Of a stretch of 64,000 nt of DNA, positions 1-64,000 are shown in pieces (positions within the stretch are counted from its first letter, which is position 1; every line of letters starts with the position of its first letter). Under the pieces are notes generated by a model. The model saw nothing but the letters and a program-made list of their open reading frames with translations. It searched no databases and was not told the DNA's origin. The stretch is from assembly GCF_049060185.1 (NCBI RefSeq), contig NZ_JBMEQO010000002.1. One strand, given 5' to 3'. The position numbers and the translations under genes are program-made. This stretch comes from Nannocystis pusilla (GTDB taxonomy: Bacteria; Myxococcota_A; Polyangia; Nannocystales; Nannocystaceae).

Positions 1-23
1 GCGTTGCCGATCGGAGCGCTGTC

Positions 24-428
24 GTGAGCCGGCTGCACGAGGTCTCGGTCGAGTTCGAGGTCCCGTTCCACGACGTGGACATCCTCAAGATCGTCTGGCA
101 CGGGCATTACTACAAGTACATGGAGTACGGCCGGACCGCGCTGATGCGCTCGCGCGGGCTCGACGTGCCCGACCTGCAGCGCCTCGGTTACGCCTCGCTG
201 CTGGTCGACAGCCACTGCCGCTACACCTGGCCGCTGCGCTACGCCGACCGCGTGCGCGTCGACGCGTGGTTCGTGTCGGTCACGCCGCGGCTGGTGGTGG
301 CCTACCGGATCCGCAACCTGAACCAGGATCGCTGCTCGGCCCGCGGGCAGACGATCCTCGTCACCACCGACCCGGAAGGTCGCCTCTTGCCGGAGACGCC
401 CGATGCGCTGCTCAAGTACCTGGTGTAG
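24..428 (+). CDS. acyl-CoA / 4-hydroxybenzoyl-CoA thioesterase (hotdog fold, YbgC/4HBT family)
   Basis: 134-aa ORF. Motif VEFEVPFHDVDILKIVWHGHYYKYME is typical of 4HBT-type hotdog thioesterases. GTG start at 24, and the frame is open to the window edge, so the gene may start upstream. First gene of a thioesterase-LolA-MMPL-lipoprotein module. Confidence 0.75.
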   Translation: MSRLHEVSVEFEVPFHDVDILKIVWHGHYYKYMEYGRTALMRSRGLDVPDLQRLGYASLLVDSHCRYTWPLRYADRVRVDAWFVSVTPRLVVAYRIRNLNQDRCSARGQTILVTTDPEGRLLPETPDALLKYLV

Positions 429-459
429 CTCGCTGCCGCCCACGATTCGGGGGCTGTCC

Positions 460-1173
460 ATGAGGACAGGTCTCTTCGCACATGTCCTCCTGGTCATGCT
501 CGCCATGACCGGTCCGATCGGCCAGGCGAACGCGGCCGAGCCGCTGCCGATCACCGTGGCCGCGCCGGTGGTCGCCAGCATCACGCTCGACCAGCTGCTC
601 GGGCAGTTCGCCGGGATGAGCGGGCTGCAGGCCAGCTTCCGCGAGGAGAAGCACATGGCGCTGCTGGCCGCGCCGCTCGTCAACGAGGGCACCATCTACT
701 TCGTGCCGAACGGCAAGAGGCCGCGGCTGGCCCGGCACACGGCCAAGCCGGCCCGCTCGGTGGTGGTGATCGACGGCAGCGCGCTCAAGCTGGCCGACGA
801 CGCCGGGCGCGAGGAGATCGCGCTCGACAAGAGCCCGGCGGTGCGGCTGTTCGTCGACTCGTTCGTCAAGATCTTCGCCGGCGACCGCGAGGCGCTGACG
901 ACCATGTACGCGATGGACCTGCAGGCCGAGGGCCAGCGCTGGACGCTGAAGCTGAAGCCGAAGCTGGCGCCGCTCGACAAGCTGATCGAGCGGGTCGAGA
1001 TCGCCGGCGACGGGGTGGTGATCGCTACCATGCGCGTGGTCGAGGTCGGCGGCGACGAGGCCGTGACCACGTTCTCGGCCGTCGACGCCAAGCGCAAGTT
1101 CTCCGCCGAGGAGCTGGGCTCGCTGTTCAGCCTGCCGCCGAAGCCGGCCGCGGCCTCGCCGGCCGCCCGCTGA
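460..1173 (+). CDS. LolA-like outer-membrane lipoprotein carrier protein
   Basis: Signal peptide MRTGLFAHVLLVMLAMTGPIGQANA followed by a roughly 210-aa LolA-like domain. Lies between the thioesterase and the exporter, as in aryl-polyene/xanthomonadin export modules. Confidence 0.6.
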   Translation: MRTGLFAHVLLVMLAMTGPIGQANAAEPLPITVAAPVVASITLDQLLGQFAGMSGLQASFREEKHMALLAAPLVNEGTIYFVPNGKRPRLARHTAKPARSVVVIDGSALKLADDAGREEIALDKSPAVRLFVDSFVKIFAGDREALTTMYAMDLQAEGQRWTLKLKPKLAPLDKLIERVEIAGDGVVIATMRVVEVGGDEAVTTFSAVDAKRKFSAEELGSLFSLPPKPAAASPAAR

Positions 1174-1206
1174 GCGCGGCGCGGCTCTCCGCTGGTCACC
1201 TGTTCC

Positions 1207-3589
1207 ATGGAACCTGCCCGATCAGACAGGCCGAGCGCGTGGCGGGCGGGCCTCGGCGCGGCGCTCGTGGCCGGGCTGGTGGCGTTCTGCGTGCTGCGTC
1301 TGCAGGTGGTCACCGACATCACCGCGTTCATGGCCGACGTCGCCGACCCCAAGCTGGCGGCGCTGTCGCGCGGGATGGCCAGCTCGGAGCTGACGCGCAC
1401 TCTGGTGCTGTCGGTCTCGGACGAGCGCGGCGAGCCGGACGTAGCGATCGCCGGAGCGCAGGCGCTGGCCGACCGGCTGCAGGACCGACCCGAGGTGGCG
1501 TGGCTGCGCACCGGGCCGGGCGAGCTGCACGCCGAGGCGATCCACAACCTCTACTATCCGCGGCGGTTCTACCTCCTGGCCGACGAGGCAGCTGGCCTCC
1601 AGGACAGGTTGTCCGACGACGGCCTGCGCGCGGCGGCCCGCGAGCTGCGGCGCCAGCTCGGCCTGCCGACGTCGGGGTGATCAAGCAGATCGCGCCGGCC
1701 GACCCGCTGCTGGCCTATCCGACCCAGCTGCGCCGGCTGGAGGCGGCCCAGGGCGGCGGAGTGGCGCTGCGCGACGGGCACTTCGTGGCCGACGACCAGC
1801 ACGCGCTGGTGATGCTGGCGACCCGCAGCTCGCCGTTCGACGCCACCGACCAGGCGCCGCTGCAGGCGGCGATCGAGGCGGCGTTCGCCGAGGTCGACGC
1901 CCAGTCGGGCGGGCGCCTGGTGCTCGAGCAGTCGGGCGTGGCCCGCTTCGCCCTCGCGGCCGAGACCAGCATGCGCGAGGACATCGGCCGGATCTCCACG
2001 GTCTCGCTGGTCGGCATCGTCGCGCTGTTCCTGCTGATGTTCCGCTCGCCGCGGCTGGTGCTGCTGTCGCTGGCGCCGCTGGTGGCCGGCGTGGCGGCGG
2101 CGCTGGCGGCCTGCCTGGCGCTGTTCGGCGCGGTCCACGGGCTGACTCTGGCGTTCGGGGCGACGCTGATCGGCGTGTGCATCGACTACTCGGTGCACCT
2201 GTTCAACCACCACATGCTCGACCCGCGCGGCGGGCCGCGCCAGAGCGCGCGGCAGATCTGGCCGGGCCTGCTGCTCGGGGCGCTGACGACCGTGGCGGGC
2301 TTCGCCGGGCTGGCGTGGACCAGCTTCCCCGGGCTGCGCGAGGTGGCGCTGTTCGCCTCGATCGGGGTGCTGGTGGCGGCCCTGGCCACGCGTTACTGGC
2401 TACCTGACCTTTGCCCATGGCCCCAAAGCCAGGTTGGTTGCAGCGGCGGGCCGCGGCCGGGCTGGCGCGGGTGGTCGCGGGGATGCGACGCCGGCGCTCG
2501 GCGGTGGCGGTGCTGCCGGCGGTGGCGCTGGGCCTGTGCGTGGTCGGCCTGCCGCGCATCGAGTGGTCGGACGACGTGCGGCTGCTGACTGCGCTCGACC
2601 CGGGGATGCTGGCCGAGGACGAGCGGGTGCGGGCGCGGGTGTCGCGGATGGACGGCGGGCGCTTCGTGGTCGCGTTCGGGGCCGACGAGGAGGAGGCGCT
2701 GGCCGGCAACGACGCCGCGGCGGTGCGCCTGCGCGCGGCCCAGGCGGCCGGGGAGATCGAGGCGTTCCGCAGCCTGCACGCGCTGGTGTGGTCGGCGGCG
2801 CTGCAGAAGGACAACCAGACGGCGCTGGCCGATCCGAGCCTGCCGGCCCGGCTCGACGCGGCGTTCGTGGCCGAGGGCTTCCGCGCCGGCTCGTTCGCCA
2901 AGTTCTTCGCGGACATGTCCCATGGGCCAGACGTGATGCGGCCGGCCGACCTGGCCGCGACGCCGCTGGCCGAGGCGGCGCGGACGTTCCGGGCCGAGCT
3001 GGAGGGCGGCGAGGTGGCCGTGGTGACGCTCTTGCGCGGGGTCGCGGACGCGACGGCGCTGCAGGCTCGCCTGGCCGATCTGCCGCAGGTGCGCTACTTC
3101 GACCAGCAGGGCATGATGCAGGCGGCGTTCGGCCGCTACCGCGCGCGCACGCTCGAGCTGGTGGTGTTCGGCCTGTTCGCGGTGCTGGCGATGGTGTGGG
3201 TCCGCTACCGCCGGTTCGGCCTGGCGCTGGCGGCGTTCGCCCCGGCCGTGCTGGCGGCCGCGACGGCGCTGTCGCTGGTGGCGCTGTCGGGGGTGACGAT
3301 CGGCATCCTCCACGTGGTCGCGCTGCTGCTGGTGCTCAGCATGGGCGTCGACTACGGGGTGTTCCTGGCCGAGAGTCGGCGCGACCCGGGCGGCTTCGAC
3401 GCGACGGTGCTGAGCGTGCTGCTGGCGTGCCTGTCGACGGTGCTGGCGTTCGGGTTGCTGGCGATGTCGCAGAGCCCGGCGCTGCAGGCGATCGGGGTGA
3501 CCGTCGGGCTCGGGGTGCTGCTCAGCCTGGTGCTGGCCCCGGCGGCCCTGGTGCTGGCCGGCGCGGGCTCGGGGAAGGATCGCGGATGA
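1207..3589 (+). CDS. MMPL/RND-superfamily 'predicted exporter' (two 6-TM halves), requires 2 frameshifts
   Basis: The three ORF fragments 1207-1680, 1674-2400 (within ORF 1239..2588) and 2411-3589 join into an approximately 790-aa protein with two transmembrane blocks (LVGIVALFLLMF..., VLAMVWVRYRRFGLALAAF...) and large periplasmic loops. Frame changes at about 1670 and about 2400. Confidence 0.65.
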
Positions 3590-4226
3590 ACCGGAGAGCA
3601 TGGTCGATAGGTCCTGTCGTCGCGGCCATGCTCCTGGGGGCATGTGCGAAGGGACAGGAGGCCGAGTCGACGCCGCCGCAGCTGTCGGAGGCCGACTACC
3701 CGGGGGCGCTGGCGACGACGCTGACGGGGCCGGACTTCATGGCCCGCCAGCGGCTGCACGGGACGGCCCGCGGGCGCGAGATCGGCGGCGAGGTGGTGCT
3801 GCAGAAGCAGGGCGACGCGCTGACGCTGATCGGGCTGACGCCGTTTTCGACCAAGGCGTTCGTGGCCAAGCAGAAGGGCGCGGAGGTCAAGGTCGACGTG
3901 TTCGCGCCCGAGGGCAAGCTGCCGTTCCCGCCCGCTTCATGCTGCTCGACGTCCATCGGGTGCAGTTCCTCGGGCTGCCGGGGGCGCCGCTGGCCGACGG
4001 GACCCACCGCGGCGAGGTCGGCGAGGAGAAGGTGACCGAGGTGTGGCAGGGCGGGGCGCTGCTCGAGCGCCGCTTCGAGCGCAAGGACGGCAAGCCCGGC
4101 GGGGAGATCGTCGTCACCTACGAGGGCGGGATGAAGGACGGGGCGCTGCCGTCGCGGCTGCGGCTCGTCAACGGGTGGTTCGGCTACGAGATCGCGGTCG
4201 AGACGCTGCAGTGGCAGCCGCTGTGA
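3586..4226 (+). CDS. lipoprotein, DUF3261-like (aryl-polyene module accessory), 1 frameshift
   Basis: ATG at 3586 overlaps the exporter stop (ATGA). Lipobox LLGAC. Frame switch at about 3930. C-terminal part reads ...VTYEGGMKDGALPSRLRLVNGWFGYEIAVETLQWQPL. Confidence 0.45.
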
Positions 4227-4334
4227 GCGCGTAAAAACGGCCATGTCGTGAAGGACATGGCCGAAGAGTCATGTGGCCTGTCGATCGGCGCGCGTGGCCG
4301 GGGGAGCGGCGACGCGCGGCGGCCGGCCGGGGCC

Positions 4335-4694
4335 TCAGCGGCTCTCGAGCTTGAAGCCGGTGAGGCAGCGCTCGCCGCCGTTGCCGGCCTTGTAGGTCGG
4401 CGTGACCTCGACCTGCTTCTTGGCGCGCAGGGCCTCGAACAGCAAATTGATCGAGTTGGCGCTGAGCTCGCGGCCGGGGCACAGCGAGCCGCCCCACTTG
4501 TAGTCGCGCTTTTGCCCGGTCTTCTCCTTGATGGAGACCGAGCCGTTGAACATGGCGTGGTTGTCGCTGCTGCTCTCGTAGAGGGTGACTGCTTCGACGT
4601 TGCCGACCGTGCCGTTGGAGTCGGCGAAGGCGGCGGCGGGGAGCATCAACGCGGTCAGCGCGGCGAGCAGGGACAGACGAGGACGTTGCGACAT
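4335..4694 (-). CDS. small secreted protein (hypothetical)
   Basis: Internal Met of the 225-aa minus-strand ORF gives MSQRPRLSLLAALTALMLPAAAFADS (signal peptide) plus an approximately 95-aa mature domain with two Cys. The tandem palindromic array 4866-5075 lies immediately upstream. Confidence 0.55.
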   Translation of the reverse strand: MSQRPRLSLLAALTALMLPAAAFADSNGTVGNVEAVTLYESSSDNHAMFNGSVSIKEKTGQKRDYKWGGSLCPGRELSANSINLLFEALRAKKQVEVTPTYKAGNGGERCLTGFKLESR

Positions 4695-4865
4695 GTGTGA
4701 TTCTCCTGGGGGTCGGCCCGTGGTGGGCACTCGGACTGCGGGCGCCAGGGTCCTATTTGCGTCCCCGACCTGCAACTCCCAGTGAGCTCTCGATCTGGGC
4801 GAGATCGCGGGCCGAGGGCGCGTCAGCGCCCTGCGGGCAAGCGGCGACAGGGCTGGCCTGGAGAC

Positions 4866-5075
4866 AGAGATGTCTCTCGGGACATGTCGCGCCCGCGCGC
4901 CGGGACACGTGACCGCCGAAGCGGAGCGTGTCTCGGGACAGGTCGGTCGCGTGCAGGGCTCGGGAGACCGGCGGGGACCGAGGGTGTCTCTCGGGACATG
5001 TCGCCCGCGCACGCGGACAGCCGACCGGCCCGTCGACTAAAATGTCTCTCGGGACATGTCGAATGCGACAGTGTC
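4866..5075. repeat. 4 tandem units (56-58 bp period) each carrying the 20-bp element RTGTCTC(TC)GGGACAKGTCG
   Basis: Copies at 4870-4889, 4928-4946, 4984-5003 and 5042-5061. Each is ATGTC-N6-GACAT inverted repeat fused to the palindrome GACATGTC. Flanked by GAGACAgagaTGTCTC and GCGACAgtGTCGC inverted repeats. Confidence 0.85.
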
Positions 5076-5087
5076 GCGAGGGGCAGC

Positions 5088-6007
5088 TCAGCCGCGCGCG
5101 CGCAGGGCCGCGCGGATCTTGGCGAGGGTGTCGTCGAGGCGCGAGGCGGGCACGCTGACGCGCGTCGGCATGCCGCCGCCGAGGCCGAGCAGGGCGACGA
5201 AGTCGAGGCCGCTGGCGAAGCTGGCGGCGATGTTCAGGGTCTGGCCGTCGATGACGACCGCCACGGGGCGCGCTCCTGGCCGAGCAGCAGCAGCTCGGTC
5301 TTGTCGAACGAGCGCGGATTGCCGGGCACGCGCACGAGGGCGACGCCGTCCTCGACGACGTAGGCGCGGGCCAGCGCGGCGGCCTCGGCGGCCATGGCGT
5401 CGAAGTCGGCGGCGGCGGCGGCGATCGCGTCCTGCTCGGCGCCGCGCGGGCGGCCGGCGACCAGCCAGCGGACGATCTTGTTGAGGAGGACGGTGTCCTC
5501 GTAGTGGGCCCGCAGCGCCTTGTCGACGAGGGCGCCGACGGGGCCGACCTCGCCGATCCGGGTGTCGACGGCGCGGGCGTCGGCGTCGGCGCCAGGGTAG
5601 GGCTCGACGCCGCGGAGCAGCCACTTGGCGGCCGAGTAGAGGCCGTCGAGGTCGAAGTGGGCGACGATGGTGTCGACCGGACCTGTCTCTTCGACCATCT
5701 GCGGCGTGATGATCTCGGGGCAGGCGCCGTGCTCGGCCTTGGTGTGGAGCACGAAGCGCGAGTCGCCGCGGAACTGGGCGTGGCGCTCGTGATCGTGGTG
5801 GTCGACCCACCGGGCCAGGCGCGCGCCCAGGCCGGTGAGGAACTTGCCCGTGATCTTCTCGAAGCCGCTGCCGATGCCCTCGGCCGCGAAGGCGACGTCG
5901 AGCACGACCACGCGGCCGCGCAGGTTCGCGGGCTTGGGCAGCCGCCGCGGACTGGCGAACACCAGGTCGATCGCGGCGGCGTCGGCGAGCCTGGACGTGG
6001 CGCTCAC
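5088..6007 (-). CDS. hypothetical protein (possible metal-dependent hydrolase), 1 frameshift
   Basis: N-terminal part in ORF 5234-6007 (MSATSRLADAAAIDLVF...WVDHHDHERH...). C-terminal part in ORF 5088-6125 frame (...VVIDGQTLNIAASFASGLDFVALLGLGGGMPTRVSVPASRLDDTLAKIRAALRARG). Start overlaps the stop of the upstream TPR gene. Confidence 0.4.
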
Positions 6008-6315
6008 CCTTCCAGCGCGGCGCGGGCGGATTCGAGCTCGCCGAGCGCGTGTGCGTCGCCGGCCGCGCGCGCGGCCTGGACGCCCTGATCGAGGACCTGC
6101 AGGGCGCCGTCGCGGTCGCCGGCATCGACCAGGGTGTTGCCGGCCATCAAGTAGGCGGGGACGTACTCGGGGATCTTGGCGATGAGCTCGCGGAACTCGA
6201 CGATCGCCTCGGCGAGCTGCCCGCGGCGCTTCAGCTCCATGGCCAGGCCGTAGCGCGGGAACGCTTCACCTGGCTTTTGGGCCACGAACTGTCGGAGCAT
6301 CGCCAGGCGATCCAC
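6004..6315 (-). CDS. small TPR-repeat protein
   Basis: 103 aa with TPR-like helices (AYLMAGNTLVDAGDRDGALQVLDQGV). Translationally coupled to flanking genes on the minus strand. Confidence 0.5.
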   Translation of the reverse strand: MDRLAMLRQFVAQKPGEAFPRYGLAMELKRRGQLAEAIVEFRELIAKIPEYVPAYLMAGNTLVDAGDRDGALQVLDQGVQAARAAGDAHALGELESARAALEG

Positions 6316-6324
6316 GGCGGGACC

Positions 6325-6885
6325 TCAGGAAGCGGCCTGCTGCTGGCGCATACGCGGCTTGTAGGTCTGCTTGTGCTTCTCGATGTACTCGCCGGCGGCC
6401 GCGTCCTCGACGCCGAGGGCCTTGAGGACCTCGGGGGTCTGGTCGAACACCGGGGTGTCCTGCAGGTGGCCGACGAGCAGCAGGTAGCTGGCGACGTGGG
6501 CCGGCGGGTACTTCTTGAGCAGCTCGGCGACGCCCTCGCGCAGCTTCTCGGGCGGGTTGGTGACGCAGAAATCCTCGTCGGTCTCGCCCATGGTGTGCTT
6601 CACGCCGAGGAAGTCGAGGTAGTCGACCAGCATCTGGCGGTGGTGGCGCATGAGCCACTCGAGCAGGAGCGCGAGCGCGAGGTTGTCGTTGCCGCCGGTC
6701 AGCTCGGTGTCGAAGCGGCGACGCCACGCGCGACGGCGGGCGGCCTGCGTGTACGCGGTCGGCGGGACGTTGACGCTGCAGCCGCCGGCCTTGAGCACCT
6801 CGCGGACTTCCTTGCCGGAGAGCTCGTCGTAGTACGCGTCGATGTGGCCTTGGCCCAGGTGTTGACAGATCTCGATCGGCTTCAC
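6325..6885 (-). CDS. hypothetical protein
   Basis: Protein-like C-terminal 186 aa of ORF 6325-7524 (VKPIEICQHLGQGHIDAYYDELSGKEVREVLKAGG...). GTG start at 6885 preceded by GAAGGAAG RBS. The N-terminal remainder of the long ORF is Ser/Ala/Arg-rich high-GC noise. Confidence 0.4.
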   Translation of the reverse strand: MKPIEICQHLGQGHIDAYYDELSGKEVREVLKAGGCSVNVPPTAYTQAARRRAWRRRFDTELTGGNDNLALALLLEWLMRHHRQMLVDYLDFLGVKHTMGETDEDFCVTNPPEKLREGVAELLKKYPPAHVASYLLLVGHLQDTPVFDQTPEVLKALGVEDAAAGEYIEKHKQTYKPRMRQQQAAS

Positions 6886-7003
6886 AGCGCTTCCTTCGGG
6901 TGGGCGGCACCCTAACCGCCCTGCCGCTTCCGCGCAACCCGGCCGCGCCGGGAACGCCGTCCGGCAGCAGGCCGGCTTTGCCGGGCCGCCCGGGGCGCTA
7001 TGG

Positions 7004-9858
<2,855 letters not shown>

Positions 9859-9884
9859 GCGGGTCGGTGCGCTGCTGGTGCGGA

Positions 9885-10062
9885 TGAAGGGGCATGTCCC
9901 CAAGGGCATGTCTTGATGGGCATGGCTTTTGGGCATGTCTCGAAGCGCATGTGCCAGGCGCTGCTTGATGCGCTGTCTCGGAGGACAGGCGTCGTCGGGC
10001 ATCGTCCATATTAGACATGACCTGGAGGGCATGTCCTTTCGGGCATGTCATGCGAGGCGTGA
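9885..10062. repeat. two 14-bp-phased arrays of GGGCATGTC-type palindromes
   Basis: CATG cores at 9893, 9907, 9921, 9934, 9948 and at 10016, 10030, 10044, 10058. A TGTCTCGGAGGACAGGCGTCG element lies between the two arrays. Upstream of the glycine-rich lipoprotein gene. Confidence 0.85.
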
Positions 10063-10125
10063 CGCGCAGCACGGGCGGTGTTTGCATCGCGGACGGCGCC
10101 GCGCATCCCTGGGGAAGGGGTGGCG

Positions 10126-10974
10126 ATGCAGGGGAGCGGCTCACACATTCGACCCGGGGGCCGGGCCGCGGCGCTCGTGGCGCTGCTCGGCTGCCACGCG
10201 CCCGAGATCGTGGGGCTCGACGGGATGGTGCCGGACGGGGTGCCGGCGTGCGCGGGTCCGGGCGGGCGCGGGTTCGGATTCACGGGCGGGCCGCAGGTGT
10301 TCGTGGTGCCGGAGTGCGTGACGACGCTGTCGGTCGAGCTGTGGGGCGCGCAGGGCGGTCCGAGCCGCTGCGGCATCGACGAGATCCACGGGCTGCCCGA
10401 CGTGCAGATGGACGGCGGTCGCGGCGGCTGGCTGCGCGCCGAGCTGCCGGTGCGACCCGGCGAGGTGCTGCTGGTGCTGGTGGGCGGGCGCGGCGGGATC
10501 GACGGGGCGCCGGGGTGGAACGGAGGCGGGCGCGGCGGCGTGTGGGCCGGCGGCGGTGGCGGCGGCTCGGACATCCGGATCGGTGGCGCGAGCTTGATCG
10601 ATCGCGCGCTGGTGGTGGGCGGCGGAGGTGGCGGCTCGTGCGGCTTTCCGGACCACGGGGCGGGTGGCGATGGCGGGGGGCTCGTCGGCGACGACGGGAT
10701 CGTGGGCGAGGACTTCTGGAGCGCGGGCGGCGGGGGCAAGCAGCACGCAGGGGGCGCAGGCGGCTCGTCGCCCGGCCAGTCGGGCGTGTTCGGGCTCGGC
10801 GGCGGAGCGGCGCGCTATCACGTGGCCGGCGGCGGCGGCGGCTGGTACGGCGGCGGCGGAGCCTTCGGCGCGGGCGGTGGCGGCGGTTCGTCGTACGTCG
10901 GCGTGGCTGCGGACGAGGTGGAGTTCGAGGCGGGAGCGCGCCGCGGCGACGGTGCGGTGCAGATCTACTGGTGA
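10126..10974 (+). CDS. secreted glycine-rich lipoprotein (Gly_rich family, as recalled Pfam PF12810-like)
   Basis: Lipobox ALLGC. Motif FTGGPQVFVVPECVTTLSVELWGAQGG followed by GGRGG / GGGGGS / GGGGGW(Y)GGGG repeats. Pattern matches the eukaryote-expanded 'glycine rich protein' family. Confidence 0.6.
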   Translation: MQGSGSHIRPGGRAAALVALLGCHAPEIVGLDGMVPDGVPACAGPGGRGFGFTGGPQVFVVPECVTTLSVELWGAQGGPSRCGIDEIHGLPDVQMDGGRGGWLRAELPVRPGEVLLVLVGGRGGIDGAPGWNGGGRGGVWAGGGGGGSDIRIGGASLIDRALVVGGGGGGSCGFPDHGAGGDGGGLVGDDGIVGEDFWSAGGGGKQHAGGAGGSSPGQSGVFGLGGGAARYHVAGGGGGWYGGGGAFGAGGGGGSSYVGVAADEVEFEAGARRGDGAVQIYW

Positions 10975-11058
10975 CCCTCGGGCCGCCGGGCGCGACGCGA
11001 GGTCACTGTAGCGAGCGGGGCTGCGTTGCAAAGTCCGCGCTTCGGCCTCGAGGCCGGT

Positions 11059-11290
11059 GTCGGCAGCGGCGATGCTTCGTGGCGGTGTGATTCGTGGCGG
11101 GCGAGCGGCGACCGGCTGCGGGGGCGATGCGTGGCGGTCGGCAGCGGCGATGCTTCGTGGCAGGCGAGCGGCGACGGGCTGCGCTGGCGATGCGTGGCGG
11201 AGGGCGAGCGGCGACGGGCTGCGGCTGCTCCGCGGCGGCGATGAGACGTGGGCGGAGGGCGAGCGGCGAGGAGTCGCGGGTGTGCTTCGG
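11059..11290. repeat. intergenic tandem direct repeat (about 76-bp unit, 2 full plus 2 partial copies)
   Basis: gtcggcagcggcgatgcttcgtggc...gggcgagcggcgacSggctgcg...ggcgatgcgtggcgg is repeated starting at 11059 and 11135. Partial copies at about 11203 and 11251. All three frames are open, which is a GC-repeat artefact. Confidence 0.8.
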
Positions 11291-11533
11291 CGTCGCTCTC
11301 GATGCCGGCGGTAGGGTCGCCGCGGAGGACTGTGGCGATCGCTTTGCGCGGGGATGCGTCGCGGACGGCGATCCGGCGAGGGGTGGTGCGGTGCTTCGAC
11401 GCCGGTAGAGCTATGGTCTTTTGGACATGTCTTGAGGGTCATGTGAATGATCGCGGGTGACTGGCGACACAGGGGTGTTTGCGTGGAGGCCTCGTGAGCA
11501 TCATGCCTACAGGTCGCAGGGGAGGCCGCGCAG

Positions 11534-12570
11534 ATGGTTCTCGAGGGTCGGTGGCGTACGGTGTCGGTGATGCTCGCAATCGTGTCCGGCGGCTGCGACG
11601 AGATCACGGACACTCGCCACTTGCGACCGGTGCCCAGCACGGTCGCCGGTGCCGGGGCGGAGGCCGACGATGCGCTGGCGCTCGAGTGCGAGGCGGAGGC
11701 GCTCGACCTGTGCGAGGCCGAGTGCGTCGATCTCGCGAGAGACGCGCGTCACTGCGGCGGCTGCGGGCGCGTGTGCGCCGGCACGTGCGCGGCGGGCTAC
11801 TGCGAGGCGCAGTGCGGGCCCGGCCAGATCCGCTGCGACGGGCGCTGCGTCGACCGCACGCGCACGACGCCCGACGGGAACGCGCGCCAGTTCGAGTTCA
11901 CCGGCGCGCCGGAGACGTTCGTGGTGCCCGAGTGCGTGTCGCGGCTCACCGTCGAGCTGTGGGGCGCGCAGGGTGGCGGTTCGCGCTGCTGCGACGGGAT
12001 CGATCAGGCGGACGGAGGGCTCGGCGCCTACGTGCGGGCGGAGCTCGAGGTGGAGCCCGGCGAGGCGCTGCAGATCCGCGTCGGCGGGCGCGGCGGGCTC
12101 GAGGGCGCGGCGGGCTACAACGGCGGCGGGCTCGGCGGCGCGTTCGCGGGCGGCGGCGGTGGAGCCAGCGACGTGCGCCAGGGCGGCGGTACGCTCGACG
12201 ACCGGATCTTCGTGGCGGCCGGCGGCGGGGCGGGCAGTGTGGCTGCCCGGACCACGGCGCAGGCGGCCCGGGCGGGCTAGCGATCGGCGGCCCCGGGGTG
12301 GCGCTGCTGCCCGAGTGGCAGGCGGCCGGCGGGGGCACGCAGAGCCACGGCGGGGCCGAGGGCTCGACGCCCGGCGAGGCGGGCGGGTTCGGCGAGGGCG
12401 GGGGCGGCGGGGTCTATCACGTGGCAGGGGGCGGGGGCGGCTGGTTCGGCGGCGGCTCGGCCCACGCGGCGGGCGGGGGCGGCGGGTCGTCGCTCCTCGG
12501 CGCCGACCCGGCCGGCAGCGGACTGCCCGCGGTGCGCGCGGGCGACGGGCTGGTGCGGATCCGCTGGTGA
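11534..12570 (+). CDS. secreted Cys-rich plus glycine-rich protein, paralogue of 10126-10974, 1 frameshift
   Basis: N-terminal Cys-rich module (CEAECVDLARDARHCGGCGRVCAGTCAAGYCEAQCGPGQIRCDGRCV), then FTGAPETFVVPECVSRLTVELWGAQGGGS... and Gly repeats. Frame change at about 12270 (ORF 11534-12280 into ORF 11479-12570). Confidence 0.55.
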
Positions 12571-12582
12571 GCGCGCGAGGTC

Positions 12583-12622
12583 ACGTGTCCGTTCGCACAT
12601 GACCTGAAAGACATCCACTCGA
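12583..12622. repeat. inverted repeat AGGTCACGTG-N8-CACATGACCT plus AGACATCC
   Basis: Seen directly 12-40 nt after the paralogue stop and about 60 nt before the hydrolase start. It is a member of the CATG/CGTG palindrome family. Confidence 0.6.
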
Positions 12623-12679
12623 CCCGCCGGCCCGGCCTTCCCCCTCTGCCGCGGCCGGCGGGTTTTCTTTGCCGAGGTC

Positions 12680-13584
12680 GTGGCATCCTCGCCGCGGCCG
12701 CGCATGACCGCTCCCGATCGCACCATCGTCGCCGCCGACGGCACCCGCGTGGTCTACCGCCGCGAGGGCGAGGGGCCGGCGCTGCTGCTGTGCAATGGCA
12801 TCACGACGTCGCGGTTCTTCTGGACCACCTGGCGCCGCGCTGGGCCAAGCGGTTCACGGTGATCACGTGGGACCTCAAGGGCCACGGGCGCAGCGACCCG
12901 GCCCGCACGGCGGCGGGCGTCGAGATCCCGGCGCTGGCGCGCGACGCCCTGGCGATCCTCGACGCCGAGGGGCTGACGGAGGCGGTGCCGGTCGGCTTCT
13001 CGATGGGCTGCCAGGTGGCGCTCGAGATCTATCGCGCCGCGCCGGCGCGGGTGCGCGGGCTGGTGCTGTTGCTCGGGCCGTCGGGGCGGGTGTTCGACAC
13101 GGCGCTCGGTCCATTCGGGCCGGCGCTGCACGGGCTCATCGCTCGCCTGCCGGTGCCGGGGTTCCGCCTGGCGTTTCGCGGGGTGCGCTCGATCGTCGGC
13201 TTGCCGGGCAGCCGGCGGCTGGGGCAGCTGCTCGGGCTCATCGGCCCCGCGGCGACGCCGGCCGACGTGAAGCTTTACGTCGAGCACTTCGTGCGCGAGC
13301 TCGACCCGGGCACTCTGGCGGCGATGGCGCTGGCGGCCCAGAGCCACTGCGCGGTCGACCTGCTGCCGAGGATCGCCGTGCCGACTCTGGTGGTGGCCGG
13401 CGACCGCGACGTGTTCGCGCCGGCGCCCCGGGTCGGCCTGCCGCTGCATCGCGCGATCCCGGGCAGCCAGCTGCTTCGTCTGGCCCACGGGACCCACACC
13501 AGCCTGTTCGAGCACCACCTGGAGATCGGGGCGGCGGTCGAACGGTTCTGCGAGGGCCTCACGGGGCGCCGCGAGGTCGGGTAA
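12680..13584 (+). CDS. alpha/beta-fold hydrolase, 1 frameshift
   Basis: Motif ...EGEGPALLLCNGITTS. After a frameshift at about 12830: ...VITWDLKGHGRSD...VGFSMGCQVALE (GxSxG nucleophile elbow)...AGDRDVFAP...HTSLFEHH. Confidence 0.65.
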
Positions 13585-13593
13585 AACGGCGGC

Positions 13594-14884
13594 ATGCGCC
13601 GCTTCGCTTCGCTTACTCTCCTCCTCGCCGCCTGCAGCACCGCAGCGGCTACCTCCGGCCCCGGTGACAGCGCCGGGGGCACCGACGGCTCGGATTCTTC
13701 GATCTCGTCGACGACGTCCGACGGTCCACCTCCGGGCGGTTCGTCGGCGTCGACGGATTCGCCGACGACCGGCGTGGGGATGACCGAGGGTGGCACGCTC
13801 GATCCGAACGCGACCAGCACCACGGGCCAGGGCTCCGAACACGACTACGACGCGCCAGGAGGGCGCCCGTCGGCAACGCGACGTTCTCGGTGGTCGCCGG
13901 CGATCGCACCCTGCTGGTCGAGGCATGGTACCCGGCCGACATCTCGGCGCAGGCGGCCGCCGACGCCGGGCATCCGATCGCCGAGTTCGTGCCGATGGGC
14001 CCGCAGCGCGACATGATGGTGGCGCTGCTCGCCAAGCTGTCGGAGCACGGGCAGGTCGGCGTGCGCGAGCAGACCCGCTCGGCGCGCGACGCCGCGTCGG
14101 CGGGCACGGGGCCGTATCCGCTGGTGATGTTCTCGCACTGCCACGGCTGCGTGCGCTTCTCGATGTTCACGATCGCCGAGCACCTGGCCAGTCACGGCTT
14201 CGTGGTCGTCGCGCCCGACCACGCCGGCAACACCCTGTTCGACGAGCCGCAGGCGCCGCTCGACGAGGCGTTTTTGCAGGTCCGCGTGGCCGACCAGAGC
14301 GCGGTGCTCGACGCGGTGCTCGACGCCGGCAACTCGGCGGTGCCCGAGGCCATCCGCGGGGCGATCGACCCGGCCCGGATCGGCGCGATGGGCCACAGCT
14401 ACGGGGCCGCGACCGCGGGGCGGCTGGCCCAGGAGGACGACCGGATCGTGGCGGCGCTGCCGATCGCGGCGCCGGTGCAGAACCCGATCTTCTCCGGCAC
14501 CAAGCTGGCGGAGATCGACGAGCCGCAGCTGTTCGTGCTCGCCGCCGAGGACAACAGCATCGGCAAGATCGGCAACCAGCTCATCGAGTCCAACTTCGAC
14601 GCCGCGGCCACGCCGGCCTACCTGGTGCGGATGAAGGACACCGGTCACTGGGGCCCGACCGACATCTGCGGGCTGGCGGAGCAGTTCGACGCCGGCTGCG
14701 GCCCGGGGCGCGGCAGACCGACGGCAGCGAGTTCGTCTACCTCGAGCCGCTGCAGGCGCGGACGATCGTCGCCGCCTACGCGGCCGCGTTCTTCGACCAC
14801 CACCTGCGCGGCAACGCGGCGGCGCTCGAGTTCTTGCAGACGGCGACGCCGCCCGAGGTGGTCGAGGTCGAGACGCGACTGTAG
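13594..14884 (+). CDS. secreted lipoprotein, PAF-acetylhydrolase/dienelactone-hydrolase-like lipase, 2 frameshifts
   Basis: Lipobox LLLAAC, then a Ser/Thr/Gly linker. Catalytic domain with MFSHCHGC, VVAPDHAGN and GHSYGA. Frame changes at about 13880 and about 14700. Confidence 0.55.
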
Positions 14885-14885
14885 C

Positions 14886-14970
14886 TCGGGACAGGTCTGG
14901 AAGGGCATGTCGTGGGGACATGCTCTTCGAGGCATGGCGCCGGGGACATGGTGCGAGGGACATGGTGGCG
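14886..14970. repeat. 6-unit 14-bp-phased array of GGGACATGKY palindromes
   Basis: Cores at 14892 (CAGG), 14906, 14919, 14933, 14947 and 14961. Starts 2 nt after the stop codon of the lipase gene. Confidence 0.85.
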
Positions 14971-15270
14971 TTCGGCGCGGCTGCGGTAAGCGGAGCGGCG
15001 TGACCGGTCGCGTGGGCCCGTCGCGCCTCGCGGGAGCGACGGGCGGCTCCGCGACGGTGGAAGAACGCGGGGTGCCCGAATCGAGCGGTCCGGCGCTTTG
15101 CGCCTGGGCCGGGAGCGGCCTCTCGAGGTGTGCTCGAGTCGAGCGGTTCGGCTTTTTGGAGAAACTGCCTCGCAATGGGAGCTGGACGAGCAACGATGTT
15201 CCGTCGCGGCCTTCCCTGGCGATGACGGGCGGGTTCGGCCGCGCGGGCCGGCGCGGGGCGGGCGGGGCCC

Positions 15271-16364
15271 TTGTCGGGCGGGTCTTCGCGGGCCATGCTG
15301 CGGCGCATGGACTTCGCACGGCTCGCGGAGGCGCTCGGCGGCGCGACCCTGGCGACGGAGGCGGGCGGGCGGAGCGAGCTGGCGCCGTTCGTCCTGCGCT
15401 CCGGGACAGGTCCCGAGGTCCATGTGTATCCCGAGCTCGAGGAGGGCGCGTGCGTCGGGGCGGTGTTCGCGGTGCTGCGCGCCGACACGGCCGAGACGCC
15501 GCGGATCGTGCTGCGGGCCGAGGACGCGCTGGACCGCGGCGCCAAGGCGGTCGGCCTCAACCGCGAGCTGCAGCTCGGCGACCCGGCGTTCGACGCCGCG
15601 GTCTACGTCGAGTCCGAGGCCCTGACGCGCTCGTGGCCCGGGTGCTGGCCGAACCTGCCGCGCGGGCGGCCGCGGTGGCGCTGGTGCGCGGGCCGGCGCG
15701 CGAGGTCCAGCTCGGCGAGGGTCGGGTGACCGCGCGGCTGTCGGCGGCGCAGCTGGCGGAGACGACGGTCGCCGAGGCGCTGCTCGCGTCGCTGCGCGCG
15801 CTGGCGGCGGCGATGGCTGTTCCGAAGGACATGCCCACACGCGGCGAGCTGGTGCGCCGGCGCTCGGTCGGTCACATCTTCGTGATCGCGTTCGCGTGGC
15901 TGGTCACCCTCGGCCTGGCGGTGCTGCTGCGCCCGCCGCAGGTGCTGGCGTGGGGGCCGGTGTTCGGGGCGCTCGGCCTCGGCGGGCTGTTGTGGCTGGT
16001 GGTGCTGGTCCCGCTGGGGCTCATCCTGCGCGGCGCGCCGGACTCCCTGCGGTGGTTCACGCTCAGCGCGGCGGCGTTCCTGCTGACGACGCCGTTCGCC
16101 GGGATGAAGCTGGCCCTGTGGGCCAACGCGGCGCTCGACCGCGGGCCCGAGGTCGCAGTCCGCCTGCCGGTGCAGCTGGTCGACCGCAGCGAGACGCTGG
16201 TGCTGGTCGACGTGGTCGGGCTCGAGGTCGGTCGCACGTCGACGCGCCTGGCTGTCCCGATGGACAGGGTCTTGGGGACGTTGCCGAAAGCGCCTGGCTC
16301 GTTGATCCTGACGAAGCGGCCGGGGGCGCTCGGCTGGCCGTGGCTGGTCGACCTGCGGCCGTGA
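15271..16364 (+). CDS. hypothetical membrane protein (soluble N-domain plus 4 C-terminal TM helices), 1 frameshift
   Basis: ORF 15271-15729, then after a frame change at about 15650 the tail of the 13890-16364 frame (IFVIAFAWLVTLGLAVLL..., LLWLVVLVPLGLIL...). Confidence 0.35.
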
Positions 16365-16644
16365 GCGGCGGGAGTCGGTAGCGAAGGCTGCCTCGAGAGA
16401 CAGCTCTTGGACGGACGTCTCTTGGGTCATGTTGCGCCGCGCGCCACGAGATCGAGAGACCGACGGTGAGTCCCCGGGGAGCCGGCGGGGCCAGGATGGC
16501 CCGAGGGACAGGTCACGCGCACGCGGCGGGCGGAGCGAGCAGACGCGGCGGCATGGTTCGCGGCACGAAGATGCGGGGTCGAGCGGAGAGGCCCGAACTG
16601 CGGCTCACGCCGCGAGCGACGCTCCGGCGCCGATTAAGCCCTGT

Positions 16645-16740
16645 TCGACATGGTCGAAGGGATAGGTCGTAGAGGGCATGTCGAAGTCGACATGTCTCTC
16701 ACGACATGATCATGAGAACATGTCGTTCGGGACAGAGTCA
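16645..16740. repeat. 7-unit perfectly 14-bp-phased array (GACATGTC / GGGCATGTC units)
   Basis: Cores at 16649, 16663, 16677, 16691, 16705, 16719 and 16733. The last 2-3 units encode the C-terminal codons (...PNDMFS*) of the minus-strand FAD monooxygenase. A degenerate copy set lies at 16395-16445. Confidence 0.9.
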
Positions 16741-18067
16741 GCGCGCCAGCAGGGCCGGCGCAGCACGCTCGGGTGGAACAGGTCGCGGCTCGGGCGCATC
16801 AGGTGCAGGACCTCGATCAGGCGCAGGTAGAGCTCGGGCGAGCGGGTGGCGGCGGCGAAGATCCGGTCGACGAAGCGGTGCATGAGCTTGAGGCCCGGCG
16901 AGACCTTGCCGGTGGTCCCCGGCCAGCGCAGGTCGTCGCTGCTGGCGGTCATGAAGGCGGCCAGGTTGCCGGCGGCGAGGCGCTTCTGGAAGCGCAGGCC
17001 GAGCGGCTCGTGCGGCGCGCGCGCAGGGCCGCGTCGAGGACCGTGGCGGCGACGGCGGCGACGCTCATGCCCTGGCCGTAGACGGGGTTGAGGGCGCAGG
17101 CGGCGTCGCCGAGGACGACGAAGCCGTCGGGCCAGCGGCGCAGGCGCTCGTAGTGGCGCAGGCGGTTCTCGGTCTTGCGGTAGCCGTGGATGGCGGAGCA
17201 GGGCGTGGCGCCGACCAGGACGTCGCGCAGGGCGGGGTCTCGAGGGCGCCGGCGAACTCGAGGAAGCCGGCCTCGTCGACCGGCGGGAACACGCCGCCGT
17301 AACCGACGAGGGTGACGATGTGACGCCCGCCCTCGACCGGGTAGACGACGCCGCCGCGCGGGTTCTTGCCCGGCTTGCCCATGGCGTAGAGGACCTTCCA
17401 GTCGGGCCGGGCGCGCAGCTCGTAGAGGCGGGTGGCGTAGCCGAGCTGGGCGTCGATGATGGTCTCGGGCGGCTCGGGGTAGCCGAGCGCGGCCAGCCAG
17501 GTCGGGGCCCTGGAGGCGCGCCCGCAGGCGTCGACGACGAGGTCGGCGCGCAGCTCGTCGGCCGCGAGCTCGGGCGCGCCGGCGCGGCGGTGGACCTGGA
17601 CGCCGACGATCCGCTCGCCGGCGGCCTGCAGGCCGGTGACCTCGAGGCCGGAGTGGATGCGCACGCGCTCGTCGGCGACCAGCGCGCTGCGCACCTGGTA
17701 CTCGAGCAGGCCGCGGGTGCAGGCGCGCGAGCGCAGCGGCGAGGGACCCGCGGGGCCTGACCGAAGGGGGTGTGCCAGGCGACGTCGTCGAGCCAGTCGA
17801 TCTCGTGGGCGCCCGCGGCCGCGAGCGCGTCGCCGAGGCCGGGGAACTGCTCGCTCATGATCTGCCAGCCGCGCGTCAACAAGACGTGGACGTGGTGGCT
17901 CTGCGGCGCGCCGGCCCGCGGCTCGGGCCCGGCAGGCAAGCTGTCACGATCGAGGAGGTGACGCGCTCGAAGTGACGCGTGAGCACGCGGGCGGCGAGGA
18001 GGCCGGCGATCCCGGCGCCGATCACGATCGCGCGGCGAGGCGCCGACGCGGAGCCTGAGGTGGGCAT
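16710..18067 (-). CDS. FAD-dependent monooxygenase (UbiH/TetX-like), 3 frameshifts
   Basis: N-terminus [29 protein letters not shown] (GxGxxG dinucleotide-binding motif) in ORF 17876-18067. Middle in ORF 17065-17694. C-terminus ...[37 protein letters not shown] in the 16710-18638 frame. Confidence 0.6.
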
Positions 18068-18153
18068 GGCGGAGTGATACGACAGCGCGGCGACGGCCGG
18101 AAGCGGGCCCGCACGCAGGCGGGGCGCGCGATCGCTCGCGCTCCGCTCCGGGC

Positions 18154-18590
18154 TGGTCGAAGAGACAGGTCGGGCGAGGCCCGGCGACGGTGTTTTGAAC
18201 GGGCGCCGGTGGCCGCCGGAGCGGCGCGCTCGGCCGCGGCCCGAGGCCGAGCTGCTCGAAGGACATGTCCGGGGCGGTCTGCAGCGGCGGGGTGCGCGGC
18301 GCGGAGGTCGGGTGGGGCGATCGCGTGCGGGTGATGGTGGCTGTCCGAAGAGACATGTCGCGCCGGCTGCAGGGCGGGGCGGGCGACGCGACGGCCGGGC
18401 GGCGAGGTGGCGAAGCAGGAGCGCGCCGGCGAACGGGCTGAGGCTCGCTAGAGGCGGCCGAGCTGCGGGATGACGATGTTCGGCCGGTACGCCGCAGATG
18501 TCCGAAGGTCATGTCACTCATGGGTGCCGGACAGCGCGCCGAGGTCGGTGCATTCATGATTTTTAAAAGAATGTCCGAAGGGACAGGTCG
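18154..18590. repeat. 5 dispersed copies of the 20-bp element TGTCCGAAGRGACAKGTCG in a divergent promoter region
   Basis: Copies at about 18154, 18254, 18341, 18497 and 18569. The spacer is CGAAG in every copy at this locus, so this is a local subfamily. An AT-rich island CATTCATGATTTTTAAAAGAATG lies at 18550-18572. Confidence 0.8.
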
Positions 18591-18909
18591 TCGCGGGCGC
18601 AGCGGTGATCGGCGGCACTCGAACGAAGGTGATCGCAATCGCAGGTGTAGGATTCACGGGCCCACGAGCTTCCGCACGAGCGCTCGGCTTGACCGCTCCA
18701 CAGGCCGCGTGTATCCCCAAATCGATGCTCCGGCGCGCCACCACCGCGACTACTACCACCACCCTTCCGGGTGGGGTCGGTCGCGTGCGCGTGCGCTGAG
18801 AGCTTTCGAGACACACGCCCTGCGAAGCCCCGCCCGAGCCGGCGGGGCTTTTGCGCGCATGGTGGCGTCGCTCCGTCCGGCCGGTCCTTTCACCCCGGAG
18901 ACCGCCGCC

Positions 18910-20129
18910 ATGAGCCACGACATCAGCCCCCATTCCGTCCTCGACGCCCACGACCACCGCGCCCTCGGCCCTCGCCTCGGCCTGTTCCACCTGCAGGAAG
19001 AGGCGCCGGCGATGGTGTTCTGGCACCCCGCGGCCTGGTCCTCGCCCGCGCGCTGGAAGACGCGGCCCGCCGCCGCGCCAGCGCCGACGGCTATCACGAG
19101 GTCCGCACGCCGCAATTGCTGCGACAGCCGATCTGGGAGAAGAGCGGCCACTGGCAGCATTTCCGCCAGGGAATGTTCGCAGTCGCCGACGAGGGCTGCG
19201 GCGCGGCGCTGAAGCCGGTGAGCTGCCCTGGCCACATCCAGATCGCCCAGCGCAGCGCGCTGTCGTACCGCGACCTGCCGCTGCGCCTGTGCGAGTTCGG
19301 CCTGTGCCACCGCGACGAGCCGAGCGGGACGCTGCACGGGCTGTTCCGCCTGCGCCAGTTCACGCAGGACGACGGCCACGTGTTCTGCGCGGAGGACCAG
19401 ATCGCGGCCGAGATCGTGCGCTTCTGCCAGGGCGCGCGCAGGTTCTACGCGGGCTTCGGTTTCGAGGACTTCGCGGTCGGGCTGTCGACGCGTCCGCCGG
19501 AGCGGGTCGGCGACGATGCGCTGTGGGACCGCGCGGAGGCGCAGCTGGCGGCGGCGGCCCGCGAGGCGGGGCTGGATTACGTGGTGCAGCCGGGCGAGGG
19601 GGCGTTCTACGGGCCGAAGCTCGAGTTCTCGCTGCGCGACCGCCTCGGCCGCTCGTGGCAGTGCGGGACGATCCAGCTCGACTTCAACCTGCCGGAGCGC
19701 TTCGGGCTGCATTACATCGACGAGGCCGGTCAGCGCCGCCGCCCTGCGATGCTGCACCGGGCGATCTACGGCAGCCTCGAGCGCTTCCTGGCGATCGTGC
19801 TCGAGCACCACGCAGGCGCGCTGCCGGCCTGGCTGGCGCCCGTGCAGGTGGTGGTGGCGCCGGTGGCCCAGGCTCAGCAAGCGGCGGCGGAGGCGGCAGT
19901 GGCCGAGCTGCGCGCGGCGGGGATCCGGGTCGAGCTCGACGACCGCCGCGAGACGCTGGCCCGCCGGGTGGCGGAGGCGCACGCGCAAGGGGTGCCGATG
20001 CTCGCGGTGATCGGGGCGCGCGAGGCGAGCAGCGAGGCGCTGACGCTGCGGATCCGCGAGGAGCAGCAGGTGCTGCCGCGCGCGCAGGCGGTGGCGCAGA
20101 TCGCGAGGCATTGCGCGCCGCCGGTGTGA
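18910..20129 (+). CDS. threonyl-tRNA synthetase catalytic-core paralogue (class II aaRS) lacking the N-terminal TGS/editing domains, 1 frameshift
   Basis: [43 protein letters not shown] matches the ThrRS RDHRKLG...FxxEEAPGMxFWHPKGW region. Frame change at about 19045. Downstream come the class-II motifs and anticodon-binding domain (...[11 protein letters not shown]...). Confidence 0.7.
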
Positions 20130-20175
20130 CGGGCGCGAGCGAGCGCGAAGGTGTCCGCTCGCGCCAGGGCCGCGA

Positions 20176-20591
20176 TTGCGAAGGGACTCGCAGGAGCGGC
20201 TCGACGTGATCTCGGTCGACCCATGCGGCATCCTCGACCGCCATGCAGCAAGCCAGGTCCTCGGCAGTTCCCCCGTGAGCATCTTCATTCTCGGCACTGC
20301 CGTCATTCCCCGCGGCCACGAGATCGAGTTCGTGACCTACGTGAAGCCGGCGAAGGGCTTCCTGAGCGTGAAGAGCACGTACGCGGTGTTGACCGACCTG
20401 GTGACCGGCGTGGTTTACACGCCATGGGTCAGCAACGGCGAGACGCCGGCGTGGGAGGGGCGGACGTGGAGGTCGAGGAGCGCGTGCGGGGACGGGTGCT
20501 GCAATGCAACGTCCAGACGATGGCCAATGCCGACGGGACAGCCCGCACCGGGCTGCTCGTGGACGTGAGCTCGGGCCCCGACGATCGCTGA
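20176..20591 (+). CDS. small hypothetical protein, 1 frameshift
   Basis: ...SIFILGTAVIPRGHEIEFVTYVKPAKGFLSVKSTYAVLTDLVTGVVYTPWVSNGETPAWEG, then a frame change in a G-run at about 20465, then ADVEVEERVRGRVLQCNVQTMANADGTARTGLLVDVSSGPDDR. Start uncertain (GTG at 20275 is possible). Confidence 0.3.
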
Positions 20592-20981
20592 TGCGAGCCA
20601 GGGCGCGAATGGGTCGGGGACGCACTGTACCGATTCCCGACTGACACGATCGCTCGACGAATGGGCCGACGAGGCGCGCGAGGTCGTTCGGCCCGACGTT
20701 CTTCGCGGCCGTGCGGGGCTTCGCCGCGTGACTCGAGTGTCGAGAAACACGACGCGGTGTTTCAAGTCCGACAGCCGCGCGGAGGCGAGGGAGATCGCCC
20801 GGGTCGCGTGCGGCGGAGGTGGGGCGTCCGGGCCGCCGGCGGGCGCGAGAGACGGGCTCGCTGCGCGGCTGGGGGCCGTAGCCGCGGATCTGGCTGCGGG
20901 CGCGGGGCGAGCGCGCGCTGCGCTCGGGGCCATCTGCCACTCGTCGGCGGGGCCGCGGTGAGCGACAGTCGGGCCCCCGGC

Positions 20982-22051
20982 ATGTCCGTAAACGTCCCCA
21001 AGCCCATCACCGCGCTCGAGGCGCTGGAGCGTGCGCAGTGGATCGCGTTCGCCCCGTTCGTGTTCCAGGCCGCCCGCGTGCTGCGCGACCGCGGGATCCT
21101 CCTCGCCATCGAGCGCAGCCGCGAGGGCCTCACCCTCGAGGAGGTCGCGGCGGCGGCGGAGCTGCCGATCTACGGCACGCGGGTGGTGCTCGAGGCGGGG
21201 CTCGGGATCGGGCTCGTGACCGAGGTCGACGGCCGCTATCGCATCACCAAGACCGGCGTGTACGTGCAGCACGATCCGATGACGCGCGCCAACTTCGACT
21301 TCGTGCGCGACGTGAACTACCACGGCATCGCGGGGCTCGACGCGGCGGTGGCGTCGGGCAAGCCGGAGGGGCTCAAGGTGTTCGGCGAGTGGCCGACGGT
21401 CTACGCCGGGCTGTCGCAATTGCCGGAGTCGGTGCGAAAGTCGTGGTTCCAGTTCGACCACTACTATTCCGACGGGGCGTTCGGCGCGGCGCTGCCCCTG
21501 GTGTTCGCGGGCAAGCCGAAGCGGCTGCTCGACATCGGCGGCAACACGGGCAAGTGGGCGGCGGCGTGCATGCGGCACGACCCCGACGTCGAGGTGACGC
21601 TGATGGACCTGCCGGGGCAGCTCCGCAACGCGGAGCAGAACCTGCGCGAGGCGGGGCTGCTGGCGCGGGCGCGCTTCCACGAGGCCGACCTGCTCGACGA
21701 GAACTCGCCGGTCCCGACCGACTTCGACGCGATCTGGATGAGCCAGTTCCTCGACTGCTTCTCCGAGGCGGAGATCGTGTCGATCCTGCGCCGCTGCGTC
21801 GCCGCGGCCGGGCCGGATGCAAGATCTACATCCTCGAGGCGTTCTGGGACCGCCAGCGCTTCGAGGCCGCCAGCTTCTGCCTGCAGATGACGTCGCTGTA
21901 CTTCACCGCGGTCGCCAACGGCACCAGCCAGATGTACCGCTCGACGACGTTCCTCGCGTGCGTCCACGCGGCCGGCCTCGAGATCGAGCGCGAGTACGAC
22001 GACCTCGGGGTCAGCCACACGCTGCTGGTGTGCCGCCCGCGGCCGATGTGA
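20982..22051 (+). CDS. SAM-dependent O-methyltransferase (class I, COMT-like), 1 frameshift
   Basis: N-terminal dimerisation/winged-helix region. SAM-binding motif LLDIGGNTGKWAAA and MDLPG. One missing G at about 21815 separates ...ILRRCVAAAGP from (GC)KIYILEAFWDRQ. Confidence 0.7.
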
Positions 22052-22136
22052 CGGTTCTGGCCCACGGGTGAGGACGGGCGCCGCGTCCGATCGGTGACCG
22101 CGGCGTCGGTAGAGAGCTCGCGGTAGCGTCGACGGG

Positions 22137-23427
22137 ATGCTCGCCGCCTTGCTCGCGCTGCTGGCCGCCCCGGTCGTGACGCCCGGGCAGGACGCTCACT
22201 ACCGGCTCGACAACGGGCTCGAGGTGATCCTCCGCCACGATCGGCGGGCGCCGCTGGTGGCGGTGCGACTGCGGGTCCACGCCGGCAGCGTCGACGATCC
22301 GCGCGGTCGCAGCGGGCTGGCGCACGTGGTCGAGCACGTGGCGCACGAGGGCTCGACGCACGTCGACCGCGGCCGACGCGAGGGCCTCGAGTACGCGCTG
22401 TCGGCCCACGCGAACAACGCGGAGACCGGGTTTTATGCCACGGAGTATTATTATACGGCGCCGGCGCAGGCGACCGAGCACGTGCTGTGGATCGAGGCCG
22501 ATCGCCTCGGCTTCGTGCGCGGGCAACACGGCGCGCCGACGCTGGCGGGGTGCGACGGATCGTGCTCAACGAGCGGCGCCAGCGGGCGGAGCAAGATCCG
22601 CTGGCGCGGCTCGAGATCCAGGCGCTGACTGCGTTGTTCCCGGCGGGGCACCCATATCACGGGGCGATCATCGGCAGCGCGGACGATCTGGCAGCGACGA
22701 CGATCGCCGACGTCGACGCGTTCCTCGGCCGACATGTCCAGCCGGGCAACGCGACGCTGGTGCTGGTCGGCGATCTGCCGGCGGAGACGTCGGGGTGGAT
22801 CGAGCGGCACTTCGGCGGCCTGCCGGCGCAGCCGCGACCGCCGGCGCGCACCGTGCCGCAGGTGACGCGGATGACCGAGCTGCGCGTGATGGCCGAGCGA
22901 CCGGTGGGCGCGGCGCCGGCGGTGTTGATGGCCTGGCCGTCGCCGGCGCTCGACGCCGACGGCGACGCGGCCGCGGACGTGCTGGCGGAGGCGCTGGAGC
23001 GCGGCGGGTACGTCCGGCTGGCGCGCGCGGAGGGTCCGCCGGAGGCGGCGGAATTCCAGGCGACGCAGCGCAGTCTGCCGAATCAGTCGGTGTTCTTCGT
23101 GCGGGTGATCGGCCGCGTCGGCGGCGATCCAATGCGCCTCGTCGCGGAGGTCGACCGCGTGCTGGCTCGCGTGGGCGAGGGAGCGCTGGCGGAGCCTGCC
23201 GTGCGACGCGCCAGGCTGCGGCTCGCGCGAGAGCATCGCAGCGCGCTGCAAGACCTGCAGGACCGCGCGGCGGTGTTGGCGGCAGAGGCGGCCGCCGGGA
23301 AGCCGCTCGGCGGGGAGGAGGATGTCCAGGAGTGGACCGCGGTGACGCCCGCGGAGGTGGCCGCTTCGCGCGTGAGGTGCTGCGGCCGGAGGGGCGCGTG
23401 GTCGTGCTGGCGGAGGGCGAGGCATGA
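22137..23427 (+). CDS. M16-family zinc peptidase, active subunit (HxxEH), 2 frameshifts
   Basis: HVVEHVAHEGSTH inverted zincin motif. Fragments 22137-22628, 22487-about 23360 and 22435-23427 join to about 430 aa. Confidence 0.65.
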
Positions 23428-23437
23428 GGGGGCGAGC

Positions 23438-24783
23438 GTGTTTCGACGGGGCGCACCGCGGGCATGGTTGCTGGCGTGGCTGCTGGGTGCGTGCGCGAGC
23501 AATCAGTCGTGGCGGCACTCTGCGCCCGATCTACCGGTGGCCGCGCCGCCGGTGGTCGCGCCGCGAGTCGAGCGGCTGGGGCCGTCGCTGCTGCACGTGC
23601 GGCGGGCGGGACCGACGACGGCGATCGGGCTGGTCTTGCGGACAGGTGCGGAGATCGATCCGCCGCTGGCGAGTTTTGCCCTCGAGCTGCTGGCCCGCGG
23701 GCGCGATCGGGCCGTCGAAGACGCGCTCGGCGAGCTCGGCGGGGCGATCGAGGTGGTGTGGCTCGGGGACGGGGCGCTGCTGCGGGTCGAAGTCGAGGCG
23801 TCGGCGTGGCGCGAGGCGCTGGCGATCGTGACTGCGGCGCAGCGCAGCGCGGAGCTCACTGCGGAGGACGTCGAGGCGTTGCGGCGCGAGCGGCAGGCGG
23901 CCCTGCAGCGGCGCGACGGCGACCCGGCGATGCGCGGGCTGCACCTGCTGCAGCGCCGCCTGGCCCGCGGCTCGACGCGCTCGGGGAGGCGCGCGGCCGC
24001 GGGCTGGTCGATCGAACATGTCCGAAAGGCGCAAGAGCAGTGGCTGCGGGCCCGGCCGGCGCTGGTGGTCGTCGGCGAGGTGCCGGGGCCGAGCTCGCGC
24101 GGGCGGCCGCGGGAGCGTTGAGCGAGTGGCCGGGGTGGGCGGAGGTGCCTGCGCTCGCGCCCGAGCTAGCGACGGCGCGCCGCGAGGTGCTGGTGGTGCC
24201 GCGACCCGGGCTGGCTCAGACTGCCATCGTGGTGGGCCGAGCGATCCCCGGCGACGCCGACGACCTCGCGCTCGAGCTGGCGTCGGCCGTGGTCGGCTCG
24301 GCCCTGCGCGAGGTGCTGCGGCGCGATCGCGGCGACACGTACAGCGTGGCGGTGAGCCACGCGCCGGCCCAGGGCGGCGGGCTGCTGGCGATCGAGACCC
24401 AGGTCGACGCGGCCGCCACGGGCGCGTCGCTGCGGGCGCTGCTCTCGCAGTTGAAGGCGGCGCAGGGCCGCTTCCTGACCGGGGAGGTGCTGCGCCTGCT
24501 CGGCCGCGCGTTCCAGGTCGAGCGCATGCTGGAGCACCAGCGACTGGGGGCCGTCGTGGAGGCGGTGGCGCGGCTGCACGTGGCGGGGCAGCCCGACGAC
24601 GCCCTGGCGGCCGAGCTGCGCCGGCTCGGGGGCGTGCGCGACGACGACGTCGAGCGCGCGCTGTCGCGGTGGTTCGAGCCGGCGGCGATGCAGGTGGTGC
24701 TGGTCGGCGATCCCGAGACGATCCGCGCCCAGGTCGAGCCGCTCGGGCTCGGGCCGCTCAAGGTGATCGATGCCGAGCTATGA
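23438..24783 (+). CDS. M16-family peptidase-like lipoprotein, non-catalytic partner (no HxxEH), 1 frameshift
   Basis: GTG at 23438. Lipobox LLGAC. M16 fold segments. Frame change at about 24095. Typical active/inactive M16 pair. Confidence 0.55.
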
Positions 24784-24784
24784 A

Positions 24785-24860
24785 ATGCATGATGGGACAT
24801 GTCGTCAAGGACATTGTCATAATGACATGTCTTTCATGACATGTTCTTGAGGACATATCT
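24785..24860. repeat. 5-unit 14-bp-phased array (GACATGTC, GACATTGTC, TGACATGTC, TGACATGTT, GGACATATC)
   Basis: Cores at 24798, 24812, 24826, 24840 and 24854, plus off-phase CATG at 24788 and 24835. Lies between the convergent 3' ends of the M16 and OmpA genes. Confidence 0.85.
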
Positions 24861-24960
24861 TGGATCGAAGGCGCCGCTCGTCGCAACGAGCCCCGCGCGT
24901 GACGAGCCGGGGCCCGACTCGGGCGCCCGGCTCGTGGACGATGCAGCGCTCGCGCGCGGC

Positions 24961-26373
24961 TCACGACTTCGGCGGGAGCACGCGGAGGGCGATCCGGCGG
25001 TTCTGCGCGCGGCCCTCCTCGGTGGTGTTGGCGGCGACCGGGTGCTGCTCGCCGTAGCCCTCGGTCTCGATGCGATCGCCGGGGACGCCGCGCGCGACCA
25101 GCTCCTTCTTCACGTTGTCGGCGCGCTCCTGCGACAGCTTGAGGTTGGCGTTCGGGTCGCCGGTGTTGTCGGTGTAGCCGCCGACCTTGATGTGCACGCC
25201 GGGATAGGCCTTGAGGATCGCGGCCAGGTTCTCGAGCTGCTCGTGCGAGCCGGCGGCCAGCGTCTGGGCGTTGGTGTCGAACACCAGGCGGTCGAACTCG
25301 AACCAGGTCCTGTCGTCGTACTTGGCGCCCTTGTCGCGCAGGAAGGCGAGCAACTTGGCCTCGACGCCGTTCTCGGCGAACCGCAATTCGCGGTTGACCT
25401 CGGCGACGTGGACGGCCTTGAGCTCGGGCTGGGCCTTCAGCGCCGGGGCGGCCTGTGGGGTCGGAGTGGTCGCGGGGGTCGGGGGTCGGAGTGGTCGCGC
25501 GCTTGCTCGCGGGCGGCGGTGGTGCGGGGGAGGCGTGCGCGTGGCGACGGCCGCCGGGGTCTCGTAGCGCGAGGCGGTGGTGTCGACCTGGCGCTCGGTC
25601 CGGCGGGCGTCGAGGAACCACCAGGCGAGCAGCGCCAGCGGCAACAGGGCCAGCGGGATGGCCCACCAGGCCGGCCGCTTGGGCTCGGCGGCCACGGGGT
25701 GCGGCAGGTGAGGCACTTGCGGCTGGGCCTCGCGGACGACGTCGTAGATCTGCGCGCGGCCGATCGTGCCCGCCAGCGACGGCGGCACTGCGTTCATGAT
25801 CTCGCTCTGGTTGGCGAGCAGCGTCTGCCCGAGCGAGCCGACCGTCAGGCCGCCGCCGCGCACCAGGCCGCCGACCGCCCGCAGGACGAGCGGGGCCGCC
25901 ATGCTCATCAACGAGGCGGCCGCGGTGCTGCCGATGCCGGCGTGGCGCGCCAGGCCGCCGACGACGTCGTCCGTGCGACCGCCGAACAGACTCGAGGTCA
26001 AGCGGCTGCCGAGGTCGCGCGCGCGGGTGGCTTCGGCGGCGCCGCTGAGCAGACGCGCCGGATCGTCGAGCGCCGAGCTGGTGAGCGCCGGGTCCTGGGC
26101 CATGTTGAAGAATTCGCCGAGCGCCAGCGGATCGCGGGCTTTATTGGCCAGACCGGCGAGCATGGCCGAGCCCGCGGCGCCCAGGCCCTTCGACGCCGAG
26201 GCGCTCGAGATCCCGAGGGCGGACGCGGCGCCGTTGACGATGCCGCCGGAGGTCAGCGCGTCGCGAACTGTGTCTGTCAGGAGAACGTCATGGTGTTCCT
26301 TTCGAGTCGCGCGAAAGAGTAATCGGGTCGCGCGATGCGACAACCTGACGCTGCTGCCGTCCGCCGCGCTCAC
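24961..26373 (-). CDS. OmpA/MotB-domain protein with N-terminal DUF937-like region and Pro-rich linker
   Basis: C-terminal OmpA-like domain (...VGGYTDNTGDPNANLKLSQERADNVKKELVARGV...NRRIALRVLP). TM segment WWAIPLALLPLALLAWWF. Intact frame. Exact start uncertain. Confidence 0.7.
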   Translation of the reverse strand: MSAADGSSVRLSHRATRLLFRATRKEHHDVLLTDTVRDALTSGGIVNGAASALGISSASASKGLGAAGSAMLAGLANKARDPLALGEFFNMAQDPALTSSALDDPARLLSGAAEATRARDLGSRLTSSLFGGRTDDVVGGLARHAGIGSTAAASLMSMAAPLVLRAVGGLVRGGGLTVGSLGQTLLANQSEIMNAVPPSLAGTIGRAQIYDVVREAQPQVPHLPHPVAAEPKRPAWWAIPLALLPLALLAWWFLDARRTERQVDTTASRYETPAAVATRTPPPHHRRPRASARPLRPPTPATTPTPQAAPALKAQPELKAVHVAEVNRELRFAENGVEAKLLAFLRDKGAKYDDRTWFEFDRLVFDTNAQTLAAGSHEQLENLAAILKAYPGVHIKVGGYTDNTGDPNANLKLSQERADNVKKELVARGVPGDRIETEGYGEQHPVAANTTEEGRAQNRRIALRVLPPKS

Positions 26374-26499
26374 GGGGGCCGCCGGCGGCGCCGCGGACGG
26401 CGAGGCGGGCCGCTCGTCACAATGACTCGAAGGACATGTCGCAACGGCTATGTGGGCAGCGCCTGGGCCTGCTGGTCGGCGCTGTGATCCGCGCCGCGC

Positions 26500-28817
26500 T
26501 CACGAGGCCGCCGGCTCGCCGCCCTCGCCGTCGAGGATCCGCCGGACCAGACCGACGAGGGCCTCGCCGGTGAACGGCTTGGCGATGAAGCTGGCGGAGG
26601 CGTCGAGCTCGGCGGCGGCCTGCAGGGCGCGCTCGGACGAGCCGCTGGTGAACAGGACGCGCAGGCCGGGGCAGCGCGCCGCGACCCGCTGGGCCAGGCT
26701 GGCGCCGGTGGTCCACGGCATCACCAGGTCGGTGACGAGCAGGTCGATCGCGCCGCCGTTGCGCTCGCAGACCAGCAGCGCCTCGGCGGCGTCGGCGGCC
26801 GCGAGCACGTGGTACCCCGCGGCCCCGAGCACGCGCAGCACGAGGCGCCGCACCGGCTCGCTGTCCTCGACCAGCAGGATGGTCTCGCCGCCGGGCTCGC
26901 GGGTCTGCGGCGCGGGCGCCGTCAACGGCCGGCGCGGCAGCGGCTCCTGGTCGCGCGGGAAGTAGATCCGGAAGGTCGTGCCGCGGCCCGGCTGGCTGTC
27001 GACGACGATCGCGCCGTTGGCCTGACGGACGATGCCGTAGACGATAGCGAGGCCCATGCCGGTGCCGAAGCCGGGCGGCTTGGTGGTGAAGAACGGCTCG
27101 AAGATCCGCGCCCGCGTCGCCTCGTCCATGCCGCTGCCGTCGTCGCGCACGGTCATGACGACGCGCGGACCGGGCGGCAGGTCGAGGTGACCGCCGTCGT
27201 CGTCGCCGGCCTCGAGGGTGGCGGTGGCGATGACGACGCGGCCGCCGACGCGGGTGGCGTCGCGGGCGTTGATGACGAGGTTGACGAGCAGCTGATCGAG
27301 GTGGCCGGGGCCGATCCGCACCGGACACGGCGCGCCGGCCAGAGAGACGGTCAGGATCCGCTCCTCGCCGAGCAGGCGGACGAGCATGCCGCGGAGCTCG
27401 CGGATCTTGGCGCCGAGGTCGACGACCTCGGGGGCGACGATGTCGCGCCGGCTGAAGCTCAGGAGCTGCTGCGTGAGCGCGGCGGCCCGCTCGCTGGCCT
27501 TGCGGATCTCCTCGAGGTCGGCGACGTCGGAGCCGGTGGCCTTGCTGGTGGCGACGCTCTTCTCGAGCATGCCGGTGTAGCTGAGGATCACCGTGAGGAG
27601 GTTGTTGAAGTCGTGGGCGACGCCGGCGGCCATGCGCCCGAGCACCTCCATCTTCTGCGCCTCCTGAAAGCGCCGCTCGAGGTGACGCTCGCGGGTGACG
27701 TCGAGCACGTGGGTGAGGACGAGGTCGGGCGGGACGAAGCCGAACGAGACGACGAAGATCGCGGTCGGGCCGTCCGGCCGGGCGACCTCGACCTCGCGGC
27801 GGAGGGCGCCCTGGGTGGCGACGCAGGTCTTCATGGCGTCGACGAGCTCGGGGCGGTCGGGCAGCAGCTCGGCGAGGGCGCGCCCGACCCACGCCGGCAC
27901 GCGGCCGTCGCTGAGGGCGAGGGCCGCCCGGTTGTGATCGACGAGCACGAAGGTGTCGCCGCGCTGCTGCCAGCACACCGTGGCGATCGGCAGGCGCTCG
28001 TAGAGCTCGCGGGCGTGGCGCTCGCTCGCCCGCAGGGCCTCGACGATGCGGGCCCGCTCGGCCAGGGCGCCGATCCGGCCGGCGATGACGTGCAGCATCT
28101 CCTGCTCCTCGCGCAGGAAGTAGCGCGCGCAGGGGACCTGCGAGTCGGCGATCCTGCACACCTCGATCACGCCGGCGATCCGTCCGCCGACGCTGATCGG
28201 CGCCGACTGGCTGCACGGGTCGGCCGCGAAGCGCGACGAGGTGTAGACGCGGTCGCCGAGCTGGATCCGCGCCGCGACCTCGGGCGGGTAGCAGTAGCCG
28301 CGCGGGATCCGGTCGGCGACCTGCCACAGCGCCTCGTCGAGCGTGATCTCGTCGCCGGCGATCGACGAGACCTCGAAGAGCAGCTCGAGCTCCTTGATCC
28401 GCTCGCGCAGGTCATGCTCGGCGCGGCGCAGCGGGAGATGTCGGTGATGAAGCCCTCGAGCACGGCGGCGGTGCCTTCGCCGCGCAGCAGCCGGCCGCGC
28501 TCCCACACGTGTTTGAGGCGGCCGGCGCGGTCGCGGATCCGGTACTCGATGGTGAACGACTGGCCGGCGGCGACGGCCGTCTCGACGGCCGCCTCGACGG
28601 CGCGACGGTCCATGGCAATGATGAGATCGGCGTAGGCCCGCCGCTCGCTCGCCAGCAATTCGTCGGGCCGATAACCGGTCAGCTCGAGCGCGCCGGCGCT
28701 GACGTAGTCGAGCGTCCAGACGCGGTCGGCCCGGCAGCGATAGACCATCCCCGGCAGGCTGTCGATCAGCGCCGCGAGGTCGCACGGGGCGCCGGCCTGT
28801 CCCTCGGACTCGTGCAT
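26500..28817 (-). CDS. hybrid sensor histidine kinase (PAS-GAF-HisKA-HATPase-REC), 1 frameshift
   Basis: N-terminal PAS domain in ORF 28167-28874 (start MHESEG at 28817). After a frame change at about 28440 comes the 26500-28785 frame with H-box [11 protein letters not shown], ATPase G-boxes and a C-terminal receiver ([13 protein letters not shown]...[10 protein letters not shown]). Confidence 0.75.
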
Positions 28818-29059
28818 ATGCGCCTCAGCATAGCGGACGGGCCGCGTGTCTTCTCGTCCGCGAGTCGACGACACGGCCTCGTCGCGGTTGACAGCGTTCG
28901 CGGCGCGGCGGCCGCGACACCTGATTCAAGGGATAGGTCCGTCGAAAATGACTGTGGTCATTCACCCGCGTCGTCGCCGCCGAGCGTCGGCAGCAGCAGA
29001 CGAGCGGAGGACCTCGATCGTCGCCCTGCGGCCCACACGTGGGGGCCGGCCTCCTCGAG

Positions 29060-29112
29060 TCATCAATGAACGATGGAACATGGCGCTTGGGACATGTCCA
29101 TAGCGCCATGTT
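29060..29112. repeat. 4-unit 14-bp-phased CATG array
   Basis: Cores at 29065 (ATG), 29079, 29093 and 29107. Lies between the dehydrogenase 3' end and the histidine-kinase 5' end. Confidence 0.75.
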
Positions 29113-29127
29113 GGCGCGCGCCGGCGG

Positions 29128-30147
29128 CTAGCGGCGGGCGGCGGCGATCCGCGCGGCCGCCCGCCGCCCGGCCAGGGCCTCGGTGGTGAGGCCGGTGGCG
29201 GCGCTCTCGGCGAGCAGCTCGCCGGCGGTGGTGCCGAGCGCGGCGATGAGCGGCTCGCGGTCGGCGAGGTGCATCACCGAGCGGCCGATGCCCTCGATCA
29301 CCGCGCCGGCCGAGGCGACCACGTCGGGGACGTGCAAGATCCCGCGGGCCCGCAGCGCCTCGGCGACCGCGGGCTCGGCGAGCAGGTTGTTGGCGGCGCC
29401 GCACAGCGCCCAGGCCGGCGTCGCGGCGGCCACCTCGGCGGTGACGACCCCGCCGACGGCGCACGGGGCGAGGATGTCGACCGGCGCGAGCAAGATGTCC
29501 TTCGGGTCATGGACGTGAGAACCTGTCGCTTCGGCCACGTCGTGGGCGCGCCGGGGGTCGACGTCGGCGACCAGCAGGAACGCGCCCTCGGCCGCGAGCG
29601 CGCGCGACCGCCGAGCCGATCGCGCCGCAGCCCTGCACCGCGACCCGCAGGCCGCCGATCCCGCGCCCGCGGGCCGGGCGCACGCGCGGACGCAGGCGAC
29701 CACGCCGCGCGCGACGGCCTCGGCCAGGCCGTGGTCGTCGGTGTGGACGTAGGGGCAGGTCTCGGCCATCGCCGCGAGGTCGGCGGTGGTGGTGCCGAGA
29801 TCGCCGGCGGTGCGGAAGACCCCGTCGAGCTCGGCGATGAACCGGCCGAGCGCGCGGAAGGCCGCCGGGCGATCGAGGCCGGGGTGATCGAGGACGACTG
29901 CCTTGGCCCCGCCGGCGTCGAGGCCCGCGAGCGCGCACTTGCGGGTCATCGCCCGCGCGAGCGCGGCGGCCTCGGCGATCATGGCCGCGGCGTCGGGGTA
30001 GGCGCGGGTCCGGACGCCGCCGGCGGCTGGCCCGAGGGACAGGTCGTCGATCACCAGGACGGCGGCCAGGCCCGAGGATGGGTCGCGCCACAGCACGCAG
30101 CGAGCGGCGCCGGCGGGGTCGAGGAGGTCGGGGAGCGTCGCGGACAT
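29128..30147 (-). CDS. Glu/Leu/Phe/Val dehydrogenase family protein (leucine/valine dehydrogenase-like), 1 frameshift
   Basis: [10 protein letters not shown]...[21 protein letters not shown]...[12 protein letters not shown] (family signatures). Frame change at about 29620. C-terminal NAD-binding domain in the 29128-31035 frame. Confidence 0.65.
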
Positions 30148-30204
30148 CGGCGCGACTTTACCGCGCTTGCGCGCGCGCGTGCGCCGGCCTACCGTCGCCC
30201 GCAC

Positions 30205-30828
30205 ATGGGCACCTGGGACGACGGCCTCTACGACAACGACTCCGCGCTCGACCTCGTCGGCGGCCTGGTGAAGCTGCCCGCGATCGACGCCCCGCCGGTC
30301 GCGCTGGCGGTGGGCATCGGCCTGGTCGCGTGGCTGCAACCGGTGGTGCTGAAGCTGCGCGGAGCGGACCACGTCGCCGCCGCGCTGGCCCACGGCGAGG
30401 CGCTGCCGGCGGACGCGCGCGAGGTGCTGGCCGGGCTCGCGCGCGATCTCGAGGGCGCGCTCAAGGGCCGCTCGCGCAGCGAGGCCGCGGAGGCGGTGAT
30501 CGGCGGCTACAACGACGGCCCGCGGTTCGACGCGCTGCTGCGCGTGCCCGGCGGGCAGGCGAGCATCGACGCCCTGGCCGAGCGCGCGGCCGCGGTCCTC
30601 GATCGCGCCGACGACGGCGATCTTTACGAGGGCGCGGGCGACTACGGGGCGCTCGGTCTCGTCGTCGAGCTGGTCGACGCCGGCCTGTGGAAGCCCACAC
30701 CGGAGCGCGTGGTCGCGTGGCAGGGCCGCTTCGACCGCGCCGACGCGGGCACGCCCGACGAGCGGGGCTTCTGGGACAGGTACGCCGCGCGCGTGCGCCA
30801 GGGCTTCGAGCTCGTCCTGCGCGCGTGA
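30205..30828 (+). CDS. hypothetical protein, DUF4259-like (N-terminal [16 protein letters not shown])
   Basis: 207 aa. ATG at 30205. Family assignment from memory of the MGxWxxGxFDNDxA N-terminal signature. Confidence 0.4.
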
Positions 30829-30930
30829 GCGCGCCTGCGCGATCGTGAGGCGCGGCCGCGGGGCTGCCGTCGCGGTGCGTCGGCTCGTATGCTCGTGGCC
30901 CGCGACGTCCGCCGTCGCGACAGGAGCCCC

Positions 30931-33423
30931 ATGAACGACCGAGGCCGTGAACGAGACCTTGTCCTCGCACCGAACGAGTTCGCCTTCATCCTGGACGAGA
31001 CGAAGGGCAACATCAACGTCTACGTCGGGCCGCACAAGACGAGCCTCGCCAACACCGACGCGCCCGTGGTGTTCGACCCCGGCAGCAAGCGGTTCGAGCG
31101 GCGCCCCTCGACGGCGCGATCCAGTCGCTGTCGATCGCGCCCGAGGGCTGGTACCTGGTGCTGAAGAACCCGGCGACCGACAAGAGCCACCCGCGGACCG
31201 GCGCGCTCAACAACCTGCCGTCGCTCGACACCGGCCGCAAGGTCAACATCCCCGGGCCGGCCTCGTTCGCGCTGTGGCCGGGGCAGATGGTGCGGGTGAT
31301 CCAGGGCCACCACCTGCGCTCCAATCAATACCTGCTCGTGCGCGTGTACGACGAGGAGGGCGCCAAGGCCAACTGGAAGAACGCGGTGCTGCGCATGCGT
31401 GCCGAGGCGGCGGCGGACGAGGGCGAGGCGGTGCACGTGCAGCGGCCGCCCGACCTGACGATGGGCACGCTGCTGATCATCCGCGGCACCGAGGTCGCGT
31501 TCTACATCCCGCCGACCGGCGTCGAGGTGGTGCCGGACGTCGACGGCAATTACGTGCGCGAGGCGATCACGCTCGAGCGGCTCGAGTACTGCATCCTGCT
31601 CGACGAGAACGGCAACAAGCGCTACATCCAGGGCCCTGCGGTGGTGTTTCCGCAGCCGACCGAGACGTTCGTGGCGATGCGAGGCGCCCGCAAGTTCCGC
31701 GCGATCGAGCTCAACGAGAACACCGGCCTCTACATCAAGGTCATCGCGCCGTACGAGGAGAACGGGGTCCGCTACAAGGTCGGCGACGAGCTGTTCATCA
31801 CCGGCAAGGACACGATGATCTACCTGCCGCGGCCGGAGCACGCGATCATCAAGTACGGCGATCAGGAGCGGCACTACGCGGTCGCCATCCCGGCCGGCGA
31901 GGCGCGCTACGTGCTCGACCGCAACAAGGGCACCATCACGCTGAAGCGCGGCCCGGCCATCTACCTGCCCGATCCGCGGATCGAGCTCATCATCCGCCGC
32001 GTGCTCGATCCGAAGACCGTCTCGCTGTGGTTCCCCGGCAACCGCGAGGCCTACGACTACAACCGCCGCCTCGCCCAGCAGAACGCGCCGCAGATCGCCG
32101 CCGAGTTCGCGGCCGTGGCCTCGGTGCCGGTCCAGGCGGCGCGGGCCTCCGCCTCGCCGAAGGCCGCGCCGGCCCCGGGCGGCCCGGCCGCGCCGCCGCC
32201 TCCGCCGCCGTCGTCGGAGTTCGCCGGCGACGACTTCACGCGCAGCCAGACCTTCACCGGGCCGCGCACGATCGTGCTCGACACCCGCTACGACGGCGCG
32301 GTCGCCATCGACGTGTGGACCGGCTACGCGGTGCTGGTGGTGTCGAAGACCGGCGAGCGCAAGGTCGTGACCGGGCCCCACACGCACCTGCTCGAGTACG
32401 ACGAGACGCTGCAGGTGCTCGAGCTGTCGACCGGCACGCCGAAGACCGAGCACAACCTGTTCAAGACGGTCTACCTGCGGGTGCTCAACAACAAGGTGTC
32501 CGACCAGGTCGAGGTCGAGACCCGCGACCTCGTGCGCGTGCAGCTGCAGCTCAGCTACCGCGTCAACTTCGAGGGCGACCCGAACCGGTGGTTCGAGGTC
32601 GAGATACGTCAAGTTCCTGACCGACCACCTGCGCTCGCTCGTCCGCGCGGCGGTCAAGCGCCACGGCATCGAGCAGTTCTACGCCGACTCGGTGGCGATC
32701 CTGCGCGACGTGATCCTCGGGGTCGCGGGCGAGGACGGCAAGCGACCGGGCCGGCGCTTCGAAGAGAACGGGATGCGGGTGTACGACGTCGAGGTGCTAG
32801 AGGTGACGATCGGCGACGAGGCGATCGCCGAGCTGCTGGTCCAGGCGCAGCACGCCGCGGTCCAGCAGACGCTGTCGCTGGCCGCCGAGCAGCGCCGGCT
32901 CGACATGGTGCGCCAGGCCGAGGCGGTCACGCAGCAGGTCGCGGAGGCCAAGTCGGCGACGCTGCAGCAGGCGATCGCGCTGCGCACCCGCGAGGGCGAG
33001 CAGCAGCAGCGCTATCAGCTGGCCGAGCTGGCCGCCAAGCTCGATCTTCATGAGCGCCAGCAGCAGGCGCTGCTGGCCGAGCAGGAGCGGATCGGGGCGA
33101 TCCACGGGGCCGAGCTCGGCCGGCGCCAGGCGACCGCGACGCTCGAGCTGACGGTCCAGCAGCAGCAGCTCGACCAGCGCCTGCGCGAGCTGCAGGCCGA
33201 GGTGGTGGCGGTGGTCGAGAAGGCGCGGGCGGTCTCGCCCGACCTGATCGCCGCGCTGCAGGCGTTCGGCGATCGGGCGCTGGCGGAGAAGATGGCGGAG
33301 TCGATGGCCCCGCTGGCGATCCTCGGCGGCGAGAGCGTGGCCGAGGTGCTGGCACGGCTGCTGCGCGGCTCGCCGCTGGCGCGGCTGCTGCCGGGCGCGG
33401 CGAACGAGCCGGCCAAGTCGTGA
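30931..33423 (+). CDS. major vault protein (MVP) homologue, approximately 830 aa, 2 frameshifts
   Basis: Three stretches align to eukaryotic MVP. N-terminus: [36 protein letters not shown] versus MVP [35 protein letters not shown]. Shoulder: [41 protein letters not shown] versus MVP [40 protein letters not shown]. Cap-helix: [36 protein letters not shown] versus MVP [26 protein letters not shown]. Repeated MVP-repeat modules and a Q/E/A-rich C-terminal coiled coil. RBS CAGGAG. Frame changes at about 31140 and about 32600. Confidence 0.8.
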
Positions 33424-33592
33424 GCGCGAGGCCGCGGCGCCGCGCCCCATGTATGGGGTGCGGCGACCCGGGCAGCGGTGTCGCGGTGCCGCGGCCACCG
33501 GGTCATGGGCGTCGTGAGGCATCGTCCCCGCGCCGCGCGGCCGGCTCGCGCCCGCGCGAGCATCGGTGCAGGCCGCGTGTTAGGCTGTCGCC

Positions 33593-34911
33593 ATGAGCTT
33601 AAGTGATGTGCGCCGTCGTTTGCCCGTGGTCGCCTCGTTGCCCACACCAGCCAATCGCTGGCTGAGCATCAAGGATCGCCGCGAGGCCAAGGCGCCGCGC
33701 TGGGCGGTGTGGGAGCTGACCCTGGCGTGCGATCAGCACTGTGCGCATTGCGGGCCGCGGGCGGGCCACAAGCGGCCCGACGAGCTGTCGACGGAGGAGT
33801 GCCTGAAGGTCGTGCGCGAGCTGGCGGACCTCGGGTGCGGCGAGGTGGTGCTGATCGGCGGCGAGGCCTACCTGCGCAACGACTTCATCCTCATCATCCG
33901 GGCGATCCGCGAGGCCGGGATGGCCTGCACGATGACGACCGGCGGCCTCAACCTGACCGAGGAGCGGGCGGAGGCGATGATCGAGGCCGGGATCGGGAGC
34001 GTGACCTTCTCGATCGACGGCCTCGAGGCCACGCACGATCGCCTGCGCGGGGTGCAGGGCAGCTGGAAGCGGGCGTTCGCGGCGATGCGGCGGATCCGCG
34101 CGGCGGGCGGCAAGATCGCCAGCAACACCCAGATCAACGCCCTGACCCGCCACGAGCTGCTGCCGCTGTTCGAGCTGCTGGCCGACGAGGGCATCCATTC
34201 GTGGCAGCTGCAGATCACGGTGCCGCACGGCAATGCGGCCGACCACCCGGAGATCTTGCTGCAGCCGCACATGTTCATCGACATCTTCGAGACGCTCGAC
34301 AAGGTGCTCGACCGCTGCGAGGCCCGCCAGGTCCGGCTGTGGCCCGGCAACAACCTCGGTTACTTCGGGCCGCTCGAGCGGCGCCTGCGGCAGTCGCAGC
34401 GCAAGCACTGGCGCGGCTGCACGGCCGGGGTGTCGGTGATGGGCATCGAGAGCGACGGGGCGATCAAGAACTGCCCGAGCCTCGGCGGCGGGACCAACAT
34501 CGGCGGCAACTGGCGGGTCCACGGGGTCAAGAAGGTGTGGGAAGAGTCGTATCAGCTCGGCTACATCCGCTCGCGCACGATCGACGACCTGTGGGGCTAT
34601 TGCCGCGAGTGCTACTACGCCGAGACGTGCATGGCCGGCTGCACCGCGGCCGCCGAGCCGCTGCTCGGCCGCCCGGGCAACAACCCGTTCTGCCACCACC
34701 GCGCGGTGATGATGGAGCGCGCGGGCTGCGCGAGCGCATCGAGCAGGTCCGCGGCGCCGGCGGCAAGTCGTTCGACAACGGCCTGTTCCGGGTGATCCGC
34801 GAGCACGTCGATCCGGAGCTGCGCGAGAAGCACGGGCCGGTGGCGATCGAGGAGCCGCGGGTGTCGCGGCTCGAGGAGCCCTACGGGGCCGGGCGCACGG
34901 TCACGCTGTGA
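33593..34911 (+). CDS. radical SAM / SPASM-domain peptide-maturase-like enzyme, 1 frameshift
   Basis: CxxxCxxC cluster LTLACDQHCAHCG. C-terminal Cys-rich SPASM/twitch region (GCTAGVS...CPSLGG...CRECYYAETCMAGC). Frame change at about 34730. Confidence 0.75.
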
Positions 34912-34984
34912 GGCACCTGTTCCGCCGACGCCCACCCGGCGCGCGCGGTGACTCGCGCCGGTGGTTTCACGGCCCGCGCCGAAT

Positions 34985-35035
34985 CATGGGATGACTTCGG
35001 GGACATGTCCCTGAGGTCATGACGTCATGCCGCGG
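34985..35035. repeat. 3-unit 14-bp-phased CATG array between convergent rSAM and repeat-protein genes
   Basis: Cores at 34990 (ATG), 35004 (GGGACATGTCCC) and 35018, with off-phase CATG at 34985 and 35026. Confidence 0.7.
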
Positions 35036-35217
35036 GAGCCCAGTGTCGCGTGGGCGCGACGAGCCTGGCGTTGTCACGGTTCGTCGCGTGAAGGCAGCCG
35101 CACGTAGGCCCGGGCAGATGCGCGGCGCGGCCGGGCCGCGGCGACGAGAGAACCGCATGGCCGCACGGACAGGTTCGTGCGGGCACGCGGCCGGGGTGCG
35201 GGCGAGCGGTCCGGGGC

Positions 35218-35790
35218 TCAGCGGCCCTGGTCGTTGGGCTCCCACGAGTCGGCGCCGGCGTAGGTGCTGGCGTCGGAAGAATCGTCGGAGGTCGTCCAGT
35301 CGGACGTGCTCCACCTCGTCGGGGCCGGCGTAGGTGCTGGCGTCGGACGAGTCGTTGGTGCTGTTGGTCGTCGTGGTCGTCGTCGTGCCCGGCGTGGTGT
35401 TCGTCGTGGTCGACGTATCGGTGGTCGTGGTGGTGGTGTCCCCCACGTGTCCCACTCCTCGTCGGGGCCGGCATAGGTGGCGCCGTCGCTGGAGGTGGTG
35501 GTGATCGTCGGGTCGACGGTGTCACCGCCGGGGTTGGTCGATTCGGAGACCATCGAGGTGTCGACCGTATCGGCGGTGTCGACGGTGTCGCCGGCGGTGG
35601 CCGACGTCTCGTCGCCGATGTCGCGGTCGACCTGGCAAGCGGCGCCCATCACTCCCAGACTGGCGGTGAAGGCGACGGCGGCCCACGTCGCGCCGAGCGA
35701 GTGACGCTGAACGTGACCGCAGAACGGGCAGGTCGCGTCGGAGGCTCGGAACAGACAGGCGCATTCGGGGCAATCGATAAGCGAAGACAT
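35218..35790 (-). CDS. zinc-ribbon / single-TM protein with Thr-rich spacers and three SSDxSTYAGPDEEW repeats, 2 or more frameshifts
   Basis: MSSLIDCPECACLFRASDATCPFCGH (C-x2-C-x12-C-x2-C), then a TM helix, then TITTTSSDGATYAGPDEEWDTW / ...NDSSDASTYAGPDEVEHV... / ...DDSSDASTYAGADSWEPNDQGR spread over two frames. Nucleotide-level direct repeats at about 35243, 35315 and 35465. Confidence 0.5.
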   Translation of the reverse strand: MSSLIDCPECACLFRASDATCPFCGHVQRHSLGATWAAVAFTASLGVMGAACQVDRDIGDETSATAGDTVDTADTVDTSMVSESTNPGGDTVDPTITTTSSDGATYAGPDEEWDTWGTPPPRPPIRRPRRTPRRARRRPRRPTAPTTRPTPAPTPAPTRWSTSDWTTSDDSSDASTYAGADSWEPNDQGR

Positions 35791-35879
35791 GCCCGGACCT
35801 TAGCAGATCGAGGGCGCAGGCGACCAGAAAATCTGCCAGCGCGGGACCGGGTCCGCCCGGCGTCGGGTACACTGAACCG

Positions 35880-38315
35880 GTGTCTCCGGGACTCGCGGTG
35901 GCGCTCGCCCTGATGGCTGCGAGCCTGGTCGGCCTCGTCGCTCTATACCGCGAGGGGCTGCGCCGGGTGCTGTTGCGCGCGGTCGATCCGCGGCCGCTGG
36001 CGCTGCTGCGGATCGCGTTCGGTTGCTGTCTACTCGTCAACTTGCTCGAGATCGCGCCGCTCGCCTCGTATCTGTTCTCCGACGAGGGCTCTTGCCGCGG
36101 GCCGCCGTCCCGGAGCGGATGGGCCGCGGGGCGCTGATCGGCTTCGGCGACGGGGTACGCGAGCCCGCGGGCCCGCGCGACGCGACTGCGGTCCTCGATT
36201 TCGTGATCAGCGGCCGGTGGTCGCCGCTTTACTTCGCCGACAGTCCCAGTGTGGTCGGCGTACACCTCGGCCTGCTGTTCGCGGCCGCGCTGGCGCTCAC
36301 GCTGGGGTTTCGCACGCGGCTCAGCGCGATCGCCTCGTGGTTGCTCTACGCCGGGCTGCTGCGCCGCGGCGAGGCCCACTGGGGCGGAGAGCAGGTGTTC
36401 TGCGCGTTCCTGTTCCTGCTGATGTGGTCGCGCTGCGGGGCGGCCTACAGCGTGGACAACTGGCGCCGCTGTCGGGCATTGCGACGACGTGGCCTTTTGA
36501 GCATGCCCTCGGGGCCAGGTGCGGGCGCGGGCGCGGCCCCGTCGGCCGCGGCGCCGCACGGGCTGGCGGCGATCTACCGCCGGATCCCGGCCTGGCCGCA
36601 GGCGCTGATGGCCGGCCAATTGGCGCTGTGCTACGCGGCCAACGGCTGGGTCAAGGCGGGCACGTCGTGGCAGACGGGGGACGTGCTGCAGTTCGTGCTG
36701 CTGCGCGACACGTATGTCCGTTGGGACATGTCGGCCGCGATCGCGACGATGGGGCCGTGGCCGCTGCGCCTGGCCAGCTGGGGCGTGATGTGGTGGGAGC
36801 GGCTGTTCCCGCTGGTGCTGGTCGGGCTGGCCGCGCGGGCGCTCGGGCGCTCGGGGACGCCGGCGCTGCGCGGGCCGCGGCGGCGGCGGCCCGACTGTAC
36901 TGGGGCGGGCTGGCGGCGGCGGCGGCGATCGCCGCGGCTGTCCCTGAGGACCTGGTCGAAAAGCCAGGCACGCCGGGGGCGCCGGAGCGGGCGGCGGCGC
37001 TGGCGGTGCTGGCTGCCGTGTGCGCGGCGGTGGCGATCGCGGGACCGCGGGCCGGGGCGGCGGCGCGGCGGCTGGCCGCGGGACCGCTGGCGCCGAAGTG
37101 GTGGTTCGGGTTCGGGCTGCTATTCCACCTCGGCAACCACGCGCTGCTGGCGGTGGGGGCGTTCGCGCCGGCGACGATCAGCGTCTACCTGGTCTGTGGG
37201 GCAGGTCCGTGGGCGGTGGCGACGCTGCAGCGAGCGCTGCGCGGGCTGGCGCGGCGCGGCGTGCCTGTCCCTGAGCACCTGCGCGAAGAGACAGCTTGCG
37301 AGGACCCGTCGCTGCCGCACCTGCACCGCGACGCGGCGGCGCTGCCGGGGTGGGCGATCGCGGGGGCAGGCGGGCTGGTGCTGGCCGGCGGGGCGATCGC
37401 GCTGATCGGCGAGGCGGGGGCGCGGGCGTGGCACGCGGCGTGGCTGGCCGCAGGGACAGGTCTGACGATCGTCGGCTGGCGGATCGCGCGGCGCGATCGC
37501 GGCGCGGTGATCGAGCTGCGCGAGCCGTGGGCCCATGGGCCGGCGGGACGCCTCGCGGCGGGCGGGCTGGTCGCGTATCACGTGGTGGCCCTGCTGGCGT
37601 GGCAGCTGCCGGCGTGGTCGAGCGTACCGTGGCGCGCGCAGGCGCGGGGGCTGGTGGGGCCGTGGATCGAGCTGAGCTTCACGAGCCAGGTGTGGGCGAT
37701 GTTCGCCCCCAACCCGCCGCGCGAGCAGAACTTGCTGCGGGCGACGGTGGTCGACGCGGCGGGGAACGGCATCGCTTCGGAACGGAGCCGCAGCGCGAGG
37801 GCGACCTGCCGCGGGCGCACCTGTGGCACGACCGCTGGCGGAAGATCGGCGACAACGTGGTCGGGCAGCGCGAGAAGCTGGCGCCGTGGCACGCGCGCTA
37901 CCTGTGCCGCCGCTGGGCGCTCGAGCACGCGGGCGAGCCGCCGCGCGAGGTGCTGCTCGAGAATCTGCGGGCTCCGCTGCCGCCGCCCGGCAGCGACCCG
38001 CGCGAACACTTCGCGGCGCGACAGCAGGTGCGGGTGCTGGCGCAGGTGAGCTGCGCGGAGGAGCCGTTCGCGCAGCTGGACCCTGAGGTGCGCGCGCGGC
38101 ACGGGCTGGCGCCTGCCCCGGCGGAGACGCGGCGGTTCGCGTGGGAGCGGCCGGCGACGTGGGCGGAACGCCAGGCGCGGCGCGATCCGCTGGCGCCGCT
38201 GTGGCCGCTCGCAGCGCTGGGGCTGCTGGGGGCGCTGGCTCGGTGGAGCGGCGAGGATCGCCGCGCTCGCGTGGCGGCGCGGGTGGCGGAGGCTCGGGCG
38301 GAGGAGCAGGGGTGA
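35880..38315 (+). CDS. HTTM-domain (vitamin K-dependent gamma-carboxylase-like) polytopic membrane protein, approximately 810 aa, 3 or more frameshifts
   Basis: DPRPLALLRIAFGCCLLVNLLEIAPLASYLFSDEG...FVISGRWSPLYFADSPSVVGVHLGLLFAAALALTLGFRTRLSAIASWLLYAGLLRRGEAHWGGEQVFCAFLFLLMW matches the HTTM consensus. Fragments in ORFs 35880-36137, 36023-about 36900, 36217-about 37800 and 37296-38315. Confidence 0.65.
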
Positions 38316-38364
38316 ACGGGAGCGCGTTGCTGGGGCTAGCGACCTGAAGCGATGTGACGGGTCG

Positions 38365-38590
38365 AGCAATTCGACAGGACATGTCCTGGAGGCCATGTCT
38401 TTGGCAGGTCAGCAGAGGCGAGGCTGTTTCAAGATGTCTTGAAGGACATGTCCTTGAAGACTTTGGGTGAATGCGGAATAAGCGAGGGCTGCGGAGGTCT
38501 TTACGAGCATGACCCCGAGGTCATGTCCTAGATTCGTTGCGGCGATTGGCAATGCTGGGTTGTGAGCGAGCCTGGCTTCGAGGACATGTC
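38365..38590. repeat. multiple short 14-bp-phased CATG palindromic pairs/triplets
   Basis: Cores at 38370/38384, 38423/38437 (AAGATGTCTTGAAGGACATGTCC), 38500/38514 and 38581. Lies between HTTM and the ATPase gene. Confidence 0.75.
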
Positions 38591-38672
38591 GGGAGACGGC
38601 GGGGCGGGCGAACCGGGGAATCGCACGCTGGAGTGGGGGCGCGGGCGGGGTCTCGCGCGGTAAGACTCGGGC

Positions 38673-40375
38673 ATGCAGACGCCGTCGCTCATCGCGTGCT
38701 GGTCGGCTCATGGCGGGGTGGGGCGCACTCTGGCCGTGTGGGGCGTCGGGCGGGTGCTGGCGGCGCGCGGGCTGCGGGTGTTGCTGGTGGACCTCGACCT
38801 CGAGTCGCCGGGGCTGACGCGGATCGCCGCGACGGACGGCGAAGGGGTCGTCGAGTGGGCGGTCGGGCGGGGCCATGAACAGGCGCTCGTCGAGCGGTGC
38901 GTGGCGATCGGTGAGGGGCTGCGGGTGCTGCCGGCGGGGCGGCTCGATGCGGGCTACTGGGACCGCCTCGACGGGTGGGCGGCCGGGGACCGAGGCGCGG
39001 CGTGGGACGAGCTGCGCCGGGCGATCGCGGCGGCCGACGTCGCCGAGGTCGTGCTGATCGACGCCGCCGCAGGTGCATCGCGGGCGGCCGAGCGGGTGGT
39101 GCGGGCGCTCGCCGATCGCGTGGTGCTGTTCACGGCGCTCGATCGCCAGCACGTGGCCGGCACGGCCGATCTGCTGCGCCGCTGCGAGGACGCGGGGCTG
39201 GCGACGCGGGTGGTGGGCAGCCCGCTGCCGTTCGGGGAGGACGAGCTGAGGGCGGTGCGCGAGGCGGCGGCACGCGCGGCGGGGATCGAGCTGTCGCTGG
39301 TGATCCCGCAGCACCCGCGCGTGGCCCTGGACGAGCGAGCGAGCGAGCGCGGGCCGATCCTCGTGGCGCACGTCGAGCTGGCGCGCCTGCTGCTCGTCGA
39401 CGCGGGGTTCGAGGTGCGAGCGATCCTCCGCGGGGTCGAGACGGCGATCGCCGAAGAGGCGTGGCCGCGCGTGGTGTCGCTGGTGCGCGTGGCGAAGGTG
39501 GTCGAGCCGAGCGGCGAGTCGCTGGCGGCGACGCTGGGCTGGTTGCGCGAGCACGCGGGGCCGGGCGCGGGCGATCCGGTGTTCGCGCTGCTGGTGGAGG
39601 CGTTGCCGGCCGATGCGCCGGTCCACGCGAGCTTCGCCACGGCGCTGCACCGGGCGGGCAATCCGCTGGCGCGCGGCTTTTATGAAAAGTTCTTGGCGGA
39701 GGTGCCCGAGCACGCGGACATGCTCGGCAACTTCGCGGCGTTCCTCAGCGACGTGGGCGGCGAGCACGACCTGGCCGAGGCGTACTATGAGCGGGCGCTG
39801 GCGGCCGACAGCGAGGACGCCGATCATCGCGGCAACTTCGCCAACTTCCTCGCGCTGATCCGCGGCGATCGGGAGCGCGCCGACGCGTGTTACCGCGAGA
39901 CGATCGCGCTGGCGCCGGAGGACGCGCATCACCTCGGCAACTATGCGAACTTCCGTGTGGGGGCGTTCGCCGACGCGGCCGGGGCGGAGGCGCTGTACCG
40001 CCGGGCGCTGGCAGTCGAGCCGGACGACGGCAACTTGCTGGGGAACTTCGCCCGGCTGCTGTTCGCGGAGGGGCGCGCGGTTGAGGGTCGCGAGCTGCTG
40101 GCGCGCGCGCTGGCGGCGTCGGAACCCGAGTCGGCGCTGCGCTGCGAGCTGTGCTTCTACTCGTTCGCGCACGCGCCGGAGCTGTGCCCCGACGCGCTGC
40201 CGCAGCTGCTCGCGGCGCTGAGGGCCGGATCCGCTCGCCGGGGTGGGACCTGAAAGCGAACGTGGCGCGGGCGCGAGACGAGGGGCATCCGCACGGCGAG
40301 CTGGTGGCCGCGCTGGCGCGGGTTATCGCCGACGAGGCGCCGCTTATCGTGCTCGATGCATTCACGCGAGCGTGA
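38673..40375 (+). CDS. ParA/MinD-like P-loop ATPase fused to TPR repeats, 1 frameshift
   Basis: Deviant Walker A SAHGGVGRTLAVWGV (Arg in place of the usual Lys), VLLVDLDLESPG, then at least 5 TPR-like repeats (NFAAFLSDVG..., NFANFLALIR..., NYANFRVGAF..., NFARLLFAEG...). Frame change at about 40215. Confidence 0.55.
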
Positions 40376-40680
40376 GCGCGTAGGGGGCAGGCTTGTCGCG
40401 GCGCGTGGAGTGAGCAGCCATGGCGACATGCGGCCGGCGAGTGCGAGCGGCCCGACGAGCGAGAGCTCTGCCGTGATTCTCGCGAGTCGTCGCCCAGCCC
40501 CCGACGCACGAGCGCCGACTTGGGGCGCGTCCTCGTCGCGTAGGGGCTGCCGAGCCGACGGCGCGGAGGCGAGGTTCCCAAGTACGGGAATCAGAGGTAG
40601 CAGTCAGAAGCGTGCGGCGTTCGGAGCGACGGGACGTTGGCGTCGTCGCGGGGGTGCTCGCGAGGTTGTGACGCGGCAGG

Positions 40681-41103
40681 TCAGAGGTACGCGGTGATCG
40701 CTGGCGGGCGGTCCTGGCGATCGCGCTTGCCGTCCTCGTAGATGACGGGCGCGGCGGCCAGTTCCTCTTCGGTGGCGTCGTCGAGGCAGGCGACGTTGAC
40801 GGCCCAGAAGTCGCCGTCCATCTCTTTCTCGAGGTAGCCGCGCGAGAACACGTGCGCGCCGCAGCGGCCGCAGTGATAGTGGTTGATGTCGCCGGGCGGC
40901 CAGTGCAGCGGGGTCGGCTGGTAGTCCTTCATGGTGTCCTGGCCGGCGGTGATGCGCACTGCGCGGTAGGGCACCAGCGCCTTGCGGTAGCCGAGCTTCC
41001 AGCAGAAGCTGCAGTTGCACTTGCGAATGCCGGCGGACAGGTCGATGTCGGCCTCGAAGCGGATGGCGCCGCAGTGACAGCTGCCGTGGTAGGTCGTGGG
41101 CAT
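40681..41103 (-). CDS. GFA-family protein (glutathione-dependent formaldehyde-activating enzyme / CENP-V-like zinc protein)
   Basis: MPTTYHGSCHCGAIRFE...CNCSFC...YHCGRCGAHVF are the conserved Cys clusters of the GFA family. Intact 140 aa. Confidence 0.75.
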   Translation of the reverse strand: MPTTYHGSCHCGAIRFEADIDLSAGIRKCNCSFCWKLGYRKALVPYRAVRITAGQDTMKDYQPTPLHWPPGDINHYHCGRCGAHVFSRGYLEKEMDGDFWAVNVACLDDATEEELAAAPVIYEDGKRDRQDRPPAITAYL

Positions 41104-41201
41104 CGGGGAGGTCTCCGCGGGGAGCATGCGCGACGATGGCCGTCGTGCCAGCGCGAGCCGATGCGTGCCCGCGTGCGATTGCAGCGGTATCATCGTGGTC
41201 G

Positions 41202-41685
41202 GTGTCCGAGGTCGAGTTCCAGGTCCGTCCGGCGAGCTGCGACGACGCGGCCGCGATCGCCGAGGCGCACGTCGATGCCATCCTCTCGCTGGGGCCGTCG
41301 GCCTACGCGCGCGAGGTGGTGGCAGATTGGGCCCGCCCGCGGACGGCAGAGCCCTACGTGCAGGCGATGCGCCAGGGCGAGCAGTTCTTCGTGGCGGTCG
41401 ACGCGGACGGGCAGGTCGTCGGCTTCGCGGCCCACCGCGTCGAGGCCGGGGACCATCGGATCGCGGTCTACGTCCGCGGCCGCGCCAGTCGTCGCGGGGC
41501 CGGATCGTCGCTGTTCGCGGCCGCCGAGGCGCGCGTGCGGTGCGAGCGAGATCTGCGTCGACGCGTCGCTGGTGGCGGTGTTGTTCTACGCGGCCAACGG
41601 GTTCGTGAGCGACGGCCCGGCGATGCACACGCTGCACAGCGGCCGGGCCATGGCGTGCGTGAAGATGCGAAAGCCGCTGACGTGA
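41202..41685 (+). CDS. GNAT-family N-acetyltransferase, 1 frameshift
   Basis: VSEVEFQVRPASCDDAAAIAEAHV...QVVGFAAHRVEAGDHRIAVYVRGRASRRG(AGSSLFAAAE), then a frame change at about 41530, then the CoA-binding C-terminus. Confidence 0.55.
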
Positions 41686-41749
41686 ACGCGCGAGGACCCG
41701 CGGGCCGGAGCGCGCGGGTCCTCGAGCGGGACAGCGACGGACCTGTCTC

Positions 41750-43168
41750 TCAGGCCAGCAATTCGGCGTACTCGCCCTGCTCGAGGCCGGCGCGGCCGAA
41801 CTGGGTGACCGGGCCGCCGTTGTCGGTGCAGCCGACGGCGTTGAGCAGGGTGATGAGCAGGCGGTTGTGCGGATGGGTCTGGACCCAGGGGTCCTGGCCG
41901 CCGATGAGGTCGATGTACTGGCCCTGCTTGAGGTAGCCGCCGGCGCCGCCAGCGATGATGACCGGCAGGTCGAGGTACGAGTGGGCCTTGCCGTCGGACA
42001 GCTCGTTGAACCAGACGACCGCGCTGTTGTCGAGCACGGTGCCGTCGCCCTCGCTGTACGAGGACAGGCGGTCGAGCAGGTGGCGGTACTGCTCGGCGTG
42101 CCAGCGATCGATCTGGGTCAGCATCTCGAGGTAGCCGGCCACTTCCTCGCCCGAGTTGTCGTCCTTGGTGTTGCCGTGCGACAGCTTGTGGTGGTTGAAC
42201 TCGTGGTTCATGCCGTCCCACTTGTAGATCGGGCCGCCGGAGCCCGAGGCCCACTGGATGCTGCCGACGCTGGTGGCCCCGCAGGCGACCGCCATGGCGA
42301 GGATGTCGAGCTGCATCAGGCCGATGGCCTTGAACTGCCAGTCCTCGAGCACCGAGTTCGGGTCGATGGCCTCGATCTCGGCGGCCCGCGCCGGGTCGAG
42401 GGCGCACTCGATGAGGCCGTTGCCGACCATGTCGATCTCGAGGTCGCGGATCGAGTCGGCGTGCATCTCGAGCTTCTGGGCGTCGGCCTGGCTGAGGTTC
42501 TTGGCCTTGAGCGCCTTGAACTCCTCCTCGACGAGGTCGAGCACGCTCTGCCGGCGCGTGGCGATCTGCATCTTGACCGCCTCGTCGAGGCCGCCCAGGC
42601 CCATGAGGTCCTGGTAGGTCAGCCACGGGTTGCCCTCGGGCGTGACCGGGGTGTTGTTGCCGGCGTAGGAGATGTGGCCGAGCCAGTTGGTGTGGCGCCA
42701 GCCGACCGAGAGCGTCATCGACGGGCTGCCGTCTTGGTTGAGCTCCTGGGCGGCGCGCTGGTCGACGGAGATCCCGCGGGCGTAGAGGGTGCCCGGATCG
42801 AGGGCCTCGGCGGTGAGCTTGTGGCCCATGCCCTTGGCGTGGTCGTCCCCGGGGGTGTCGGCGTCCTGGCCCCAACCCTTGGGCACCATGTGCATGCCGC
42901 GAGGGATCAGCAGCTTGCTGGCGTAGTCGGCCAGCGGCTCGATGCTGGTGCCCATCAGCGACGCGGCCGTCAGCGGGCCGGGTGCGGCGGGGAAGAAGGT
43001 CTCCATGTTGACGCCGTTGCACATGAAGAACACGACCAGCCGCTTGCCGCCGGGCTCGGCCGCCCGGGCGGTCTTGACGAAGCGCCGCCAGCCGAGCGAC
43101 TCGAGGATGGGCAGCGCGACCGCGACTCCGCACGCGCCTCGCAGGAAGTTGCGCCGTCTCATGGTCAT
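41750..43168 (-). CDS. DUF1552-family protein with Tat signal
   Basis: [20 protein letters not shown] (twin-arginine motif). Strong RBS GGAGGAG. Intact 472 aa. Family typically paired with DUF1592-type proteins. Confidence 0.7.
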   Translation of the reverse strand: MTMRRRNFLRGACGVAVALPILESLGWRRFVKTARAAEPGGKRLVVFFMCNGVNMETFFPAAPGPLTAASLMGTSIEPLADYASKLLIPRGMHMVPKGWGQDADTPGDDHAKGMGHKLTAEALDPGTLYARGISVDQRAAQELNQDGSPSMTLSVGWRHTNWLGHISYAGNNTPVTPEGNPWLTYQDLMGLGGLDEAVKMQIATRRQSVLDLVEEEFKALKAKNLSQADAQKLEMHADSIRDLEIDMVGNGLIECALDPARAAEIEAIDPNSVLEDWQFKAIGLMQLDILAMAVACGATSVGSIQWASGSGGPIYKWDGMNHEFNHHKLSHGNTKDDNSGEEVAGYLEMLTQIDRWHAEQYRHLLDRLSSYSEGDGTVLDNSAVVWFNELSDGKAHSYLDLPVIIAGGAGGYLKQGQYIDLIGGQDPWVQTHPHNRLLITLLNAVGCTDNGGPVTQFGRAGLEQGEYAELLA

Positions 43169-44945
43169 CACTCCTCCACCGCGCGGAAGCGGAAGGTTCG
43201 GGTCAGGGTGAGGGACACCAGCAGCTCCTTGATGTTGTAGCCCGAGGCCGCCAGCTCGGCGTCGAGGGCGTCGATCGTGCAGCGATCGATGGGGGCGACG
43301 TCGCGGCCGTAGCCGTAGCGGAACCAGTTGGTGAGGTAGCAGCGGGTGCCGTTGGCGGACTCGCCGATCTGGCCCACCATGTCGACCGCGTCGGTGAACG
43401 AGAGCAGCCACGAGCCCGAGACGGCCTCGCCGCTGGCGTCGACGGGGGCGCCGTTGTCGAGGTCGCGCCACTTGCCGAGCGCGTCGTAGTGCTCGAAGGC
43501 GAAGCCCGGCGGGTTGATGATGCCCTTGTGACAGCCGGCGCAGTACGGGTCCTGCTGGGTGTGGGCCTCGACCTGGTCGCGGGTGGTGACGATGTCGTCG
43601 CCGAGCGGGGGCAGGTTGGGATCGATGCCGCCGGGTGGGGGCGGCGGCGGGGTGCAGAGGATCTGCTTCTGCACGAAGGCGCCGCGGAAGATCGGCGACG
43701 ACATGCTCTGGTAGGCGTGGGTGGCGAGGAAGCTCGGCTGGGTGAGGATACCGGCGCGCTTCTGCGGGTCGAGGGCGGCCTCGGTGAACTCGGCGCCGAA
43801 CTGGCCCTGCAGGCCGTAGAGCGCGGCGAGCTCGGCGTTGACGAAGGTGACGGGGGCGGTGAGCAGGGCTGCGTAGTCGCCCTCGAGCTCGAACACGACG
43901 TGACGCACGAACCGCTGGGTCTCCTCGCGCATGGCGTGGGCGAGGGCCTTGTTGAACTCGGGGTAGAGGTCGGTGTTCTTCTGGAGGTTGTCGACCTTGT
44001 CGAGCTCGAGCCACTGGCGGTGGAAGTCGGCGACGGGAGCCTCGGCCTTGGGGCTGTCGAGCAGGCGCCGCGCCTGGGCCTCGACGCCCTCGGCGGTGTC
44101 GAGCTCGCCTGCCTCGGCGGCGGCGAGGAGGGCGTCGTCGGGCATGCTGCCCCACAGCAAGTAGGACAGGCGCGAGGCGAGCTCGTAGCCGGCGAGCGGG
44201 ATGACCTTTCCGCTGTCGACGCTGTCGCTGAGCTCGACGCGGTAGAGGAAGTGGCCCGACTGCAGCATGGCCTCGATGATGAAGCGGATGCCCTGCTCGA
44301 ACGGGGTGCCCTCGGGGTAGAGGCCGGCGCCCTGGCTGAACAGGCCGCTGTAGGTGGTCTGCTCGGTCGGGGTGAGCGGACGACGGAAGGCGCGGCGGCC
44401 GAACTCGGCGACGAACTGCGCGGCGCACTGCGAGCCGTCGCCCTCGGGCTGACACGGCAGCAAGGCCGCGAGGGGTCGGGCTTGGTGGCCTCGCCGGCGA
44501 GGCGCTCGGCGGCGCGGCGATAGTCGCGGCCGAGGCGGTCCTTGACGACCATCTGCTGGGCGTTGTTGTCGAAGCCGGCGACCGCAGGGTCGGCCAGGAA
44601 CTCGGCCGAGGGCAGCGGGTCGAGGTTCAACTTCAGGAGGTCGGCGACGGTGAGGTCGTACTGCGAGTGGGTGAGCCGGACGAGCCGCGGCATCGGCCCC
44701 GGCTGCGGGCCCTCGTCGCACGAGACGGGCTGGCTGCCGCCGGTCGGATCGTCGCTGGTGTCGGTGCCGCCTTCGGTCGGATCGCCGCCGTCGGTCCCGG
44801 CAGAACCCTGGGTCGGCCCGGGGTTCTCCGTGGCGCCGACGGTCGCGCCGGCATCGTCGTTACCGCCTCCGCCTCCGCCGCCGCAGCCGATCGCCGGCGC
44901 GAACAGGGCCAGCGCGGCCAGGTATCGTGGTAGGGATCGTGACAC
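43168..44945 (-). CDS. DUF1592/DUF1588-family multidomain lipoprotein (partner of DUF1552), 1 or more frameshifts
   Basis: GTG at 44945 after AGGAGG. Lipobox [10 protein letters not shown] plus Gly/Thr/Asp linker. Frame change at about 44480. C-terminal ...[26 protein letters not shown]... ends 1 nt inside the DUF1552 start. Confidence 0.6.
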
Positions 44946-45086
44946 TCGGTCGCCTCCTGGGAAGCCACGGTAGAGGCCGGCCAGAGGGCTTGCAACGCAC
45001 AATCGCCGGGGGCCGACGGCCCCACGCGGTTCGCGTCGAGGCCGCGGCAGGCGGCCCCGAGGGCGCGGACGCGCTATGGTCCAGGC

Positions 45087-45497
45087 ATGTCCGAACGAGA
45101 GGTTGAGAAGACCGACGCGGAGTGGCGCGCGACGCTGAGCCCGGAGCAGTACCGGGTGCTGCGCCAGGCGGGGACCGAGCGCGCGTTCACGGGCGCGTAC
45201 TGGGACGAGAAGGCGCCGGGCCAGTACCGCTGCGCCGGCTGCAAGGCGCTGCTGTTCGACGCGACGACGAAGTTCGACTCGGGCTGCGGCTGGCCGAGCT
45301 TCTTCGACGCGGTCGATCGCTCGGCCATCGAGGAGCGGGTCGACACCAGCCACGGGATGCGCCGCGTCGAGGTGCTGTGTCGCCGCTGCGGGGGCCACCT
45401 GGGCCATGTGTTCCCCGATGGTCCGCAGCCGACACGTCTGCGTTATTGCATCAACTCGCTGAGCCTCGACTTCGAGCGCGAGGGCGGATCGCAGTAG
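45087..45497 (+). CDS. msrB: peptide-methionine (R)-S-oxide reductase MsrB
   Basis: Intact 136 aa. Both zinc CxxC pairs ([21 protein letters not shown]) and the catalytic C-terminal Cys region RYCINS. Confidence 0.9.
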
Positions 45498-45511
45498 GCC
45501 GATCTCGCCGC

Positions 45512-46105
45512 TCAGTCCGACAGCCAGTGGCTGCGAAAACGGGCGCCGTCCCAGTAGAGGAGCGCGCTCGAGGACTCGAGCTTCATCATGACGATGCCGT
45601 CGCCCTGGAGCGCCGGGGCCTTGCCGCCGGGCCCCGCAGGCACGGAGGTGCCGCGGTCGTGGACGTACCAGGCGTCGCGCGCGGGCAAGGTGAGGCCGGC
45701 CTTGGGATCGTCGTCGAGCCAGACCGCCGGGCGCCCGCCGCCGCGCAGCACGACCAGCCGCGGCAAGGCGCCGGCGCCGAGCTTGGACACCACGCTCACC
45801 AGGTAGTCGGGGGCGGCGTCGCCGTCGAAGTCGCCGCGCAGGTAGAACGGGTTGATGCCGCGATCGATGGCGTGGTCGGCCCAGATCTTGGCCGCGGCGC
45901 CGCGCTCGAGCAGCTCGGGCGGGGTGTTGGCGTCGCCGAGGCGATCGGCGAGCGCGGCGTCGTCCTGGGCCGGTGGTGGCGGCGGCGGCGGCGCGGCAGG
46001 CGTGGGCTCGACCTTCGCGGGCGCGGGCGAGGGCACCGCGGCCGGCGCGGTGCAGGCGAGGACGGACAGGCCGAGGGTGACGAGGAGGTCGATGCGGGCG
46101 CTCAT
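45512..46105 (-). CDS. hypothetical lipoprotein
   Basis: MSARIDLLVTLGLSVLACT lipobox, then a Pro-rich linker (PPPPPPPAQ) and a roughly 150-aa domain. Intact frame. Confidence 0.5.
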   Translation of the reverse strand: MSARIDLLVTLGLSVLACTAPAAVPSPAPAKVEPTPAAPPPPPPPAQDDAALADRLGDANTPPELLERGAAAKIWADHAIDRGINPFYLRGDFDGDAAPDYLVSVVSKLGAGALPRLVVLRGGGRPAVWLDDDPKAGLTLPARDAWYVHDRGTSVPAGPGGKAPALQGDGIVMMKLESSSALLYWDGARFRSHWLSD

Positions 46106-46349
46106 GAGGAGGAGGCGGAGCGTCACGACAACGGCGGCGGCCGGCGGCGCATTCCGTCGCGCCTCGGGATAGCACGCACGTCGGCGACGCCCAGCCGCAC
46201 GGCCTTGGCGCCGGACGCAGCGGCGTCGACCGGATCGGCAGCGGCGAGGGCGCGGATGGCGGCGAGCGAGCTCGGCCGTGCGGCGGGGTCCGGTCGACCG
46301 GTGCGACGGCGCGGGTGCGAGGAGGACATGGCGGAGCGGCCATAGCGAT

Positions 46350-46590
46350 CGGGACATGTCACGTCAGGCATGTCCGATACGACATGTCTTCGAGGCGGGG
46401 CAGCCGAACAGTGCGCAGCGACTCCCGCCATGGCGACGCGGCGCGCGGCAGCGTCCAGCGACCCGGGAGCGGGGGCGAGGATGTTCTCGCCGCGCGAGCA
46501 CGGTCGGGTCGCGGCGCCGATCCGGGAAATCATCGGACATGTCTCATGGAGCATGTTTTTATGGACATGCTCTCGCAGCCATGTGAGCGC
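46350..46590. repeat. two 14-bp-phased CATG arrays (3 and 4 units)
   Basis: Cores at 46355, 46369 and 46383 (GGGACATGTCACGTCAGGCATGTCCGATACGACATGTCTTCG) and at 46538, 46552, 46566 and 46580, with an off-phase site at 46545. Confidence 0.85.
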
Positions 46591-46604
46591 AGCAGGGTCG
46601 CGGT

Positions 46605-47584
46605 TCAGCGGTCGCGCGCGGGCGAGAAGCCGGGGCCGGGGTCGGGGCCGATCGGGGTCGGGCTCGGCGGCGGATCGGGCGGCGGCGGCTCGGGGCTGGT
46701 CTGCGGCGCGGCGTCGGCGGTGCCGAGCTCGGTCTCGGCGGTGACGTCTTCGGGCAGCACGGGGGCGTCGTAGGGGCGGAAGCGGGTCTTCCCGGCGCGG
46801 CCGGCGTTGAGGCGGTCGAGCTCGGCGTCGGTGAAGGCCTGCGGCGAGCCGTACGGCGCGACCTGGCGGACGAACGCCTCGATCTTGGCGCGGGCGGTGC
46901 GGGCGACCTCGAGGCGCATGCGATCGACCTCGGTGCGGCGGGTGCTGGTGGGGTCCTCGCACTCCTCCCAGCGCTCGAAGATCCGCCGCTTGCGCTCGGC
47001 GAGCGGCAACTTGGCGTCGCGCCAGACCTCGAGCAGCTGGCCGCCGAGGTCGGCGAGCTCGCTGCGCAGGCGCTGCTTGTACCAGGCGTTGGCGAGGTGG
47101 AAGCGCAGCTGCTCGGTGGCGATCATGAACGCCTGCTTGGCGCTCTTGTGGCGGTTCTTGCGGCGGCCGTCGGCGAGGCCGCCGAAGCGGGCGCCGAAGC
47201 CGACGAGGATCGGGGCGCGGCCGTACGGGGCGGCGTTCCGGGGAACAGGGCGTCTTCGATCACGCCCATGAACCACGGCGGGTGACGTTCGGGCTCGGGC
47301 TCGCGGAGGCGGCGGCGCCACAGGTCGAGGCCGAGGAAGTTGATGTCGGCGGTGCCGCCGTGGTCGCGGAACTCGACCGAACCGTCGGGGTAGATGATGG
47401 CGGTGAAGCCGTCGCCGCGGTGTTTCAGGCGACCGGCGCCGTCAGGCTCGAGGTCGACCGAGGGGCGCGGGATGTTGGGCGGCAGCTTGGCCGGAGCGGC
47501 GTGGACATCCGGCGCGACCGCCAGGCCCAGCACGATCGCGCTCGCGCGGACGAGTCGGGGCAGGGGCGGAAGGCGCGGGCGCAT
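46605..47584 (-). CDS. hypothetical secreted protein, 1 frameshift
   Basis: MRPRLPPLPRLVRASAIVLGLAVAPDVHAAPA signal peptide (ORF 47123-47665). Frame change at about 47230 into the 46605-47321 frame. Pro-rich C-terminus. Confidence 0.4.
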
Positions 47585-47804
47585 CGACGAGCTCCGGCAC
47601 AACACGGCGGGCTGGGCCGGCATTTCTGCGGTCGTCGCCGCCGGGCGTGGACCCTTCGAGTTCATCGCTGAACGCGGTGGCTGTAAAGCGGCGCGGAGGT
47701 CGCTCGGGAGCGCGAGGCTGAGCCGGAGGACCGAGGGGATCGCGGTCGAGGTCGACGCGGGGGAGGTCGCTCGCCGGTGATTGCGAGAGGGGTGTCGCTC
47801 GCCG

Positions 47805-48917
47805 TCAGTCGCGCTGGCCGCGGGTGCGCGGGTCCTTGTAGTAGGCGCGCAAGACCCGGTGATCGGCCTTGCGGGCGCGATTTCGCGCGGCGATGTCGCG
47901 GTCGCGCGCCAGCGAGGCGAGCTCGGCGACCAGCTTGCGGTAGCTGTCGAGGCGCTCGGGCTCGATCTGGCCGCTGGCGGCGGCGGTCACCACGGCGCAG
48001 CCGGGCTCGTGGGCGTGGGTGCAGTCGCGGAAGCGGCAGCCCTCGGCGACCGCGGCGATGTCGGCGAAGGCCTCGGGCACGCTCTCGTCGGCGTTCCACA
48101 GGCCGAGCTCGCGCATGCCCGGGGTGTCGATGACGAGGCCGCCGCGCGGCAGCACCAGGAGCTCGCGGTGGGTGGTGGTGTGGCGGCCCTTGCCGTCGTC
48201 GCGCAGGCCGCCGGTGCTGAGCCGCTCTTCGCCGAGCCAGCGGTTGATGAGCGTGCTCTTGCCGACGCCCGAGGCGCCGATCAGCGCGGTGGTCTGCGGG
48301 CGGGCCACGTAATCGTCGAGCTCGTCCAGGCCCTGGCCGCTGACGCTCGACAGCACGTGGATCGGGATGGTCCGCTCGCCGGCGATGCGGGCGAGCAGGG
48401 GGCGGATGGCCGAAAGGACAGGTTCGGCGCTGTCGACCAGGTCGGCCTTGGTCAGCGCGAGCACCGGGGCGGCGCCGCTGGCGAGGGTGATGGCGAGGTA
48501 GCGCTCGAGCCGGCGCAGGTTGGGCGCCTGGTCGAGCGGGTGGACGATGAAGACGCTGTCGACGTCGGCGGCGACGATCTGCGGGGCGGCGGCGCCGCGA
48601 CCGGCAGCGCGGCGGGTGAGGACGGTCTTGCGCGGGAGGACGGTGTGGATGGTGGCGGTGCCGGCGGCGGCGTGGACGTCGAGCGCGACCCAGTCGCCGA
48701 CGGCCGGCTTCTGCATGGCGTCCTTGGCCGCGGCCTTGCGCAGCTTGCCGGCCAGCTCGCCGCGCAGCTCGCCGGCGGCGGCGAGGACGACGTAGCCGCC
48801 GCGGTGCTCGGCGGCTACGCGACCGGGCAGGTTGCCGTCGCCGCGGTGGGCCGCCCAGGCCGCGGCGGCGTGCTCGTCCCAGCCGAGACGCGCCAGCGGA
48901 TCTGGCGCTTCGGTCAT
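47805..48917 (-). CDS. rsgA: ribosome small-subunit-dependent GTPase A (RsgA/YjeQ)
   Basis: Intact 370 aa. Circularly permuted GTPase motifs (LTKADL then ALIGASGVGKSTL then DTPG). C-terminal zinc knuckle CRFRDCTHAHEPGCAV. Confidence 0.85.
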   Translation of the reverse strand: MTEAPDPLARLGWDEHAAAAWAAHRGDGNLPGRVAAEHRGGYVVLAAAGELRGELAGKLRKAAAKDAMQKPAVGDWVALDVHAAAGTATIHTVLPRKTVLTRRAAGRGAAAPQIVAADVDSVFIVHPLDQAPNLRRLERYLAITLASGAAPVLALTKADLVDSAEPVLSAIRPLLARIAGERTIPIHVLSSVSGQGLDELDDYVARPQTTALIGASGVGKSTLINRWLGEERLSTGGLRDDGKGRHTTTHRELLVLPRGGLVIDTPGMRELGLWNADESVPEAFADIAAVAEGCRFRDCTHAHEPGCAVVTAAASGQIEPERLDSYRKLVAELASLARDRDIAARNRARKADHRVLRAYYKDPRTRGQRD

Positions 48918-50401
48918 GTCTTTTTGCTCATGTTGATGATGACCTTCTTCGACCCGGTATGGATCACCGGGCGCGGGTCGGCGAACTTGCGCACGCAGGC
49001 GACGCCGTCGCCGAACGGGCCCGCGCCCTCGTAGATCGGCTCGATGACGATGCGGCCGGCGCGGTCGATGAAGCCCCACTTGTGGTCGACGCGCACGGCG
49101 GCGAGGCCCTCGCTGAAGCTCTGGGCCAGGTCGAAGCGCGGCTCGATGACCATGCGGCCCTCGCGGTCGATGAAGCCGGTCTTGGCGCCGACGCCGACCG
49201 GGGCCAGGCCCTCGGCGAAGTTGCCGGCGCGGAGGAAGCGGAAGTCGACGGCGGCGGTGCCGCTCTTGTCGCAGTAGCCGTACTGGCCGCTGTCGCCGAC
49301 GGCGGCGAGGTCCTCGTGGAAGTCGCCGGCGTCGGTGAAGCGCGGCTCGATGGCCCAGGCGCCGCTGACGTCGATGAAGCCGAACAGGTCGTCCTGCTGG
49401 ACGCAGGCGAGGCCCTCGCAGAACTCGCCGGCGTAGTCGAAGCCGGCGGGCACGACGACCTGGCCGGCGCGATCGATGTAGCCCCACGCGGGCACGCCCA
49501 TCCGCGACAGCGCGCGGAACGGGGCCCGACCCTCGGCGAAGCGGCCGAGCTGCGAGGCCTGCGGCGGGGCCGGGACGAACGCGCCGGCGCGGTCGCAGTA
49601 GCCGGTCTGGTCGCCGAGCTGCACGCACGCGAGGCCGTCGGCGAAGCTGGCGGCGGCGGCGAAGCGGGCCGGGATGACGAGCTCGCCGCGGACGTCGATG
49701 AAGCCCCAGCCGCCGTCGAGCTTGACCGCCGCGAGACCCTCGCTGAAGCCGAGCGTCAGCGCGTAGGCCGGGGCGATGGCGACCTCGCCGGTGGCGCGGG
49801 CGAAGCCGAAGCGGTCGCCGTCGCGGAACGGCAACAGGCCGCTGGCGTGGGGCAAGGCGAACCGCAGCGACGAGGCGGCGAGCACCTGCCCGCGCGGGTC
49901 GATCAGCAGGAACGCGCCCGGCTCGCCGTGCGGGTTGACGTACGGGAAGTCGATGTTGCGCAGCAGGGCGCCCATCAGCGCGTCTGGCGATTCGGACAGG
50001 TCGGCGCCGGACTCGACGCGGCTGGCGACGCGGTCGAGGAGGGCCACGACTTCCTTCATGCCGATCGGCGCGTCGCCGAGGTAGGTGCCGAACTCGTGGC
50101 CGAGCCGCAACGTGCAGCGCGACTTCTTCTTCGGGCCCTCGAGCACCTCGATCTCGTGCTGGTAGTCGGCCATCGCGTCGCCGTGCAGGCCGGTCGCCGC
50201 CTTGAAGCCGTACTGCGCCAGGCGGCCGAGGATGTCGCCGTAGACCTCGGGCGGCAGCTGCACCTCGCAGTGGCGGCCCTGCGAGGTCCACGTCGCCCGG
50301 CCGTCGGGCTCGAGCGTCAGCGTGTCGACCTCGCTCGAGTGGCGAGAGCCGACGCGATAGACGATCTGGGTCGCACGGCTGAGGGTGCCGGTGGCGTTCA
50401 T
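48914..50401 (-). CDS. WG-containing (KWG/WGxF) repeat protein
   Basis: Intact 495 aa with more than 8 repeats of the ...WG(F/Y)IDR.G..VI.P.F... type. Overlaps rsgA start and follows the ECF sigma gene. Confidence 0.6.
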   Translation of the reverse strand: MNATGTLSRATQIVYRVGSRHSSEVDTLTLEPDGRATWTSQGRHCEVQLPPEVYGDILGRLAQYGFKAATGLHGDAMADYQHEIEVLEGPKKKSRCTLRLGHEFGTYLGDAPIGMKEVVALLDRVASRVESGADLSESPDALMGALLRNIDFPYVNPHGEPGAFLLIDPRGQVLAASSLRFALPHASGLLPFRDGDRFGFARATGEVAIAPAYALTLGFSEGLAAVKLDGGWGFIDVRGELVIPARFAAAASFADGLACVQLGDQTGYCDRAGAFVPAPPQASQLGRFAEGRAPFRALSRMGVPAWGYIDRAGQVVVPAGFDYAGEFCEGLACVQQDDLFGFIDVSGAWAIEPRFTDAGDFHEDLAAVGDSGQYGYCDKSGTAAVDFRFLRAGNFAEGLAPVGVGAKTGFIDREGRMVIEPRFDLAQSFSEGLAAVRVDHKWGFIDRAGRIVIEPIYEGAGPFGDGVACVRKFADPRPVIHTGSKKVIINMSKKT

Positions 50402-50491
50402 CTCGGGGTCCTCGGGGGCCCGACTATAGCGCGGCGGTCCTCCGCAGGAGGCCGGCGAAGCAGCCTCGCGGCCGGCCGCCGGCGCGCGCGC

Positions 50492-51151
50492 TCACGAGCC
50501 GGTCGCGGCCGGGCCGGCGTCGCCGTCGTCGCGGTCGAGGGCGCGGCGGATGCTGGCGGCCCAGCCTTCGAGGTCGGTGAGGGTGGCCTGGAGCTCGGCC
50601 GGCGAGCGGGCCAGCTCGGCGAGGCGGGCCCGCAGCTGGTCCTTGCCGAGGCGCAGCCGGCCGCGCACGGTGCCCTCGGGCACGCTGAGCAGCTCGCTGA
50701 TCTCGCGCCCCGACAGGCCTTCGAAGATGTTGAGCTCGAGCACGATTTGCTGGTCGAGCGGGATCTCTCGCAGCGCCAGCACGAGCAGCTGGGCCTCGCG
50801 CCGGCGCATGACGATCGAGCTCATCGACGACGGCGACAGATCCTTGGCGCACAGCGCCCCGAAGTCGAGCGCCTCGCCCTGACGCTTGTGCTTGGTGCGG
50901 ATGTAGAGGCGCAGCACGTTGAGGGCGATGGCGAAGACGAACCGCTTGAAGCTGGTCTCGCCGCGGAAGCCGTCCTTCGCCTTGGTGCACTCGAGGAAGG
51001 TCTGACTGACGAGGTCGGCGGCGTCGTGCTCGCTCGAGACCTTGTTGCGGAAGAAGCGGGCGATCGCGCCGAAGTGTCGCTTCACCAGCCGCTCTCCCGC
51101 GCCGCGATCGCCGCTGCGCCAGGCCGAGAGCAGTTCCCAGTCGGGGTCCAT
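50492..51151 (-). CDS. RNA polymerase ECF-type sigma-70 factor
   Basis: Intact 219 aa. Region 2 (DLVSQTFLECTKAKDGFRGE) and region 4 HTH (LSGREISELLSVPEGTVRGRL). Confidence 0.85.
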   Translation of the reverse strand: MDPDWELLSAWRSGDRGAGERLVKRHFGAIARFFRNKVSSEHDAADLVSQTFLECTKAKDGFRGETSFKRFVFAIALNVLRLYIRTKHKRQGEALDFGALCAKDLSPSSMSSIVMRRREAQLLVLALREIPLDQQIVLELNIFEGLSGREISELLSVPEGTVRGRLRLGKDQLRARLAELARSPAELQATLTDLEGWAASIRRALDRDDGDAGPAATGS

Positions 51152-51337
51152 GGCGCCTCGATCTTACCTCCGATCGCGCCGCCCGCGGGGCCGCTCCGCC
51201 TGTTATCTTCACTGCGATCCGACGATGTCGACGCCGCCCCACACGCCGCCCGACACGCCTCCCGATGCGAGGGCCGCCCGCGGCGCAGGTGCGGGCACGT
51301 GGGGGACGTCGACGTCCATCGTCTCCACGCGCGCGTC

Positions 51338-54300
51338 ATGGGCCGGCTGTTCGGCGAGCCGGCCGCGCCCACCATGATCGGCCGCTTCCACGTCGAGCGC
51401 CGGCTCGGGGAGGGGCCATGGGCGTCGTGTATGCGGCCGTCGACGCCCAGCTCAATCGCCGCGTCGCCATCAAGCTGCTGCACCCGCACCTCCAGGGCGA
51501 CGACCAGGGTCGCGCCCGCCTGCTGCGCGAGGCCCGGGCGATGGCACGCCTCGAGCACGAGCACGTGGCGCGGATCTACGAGGTCGGCGCGTGGGGCGAC
51601 CAGATCTATATCGCCATGGAGCTCATCGAGGGCGTGACCCTCGAGGCGTGGCTGCGCGAGCGCCCGCGGCCGTGGCAGGAGGTGCTCGCGGTGTACCTGC
51701 AGGCCGGGCGGGCGCTGGCCGCGGCCCACCACGCCGGCCTGCTGCACCGCGACTTCAAGCCCGAGAACGTGCTCGTCGACAGCCGCGACCGCGCGCGCGT
51801 CCTCGACTTCGGGCTCACCTGCGCCCTCGATTTCGGCGAGGCCCTCGACGACGAGCTGATGCCGCTGACGCGCACCGGCAGCATCCTCGGCACGCCGGCC
51901 TACATGGCGCCCGAGCAGCAGCGCACCGGCAACGCCGAGCCACGCTCCGACCAATTCAGCTTTTGCGTGGCGCTGTTCGAAGGTTTGTTCGGTCTGCGGC
52001 CGTTCGGCTCGCTTCCGCGCTTCGGGCAGGTCGAGATCGCGCCCATTCCGCGCGAAAGTCGCGTGCCGTTGCGCGTCCGCCGCGCGATCATCCGCGGCCT
52101 GTCCGAAAAGCCAGCCGAGCGCTGGCCGACGATGGAGGAGCTGCTCGCGGCCCTGCAGCCGCGGCGGCGCTTCTCCGAGAGCCCCGAGCCGGTGCCCGCG
52201 CGGACGTGGCTGATCGCCGGCGGCGCGGCGGCCACCGCGGCGGGGCTGGTCGCGCTCGGGGTGTCGCTGGCGCAGCCCGACGCCGGCGCAGGCGCGGCCG
52301 CGGCCCTGCAAACTCCGGCGCCCGACAGCGCCCCCGCGGACGCGCAGGCCGGCGAGCTGGCAGTCGAGCGCGCGGCCGCGGAGCGCCAGGCCCACGCGCT
52401 GCGGGTCCGCGACGCCGCGTTCTCGCTGCTGCCGCGCGACCCCACCGCCGCCGCTGCTGCTGCGCGAGCTCGACGAGCCGGGCGCGCTGGCCCAGCGCGT
52501 GCTGGCCGAGCCGATCAGCCAGGCGATCCTGCGCGGCCACGACGGCGCGGTGACTGCGGTGCGCTGGATCGAGGCTGTCCCGGGGGACAGGAGCGCGCCG
52601 CCGGCCGGCGCGGTGCCGGGCGCGGTGGGGCTGTCCGCGAGGACAGGTCGAGCGCGAAGGCGGGAGATGTCCGCGAGGACAGGTCGAACGCGCACCGGCG
52701 CGAGGTCGTGCTGGCGAGCGGGGCCGTGGCTGCGGTGACTGTCCCCAGGGACAGATCGAACGCGCACCAGCGCGAGGTCGTGCCGGCGAGCGGGGCCGGA
52801 TCCGCGGCGGCACCTGTCCCCGCGGACAGGTCATCTGCGCACCAGCGCGAAGTCTTGCTGGCGAGCGGGGCCGTCGCTGCGGTGCCTGTCCCCAGGGACA
52901 GGTCGAACGCGCACCCGCGCGAGGTCGTGCTGGCGAGCGGGGCTGGATCTGCGGCGCTCGCTGCTGCGCCTGTCCCCGCGGACAGGTCGATCGCGCACCC
53001 GCGCGAGGTCGTGCTGGCGAGCGGGGCGGTGCCGGTCGCCGGTGCGCCTGTCCCCGGGGACACGTCGGCTGTCCCGCAGGACAGCCCGCGGCCCGCCGCG
53101 GCCGCCGAAGATCTGCGCGGCGCGGTCGAGACGGTCGACGCCGCCGGTAACGTCCGCCGCTTCGCCCTCGCCGGCGGGCCGCCGACGCCGGGGGCAGGCG
53201 GCGCCGCGCCCGATCCGCGGCGCGGCCCCGGCGGCGAGCAGCTCCGCACCGACGCGCGCGGCGGCGTCTCTCTGGTCGCGGTCGATCGGGTCACGCCGTT
53301 GCGGGGCGTCGCCGGTCCGCTCGCGGGGGTCGCCTGGAGCCCCGACGGCGCGCGCGTGGCCGCGGCCGGTCCGCGCGGCGAGGTGTGGGTGGTCGCGGAG
53401 GGGCGCGCGGCCCTGGTCGTCGCTCGCGGTGCGGCCGTCGGCGCGCTGGCGTGGGACCGCAACGGGCGCCAGCTGGCGATCGGCCGCGACGACGGCGGCG
53501 TCGAGGTGTGGCGGGTCGACGGCGCCCCGCGGCGGGTCGCCGCGGTGGTCGGCGACGGCGGCGTCACCGGCCTGGCCCTCGGGACAGGTTGGTTCGCCAG
53601 CGGCAGCGACGACGGCAGCGCGCGGGTGTGGCGGATCGGCGGGACCGCGCGCCCTACGTGCTGCGCGGGCACACCGGGCCGGTGCGGGCGCTGGCGTTCG
53701 CGCCGGTCGGCGTCCGCTTGATCACCGGCAGCGACGACGGCAGCGCGCGGGTGTGGCGGCTGGCGCCGGCCGCCCTGCGCGAGCACGACCTCGGCGCGAC
53801 CGTGCACGCGCTCGCGTGGAGCCCCGACGGCACCGCTCTGGCCGCCGCCGGCGCGCGCAGCGTGTGGCTGCTGCCGACCGACGACGGCCCGGTGCGCCGG
53901 CGCGACCACGCAGGCACCGCGCAGGCGCTGGCCTGGCGGCGCGACGGGCAGGAGCTCGCGGTCGCCGACGACAGCGGCGCGGTCACCTGGATCCCCGCGG
54001 CGAGGGGCGACCCGGCGCGTCAGCGTCGATCGCCGCCCGGTGTCCGCCCTGGCCTGGGACGCTCGCGCCGATCGCCTGGCCGCCGGCGGCAGCGAGGGCG
54101 CGTTCTTCTTCTGGCCTTCGGGACATGACTTCAAGGACATGCTCGATCCGTCCCGCGCGCCGCAGGGCCGCGGGGCCATCACCGCCATGGCGTGGTCGCC
54201 GGTCGACGAGCGGCTGGCGGCGGTCACCGCCTCCGGCTTCGTGCTGGTGCGCGTCGAGCAGACGGTGTTCATCGAGCTCGGCCACCCGCTGCGCGCGCTG

Positions 54301-54767
54301 GCGTGGAGCCTGCCGGCGACGCGCTCGCGGTCGCCGGCGAGGGCAGGACGCTGATCCGCGTGGCGGCCGCCACCGGCGTGCGCACCGAGCTGGGGCGGGC
54401 CTCCGCGGCGCTGACGAGCGTGGCCTGGGACCCGCGCGACGGCTGGATCGTCGCCGGCGCGGCCGACGGCGCGCTCCTCTTCTGGTCGCTGCAGGGCGAC
54501 GCCGGGCCCGAGCTGCTCGCGGGCCACGGCGGCGGCGTCAACGCCCTCGCGTATGACGCCGGCGGCGATCGCCTCGCCTCGGCCGGCGTCGACGGCCGCG
54601 TCGTCGTGTGGCCGCGGCCGGGCGAGGGTTTGCGCGCGCGCCTCGCCGCCGCCACGCACGCGTGCCTCCTGCCCGCGGAGCGCCGGCGCCACCTCGGAGA
54701 AGCCGACGACGTGGCAGAGGCGCGGGCCGGCGCCTGCGAGCGTTCATTTGGTAATTCGAATTACTAA
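51338..54767 (+). CDS. Ser/Thr protein kinase with TM segment, 25-aa tandem-repeat linker and C-terminal WD40 beta-propeller, 5 or more frameshifts
   Basis: MGRLFGEPAAPTMIGRFHVERRLGEG, then a frame change in a G-run at about 51415, then AMGVVYAAVD...HRDFKPENVLV...DFGL...GTPAYMAPEQ (Hanks motifs), then TM WLIAGGAAATAAGLVALGV, then repeats, then 7 or more WD-like blades (GSDDGSARVWR twice, etc.). Further frame changes at about 52450, 53640, 54020 and 54340. Confidence 0.65.
52575..53090. repeat. 6-7 in-frame tandem repeats (72-84 bp) each beginning with the palindrome CTGTCC-N4-GGACAGGTCG
   Basis: Units start at about 52641, 52676?, 52748, 52821, 52893, 52977 and 53055. Consensus ctgtccccRSggacaggtcgaacgcgcaccNgcgcgaggtcgtgctggcgagcggggcc.... 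In the kinase frame they encode (A)VPVPRDRSNAHQREVVLASGA. Confidence 0.85.
54751..54764. other. perfect 14-bp AT-rich palindrome GTAATTCGAATTAC overlapping the kinase stop codon
   Basis: Encodes the last residues ...GNSNY* of the kinase. Strongly AT-rich against an approximately 72% GC background. Confidence 0.6.
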
Positions 54768-55086
54768 ATGATCGAATGAGGCCCGACTGCGGGCGCAATG
54801 CGTGCAGTCGGTCGCGCGGCGGCCTCTCGCCCCCAAGGCTCGCCGGCGACCCGGGCAACCACGCACCGCGGCGGAAAAATCGCCGTCATACGCCTGTTAC
54901 ACGGCTTTCGCGATTTTCTGTCGGGGGCGGTGATCGATCGGGCGGGCGCCGTTACTCGAGTGACAGGTCGGGTCCCGCGGTCGTCGCGGACTTCCCGCCC
55001 CATGCGCCACGGAAGGTGCTCTGCCATGGAGGCTGTCTTTTAGGCCAGGATGGCCAATCCTATTTCTCGCGGTCCGCCCAGGCCGT

Positions 55087-55108
55087 CGCCAGCCTTGTAT
55101 GTCCCATA
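55087..55108. other. perfect hairpin CCTTGTATG-tcc-CATACAAGG (9-bp stem) followed by GGCCGGCC
   Basis: Read directly. Lies about 75 nt upstream of the CDS starting at 55181. Confidence 0.6.
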
Positions 55109-55180
55109 CAAGGCCGGCCTGTAGGACAGCAACGTCGCCGCGCGCCGCAATGACGCGGCCGCGGCCCTCAAGGAGAGCAC

Positions 55181-56178
55181 ATGTCGACAGTACGATCGCA
55201 GGGGCGCCGTTCGCTCCTGATGGTGGGGATCGCATTGTCCCTGGCGATGCCGGCGCCCGCGTGGGCCGGCCAGCCGGGGAATCCACGAATGGATGGAAGA
55301 CCGAATCGGCGGCCGCGCCGGCCGCAGACGACGACACCGTCGTCCTCGACGATTCGCCCGGGCCCGCGAAGAAGAAGAGCGGGAGCGGCAAGAAGAAGGC
55401 CGCGAAGGCGCAGCCGCGCGAGGTGATGATCAAGGCCCAGGTCGAGAAGGCCGAGGCCGAGCGCGCGCCGCTGCAGGACCAGGCGCAGCAGCTGTCCGAC
55501 GCCGGTAACCTCGAGGGTGCCGTCGGCCTGCTCGCTGGCGGAGCCGAGGCCCTGCGCGACCCGGTGCTGCACCTCGCGGCCGCCGACGCCCGGCAGAAGC
55601 TCGCGCGCAAGCGCAGCGCCGACCAGGCCAAGGCCGAGTGGGAGGCCAGCCTGCGCCACATCGACCGCGCGGACGCGTTGCTCGCGGCCAACAGCGGCGG
55701 GGCGGTCGACGGCATCCGCGTCAACCCGGACGACCTCGAGACGATGCACGCGTGGAGCACCGAGCTGCGGACCGCGGCCGACAGCGCGCTGCCGGACCTC
55801 GTGCGGCGCACCAACCCGGTCCGCCGCAACGCCCGCGGCGAGCTGATCGCCGGCTCGATCTTCCTCGCCGGCGGCCTCGCGGCCCTCGGCGTCATGGGCG
55901 GCGGCATCTACCTCAGCAAGTCGGCCGACCGCGAGCTGCCGAAGGCGATGGGCAACGAGGACTACATCGCCCCGCTCGAGGCGCAGAAGAAGCAGGGCGA
56001 CACGATGACCGCCGCGGGCGCGGTCGCCGGGGTCCTCGGCGTCGCGCTCGGCGTCACCCTGGTCGCGCTCGGCGCGACCGACTTCAAGAAGGCGCGCCAG
56101 GAGCAGCTCTCGCGCGTCCGCGTCGCGCCCGCAGTCTCGCCGACCTTCGGCGGCATGTTCCTGTCCGCGCGCTTCTGA
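55181..56178 (+). CDS. hypothetical secreted/membrane-anchored protein with Lys-rich and coiled-coil regions and C-terminal TM helices, 1 frameshift
   Basis: Signal MSTVRSQGRRSLLMVGIALSLAMPAPAWA. Frame change at about 55280. KKKSGSGKKKAAKAQ. C-terminal helices IAGSIFLAGGLAALGVMGGGIYL and AGVLGVALGVTLVALGA. Confidence 0.4.
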
Positions 56179-56270
56179 CCCCTGGCCCGAGGCCGAGATC
56201 GTCGCCCCGGCCCGGGCCCGCGATCCCCCACCTGTCCTACGGGCCACATGTTCCAGGAGCACCTTCGACC

Positions 56271-58111
56271 ATGACTCAACGATTCTACTCATCGATCCCG
56301 CTGATCTCCGCCGCAGCGCTCGCGCTGATGGTGGGCGGCGCTTGCAAGACAGTCGTCCTGCCGGGCAACGACAGCGGCGACGAGACCGAGGGCACCGGGG
56401 CACGACCGCCGGCGGCGGCACCGACGGTGGCAGCAGCACCGGCAGTGACGGCGAGCAGGGCGAGGCCAACTGCGGCGAGCTGTCGGCGCAGACCCTCAAC
56501 ATCCTCGACAAGAACTGCAAGCAGTGTCACGGGGCCGACAGCGCGGCCCTCGGCAGCATCAACTACATCACCAACCTCGACGCGCTGATCTCGAACGGCA
56601 AGGTCGTGCCCGGCGAGCCGAACAACTCGGCGATCTACCGCCGCATGGCCGCGACGATGCTGCCGATGCCGCCCGAGGGCCAGGAGCCGCGGCCGACCGA
56701 GGACGACATCCGCGCGGTCGAGCAGTGGATCGGCGAGTGCGCCGGCGTGACCGGGTGCGGCGAGAACCCGTGGATGACCCGCACGCAGGTGATCGACCTG
56801 ATCCGCAACGACCTCCTCAACACGCAGGAGATCTCGGCGGACGCGCGGCCCTTCATCCGCTACTTCAGCCTGGTCCACCTCTACAACTACGGCTGGTGCG
56901 ACGACCAGATCGAGATCTACCGCCACGCCCTGTCGAAGCTGGCCAACAGCCTGTCGAACGAGATCAAGGTCGTGCCGCCGGTGGCGATCGATCCGGACAG
57001 GCTGATCTTCCGCATCGACATCCGCGACTACGACTGGGACGCGCCGGGCCGCGTGCTCGACATCGAGACCAACACCTTCGTCGAGGAGTTCCGCGACACC
57101 TGGGAGCTCATCGCCGACAAGGACCCGTACGCGATCGAGTTCATCGGCGACAGCGCCGAGGACGTGAAGCAGGCGACCAACACCAAGTTCTTCCTGCTGC
57201 AGGCCGACGCGTTCGTCGAGGTGTCGGCCCAGCCGCCGCTCTACCACGACATCCTGCGGATCCCGCGGACCCGCCAGGAGCTCGAGGCCAGCTTCGGCAT
57301 CAACGTCGAGGGCAACGTCCAGGAGGAGATCGAGACCAACCCGAACCGGGTCGCGCGCGCCGCGTTCCACGAGTCGGGCGTGTCCGAGAACCACCGCGTG
57401 ATCGAGCGCCACGACTTCCCGAACGCCAGCAACCGCGTCTACTGGATCAGCTACGACTTCCAGAGCAACGCCGGCGACGCCAACGTGTTCGTCGACCCGT
57501 TCGGCTTCGTGGAGGACGGCAGCGAGATCATCTACAGCCTGCCGAACGGCCTCCAGGGCTACATGATTGTCGACGGCGTCGGCGTCCGCATCGACGACGC
57601 GCCGATCCAGATCGTGCAGGACAAGAACGCCCCGGACGGCGTGGTCCGCAACGGCAAGTCGTGCATGGGCTGCCACAACGTCGGCATGATCAACAAGGAA
57701 GACGACCTGCGCTGGGAGATCGACAACAACCTCGGCGAGGGCGACTTCGACGACAACGAGCTCGACGCCGTCCGCGCCCTCTACCCGAAGCGCGACGACT
57801 ACAACGTCCTGCTCGCGCTCGACTCCGACCGCTTCAACCTCGCGGTCAAGTCGGCGGGCGTGCCGCTCGGCGGCGACAAGGAGCCGATCGTCACGGTGTT
57901 CAACGCCTTCGACGAGGACGTCGAGATCCGCCGCGCCGCCGCCGAGCTGTGGACCACCGAGACGACCCTGCGCGAGAAGCTCGGGCAGCTGAGCCCCGAC
58001 CTCGACGATCTCGGCAAGAGCCAGACCGGCGTCCGCCGCGACGTGTTCACCGCCGCCTACTCCGACGCCGTCTGCCAGCTCAAGGTCGGTATCACCAAGG
58101 CCTGCAAGTAA
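56271..58111 (+). CDS. lipoprotein with two CxxCH haem-binding motifs (planctomycete-type cytochrome c domain protein), 1 frameshift
   Basis: RBS AGGAG. Lipobox LMVGGAC. Frame change at about 56400. CKQCH at the N-domain and CMGCH near residue about 465. Confidence 0.55.
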
Positions 58112-58320
58112 TCCTCACCCACCAGACCGCCCGGGCAGATCTGGCGACCTGCCCGGGCGGTCGTCTGTCGGCTCGCGGACCTGTCTGAAAAGACATCTCG
58201 TGCGCCGGCCGCCGGGGACGGGCATAGGTCCGCGCGTGGCCCGGCGCACGCGGAGTGGGCGCTCGCGCCCGTGCGCGATAGCGTCCTCGCCGCAGGGGCA
58301 CAGGTCGTGTACCGTCCTCC

Positions 58321-61207
58321 ATGGTGGGTGCCCACTCGCCCGACGACAAGCGCTCCGGGCCCTCGGACCCGGACCTGCTCGCGACTACCGACACCAAGTC
58401 GCCGGCGCTGGACGTCACCGCCCGGGCTCGCCCGAGTCCGATCGAGGAGACGGCCCTCGCGGCACCTGGTCGAAGGGACAGCACGCCGGTCCACGCGGCC
58501 TCGAGCGTCGGCCTGCGCGGCGCCGTGGTGCCGCTCGAAGACTCGCTGATCCGCCAGTCGCGTCGGATCGGCCGCTACGCGATCCTGAGCGAGCTCGGCG
58601 AGGGCGGCATGGGCGTCGTGCTGTCGGGCTACGACGAGGTGCTCGAGCGCCGCGTCGCCATCAAGGTCGTGCGCTCGCACCACCGCCAGGACGAGCGCCT
58701 GCAGGCCCGCCTGCTGCGCGAGGCGCAGGCGCTGGCCCGCCTGTCGCACCCCAACGTCGTCCAGGTCTACGAGGCCGGCACGCTCGGCGACGAGCTGTTC
58801 ATCGCCATGGAGTTCGTCCGCGGCGTCACCCTGTCGGCCTGGCTGGAGGACCGCGAGCGCTCGCAGCAGGACATCCTCACCGTCTTCTCGGAGGCCGGGC
58901 GCGGCCTGGCCGCGGCGCACCGCGTCGGCCTCACGCACCGCGACTTCAAGCCCGGCAACGTCCTCGTCGACCTCGAGGGCCGCGTCCGCGTGGTCGACTT
59001 CGGCCTGGCCGCGCTCGCCGAGCAGGCCGAGCGGCCCGCCGGCGACGAGCTCGTCGACGTCGGCGTCGAGCGCACCGTCTTCTTCGCCGGCACCCCGGCG
59101 TACATGGCCCCGGAGCAATGGCTCGGCGGACAGGTCGACGCCCGCACCGATCAGTTCAGCTTCTGCGTCGCGCTGTGGGAGGCGCTGTGGGGCTCGCGTC
59201 CGTTCTCCGGCAACACCGTCGACGAGCTGCGCGACCAGGTCCTGGTCGCCGACCTGCCCGAGCGCGTGCAGGTCGGCCCGCGCGTGGGCAAGCGGCTCTA
59301 CCGGGTGCTCTTCGCGGCCTCGCGCGCGTCCCCGACGCCCGCTACCCGAGCATGGACGCGCTGCTCGCCGACCTCGCCGGCCCGCAGGTGCGCGCGGCAT
59401 GCCGTGGTCGGCCTCGGCCTCGGCGCGGTGATCGGCCTGGCCGCGGCCGCGTGGAGCTTCCAGGACGAGGGCCGCTGCCTCGGCGGCGAGGCGCGTCTGG
59501 TCGGCGTGTGGGACCCGGCCCGCCGCGACGCCGCCGCCGACGCCTTCGAGGCCAGCGGGCTCGGCTTCGCCGACGAGGCGTGGACGCACGTGGCCGGCCG
59601 CCTCGACGCCCGCGCCGAGGCGATCGTGGCGATGCACCGCGACGCCTGCGAGGCCCACGCCCGCGGCGAGCAGTCGGAGCACCTGCTCGACCTGCGCATG
59701 GCCTGTCTCTCACGACATGTCCATGAGGTCAGGGCCGTCACCGACCTGCTGGTGGCCGCCGACGCCGGCGTGGTCGAGCGGGCGGTCGACGCAGTGGCCG
59801 CGCTGCCGCCGATCGAGCGCTGCGCCGACGTCGGGGTGCTCCGCGCCGAGGTGCCGCCGCCCGCCGATCCGGCCACCGCGCTGGCCGTCGACAACGTCCG
59901 CCGCGGGCTCGCCAACGTCGCCGCGCTCGAGCACACCGGCCGCTACGAGGCCGGCCTGCTCGGCGCCGACCAGGCCGTCGCCGCCGCCGAGGCCGCCGCC
60001 TACGCCCCCGCAGTCGCCGAGGCCCAGCTCGCGCGCGGCCGCTTGCTCGCGCTCGTCCAGCGCGACGCCGAGGCCGAGACCAGCCTGCGCGCCGCCTTCA
60101 CCACCGCCACCGGCAGCCGCCAGGACGCGGTCGCGCGCGACGCCGCGGCCGCCCTGGTCGACACCCTCAACACCCTTGGCCGCCTCGACCACGCCGAGGT
60201 CTGGCTCGAGATCGCCGGCGCCGCCCAGACCCGCGCCCCCGACGACGGCGCCGCCGCCTTGCTCGCCCTCGCCCGCAGCAAGCTGCTGTGGTCGCTCGGG
60301 CGCTACGCCGAGTCCGAGGCGCTCATCGAGCGCAGCGTCGCCGCCTACGACGCCCTCCACGGCGCCGACAACCCGGCCACCGCGCGCGCCGCCAGTGGTT
60401 CGGCACCGCCCTGTGGGCCCGCCAGGAGTTCGACCGCGCCAAGGCTGTCCTTCCGGACAGCCGCGCCCGCCTCGAGCGCGCCTTCGGCCCCGAGCACCCC
60501 GAGGTCGCCGCGGCCCTGCGCTACGAGGGCAACCTCTACTTCGTCCTCACCGACTTCGACGCCGCGCTGGCGACCTGGCGCCGCGGCCTCGACATCATCC
60601 TCCGCACCCGCGGCGAGGACGACCCGCTGGTGGTCGTGTTCCAGGGCAACATCGCCGCCGCGCTGGCCCGCGCCCGCCGCTCGATCGACGCCGTCGCCGC
60701 CTTCGAGGCGGTCGTGCGCTCGCTCGAGCGCCGCCACGGCCCCGATCACATCGAGCTGTGCACGCAGCTCGACAACCTCGCCGCGTCGTACCTCGAGGCC
60801 GGCCAGCTCGACCCGGCGCGCGCGGTCATCGACCGCTCGCTGGCGATCCGCCGCCGCGTCCTCGGCGAAGACCACGCCGAGGTCGCGCGCTCGCTGCTGG
60901 GCCTGGGCGAGTGGGGCCTCCACGCCAGGGATTACGCCACCGCCATCCCCGCCTTCGAGCGCGCCCTGGCGATCCGCGCCGGCACCGACGTCCACACGCT
61001 TTGCGCGGCCGCGCCGAGTACGGCCTGGCCCGCGCGCTGTGGCTGTCCGAGCGCGACCGCGTCCGCGCCCGCGCGCTCATCGAGCAAGCCGTCGCCACCT
61101 TCACCGCCCTGGGACCCGCCGGCTCGCTCGACCTCGCCGAGGCCACCGCGTGGCGCGACGAGAACGTGACGCCCGCCGGCGCCGCGCCGGTCCAGCCGAA
61201 GCGGTGA
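58321..61207 (+). CDS. Ser/Thr protein kinase with C-terminal TPR-repeat domain, 3 or more frameshifts
   Basis: IGRYAILSELGEGGMGVVL...HRDFKPGNVLV...DFGLA...GTPAYMAPEQ. Frame changes at about 59340, 60400 and 61000. TPR segments (EVAAALRYEGNLYFVLTDFDAALATWRRGLDI..., ELCTQLDNLAASYLEAGQLDPARAVIDRSLAI...). Confidence 0.65.
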
Positions 61208-61227
61208 GGGCACCAGGCTGCTCGTTC

Positions 61228-61292
61228 GAGCATGTCCGAATCGACATGCTTTAAAATGCATGTCGTGAAGGGCATGTCCAAATGCGCAGCCG
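61228..61292. repeat. 4-5 unit 14-bp-phased CATG array
   Basis: Cores at 61231, 61245, 61259, 61273 and a degenerate site at 61287 (GAGCATGTCCGAATCGACATGCTTTAAAATGCATGTCGTGAAGGGCATGTCC). Lies between the kinase stop and the SDR start. Confidence 0.85.
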
Positions 61293-61462
61293 ATTCGGCG
61301 AGCGCAGCTTCGTCACGGCTCGGCGGCCAGCCAGGTGCAGCCGCGACCGGGCGCCGCGGGCCGCGAACCCTCCCGAGCGGCCACGTCCACGAACGGCCGC
61401 CCGCCGTCGGCCACGCGAACATCCTCTCGCCATCGCGGGCCGGGCCGCGCTACCTTCCGCGG

Positions 61463-62204
61463 ATGCGCCACGTCATCGTCTTCGGGGCCACCTCCGCCAT
61501 CGCCGCCGAGGTGTGCGCGCTGGGCCGCGCGCGGCGATCGGCTCCACCTGGTCGGCCGCGATCCCGACAAGCTCGCGGCCGTGGCCGCCCGCTGCGCCGG
61601 TGCCGAGGTCACCACCGGGGCGGGCGACTTCACCGAGCTCGCGCGCGCCGAGGCGCTGGCGAACGAGGCCGTGGCCGCGCTCGGCGGCCGGGTCGACCTC
61701 GTCCTGGTCGCCCACGGCGATCTCGGCGATCAGCAGCGCAGCGAGCACGACGTCGCCGAGGCCGCACGGATCGTCCAGGTCAACCTCCTCTCGGTGATCG
61801 CGGTGCTGGTCCCGCTCGCCAATATGCTCGAGCGCCAGCGCAGCGGCACCCTCGCCGTCATCACTTCGGTCGCCGGCGAGCGCGGCCGTCCGCGCAACTA
61901 CACCTACGGCGCCGCCAAGGGCGCGCTGCACGTCTACCTGCAGGGCCTGCGCAGTCGGCTCTACCCCGCGGGCGTCAGCGTCACCACGCTCAAGCTCGGC
62001 CCGGTCGACACGCCCATGACCGTCGGCCACGCCAAGAACGCCCTGTTCGCCACCCCGCAGCGCGCCGCTCGCGACATCGACCGCGCCATCGCCCGCCGGG
62101 CCGTCGTCGCCTTCGTCCCGTGGTACTGGCGCCCGATCCTGTTCGTCGTCCGCCACACGCCCGAGCCGCTGTTCCAGCGCCTCGGCTTCCTGTCGGGCCG
62201 CTAG
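61463..62204 (+). CDS. short-chain dehydrogenase/reductase (SDR), 1 frameshift
   Basis: MRHVIVFGATSAIAAEVCAL (TGxxxGxG-like motif), then a frame change at about 61535, then ...ITSVAGERGRPRNYTYGAAKGAL (YxxxK catalytic motif). Confidence 0.65.
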
Positions 62205-62239
62205 GGCTCGGGGCGAGCCGGGATGGCAGCCGGGCGTTC

Positions 62240-62292
62240 GGGGCATGCCCTACAGACATGCTCTCGCGGACATGTCCCATCGAGCATGTACT
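62240..62292. repeat. 4-unit CATG palindrome array (13/14-bp spacing) between convergent SDR and WD40 genes
   Basis: GGGGCATGCCCTACAGACATGCTCTCGCGGACATGTCCCATCGAGCATGTAC with cores at 62244, 62257, 62271 and 62285. Confidence 0.8.
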
Positions 62293-62307
62293 TTCAAATC
62301 CGGAGAC

Positions 62308-64000
62308 TCAGCCGAGCTGGCCCCAGCGGACGATCGTGCCGTCCTCCGAGCTGCTCCACAGCGCCCCGCCGGCCCACGTCAGCGCCCGCACGTTGTCGGT
62401 GTGGAAGCGCAGCGTCGCCAGCGTCGCGCCGTCCGCCACCCGGTGCTGCACGATCGGCCCGGCGGGGTGGCCGATGAACAGCCAGCGCCCCTGGTCATCG
62501 AAGCAGAGGCAGCGGTGCGTCTCCGGCTCACCGTGCAGCTCCGGCGCCAGCTCGACGAGGGTCCCCGTCGCCACGTCGACGATCCGCGGGCGGTCGACGC
62601 CGATCACGCCCACGCGCGCGCCGTCGCGGCTGATCGCCACGCTCACCGCGATCGTCGGCAACTGCAGCGTCAGCAGCGTCTTGTTCTTGGCGAGGGCGAC
62701 CACGACCAGCTCCTTGCCGACGGCGATCACCACCGCCGTGTCGCACAGGGCGATCCGCGACCAGAAGCCCTTGAGCTTGAGGTTCTTGGCCCACTTCGTC
62801 GCCCCGAACGCGCGCCACTGGGCCTGCGTCGTCGGCTCGACCGCGCGCGAAGCGGGTCGATTGTACGACGTGACGCCCCAGGTCCGGCCGTCGGGCGCCA
62901 GCGCCAGCTCGCCCGCGCCTTTCTGGACCTCGAACGACTCGCCCGGCTCGCCGGCGGCGTCGAACTCGGTGATCTTCAACGACCCCAGCGGGTAGGGCTG
63001 GTAGAACACGAGAAGGCGCTGCCCGTCCGCGGTGGCGGCGATGTCGTGGATGGTGTCCAGCTCCAGCAGCTTCATCGCGCCGCTGTTCAGCTCGATCGTC
63101 ATCACCGCCGGCAGCGAGTTGGCGGGTTGGCATCTCTGCAGCGTCAGCGCGTCGGCGCGGACCGTCAGGCGCTGCGCGCCCGGGCTGTAGTCGGTCAACG
63201 ACGCGACCGGCCGCTCCGGATCGTCGACGTGCCAGATCAGCACCGCCGCGGTCGCGTGGTCGATGGCCGCGACATGGGTCGCGCTCGCGGCCGCGGCCTG
63301 GCCCGTCCAGCCCGGCATCTGCCCGGTGGCGGATTGCAGATGCGCCGTGAACCGCACCCGCTGCTCCTCGACGTCCCACACCTGCACCGCGCCCTGCGAC
63401 GCGTAGAGGGTGACGCGGCTGCGGTCGTACGCGATCGTCCCGCCGCGGACCCACTCGGGCAGGTTCTCCAGGCGTTCGATCGCACCGTCGACGAACGCGG
63501 CACGTTGCCCGGACTCGCCCAACAACCCGCGCGCGTCGGCGAAGAACGGCTCGAAGCCGCCGAAGAACGGCGAGTCGTCGAGCGTCTCGATCCTTCCGCC
63601 GGGGTGAATCGCCGCGACCGCGCCGCCACGAAGATAGATCACCCCGTCCGGGCGCACCGCCAAACAACTCGCACCCGCGATGTCCGGCGGCAGCGCCACT
63701 TCTTCCAGGGGCGCGCCCGTCATCGCATCGACGTAGCACAGCGCCACCGGCGTGCCCTCGCGGCGCCACACCAGCCGCTCTCCGTCGGGCGAGAGGGCGG
63801 CACACAGGTGTTCGCCGAAGCGGTCGCTCGCCAGCACCTCGACCACGCGCCCGGTCGCCGGCCACACGCGCACGACGACGCGGCCATTCGCACCGCCGGC
63901 CAGCGCGAGCACCGACTCGCCGTCGGGGTGCGCGACCATCCACGACACCCCGACGACCTCGACTCTGGCGCGCGGCGGCGACGGTGCCGCCGGATCGTGC
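62308..64000 (-). CDS. WD40/beta-propeller repeat protein (partial, continues beyond window end)
   Basis: Intact 546-aa minus-strand ORF to 63948, with upstream frames still open. Repeated beta-strand blades (VVVRVWPATGRV..., VQVWDVEEQRV..., TIVRWGQLG). Confidence 0.45.
   Translation of the reverse strand, partial: HDPAAPSPPRARVEVVGVSWMVAHPDGESVLALAGGANGRVVVRVWPATGRVVEVLASDRFGEHLCAALSPDGERLVWRREGTPVALCYVDAMTGAPLEEVALPPDIAGASCLAVRPDGVIYLRGGAVAAIHPGGRIETLDDSPFFGGFEPFFADARGLLGESGQRAAFVDGAIERLENLPEWVRGGTIAYDRSRVTLYASQGAVQVWDVEEQRVRFTAHLQSATGQMPGWTGQAAAASATHVAAIDHATAAVLIWHVDDPERPVASLTDYSPGAQRLTVRADALTLQRCQPANSLPAVMTIELNSGAMKLLELDTIHDIAATADGQRLLVFYQPYPLGSLKITEFDAAGEPGESFEVQKGAGELALAPDGRTWGVTSYNRPASRAVEPTTQAQWRAFGATKWAKNLKLKGFWSRIALCDTAVVIAVGKELVVVALAKNKTLLTLQLPTIAVSVAISRDGARVGVIGVDRPRIVDVATGTLVELAPELHGEPETHRCLCFDDQGRWLFIGHPAGPIVQHRVADGATLATLRFHTDNVRALTWAGGALWSSSEDGTIVRWGQLG

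Follow-up and report, generated by a model that had tools for sequence, protein, structure and literature searches.

Phased palindromic arrays past stop codons in Nannocystis and their likeness to REP/BIME hairpin repeats

To our knowledge, the ends of transcription units are poorly understood in very GC-rich bacteria, where hairpin-plus-U-tract terminators are few, and myxobacteria have barely been studied. Full-length RNA profiling of E. coli has revealed bidirectional intrinsic terminators between convergent genes; canonical examples are single hairpins with A-tract and U-tract flanks, and no sequence is common to the loci. In actinobacteria, tandem-hairpin and U-tract-less 'I-shaped' terminator structures have been proposed, which are defined by structure only. 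A published paper is also said to discuss a link between uptake sequences and terminators. REP/BIME elements are associated with RAYT and occur in Enterobacteria, Pseudomonas, Xanthomonas and Stenotrophomonas. Many E. coli REPs lie 1-20 nt from the end of the upstream open reading frame (PMC12306157), and REP/BIME have been proposed to act in termination, in mRNA stability and as protein-binding sites (PMC2817692). RAYT/REP were found in gamma- and beta-proteobacteria only (Nunvar et al., 2010).

The 64-kb stretch of Nannocystis DNA analysed here (the window) carries arrays that resemble REP/BIME, a likeness already drawn in a preliminary description and borne out in several respects: the units are short, palindromic and hairpin-forming, reach a very high copy number, are extragenic, cluster with regular spacing and are concentrated in 3' regions near stop codons.

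The repeat unit and its phasing

The unit is a self-complementary 10-mer, GGRCATGYCC (i.e., GG(A/G)CATG(T/C)CC), with a 4-nt spacer; the consensus over units is wr-GG-R-CATG-Y-CC-yw. CATG occurs 232 times in the window, and pairs spaced by 14, 28 and 42 bp number 34, 18 and 8, whereas dinucleotide-preserving shuffles (n=200) gave means of 0.5-0.65 and maxima of 3-4; the 14-bp phasing proposed in the preliminary description thus goes beyond this null. Composite patterns are in excess as well: (i) GRCATGTC-N6-GRCATGTC (5 observed vs 0.00 expected), (ii) four phased RCATG (5 vs 0.00), (iii) GRACATGTCY (17 vs 0.29) and (iv) TGTCY-N4-GRACA (37 vs 0.2). The asymmetric hexamers ACATGC and GCATGT are over-represented and alternate only weakly along arrays (chi-square p=0.024), orientation being barely definable for a palindromic unit. 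An apparent bias of unit orientation to the + strand in the window is explained by local GC skew.

Similar arrays occur in at least six named Nannocystis species, in independent assemblies of N. exedens, N. pusilla, N. bainbridge, N. radixulma, N. punicea and Nannocystis sp. RBIL2, as well as in a Nannocystis MAG, and the motif is identical in six species and the window. It therefore extends beyond the window and is no assembly artefact, two doubts that had been raised at the outset. In 400 kb of Nannocystis DNA, 336 kb of which had been selected for containing an array, 79 arrays with 333 units were found; unselected sequence holds about 12-14 arrays per 64 kb and, by extrapolation, the whole genome probably holds a family of a few thousand elements. 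When a genome collection was scanned with a DNA pattern, every match outside Nannocystis was an ordinary perfect tandem repeat, and the arrays look genus-specific. Successive 14-mers have a mean identity of just 0.61 in Nannocystis arrays vs 0.73-0.99 in the non-Nannocystis matches, on which ground an ordinary tandem (mini-satellite) repeat was rejected. Related hairpin units are also embedded in longer tandem repeats, one of them in-frame inside a gene. A MITE was rejected because the arrays lack defined terminal inverted repeats and a target-site duplication; flanking direct repeats of at least 4 nt are absent at 71 of the 79 arrays. The flanks hold no information beyond a fading extra unit, and no conserved tetranucleotide was found in spacers or flanks. 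Nor was a GT(A/G)G head found, GT[AG]G occurring at 3.0 per kb in arrays and flanks vs 7.4 per kb overall.

The arrays and related elements in the window are as follows (MFE in kcal/mol).

3594..3662: array of about five phased units (two degenerate), 6 bp past the stop of gene 2504-3589(+); MFE -38.7 on the + strand
4237..4278: array of three units flanked by the converging genes 3939-4226(+) and 4335-4646(-); on the - strand, a 10-bp hairpin of units 1-2 precedes TTTTT
4864..5063: four isolated hairpin elements of 1.5 units each (ATGTCTCTCGGGACATGTCG), spaced by about 57 bp and located downstream of the - strand gene whose end is at 5088; half-sites as in arrays, yet no 14-bp array
9888..9956: array of five units with one 13-bp step, 31 bp past the stop of the VWA gene 8362-9858(+)
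10011..10066: array of 3-4 units in the same intergenic region as the 9888..9956 array, 126 bp ahead of the next gene start
11421..11448: two units in phase, a weak case that has no neighbouring stop codon in the gene calls used here
14887..14969: array of six units, 3 bp past the stop (14884) of a DLH/PAF-AH hydrolase gene; arrays at the orthologous site in N. pusilla-like and N. exedens genomes
16644..16741: seven phased positions, five with exact CATG, where two genes with ends at 16364(+) and 16710(-) converge; the fold is a single long nested hairpin (MFE -48.9); arrays at the orthologous site in 4/4 other species
18150..18600: scattered isolated hairpin elements (GACMTGTCYCTTCGGMCAGC type) in the 1-kb region that separates the divergent tRNA-synt_2b and FAD_binding_3 genes; as a class they are conserved in the other species, but they are not 14-bp phased beyond one hairpin
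24793..24862: array of five units where the M16_C peptidase (stop 24783, +) and OmpA/DUF937 (stop 24961, -) genes converge; 4-7 units at the orthologous site in every species
26421..26460: degenerate element of about three units (ACATAGCC..GACATGTCC..GTCATTGTGAC) past the stop of a PAS-HisK gene (26500, -); position and most of the sequence conserved in five genomes
29074..29115: nested element of three units, 14 bp past the stop of a Glu/Leu/Phe/Val dehydrogenase gene (29128, -); the palindromic unit 2 is enclosed by an 11-bp stem of units 1 and 3, which are complementary though non-consensus; MFE -33.9/-30.2
34990..35026: two phased units between a convergent radical-SAM gene and 190-aa gene; orthologous sites carry units too
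38375-38400, 38428-38455, 38503-38530 and 38580-38593: four small groups of 1-2 units each, the first beginning 60 bp past the stop at 38315(+)
46322..46391: array of five units in a 478-bp spacer between two - strand genes
46533..46588: array of four units, 18 bp past the stop (46605) of gene 46605-47276(-)
54119..54146: pair of phased units between genes
58175..58202: one degenerate hairpin (GGACCTGTCTGAAAAGACATCTC), 64 bp past the stop of a cytochrome-c-domain gene, 56342-58111(+)
61226..61281: array of four units overlapping the stop (61254) of a Ser/Thr kinase gene, 58321-61254(+); nested hairpin whose stem runs on into the flanks; MFE -43.7/-36.0
62238..62293: array of four units filling the 103-bp gap between convergent SDR (stop 62204, +) and WD40 (stop 62308, -) genes

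Among the 22 loci of the preliminary description, about ten stand as solid phased arrays (4241, 9893-10058, 14892, 16649, 24798, 29065, 38370-38581, 46355-46580, 61231 and 62244) and three are two-unit cases (11415, 34990 and 54128). The remainder comprise two sets of scattered single hairpin elements that are unphased beyond one hairpin (4870-5061 and 18154-18590) and seven single units (12583, 15835, 16395, 26421, 36711, 58181 and 59703). Of the latter, 26421 corresponds to an element that four other species have conserved, whereas three (15835, 36711 and 59703) fall within coding sequence and cannot be told apart from chance occurrences. The array at 3594-3662 had been missed, and the run at 16649-16733, described as seven units with no deviation, has two degenerate positions of the seven (ATAG, CAGA) and an out-of-phase CATG at 16712.

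Arrays lie just past the stop codons of terminal genes

The arrays sit about 5-30 nt past the stop codon of the last gene in a transcription unit, mostly between convergent genes. In the 400 kb, 58 of the 79 arrays begin no more than 30 bp from a stop codon (median 14 bp) and 2 of 68 lie near a start codon (median 1048 bp). Their contexts are convergent (40), tandem (24) and divergent (1), and where genes are in tandem the array stays close to the upstream stop, with about 300 bp left before the next start. Independent database gene calls placed 18 of 22 chains within 80 bp past a stop, and none of the 22 in a gene or at a 5' end. In the unselected window, about 20-25% of 3' ends bear a chain vs 1 of 48 5' ends, and short operon-like junctions carried no units in the five genomes compared. 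These figures contradict the earlier view that placement is indifferent to gene ends, with arrays also in divergent regions (nearly absent, at 1 of about 65) and occasionally inside open reading frames. Centromere-type iteron or operator arrays were rejected, given that the arrays are dispersed over many unrelated 3' ends and are almost never divergent or 5'. At the OmpA/M16_C junction, a separate GC-rich hairpin adjoins the OmpA stop, and thus arrays are not the sole 3'-end structures.

A short, specific and massively over-represented motif concentrated in terminator-like positions is also what a DNA-uptake-signal-like sequence may look like, enriched because natural transformation favours its uptake, and tolerated in terminators, where it forms inverted pairs. 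However, uptake sequences are mostly singles or pairs and are common in genes, whereas in Nannocystis the units come in phased runs of 3-7 and hardly occur in coding DNA, and this origin is very improbable.

At six orthologous 3' junctions, arrays stay in place across five genomes, with protein identity as low as 74%, while their sequence is replaced: arrays of different species are not alignable, and identity is 76% in arrays vs 88% in flanking intergenic DNA. Gains and losses between species are also seen, with extra arrays in L123 at 15708 and L125 at 9782. This turnover in excess of the flanks, the gains and losses, the high copy number in one genus and the occurrence of related hairpin units within longer tandem repeats would suit a selfish or neutral palindrome, spread or homogenised by a REPIN/RAYT-like transposase, gene conversion or hairpin-driven slippage, which would survive just where it is harmless (past terminal stops and between convergent genes) and have no host function. 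It is nonetheless unlikely, given the retention of arrays at six junctions despite replaced sequence, the lack of a GT(A/G)G head, conserved termini or target-site duplication, the hugging of the upstream stop in place of a spread over the free spacer, and a sense-strand folding bias (below). No Y1 transposase was found among 20 window proteins scanned, which is uninformative for a single-copy gene.

Hairpin folding and candidate functions

On either strand, any two units can pair into an 8-13-bp stem with a 4-nt loop, or mirror units can build a long nested hairpin. The 14-bp period is the sum of a self-complementary arm of 10 nt and a loop or linker of 4 nt, which is why neighbouring units form a hairpin, and for the same reason the helical argument once offered for the period is unneeded. 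Array MFE ranges between -19 and -66 kcal/mol, and the fold is often a single nested hairpin. Real arrays fold more stably than unit-shuffled ones (-30.8 vs -28.2 kcal/mol, p=0.005), and mirror-pair complementarity is raised (z=3.8), more so at odd than at even distances. With GC skew as a covariate, folding favours the sense transcript of the upstream gene over the antisense strand (beta -3.0 kcal/mol, p=0.0014), which points to RNA. Compensatory covariation is slight, with an excess of about 0.3-0.4 Watson-Crick pairs in every 10 positions, and part of it could come from local tandem duplication of near-palindromic units. Stems that are non-consensus yet mutually complementary occur at 29074-29115 and at L001 6016-6113.

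A GC-rich hairpin shortly past the stop codon is a feature that the arrays share with canonical intrinsic (Rho-independent) terminators. This class was rejected because the arrays lack a U-tract directly 3' of the hairpin: the T fraction is 0.15 in the 12 nt past one-sided arrays vs 0.14 genome-wide, and T-runs follow in isolated cases only (e.g., 4263-4238(-) and 18585-18572(-)). Canonical terminators are not enriched in the window, where the best (4263-4238, - strand) is a two-unit hairpin followed by TTTTT.

Judged from sequence, the arrays may be REP/BIME-like 3'-end hairpin arrays that act as terminators or mRNA stabilisers, a reading given a probability of about one half. Once transcribed, the array would fold in the wake of RNA polymerase into a single very stable hairpin or several of them, which would halt transcription or make it pause with no need of a canonical U-tract, perhaps aided by factors of the NusA/NusG type, and would also bar 3'-to-5' exonucleases. 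The outcome would be mRNA 3' ends that are fixed and stabilised, and neighbouring, especially convergent, genes that are insulated. Slippage may add or remove 14-bp units with function kept; such gain or loss would be harmless because every neighbouring pair can form a hairpin, and this would explain both the strict phasing and the fast turnover at conserved positions. However, a structural role alone leaves the conserved CATG with its GG/CC flanks and the over-represented ACATGC/GCATGT unexplained. That the motif is identical in all species requires either a conserved factor to recognise it, as an RNA hairpin or as duplex DNA, or a continuing process by which units are homogenised or propagated.

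A sequence-specific factor is conceivable because every species examined has kept the primary sequence. It could act on duplex DNA, as in the preliminary description but at 3' ends, with a dimeric protein on each palindrome (GGRCATGYCC = TGTCC-N4-GGACA) and dimers packed every 14 bp, and the resulting filament at gene ends might serve as a transcription roadblock, an insulator, a domain boundary or a site for topoisomerase/gyrase or a nucleoid protein. The identity of the unit between species whose arrays are not alignable argues for such binding, as do the conservation of units largely independently of their neighbours, phasing that holds even between poorly complementary neighbours, and the 5-N4-5 geometry of TGTCY-N4-GRACA, which is that of many dimeric operators; E. 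coli BIMEs are known protein-binding sites (PMC2817692). Yet duplex binding does not predict the effect of transcription direction on fold energy, the asymmetric hexamers are odd for a symmetric dimer site, non-consensus complementary stems occur, and no candidate protein was identified; overall it is unlikely. Nothing was found to support the particular form first suggested, a dimeric HTH protein polymerising helically on DNA (nucleoid-associated, centromere-like or a spreading repressor), which also does not predict 3'-end placement. It is rather improbable that a dedicated factor recognises phased GGRCATGYCC, as duplex DNA or as a CATG-containing RNA stem, on both strands, and enforces U-tract-independent termination or insulation at many transcription-unit ends; the 14-bp register would then let the hairpin or protein filament re-form unit by unit behind the polymerase. 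Such a factor would be akin to a bacterial counterpart of the sequence-specific terminator-binding proteins of mitochondria and eukaryotic rDNA.

Significance and comparison with described systems

The elements are recognisable from sequence alone and would map transcription-unit boundaries in Nannocystis, a natural-product producer, as well as supply compact bidirectional terminator parts for engineering high-GC hosts. Because position is conserved while sequence is replaced, they offer a natural test case of whether extragenic palindromes are kept by host function, a recognition factor or self-propagation. If a specific binding factor exists, it would represent a new kind of bacterial termination/insulation system.

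Neisseria DUS and Haemophilus USS are likewise specific motifs of about 10 nt in genome-wide excess that often form terminator hairpins, but they are not palindromic units in phased runs. Like bidirectional intrinsic terminators, the arrays are symmetric hairpins between convergent genes, able to serve transcripts of both strands; they differ in lacking a U-tract, in comprising several phased units and in having one family-wide consensus. The non-canonical terminators of high-GC actinobacteria are also stable GC-rich hairpins, sometimes in tandem, past stops where U-tracts are rare, whereas the Nannocystis arrays have a conserved primary sequence and a fixed period. Compared with REP/BIME, the Nannocystis unit is just 10 nt, is itself a palindrome centred on CATG with essentially undefined orientation, lacks the GT(A/G)G head and follows a strict 14-bp period, and the host is a myxobacterium, outside the groups in which RAYT/REP were found (Nunvar et al., 2010). 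With these differences, the arrays look like an undescribed relative of the E. coli REP/BIME hairpin repeats and not like a helical protein-binding track.

Phasing, unit structure and occurrence of the arrays

The window has a G+C content of 73.1% and contains 232 CATG sites, and the distances between these sites peak at 14 bp (34 pairs), 28 bp (18 pairs) and 42 bp (8 pairs), each peak being isolated among neighbouring distances with 0-3 pairs. In 200 dinucleotide-preserving shuffles the means at the three distances were 0.5-0.65 and the maxima 3-4, which rules out chance or base composition as the source of the arrays; the 14-bp periodicity is therefore non-random. Furthermore, GRCATGTC-N6-GRCATGTC and four phased RCATG were each observed five times in the window (0.00 expected), and GRACATGTCY 17 times (0.29 expected). 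The core of the earlier observation is thus confirmed. From its list of 22 loci, about ten solid arrays and three two-unit cases were retained, whereas two groups consisted of isolated single hairpins and seven loci were single units, three of which fall within coding sequence and cannot be told apart from chance occurrences. The array at 16649-16733, reported to have seven units without deviation, does have seven phased positions, but two of the cores are degenerate. An array at 3594-3662 was absent from the list.

Alignment of the phased sites revealed a 14-nt unit comprising a 10-nt palindrome, GG(A/G)CATG(T/C)CC, and a 4-nt spacer that is A/T-richer than the genome. With the spacer taken as the centre, the module reads TGTCC-N4-GGACA, which matched 37 times where 0.2 was expected; CATG is then the joint where neighbouring modules meet, and the isolated elements at 4864-5063 and 18150-18600 in the window are single hairpins of this type. 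The bases flanking CATG are negatively associated (chi-square of about 19 from the hexamer counts): across all arrays of the window and loci, the asymmetric ACATGC (85) and GCATGT (73) exceed expectation, while ACATGT (69) and GCATGC (27) fall below it. In five of the six named species the two asymmetric forms outnumber every other hexamer, and their excess is accounted for by none of the models considered.

The half-sites of the array family also occur in a tandem repeat at 52560-53090 of the window (5.2 copies; periods of 72, 75, 78 and 84 bp, each divisible by 3), which lies inside a Ser/Thr-kinase-WD40 ORF, 51265-53721 (+). Each copy bears a CTGTCC-N4-GGACAGGTCGA hairpin and the codon-position GC signal is weak within the repeat, where the hairpin element may have expanded in frame inside the gene.

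The taxonomic range was surveyed by a DNA pattern scan for four GRCATG at 14-bp phase, using one genome per bacterial or archaeal species. At least 120 stretches were recovered, at least 42 of them from Nannocystis (exedens, pusilla, bainbridge, radixulma, punicea, sp. RBIL2 and a Nannocystis MAG). The inspected non-Nannocystis stretches among the matches listed were all near-perfect 7- or 14-bp tandem repeats of unrelated units, with an identity between successive copies of 0.73-0.99, compared with 0.61 in the Nannocystis arrays, where successive units have only the palindromic core in common. Among the matches listed, a wider taxonomic spread thus found no support, and the view that the Nannocystis arrays are ordinary tandem repeats was rejected. 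A viral origin was also rejected, given that four viral contigs (54-66% GC) each had one two-unit hairpin and no arrays. Arrays occur in at least seven independent Nannocystis assemblies, so neither an assembly artefact nor a feature confined to the window can explain them. As the unit consensus is identical across six named species and the window, the arrays are a real and genus-wide feature of Nannocystis.

Placement of the arrays at gene ends

Raw ORFs are meaningless at this G+C content, and genes in the window and loci were therefore called with a self-trained codon model. The placement sample comprised the window and 42 pattern-derived Nannocystis loci (400 kb), in which 79 arrays, defined as at least three exact CATG in phase, were located.

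Context of the 79 arrays in the 400-kb sample
Between convergent genes: 40 of 79
Between same-strand genes: 24 of 79
At locus edges: 9 of 79
Inside a called gene: 5 of 79
Between divergent genes: 1 of 79

Measured from the array edge, the median distance to the nearest stop codon is 14 bp (30 bp or less in 58 of 79), and that to the nearest start codon is 1048 bp (30 bp or less in 2 of 68). Between same-strand genes the array adjoins the upstream stop, leaving roughly 300 bp before the next start. The window itself, which was not selected for arrays, has a phased chain at about one-fifth to one-quarter of gene 3' ends, against 1 of 48 5' ends. These results were replicated in four loci fetched via protein instead of the motif, with independent database gene calls: of the 22 chains there, 18 follow a stop by no more than 80 bp, and none lies inside a gene (the DNA is 83-86% coding) or at a 5' end. 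This placement rules out a promoter or operator motif. The preliminary description had overlooked location at gene ends, the key regularity of the arrays.

Two further features of the window were noted. The coding phase (GC3) switches frame without a stop at ~14640, ~15630, ~32500-32690, ~36850 and ~37750, and the orthologues of these genes (e.g., an 831-aa MVP-like gene and a 444-aa FAD-binding gene) are single intact genes in four other Nannocystis genomes, which suggests assembly indel errors or pseudogenes. In addition, a tandem repeat at 11091-11223 (63 bp, also 40 bp; about two copies, 86-88% match), unrelated to the CATG units, occupies part of the 586-bp gap upstream of gene 11561-12280.

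No orthology was found among the 42 pattern-derived loci, and orthologues were therefore obtained by protein search. The four loci retrieved, L121 (N. pusilla-like), L122 (N. punicea), L123 (N. exedens) and L125 (N. bainbridge), are syntenic with ~14.9-36 kb of the window, whose OmpA/DUF937 protein shares 94% identity with its N. pusilla counterpart and 74-81% with the orthologues in four other species, which places the window in a Nannocystis near N. pusilla. At six 3' junctions, arrays occur at the same places in essentially all of these genomes.

Array-bearing 3' junctions in the window and four syntenic loci
OmpA/M16_C: convergent
FAD_binding_3/352-aa gene: convergent
Radical-SAM/190-aa gene: convergent
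End of the Glu/Leu/Phe/Val dehydrogenase gene
End of the PAS-histidine-kinase gene
End of the hydrolase gene

Orthologous arrays vary in unit number, order and spacers, and those of more distant species are not alignable. Between the window and L121, identity is 76% in array columns, 88% in other intergenic columns and 97% in the OmpA coding sequence; thus, the arrays retain their place and their motif although their sequence turns over. Three same-strand junctions that are short and operon-like (99-170 bp) have well-conserved sequence and carry no unit in any species compared.

The spacers of these loci contain other elements. A separate GC-rich hairpin, GCCGGG...CCCGGC, adjoins the OmpA stop (window ~24905-24935; L121 ~11355-11400); it is kept in the four OmpA orthologues in which it was visible and is not evident in N. 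bainbridge. The sequence after it is TTTTCC in L121 and TTTTGCG in L122. The array of this convergent spacer sits against the M16_C stop, indicating that arrays and ordinary hairpins coexist. The spacer that follows the methyltransferase gene measures 400-850 bp in other species and 1.2 kb in N. punicea (L122 15467-16710), where it is expanded by ~110-bp tandem repeats, each bearing CAGATGTCCCGAAGGACAGCC; the other species lack these repeats at this place. The ~200 nt upstream of the class-II aminoacyl-tRNA synthetase gene (tRNA-synt_2b; L121 17071-17270, orthologous to window ~18770-18960) are strongly conserved in five species and include a GC hairpin with CTTTTG after it on the synthetase strand. 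This region looks like a putative leader or attenuator and has no Rfam match at gathering thresholds. In N. bainbridge only, two extra genes (L125 15782-17682) lie between the methyltransferase and tRNA-synthetase genes, encoding an SMC_N/AAA_15/AAA_21 ATPase and a 182-aa ORF; the pair resembles a small insertion of the defence type (OLD/Gabija-like ATPase).

Folding and level of action

The unit is self-complementary and can therefore pair with any neighbour, giving a stem of 8-13 bp with the spacer as loop, or form a long nested hairpin together with its mirror unit. Predicted energies of the arrays range from -19 to -66 kcal/mol, and many are predicted to fold as a single nested hairpin with a stem extending into the flanks. 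At 29074-29115 of the window, units 1 and 3 form an 11-bp non-consensus complementary stem around the palindromic unit 2, and at 6016-6113 of locus L001 the stem is likewise non-consensus yet complementary. Folding is better in real arrays than in reconstructions that borrow their units from other arrays (-30.8 against -28.2 kcal/mol; Wilcoxon p=0.005). Per 10 non-core positions, units at distance 1 have 4.46 Watson-Crick matches and those at distance 3 have 4.51, against 4.14 for random pairs, and mirror-pair complementarity exceeds that of unit-shuffled arrays (z=3.8); simpler tests were near neutral. Partner-specific complementarity is thus statistically real and small, and local duplication of near-palindromic units could contribute to it. 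A row of neighbour hairpins with strong covariation is convincing by eye but was rejected, since averaged tests gave small effects only; the fit of nested or mirror pairing is no worse.

The asymmetry of fold energy between strands tracks local GC skew (Spearman -0.61, p=3e-9), which mainly explains the + strand bias of units in the window. With skew as covariate, a smaller, independent effect of transcription direction is left (beta -3.0 kcal/mol, t=-3.3, p=0.0014): the upstream gene's transcript has a better fold than the antisense strand, which is what tolerance of G-U pairs in RNA would predict. This effect, together with the placement at transcription-unit ends, favours a role at the RNA level. 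The most plausible reading, at a probability of about one half, is that these genus-specific phased hairpin arrays mark the 3' ends of transcripts from both strands and probably serve in their termination or stabilisation. The 14-bp period would then represent a 10-nt arm plus a 4-nt loop and would be upheld by the gain and loss of whole units.

The conserved primary sequence and the unexplained ACATGC/GCATGT excess count against a purely structural role. An array of binding sites on duplex DNA is compatible with transcript-end hairpins, and is considered unlikely beside the skew-corrected folding of the sense transcript. No support was found for the helical protein polymer favoured in the preliminary description, a mechanism that also misses the gene-end placement.

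Comparison with known systems

Canonical terminators possess a U-tract, whereas none was found 3' of the Nannocystis arrays (T fraction 0.15, against 0.14 genome-wide), and a pattern scan detected no enrichment of canonical terminators. The best canonical terminator in the first 20 kb is a two-unit hairpin followed by TTTTT downstream of a - strand gene. A canonical-looking terminator, CTGCCGCGGCCGGCGGG followed by TTTTCTTT, lies at 12645-12672 of the window, 75 bp past the stop at 12570 and just beyond a degenerate two- to three-unit element. Known RNA families gave no Rfam match at gathering thresholds in the window, where no tRNA genes were found either. Literature searches with the motif string returned mainly p53 papers; in the literature searched, neither repeats of this kind nor RAYTs were found described for Nannocystis or other myxobacteria, and Myxococcota go unmentioned in the RepRanger survey.

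A repeat of selfish or neutral character is as unlikely an alternative as the duplex-DNA array, and is likewise compatible with transcript-end hairpins. Neither conserved termini nor target-site duplications accompany the arrays, so a MITE was rejected. RAYT-type REPs were rejected on these grounds too, and because the GT(A/G)G head, a defining feature of REPs, is missing and even depleted (3.0 against 7.4 per kb). The closest known system is nonetheless REP/BIME, and the likeness drawn in the earlier account is apt: these elements are high-copy, extragenic, hairpin-forming and regularly spaced in clusters (PMC2817692, PMC12306157), as are the arrays. REPs often lie 1-20 nt from the upstream stop (PMC12306157), near which the arrays are also found, and the roles proposed for REP/BIME are termination, mRNA stability and protein binding (PMC2817692).

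Follow-up and report, generated by a model that had tools for sequence, protein, structure and literature searches.

The array at positions 4861–5075 of the window (the whole 64,000-nucleotide stretch of Nannocystis pusilla DNA analyzed here) is probably a locally amplified cluster of a REP-like Nannocystis gene-end repeat. On this reading it is part of the upstream gene's 3′ flank, not an operator of the small gene that follows it. A sequence-only reading had described the copies of the array and had offered two explanations for them: local duplication, as in MITE/REP clusters, and a CRP/FNR-like operator that would place the small gene under tight, cooperative control.

The array and its neighboring genes

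The four-copy array lies far beyond chance. Sequence inspection, a mismatch search, and a repeat finder all show four alike copies with the consensus (R)TGTCTCTCGGGACATGTCG, which start at 4870, 4928, 4984, and 5042 and are thus 56, 58, and 58 bp apart from start to start. When up to three mismatches are allowed, the 19-mer has seven matches in the window against 0.04 expected, four of which fall in the array. The sequence-only reading had reported four near-identical copies at 56–58 bp, the second with a 2-bp deletion, and the sequence and the mismatch search both bear this out. It was also right to see 1.5 units of a 14-bp motif in each element.

The whole cluster (4861..5075, not assigned to a strand) comprises four cores of 18–20 bp, orphan half-sites, and diverged spacers. 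Core copy 1 (4870..4889, minus strand; plus-strand sequence ATGTCTCTCGGGACATGTCG) is the closest of the four to the small gene; its gene-strand sequence, CGACATGTCCCGAGAGACAT, consists of a complete TGTC-N6-GACA site plus an orphan GACA half-site. Copy 4 (5042..5061, minus strand; ATGTCTCTCGGGACATGTCG) is the same as copy 1 over 20 nt, and copy 3 (4984..5003, minus strand; GTGTCTCTCGGGACATGTCG) is the same over 19 nt. Copy 2 (4928..4945, minus strand; GTGTCTCGGGACAGGTCG) is degenerate, having a 2-bp deletion and a T>G change, and carries GACAGGTC where the other cores have GACATGTC. Because the window shows many 1-bp deletions relative to its closest relative, the deletion in copy 2 may be either real or an assembly error. 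Beside copy 4, directly after the stop codon of the upstream gene, lies a further unit of the 14-bp lattice (5057..5075, no strand), which reads TGTCGAATGCGACA and then GTGTC. The opposite edge, facing the small gene, is formed by the inverted repeat GAGACA-GAGA-TGTCTC (4861..4876, no strand).

The 37–40 bp between cores are only about 55–67% alike. This is why Tandem Repeats Finder did not call the array at 4861–5075, and the missing call indicates that the array is not a simple, recent tandem duplication. We also rejected a decayed 4 × 14 lattice as the origin of the spacing, as the second TGTCC of every spacer is off the lattice. Regular conserved repeats, separated by dissimilar spacers of about 37–40 bp that differ between close strains, are features shared with CRISPR arrays. 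However, CRISPR repeats are 23–47 bp long and have unique spacers, whereas the cores of the array are 18–20 bp, occur in four to five copies, and belong to a genome-wide motif. The syntenic 20 kb contain no cas genes or domains. A CRISPR array is thus ruled out by the short repeats, the homology of the spacers between species, and the lack of cas genes.

The cluster sits in a 393-bp gap between two minus-strand genes, bounded by the stop codon (5088–5090) of a 306-aa gene (5088..6007) and the ATG (4694) of the small gene (4335..4694). It begins 12 nt past the stop codon, in the 3′ flank of the upstream gene, and its other edge is 166 nt before the small-gene ATG. The 306-aa gene has no match in Pfam; its copy in the window is frameshifted near 5264, and its orthologues are intact. 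The product of the small gene is 119 aa long; its N-terminus is signal-peptide-like, and it lacks any Pfam domain. An exact-protein look-up of this protein returned no record, and homologues were used in its place. It is 99% identical to a hypothetical protein of Nannocystis pusilla and has 38 homologues, most from Nannocystis and metagenomes.

Between the array and the small gene lies a conserved proximal region (4695..4860, minus strand), which includes GTTGCAGGTCG...GCAAATAGGAC and an AGGAGA ribosome-binding site. This region is likely to hold the small gene's own promoter and regulatory signals. Inspection of the block by eye gave no convincing fit to a sigma-54 or a sigma-70 promoter. Downstream of the small gene is a canonical terminator (4238..4263, minus strand; CGGCCATGTCC-ttcac-GACATGGCCG followed by TTTTT) that is built on the array motif and is kept in three species. 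The window has a GC content of 73%.

A motif family at gene 3′ ends

The array element is one variant of a motif family that is abundant throughout Nannocystis. The unit of the family is CATGTC-N6-GACATG, with cores (G)GACATGTC(C) set on a strict 14-bp lattice. Chance would give 0.55 copies of TGTC-N6-GACA and 0.66 of GACATGTC across the window; the observed numbers are 32 and 23. These copies lie mostly in non-coding gaps, often head to tail at 14-bp steps. Core-to-core distances are 14 bp in 167 cases, 28 bp in 59, 42 bp in 38, and 56 bp in 13, and never 13 or 15 bp. The local subfamilies that the sequence-only reading had placed at 18154–18590 and in the kinase repeats (52576–53083) are correct. 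Exact copies of the 18-mer GACATGTCCCGAGAGACA are found in other species at unrelated loci, some of them in arrays with a different period, such as the 36-bp arrays of loci L083 and L093. An Rfam scan of the whole window found no family, and no account of this repeat, or of TGTC-N6-GACA in myxobacteria, turned up in the literature that could be searched.

We scanned one genome per species, from 185,579 species, for TGTC-N6-GACATGTC-N6-GACA. Among the matches listed, 78 of 120 blocks came from Nannocystis or Nannocystaceae. Six cultured Nannocystis species have 0.33–0.47 sites per kb, leaving out ascertained matches, against about 0.009 per kb by chance; two Nannocystaceae MAGs have fewer sites than these six. 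Extrapolation from the sampled density suggests thousands of sites per Nannocystis genome of 11–13 Mb.

The family follows gene 3′ ends, not promoters, which is the opposite of the pattern of an operator. Our census took in about 0.7 Mb of Nannocystis DNA with 448 intergenic regions. Genes were called from codon-position GC (GC3), and the calls were checked against one annotated locus (L001), where stops and strands were right for 16 of 17 genes. Site density is 6.4 per kb in convergent regions, 2.45 in co-directional regions, 0.65 in divergent regions, and 0.25 in coding DNA. At least one site is found in 53 of 89 convergent, 83 of 277 co-directional, and 12 of 82 divergent regions; without and with ascertained regions, the shares range over 39–60%, 19–30%, and 11–15%, respectively. 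The corrected values, with ascertained regions dropped (39, 19, and 11%), are those expected if each gene 3′ end has an independent chance of about 0.19 of carrying a site.

Distances within regions show the same bias. Across co-directional gaps, the median distance is 36 bp from the upstream stop to the first site and 197 bp from the last site to the next start. Only 14 genes in the approximately 0.7 Mb, a mixed set of enzyme genes, are preceded by a site at 80 bp or less. Divergent regions with sites are long, and inspection of N-terminal sequences found no regulators among the flanking genes. In the window, nearly all arrays follow a stop codon. Spacer composition is nearly symmetric relative to transcription. 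The tight, cooperative control of the small gene that the density of the array had suggested is therefore not supported, as sites come after stops, stand about 200 bp from starts, and are rarest in divergent regions. In addition, similar arrays occur genome-wide regardless of context, which is the finding that had been named beforehand as refuting the regulatory reading.

Some arrays of the family lie inside genes. The array at 52576–53083, whose periods of 72–84 bp are all multiples of three, occupies an open linker of an 818-aa protein kinase plus WD40 ORF. An AMP-binding/ApeI-like gene contains an in-frame array with a 48-bp period, and its protein varies from 617 to 684 aa among species. 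L093 has an in-frame array with a 36-bp period. In total, about 96 sites are interior to called genes, many of them clustered. These in-frame arrays indicate that amplification is a DNA-level process that acts wherever two cores lie close. As arrays are tolerated in genes, the motif alone cannot be a strong terminator or roadblock.

Copy number at the locus varies between species, and the edges of the cluster are conserved. Gene order around the 306-aa gene is shared by N. pusilla, N. bainbridge, N. punicea, and N. radixulma. The orthologous gap measures 213 to 470 bp in the other four species, against 393 bp in the window, and contains one core in N. radixulma, two in N. punicea, four in the window, and five each in N. 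pusilla and N. bainbridge. The first site after the stop (TGTCC-N4-GGACA-c-TGTC) is kept in all five species, as is the core nearest the small gene together with its GAGACA-N4-TGTCTC inverted repeat. In the approximately 165 bp adjoining the small-gene start (GTTGCAGGTCG...GCAAATAGGAC, AGGAGA included), blocks are invariant across the five species. The interior of the array shows no conservation among them. At a locus with a single site, the half-sites are invariant in five species, and the 4-bp center and the flanks vary freely.

The closest relative shows how quickly such arrays change. Over a 14.7-kb comparison, identity is about 92% by global alignment and 94–97% over aligned blocks, and third codon positions flanking the array differ by 0–5%. 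Orthologous spacers of the array have only 67–83% identity, where the background is about 60%, and the two arrays differ by the gain or loss of one whole unit. Every motif array within the 14.7 kb is an indel-rich hot spot of low identity. The copy number and arrangement of motif arrays are thus hypervariable among close relatives, yet the intergenic regions that carry the motif are the same ones in all five species. This indicates that the arrays are old residents that expand, contract, and reshuffle in place.

We suggest that the locus began with two sites immediately downstream of the stop of the 306-aa gene. Units of about 57 bp would later have been gained or lost through unequal exchange or replication slippage involving neighboring cores, giving one to five copies. 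The control region of the small gene would be the conserved 165 bp at its start, separate from the array, although the core nearest the small gene, which is conserved in all species, may contribute to its regulation. Local duplication in the manner of MITE/REP clusters, one of the two original proposals, is upheld by the genus-wide abundance of the family, the occurrence of GACATGTCCCGAGAGACA elsewhere, and the range of one to five copies among five species.

A purely selfish or mutational origin, in which the copies are relics of a mobile miniature element or slippage-prone palindromes that survive where they are harmless, would account for several of these features. The distribution is REP-like (PMC3733652), copy number and arrangement are hypervariable among close relatives, and arrays have many periods (36, 48, 57, and 72 bp, and others), coding linkers included. 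Against this origin, half-sites are invariant across five species and the bases next to them are variable, and cores stay intact and spacers have drifted to background similarity. We also found no transposase in 0.76 Mb of Nannocystis DNA, a small sample, and a tblastn search of the same DNA with an approximate E. coli RAYT query gave no match. The occupation of the same intergenic regions in all species and the conservation of half-sites in five species argue for function over selfish persistence. We therefore regard selfish DNA as a very improbable explanation.

Recognition of the motif: RNA structure or protein

The motif is probably constrained in sequence rather than in structure. A covariation test of six variable position pairs found Watson-Crick pairing at the level expected under independence, with no pair above it. 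On this lack of covariation we rejected RNA or DNA structure as the main constraint. Stems in the family are mostly 4–6 bp. Downstream T-tracts (at least four T) accompany 8 of 131 sites on the sense strand and 8 of 131 in the antisense control, and are thus not enriched. With short stems and no T-tract enrichment, we rejected the family as intrinsic terminators, the one exception being the site at 4238–4263. No terminator-like site was found within 4695–5087.

A role in RNA nevertheless deserves to be weighed, because these bidirectional elements sit at 3′ ends and show enrichment between convergent genes. In such a role, TGTCC-N4-GGACA hairpins in the 3′ UTR of the upstream gene would end transcription or shield the 3′ end of the mRNA, perhaps with the help of a dsRNA-binding factor. 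Of the 60 kb scanned, 40 kb contain about as many canonical terminator-like sites as chance predicts (4 against 4.1 and 4 against 3.6 expected). The last 20 kb (40–60 kb) have 12 against 4.2 expected; these look weak and were counted regardless of gene ends. A few family members are themselves canonical terminators, such as 4238–4263 with its conservation in three species, and TRIT in Mycobacterium provides a precedent (PMC3152330). The array region also folds better than shuffled sequences (z = −2.4 sense, −4.4 antisense). Sense-strand mismatches show a slight excess of G-T over A-C (129 against 96, p = 0.03), which is the single, weak hint of an RNA-level role.

Set against these points are the absence of covariation, the short stems, and the lack of a directional T-tract. 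Every copy of the array has a C-A mismatch on the sense strand, and it is the antisense strand that folds better. In-frame arrays are tolerated inside genes, and Rfam has no match in the window. An RNA role is thus rather unlikely. Conserved half-sites without covariation or T-tracts make a sequence-specific protein likelier than an RNA hairpin. Judged from sequence, the motif is most likely read as sequence, and most simply by a dimeric DNA-binding protein.

The geometry of the motif hints at what may bind it. Inverted repeats with a 6-bp spacer are shared with CRP/FNR operators, which are bound by dimers. However, the half-site in Nannocystis is (CA)TGTC(C), in contrast to TGTGA/TCACA in CRP and TTGAT/ATCAA in FNR, and tandem lattices and a 3′-end distribution are foreign to CRP/FNR regulons. 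The CRP/FNR-like operator of the sequence-only reading is thus not supported, the half-site being neither and the sites not being promoter-associated. The underlying idea of recognition by a dimeric protein fares better, as the site is plausibly of a dimer type, but its match is of the PadR type.

In Bacillus subtilis, the PadR dimer binds C-N-T-G-N-A-N6-T-N-C-A-N-G, that is, ATGT-N8-ACAT, and in the crystal PadR dimers are placed every 14 bp along pseudo-continuous DNA (PMC5728393). The PadR operator and the Nannocystis motif both have two 6-bp arms, a 6-bp spacer, and 14 bp from CATG to CATG. The outer positions of the Nannocystis consensus are C in 70% and A in 66% of cases, and its variable positions (TG[T]C, G[A]CA) fall on N positions of the PadR site. 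The two differ in the innermost base of the arm, which is C/G in the Nannocystis motif and A/T in the PadR site. They also differ in location, as Nannocystis sites lie at gene 3′ ends in thousands per genome, whereas PadR operators lie over promoters and number a handful.

A second link to PadR comes from actinomycetes. Among the matches listed, the GACATGTC lattice directly adjoins PadR-type genes in seven loci, from Actinomycetospora, three Pseudonocardia, Dactylosporangium, Nocardia, and one MAG. All seven genes share a PadR-type N-terminus (MSLRHALLGLL...), and the three that were scanned all contain PadR and Vir_act_alpha_C domains. The actinomycete lattice is thus likely, from its sequence context, to be an autoregulatory operator beside these genes. 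In Nannocystis, tblastn and a profile HMM of five actinomycete PadR proteins gave nothing significant in 0.76 Mb of DNA, and no PadR gene was found near the array. Nor do the sites overlap promoters as PadR operators do, as they show a 3′-end bias and none of the 14 genes with a close upstream site is a regulator by inspection of its N-terminal sequence. We take the match to the geometry of a PadR-type winged-helix dimer as a hint of what may bind the motif, a resemblance and not proof. A dimeric DNA-binding protein of this geometry could read the sequence of the motif.

The same evidence bears on whether the array is an operator after all, on which a PadR-like or other helix-turn-helix repressor would act cooperatively at four sites to control the small gene. 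Every core does hold a complete dimer-type site of PadR geometry, and the same lattice, likely autoregulatory, stands beside PadR genes in the seven actinomycete loci among the matches listed. The nearest copy and its flanking inverted repeat are kept in five species, and an absence of covariation is expected of a protein site. However, the family is 3′-end-biased and rarest in promoter-only regions, the median distance from a site to the next start is about 200 bp, and genes with a site at 80 bp or less are few. The array itself has one to five copies between species and hypervariable spacers, and it ends 166 nt from the ATG, beyond a block that is conserved separately. No PadR gene was found nearby or in the 0.76-Mb sample. 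An operator array is thus distinctly improbable, and we return to the gene-end repeat as the preferred reading.

Such a repeat may insulate transcription units from one another or act as a roadblock between them, may have a topological role like that of gyrase at REPs, or may do no more than persist at places where an insertion is least harmful. One specific version holds that an abundant PadR-like, winged-helix protein polymerizes on the 14-bp lattices at thousands of gene 3′ ends and serves as a roadblock, insulator, or topological barrier. We consider this version improbable. If it were true, the length of the array (one to five copies) would tune insulation from the upstream neighbor. The setting of such a polymer is a genome of 73% GC with very few canonical terminators.

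Relation to known repeats and significance

The Nannocystis family resembles REP and BIME elements in many respects. Both are short, lineage-specific palindromes with hundreds to thousands of copies per genome, and both are extragenic and mostly downstream of genes, favoring convergent and co-directional regions and rare in divergent ones (PMC3733652). In both, clustered units alternate in orientation, relatives differ in copy number at a given locus, and a few copies are genic. There are clear differences, however. The Nannocystis unit has a 14-bp period, a length of 14–18 bp, and a full site of 18 bp, whereas a REP is 20–40 bp long with a stable stem-loop. Unlike those of REPs, the Nannocystis stems are too short for stable hairpins and show no covariation, and the strict 14-bp lattice with shared half-sites is a feature of the Nannocystis family that sets it apart from REP/BIME. 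The REP tags are at background level in the array flanks (GTAG in 2 of 660, CGTC in 33 of 660). REPs are also associated with a RAYT (Y1 transposase) gene that they flank, and the tblastn search of the 0.76 Mb sampled showed no such gene. As the family lacks the size, the stable hairpin, and the GTAG/CGTC tag of REPs, we call it REP-like and do not class it as a REP member.

TRIT in Mycobacterium is a further parallel. It too is genus-restricted, palindromic and hence bidirectional, conserved in sequence, and located at gene termini, and both it and the Nannocystis family occur in high-GC lineages poor in canonical terminators (PMC3152330). The authors of the RNIE paper, who described TRIT, likewise suspected a binding factor, then unknown (PMC3152330). 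TRIT differs in being a single long hairpin with about 147 copies that overlaps the stop codon (PMC3152330). The Nannocystis motif, in contrast, is a 14-bp unit in arrays, has thousands of copies, and stands at a broad range of distances from stops.

The dense array at 4861–5075 is no evidence of special regulation of a small secreted protein. If our reading is correct, a single short motif on a fixed lattice marks a large fraction of the transcription-unit ends in Nannocystis. The family would then account both for hypervariable intergenic regions and for in-frame linker repeats. Nannocystis genomes are 11–13 Mb in size and are mined for natural products; in these, the motif could help to predict gene ends and operon boundaries, and strain typing in the style of REP-PCR would be possible. 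The family would also point to a sequence-specific factor, possibly PadR-like, and would be a case of an operator-type site multiplied thousands of times outside promoters.

Motif copies at the end of the small gene and at promoter-like matches

The small gene (4335-4694, minus strand), which encodes a 119-aa protein with a signal-peptide-like N-terminus, ends in a terminator made from the family motif itself, the Nannocystis-wide palindrome CATGTC-N6-GACATG. This canonical intrinsic terminator (4238-4263, minus strand) reads CGGCCATGTCC-ttcac-GACATGGCCG followed by TTTTT and lies between a convergent gene pair. N. pusilla and N. bainbridge both retain it; its sole variable part is the loop. 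In N. punicea (L004 10433-11608) and N. radixulma (L005 10364-11533), an inserted beta-lactamase-family gene separates the small gene from the DUF3261 gene; this gene is missing from N. pusilla, N. bainbridge and the window.

Sigma-70-like promoter matches number three in 60 kb of the window (5014-5043, 11422-11451, and 24794-24823), and each of them falls within a motif array; the GGACA half-site resembles a -35 hexamer there, and AT-rich spacers resemble a -10. Motif copies whose spacer is CGAAG recur at 74-98 bp intervals at 18154-18590, within ~750 bp devoid of coding signal. The apparent neighbors are a minus-strand gene on one side and a plus-strand gene, starting near 18693, on the other. 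The array could be an uncommon case on the promoter side of a gene.

Variable gaps and in-frame repeats

The gap 3' of the VWA gene (window 9828-10066, with orthologous regions in L001, L002, L004, and L005) is full of motif copies. We find that their arrangement is wholly different in each of five species, with the flanks conserved; the gap spans anywhere from ~100 to 460 bp, with arrays of 100-120-bp period present in some species. Another block, at window 10967-11463, fails to align to N. pusilla, and several indels of 41-110 bp are present; a 63-bp tandem repeat (11091-11214) falls within this block.

The motif family also makes in-frame coding repeats, since the open linker of a Ser/Thr kinase plus WD40 ORF (818 aa) contains an array at 52576-53083. 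The array's nine TGTCCNNNNGGACA sites are nine perfect TGTC-N6-GACA matches, and their periods (72-84 bp) are all multiples of 3. Other in-frame arrays occur at L001 18647-18905 (48-bp period) and L093 4579-4760 (36-bp period). The AMP-binding/ApeI-like protein that holds one such array differs in length among four species (684, 640, 642, and 617 aa), which suggests that the repeat drives length polymorphism.

Single-base deletions in window genes

Relative to N. pusilla (L001), single bases are missing from conserved genes in the window at 1673, 2410, 3930, 5264, 7030, and 8307, and further at 12226, 12667, 12824, 13861, and 14707. These missing bases frameshift the MMPL gene, the 306-aa gene (5088-6007, minus strand) and the VWA gene, all unbroken in four related genomes. 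They are probably assembly errors, at ~1/kb, rather than marks of pseudogenes.

Lattices outside Nannocystis

Among Rhodobacteraceae (Sulfitobacter and Roseovarius), GACATGTC lattices of 2-3 units with AT-rich spacers occur in non-coding DNA (L041, L044, L051, L072, L096, L097, L111, and L123); no regulator gene was identified next to the lattices at these eight loci. Within actinomycetes, the GACATGTC 14-bp lattice, with 2-3 cores, directly adjoins a PadR-family gene at seven loci (L016 6433, L021 5186, L075 6870-6953, L077 5611, L084 6604, L085 1717, and L124 956). PadR and Vir_act_alpha_C domains were confirmed for three of the seven adjacent genes. The actinomycete lattices beside PadR genes are likely to be autoregulatory operators.

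What the first reader, a model, noticed from the sequence alone, without database searches (positions are those of the whole stretch)
33593..38315. Radical-SAM/SPASM maturase paired with an HTTM (vitamin-K gamma-carboxylase-like) membrane protein: candidate protein-modification system next to MVP
The rSAM enzyme has the canonical CxxxCxxC cluster plus a C-terminal SPASM Cys cluster. SPASM enzymes typically modify peptide or protein substrates. Two genes downstream is an approximately 810-aa HTTM-domain protein whose N-terminal 250 aa match the HTTM consensus of vitamin-K-dependent gamma-carboxylase. I recall that an rSAM/SPASM plus HTTM pairing was predicted by comparative genomics as a 'glycine-rich repeat modification' system; the name and accession are from memory and unverified. 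If that analogy holds, candidate substrates in this window are the glycine-rich secreted paralogues at 10126-12570, the SSDxSTYAGPDEEW repeat protein encoded between the two enzymes, or MVP itself. The combination MVP plus rSAM/SPASM plus HTTM plus ParA-like/TPR ATPase in one locus is, to my knowledge, undescribed.
Basis: partly seen in the sequence, partly recalled or inferred. Interest (0 to 1): 0.82.

Follow-up and report, generated by a model that had tools for sequence, protein, structure and literature searches.

The report
Radical-SAM, tyrosine-motif lipoprotein, carboxylase-like enzyme module
A Nannocystis locus pairs a radical-SAM enzyme with a small tyrosine-motif protein that is probably its substrate, and in one clade adds a vitamin-K-carboxylase-like membrane enzyme, giving a testable candidate substrate for a bacterial enzyme family of largely unknown function.

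Summary
Both enzymes are real, but the window reads them through frameshifts. The rSAM/SPASM gene is 33593-34911 (439 aa, one 1-bp deletion). The HTTM-like gene is 35880-38315 (about 810 aa, three 1-bp deletions). Intact orthologues exist in other Nannocystis genomes. One gene, not two, lies between them, and it is on the minus strand.

The rSAM's conserved partner is that small gene, not the HTTM protein. In 54 of 68 related Myxococcota loci with full flanks, a small protein lies within 2.5 kb of the rSAM. It has an N-terminal zinc ribbon, a hydrophobic segment, a lipobox-like Cys and a disordered tail. In those tails 87% of tyrosines sit in Y-[G/A]-[G/A]-P motifs.

The rSAM's best family matches, both below cut-off, are TIGR04103 and TIGR03913. 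TIGR04103 is probably the PlpX tyramine-splicease family, which acts on X-Tyr-Gly.

MVP and the ParA/TPR gene are neighbours only within genus Nannocystis. The GRRM analogy and the glycine-rich or MVP substrates are not supported. No chemistry was tested.

The parts
33593..34911 (+). Radical SAM/SPASM enzyme, 439 aa after correcting a 1-bp deletion near 34723. The literal ORF ends at 34795.
   Evidence: Pfam PF04055 scores 90 bits. NCBIfam best hits are TIGR04103 at 398.5 bits (cut-off 725) and TIGR03913 at 389.4 bits (cut-off 591.75). The corrected protein is 98% identical to intact N. pusilla P0001. The indel is mapped. The seven SPASM cysteines are invariant across 22 homologues.
35218..35790 (-). 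Small candidate substrate protein, 190 aa. It has a Zn ribbon (CPEC...CPFC), a hydrophobic segment ending in a lipobox-like GAAC, and a T/S/D-rich tail with three T-Y-A-G-[P/A]-D motifs. The middle third is out of frame in the window because of indels at 35314 and 35441.
   Evidence: ORF and translation are; the intact orthologue is L001:11613-12185(-); the indels are. It is the only ORF in the whole window with two or more Y[GA][GA][PA] motifs. Homologous small ORFs lie next to the rSAM in 54 of 68 fully flanked loci.
35880..38315 (+). HTTM / vitamin-K gamma-carboxylase-like membrane protein, about 810 aa. It is read in four frame segments (35880-36086, 36087-36877, 36878-37761, 37762-38315).
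35791..35879 (.). Intergenic region of about 90 bp between the divergently oriented small-protein and HTTM genes. It may hold a shared promoter (inferred).
   Evidence: The same divergent arrangement occurs in L001, L005 and L008-L012. No promoter scan was run.

Best explanation
This is a three-gene protein-modification module.

Step 1 (inferred from conserved adjacency and motif statistics). The cytoplasmic rSAM/SPASM enzyme modifies the tyrosine-centred motifs of the small protein encoded between the two enzymes. The motif is T-Y-A-G-P-D here and X-Y-G-[G/A]-P in relatives.

Step 2 (inferred from family similarity only). [quoted passage not shown] Another Tyr-directed radical reaction is possible.

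Step 3 (inferred from sequence features). The N-terminal Zn ribbon plus signal-anchor acts as the recognition and leader part. The lipobox-like Cys suggests export and lipidation, which would leave a lipid-anchored disordered tail outside the cytoplasm.

Step 4 (inferred from clade-specific linkage, fold and the conserved catalytic Lys). In the Nannocystis clade, the GGCX-like HTTM membrane enzyme then acts on that exported tail. It may carry out a quinol/O2-driven carboxylation of the Asp/Glu residues that follow the motif.

MVP, the ParA/TPR ATPase and the glycine-rich proteins are not part of the module.

My rough sub-probabilities are:
- rSAM acts on the small protein: 0.75
- the reaction is tyramine splicing: 0.4
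- the HTTM enzyme acts on the same protein: 0.4
- that action is carboxylation: 0.2
For: - **rSAM family.** Members are conserved at over 60% identity across Nannocystaceae.
- **Small partner.** Of 68 family loci with full flanks, 54 have a Zn-ribbon + TM + Y[GA] small ORF within 2.5 kb, often within 100 bp. Four more have a variant motif.
- **Lipobox.** 66 of 74 distinct small proteins have a lipobox-like Cys.
- **Tyr context.** In the tails, 151 of 174 Tyr are followed by G or A (29% expected). Pro is at Y+3 in 118 of 174 (7.7% expected).
- **Nearest rSAM models.** The best NCBIfam models are peptide maturases: TIGR04103 at 398 bits and TIGR03913 at 389 bits, rising to 498-513 bits for two Polyangia relatives tested (L070, L075). 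The next model scores 156 bits and heme-related models 141 bits or less.
- **Known chemistry.** Spliceases are SPASM rSAM enzymes that excise tyramine at XYG motifs. Many act without an accessory protein (PMC11414181, PMC10849128, PMC11002830).
- **rSAM-HTTM linkage.** The two genes are adjacent in L001, L003, L005 and L008-L012, with unrelated flanks and one inversion. These rSAMs form one clade, and its sister L017 is also HTTM-adjacent.
- **HTTM identity.** The HTTM protein is a GGCX homologue with the catalytic Lys invariant.
- **Acidic residues.** In HTTM-linked loci the motif is followed by D and usually E or D.
Against: - No chemistry was tested.
- The rSAM is far below the cut-offs of both TIGR04103 and TIGR03913. 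It scores the two about equally, and the chemistry of TIGR03913 is unknown to me.
- The window's motif has Ala, not Gly, after Tyr (YAG rather than YG).
- No Nif11/NHLP leader or PlpY-like gene was detected.
- The HTTM link rests on gene adjacency in a narrow lineage. It could be retained synteny.
- Most rSAM/small-protein pairs work without any HTTM gene. More distant HTTM paralogues sit in other contexts.
- L017 has an rSAM next to an HTTM gene but no detectable small protein.
- The GGCX His160 equivalent is not obviously conserved, though that part of the alignment is weak.
- Acidic residues after the motif also occur in loci without HTTM.
- A cytoplasmic rSAM acting on an exported tail requires modification before translocation.
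Confidence: 0.5

Rival explanations
1. The rSAM/small-protein pair is a real two-component system. The HTTM gene is only a syntenic neighbour inherited within one Nannocystaceae clade, and it acts on something else such as a lipid, a quinone or another protein.
For: 71 of 83 rSAM family loci have no HTTM gene within 10 kb. HTTM paralogues at 35-37% identity lie next to other genes, for example FAD amine oxidases, without any rSAM. All HTTM-linked rSAMs form a single clade, so the link could have arisen once.
Against: Adjacency survives complete turnover of flanking genes. It also survives a change from tandem to divergent orientation, across rSAM identities of 67-100% and HTTM identities of 30-100%. 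The small gene and the HTTM gene share a roughly 90-bp divergent intergenic region in most loci.
Confidence: 0.27
2. The small Zn-ribbon/TM protein is a membrane-anchored signalling or anti-sigma-like protein. The Y-G-G-P motifs are binding or structural motifs, and the rSAM modifies a different, unidentified substrate.
For: The N-terminal Zn-ribbon + TM + extracytoplasmic tail resembles anti-sigma architecture. Sigma-70 genes recur near the rSAM in 13 loci and Ser/Thr kinase genes in 12 loci.
Against: Sigma and kinase genes are very abundant in myxobacteria and are present in only a minority of loci. No other gene is conserved across the loci. Nearly all Tyr residues are confined to one motif. 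That motif matches the known target motif of the closest enzyme family (PMC11414181).
Confidence: 0.1
3. One reading: a GRRM-like (glycine-rich repeat modification) rSAM + HTTM system. Its substrate would be the glycine-rich secreted paralogues at 10126-12570 or MVP, with MVP and the ParA/TPR ATPase belonging to the locus.
For: The genes are co-located in this window and in four other Nannocystis genomes.
Against: The GRRM rSAM model is not among the top 25 NCBIfam hits. The glycine-rich paralogue is a PF12810 ALK/LTK glycine-rich-domain protein with no NCBIfam hit and no Tyr motif. MVP and ParA/TPR are absent from HTTM-linked loci L003, L005, L011 and L012.
Confidence: 0.03
4. The rSAM is a cofactor-biosynthesis or sulfatase-maturing enzyme (NirJ/AhbD-like 'heme biosynthesis protein', or anSME), not a peptide or protein maturase.
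For: Some database entries name homologues 'heme biosynthesis protein'. AhbD and NirJ models are hit at 107-141 bits.
Against: Peptide-maturase models score about 390-400 bits against 141 bits or less for heme-related models. No anSME model is in the top 25. No heme d1, siroheme or sulfatase genes were seen in the gene tables of the five contexts inspected (L001, L002, L003, L005, L017).
Confidence: 0.03

Closest known systems
Tyramine spliceases and spliceotide precursors (PlpX/PlpY/PlpA, RhaX/RhaA). PlpX is in IPR026482, which I take to correspond to NCBIfam TIGR04103; that mapping is from memory.
   Same: Both are SPASM-type rSAM enzymes. TIGR04103 is the top NCBIfam hit. The adjacent gene encodes a protein with repeated X-Tyr-Gly-type motifs. 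Like the 'binary' spliceotide pathways, no separate accessory protein is evident (PMC11414181).
   Different: The score is about half the family cut-off (398 against 725). The precursor has no Nif11/NHLP leader. Instead it has a Zn ribbon followed by a lipoprotein-like signal and a long disordered tail. In Nannocystis the motif is Y-A-G, not Y-G. An HTTM/GGCX-like enzyme is attached. I could not check whether Scott et al. (Chem 2022, 8:2659; 939 predicted systems) already list this myxobacterial type.
TIGR03913, GDL-motif peptide-associated radical SAM/SPASM maturase
   Same: It is the second-best NCBIfam hit with nearly the same score (389 bits, model positions 6-365 of 477).
   Different: It is below the cut-off of 591.75. 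No GDL-motif peptide was found. A small-protein Zn ribbon from relative L070 weakly resembles the C-terminal part of this model (E 0.18). That hints at a domain fused in one family and separate in the other, but the match is not significant.
[quoted passage not shown]
   Different: Identity is 12-15%, with extra helices and insertions and low global TM-scores (0.3-0.38). The His160 equivalent is not clearly conserved. The host is bacterial, so the quinol would be menaquinol. No propeptide-type substrate is known.
Bacterial HTTM enzymes with assigned roles: MloH (malonomycin aspartyl carboxylase) and HTTM + DUF5819 pairs
   Same: These are bacterial HTTM membrane enzymes in which the HTTM region is combined with a second, lumenal-type domain, as in GGCX (bioRxiv 10.64898/2026.08.19.745780).
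   Different: MloH works on a PKS-NRPS intermediate. Here the linked candidate substrate is a ribosomal protein, and the partner enzyme is an rSAM. A full-text search for 'HTTM' together with 'radical SAM' found no paper describing such a pairing.
   Same: It uses an rSAM/SPASM enzyme that acts on repeat motifs.
   Different: The GRRM rSAM model is not among the 25 best hits. The window's glycine-rich proteins belong to PF12810.

Membership tests
Radical SAM superfamily (PF04055) | CxxxCxxC cluster motif and a Pfam score above the gathering cut-off | tested here: met
   C46-x3-C50-x2-C53. PF04055 scores 90.1 bits against a cut-off of 29.5.
SPASM domain rSAM (PF13186) | C-terminal seven-Cys pattern for two auxiliary clusters | tested here: met
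   C276, C294, C337, C340, C346, C350 and C367 are invariant in 22 homologues. Pfam SPASM itself is sub-threshold (17.2 against 21.5 bits). Full-length matches to SPASM-family NCBIfam models cover this region.
Tyramine splicease (PlpX type; NCBIfam TIGR04103) | Score at or above the equivalog cut-off (725 bits) | tested here: not met
   398.5 bits. Two tested Polyangia relatives (L070, L075) score 508-513 bits.
Tyramine splicease (PlpX type; NCBIfam TIGR04103) | Adjacent precursor carrying X-Tyr-Gly splice motifs | tested here: inconclusive
   In relatives Y+1 is Gly in 121 of 174 cases and Ala in 30 of 174. The window's three motifs are T-Y-A-G, with Ala after Tyr.
Tyramine splicease (PlpX type; NCBIfam TIGR04103) | Nif11/NHLP-type leader, or a PlpY-type RRE partner in ternary systems | tested here: not met
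   The small protein has no significant Pfam hit (only a weak zinc-ribbon match at E 0.016) and no NCBIfam hit. No RRE-like gene is annotated nearby. Binary spliceotide systems also lack the Y protein (PMC11414181).
Tyramine splicease (PlpX type; NCBIfam TIGR04103) | [quoted passage not shown] | not testable with these tools
   This needs co-expression and LC-MS/MS.
TIGR03913 GDL-motif peptide rSAM maturase | Score at or above the cut-off (591.75 bits) | tested here: not met
   389.4 bits.
GRRM system (glycine-rich repeat modification) | rSAM of the GRRM equivalog family plus a cognate glycine-rich repeat protein | tested here: not met
   The GRRM rSAM model is not in the 25 best NCBIfam hits; the lowest listed hit scores 47.7 bits. 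The glycine-rich paralogue hits PF12810 and no NCBIfam model.
Anaerobic sulfatase-maturing enzyme (anSME) | Best match to the anSME family and a nearby sulfatase | tested here: not met
   No anSME model is among the 25 best hits. No sulfatase gene appears in the gene table of the orthologous locus L001.
HTTM domain (PF05090) | Pfam score at or above the gathering cut-off (27.7 bits) | tested here: inconclusive
   Scores are 26.1 and 25.7 bits, E 1e-5, and only profile positions 60-132 are matched. Most homologues carry a precomputed PF05090 hit.
Vitamin-K gamma-carboxylase (GGCX) fold | Structural homology across the membrane domain and beyond | tested here: met
Vitamin-K gamma-carboxylase (GGCX) fold | Catalytic lysine (human K218) | tested here: met
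   'YaanGwaKsGavW' aligns with 'YFIAGVKKLDADW'. K259 is invariant in 33 family members.
Vitamin-K gamma-carboxylase (GGCX) fold | Quinol- and O2-dependent carboxylation of Glu in a protein substrate | not testable with these tools
   This needs a membrane enzyme assay with menaquinol and labelled bicarbonate, or MS of the native protein.

The most novel reading that the evidence does not exclude
The 810-aa protein is a working bacterial vitamin-K (menaquinol)-dependent carboxylase, and its natural substrate is the ribosomally made lipoprotein encoded next to it. It would carboxylate the Asp/Glu residues that follow each Tyr motif, after a splicease-like rSAM has rewritten the backbone at that Tyr. 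This would be the first bacterial 'Gla-type' protein system. It would also be the first case of an rSAM and a GGCX homologue acting in tandem on one substrate.
Probability: 0.18. Interest if true: 0.85.

Novelty: new variant of a known kind. Interest (0 to 1): 0.6.

Why it matters
Bacterial HTTM/GGCX homologues are numerous, yet very few have an assigned role. MloH in malonomycin biosynthesis is the example cited. A conserved module that places such an enzyme beside a defined small protein with a sharply conserved motif turns "what do bacterial vitamin-K-carboxylase homologues do?" into a direct experiment.

The work also defines a Myxococcota-wide pairing of an rSAM with a Zn-ribbon, lipoprotein-like Tyr-motif protein. 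All listed homologues of the small protein are annotated only as hypothetical and carry no precomputed Pfam domain. The rSAM family is below the cut-off of every NCBIfam model among its 25 best hits.

If the chemistry is tyramine splicing, this would be a case in which the leader is a zinc ribbon plus an export signal. The product would be a lipid-anchored protein carrying ketoamide groups.

Tried and rejected
- **GRRM analogy.** Rejected on NCBIfam and Pfam results.
- **MVP, ParA/TPR or glycine-rich proteins as module members or substrates.** Rejected because they are absent from non-Nannocystis HTTM-linked loci and lack the Tyr motif.
- **anSME or heme-biosynthesis reading of the rSAM.** Rejected on relative scores.
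- **Pseudogene reading of the frameshifts.** Judged unlikely. Nearly every gene in the aligned 15 kb carries 1-2 bp deletions, mostly in G/C runs, while orthologues elsewhere are intact.
- **Window source.** I tested whether it is N. exedens DSM 71. It is not: identity to L058 is 89-93%.
- **A further conserved neighbour.** BLAST clustering of ORFs around 83 loci found only sporadic sigma-70 and kinase genes.
- **Literature.** Searches for 'HTTM' + 'radical SAM' and for TIGR04103/TIGR03913 found nothing relevant. Two key papers are not held: Scott et al. 2022 (Chem), tried by a guessed DOI, and Haft and Basu 2011, tried by a PMC id recalled from memory. Supplements with splicease sequences are not held either. 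I therefore could not place the rSAM in a tree with PlpX or RhaX.
- **Limits of the tools.** L017 and L059 (rSAM next to a paralogue-type HTTM) showed no clear small Tyr-motif protein; L059 is a short contig. Complex prediction for rSAM plus substrate is not possible with the tools offered.

Full report
**What is in the window**

The window is about 73% G+C, so most long ORFs are spurious. Third-position GC tracking shows one plus-strand coding track from 33593 to about 34911. A second plus-strand track runs from about 35880 to 38315, and its reading frame changes three times.

The stretch 23632-38304 aligns to a Nannocystis pusilla contig (locus L001) at 95.6% nucleotide identity. Relative to that contig the window carries single-base deletions, mostly in G/C runs:
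- at 34723, in the rSAM gene;
- at 36086, 36877 and 37761, in the HTTM-like gene;
- at 35314 (2 bp) and 35441, in the small gene between them;
- further deletions in the MVP gene and in genes upstream.

In L001 the same genes are intact: MVP 831 aa, rSAM 439 aa, a 190-aa gene on the opposite strand, an HTTM-like protein of 814 aa, and a CbiA/TPR protein of 569 aa. The frame-corrected rSAM is 98% identical to the intact N. pusilla protein. The stitched HTTM-like protein is 93% identical to an intact 810-aa protein of Nannocystis sp. RBIL2. I read the frameshifts as assembly errors, not gene decay.

Neither enzyme is a single ORF as written. There is one intervening gene, not two. That gene is on the minus strand.

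**The rSAM enzyme**

It has the CxxxCxxC motif and scores 90 bits on Pfam Radical_SAM. Its seven SPASM cysteines are invariant in 22 homologues.

Its best NCBIfam models are TIGR04103 (nif11-class peptide radical SAM maturase 3) at 398.5 bits and TIGR03913 (GDL-motif peptide-associated maturase) at 389.4 bits. Both are far below their cut-offs of 725 and 591.75. The next model scores 156 bits, heme-related AhbD/NirJ models score 141 bits or less, and no anSME model is in the top 25. The enzyme is thus a peptide/protein-maturase-type rSAM in an unnamed sister family. It is not an anSME, a heme enzyme or a GRRM enzyme.

**What travels with the rSAM**

I fetched 80 loci of this rSAM family from Nannocystaceae, Polyangiales, Sandaracinaceae and related MAGs. 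I added loci obtained by exact-protein look-up.

The recurring neighbour is a small ORF with a fixed architecture:
- an N-terminal zinc ribbon (CxxC...CPFC);
- a hydrophobic segment that usually ends in a lipobox-like Cys (66 of 74 distinct proteins);
- a disordered G/T/S/D-rich tail.

Such an ORF with a Tyr-Gly/Ala motif lies within 2.5 kb of the rSAM in 54 of 68 loci with full flanks. Four more loci have a variant motif.

Tyrosine in these tails is almost confined to one context:
- 151 of 174 Tyr are followed by Gly or Ala (29% expected from composition);
- 118 of 174 have Pro at +3 (7.7% expected).

The window's copy is the minus-strand gene 35218-35790, with three T-Y-A-G-[P/A]-D motifs. 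It is the only ORF in all 64 kb with two or more such motifs. All listed homologues of it in the protein collection are annotated only as hypothetical or are unnamed, and none has a precomputed Pfam domain. Clustering of ORFs around the loci found no other widely conserved partner.

**Likely chemistry**

Published work describes spliceases as SPASM-type rSAM enzymes, with PlpX as the prototype (InterPro IPR026482). [quoted passage not shown] Hundreds of 'binary' pathways lack the accessory Y protein and rely on a leader element (PMC11414181, PMC10849128, PMC11002830, PMC9811515, PMC10533398).

That TIGR04103 is the PlpX family is my inference. It rests on the model's name, on its coverage of the SPASM region, and on memory of the InterPro mapping. 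I could not verify it.

The nearest-family match combined with a Tyr-Gly-type repeat protein makes a splicease-like reaction the leading hypothesis. The caveats are substantial:
- the score is about half the family cut-off;
- TIGR03913 scores equally, and I do not know its chemistry;
- the Nannocystis motif has Ala after Tyr;
- no Nif11/NHLP leader is present.

The mining study of Scott et al. (Chem 2022) may already list this myxobacterial type. It is not in the held library, so I could not check.

**The HTTM-like protein**

Pfam HTTM is just below threshold, at 26 bits over a short stretch. Stronger evidence comes from elsewhere. A profile of 33 family members hits only human vitamin-K gamma-carboxylase in the PDB (E 2.6e-5). 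The match falls in four colinear segments, and GGCX K218 aligns with a family-invariant lysine.

It is therefore a full-length GGCX homologue with the key base retained. Whether it carboxylates anything is untested.

**Is the rSAM-HTTM pairing meaningful?**

The family of about 800-aa HTTM-like proteins is narrow. Only 67 clusters were found, and all named ones are Nannocystaceae-type.

Evidence for coupling:
- Orthologues at 46% identity or more sit next to the rSAM in every contig examined: L001, L003/L013, L005 and L008-L012.
- Four further rSAM/HTTM hit pairs list the same longest-contig length, which suggests shared contigs.
- Flanking genes differ completely between genera, and in L003 the two genes are divergent rather than tandem.
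- In a neighbour-joining tree of 79 rSAMs the HTTM-linked ones form one clade. Its sister, L017, is also next to an HTTM gene of the paralogous type.

Evidence against coupling:
- 71 of 83 rSAM loci have no HTTM gene within 10 kb.
- HTTM paralogues at 35-37% identity lie in unrelated contexts.

The link is thus clade-specific. It is consistent with an accessory tailoring step, but adjacency alone does not prove it.

In HTTM-linked loci the motif reads T-Y-[A/G]-G-[P/A]-D and is usually followed by Glu or Asp. These are the kinds of residue a carboxylase would target. Similar acidic residues also occur in some loci without HTTM.

**What is not part of it**

MVP (MVP_shoulder 104 bits) flanks the module only in genus Nannocystis. 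So does the KGGVGR-type AAA ATPase with TPR repeats (NF047398, 98 bits). The glycine-rich paralogue tested (10126-10968) is an ALK/LTK glycine-rich-domain protein (PF12810, 72 bits), and neither paralogue hits an NCBIfam model or has the Tyr motif.

**Proposed mechanism**

All steps below are inferred.
1. The small protein is made with a zinc-ribbon leader.
2. The cytoplasmic rSAM modifies its Tyr motifs.
3. The hydrophobic segment and lipobox direct export and lipidation, which would remove the leader.
4. In the Nannocystis clade, the GGCX-like enzyme modifies the exported tail at the outer face of the inner membrane.

A full-text search for 'HTTM' with 'radical SAM' found no description of such a pairing.

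**Verdict**

The enzyme pair exists and is linked in one clade. The substrate is most likely the small protein between the two enzymes. The MVP, GRRM and glycine-rich parts of the interpretation fall away. I rate it a new variant of a known kind: a splicease-like rSAM system extended by a GGCX homologue. Interest is 0.6.

Noticed in passing
window 23632-40384 (for example 28435, 29598, 29674, 31107, 32605, 34723, 36086, 36877, 37761, 40230): There are many uncompensated 1-2 bp deletions relative to N. pusilla L001, mostly in G/C runs, and they break almost every gene in the aligned region. This looks like an unpolished long-read assembly, so any ORF-based reading of this window needs frame correction.
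   Followed up: partly
window ~30931-33423 (+): A bacterial major-vault-protein homologue is present (831 aa in L001; MVP_shoulder 104 bits, Vault_3 38.6 bits, Band_7 28 bits). It carries a 2-bp deletion at 32605 in the window. It neighbours the rSAM only within genus Nannocystis.
   Followed up: partly
window 38673-40384 (+): This gene encodes a KGGVGR-motif variant AAA ATPase (NF047398, 98 bits, above its cut-off of 90) fused to TPR repeats. A 1-bp deletion at 40230 truncates it in the window. It is conserved next to the HTTM gene only in Nannocystis.
   Followed up: partly
window 10126-12570 (+): Two glycine-rich paralogues lie here. The first matches PF12810, the glycine-rich domain of the ALK/LTK receptor kinases (72 bits), which is an unusual domain to see in a bacterium. 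The second paralogue is frame-broken.
   Followed up: partly
L010 and L015 (N. punicea FL3, about 18 kb apart); also L042, L050; L040, L047-L049, L053: Nannocystis genomes carry several paralogous rSAM/small-protein pairs. N. punicea has at least four rSAM copies, and only one is HTTM-linked. Some paralogue partners are longer proteins with a single [F/I]-Y-A motif followed by a Cys-rich domain.
   Followed up: partly
L070 small protein residues 3-29, compared with TIGR03913 profile positions 428-454: The zinc ribbon of one small protein weakly matches the C-terminal end of the TIGR03913 rSAM model (E 0.18). This hints that the ribbon is fused to the enzyme in that family. The match is not significant on its own.
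   Followed up: no
L007 8223-9938 and 10001-12619 (N. pusilla CP185339.1): A 571-aa protein resembling only the C-terminal two-thirds of the HTTM-like protein (no HTTM N-domain) sits directly upstream of an 872-aa HTTM paralogue. No rSAM is nearby.
   Followed up: no
L089 6586-7932 and L090 6406-7773: Distant HTTM paralogues (35-37% identity) are divergently paired with an FAD amine-oxidase-type gene in two MAGs. This may be a different conserved pairing for this enzyme family.
   Followed up: no
L002, L014, L016, L018, L026 and others (13 loci with sigma-70; 12 loci with kinase): ECF-type sigma-70 genes and large Ser/Thr kinase genes recur within 5 kb of the rSAM in a minority of loci. This may be chance, given how abundant these genes are in myxobacteria.
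   Followed up: no
L058 (N. exedens DSM 71, NZ_NETK01000001.1, contig end): The orthologous locus in this public assembly is also heavily frame-broken. One 3-kb alignment to the window has 86 gap openings. This shows that error-prone assemblies of this genus are in circulation.
   Followed up: no
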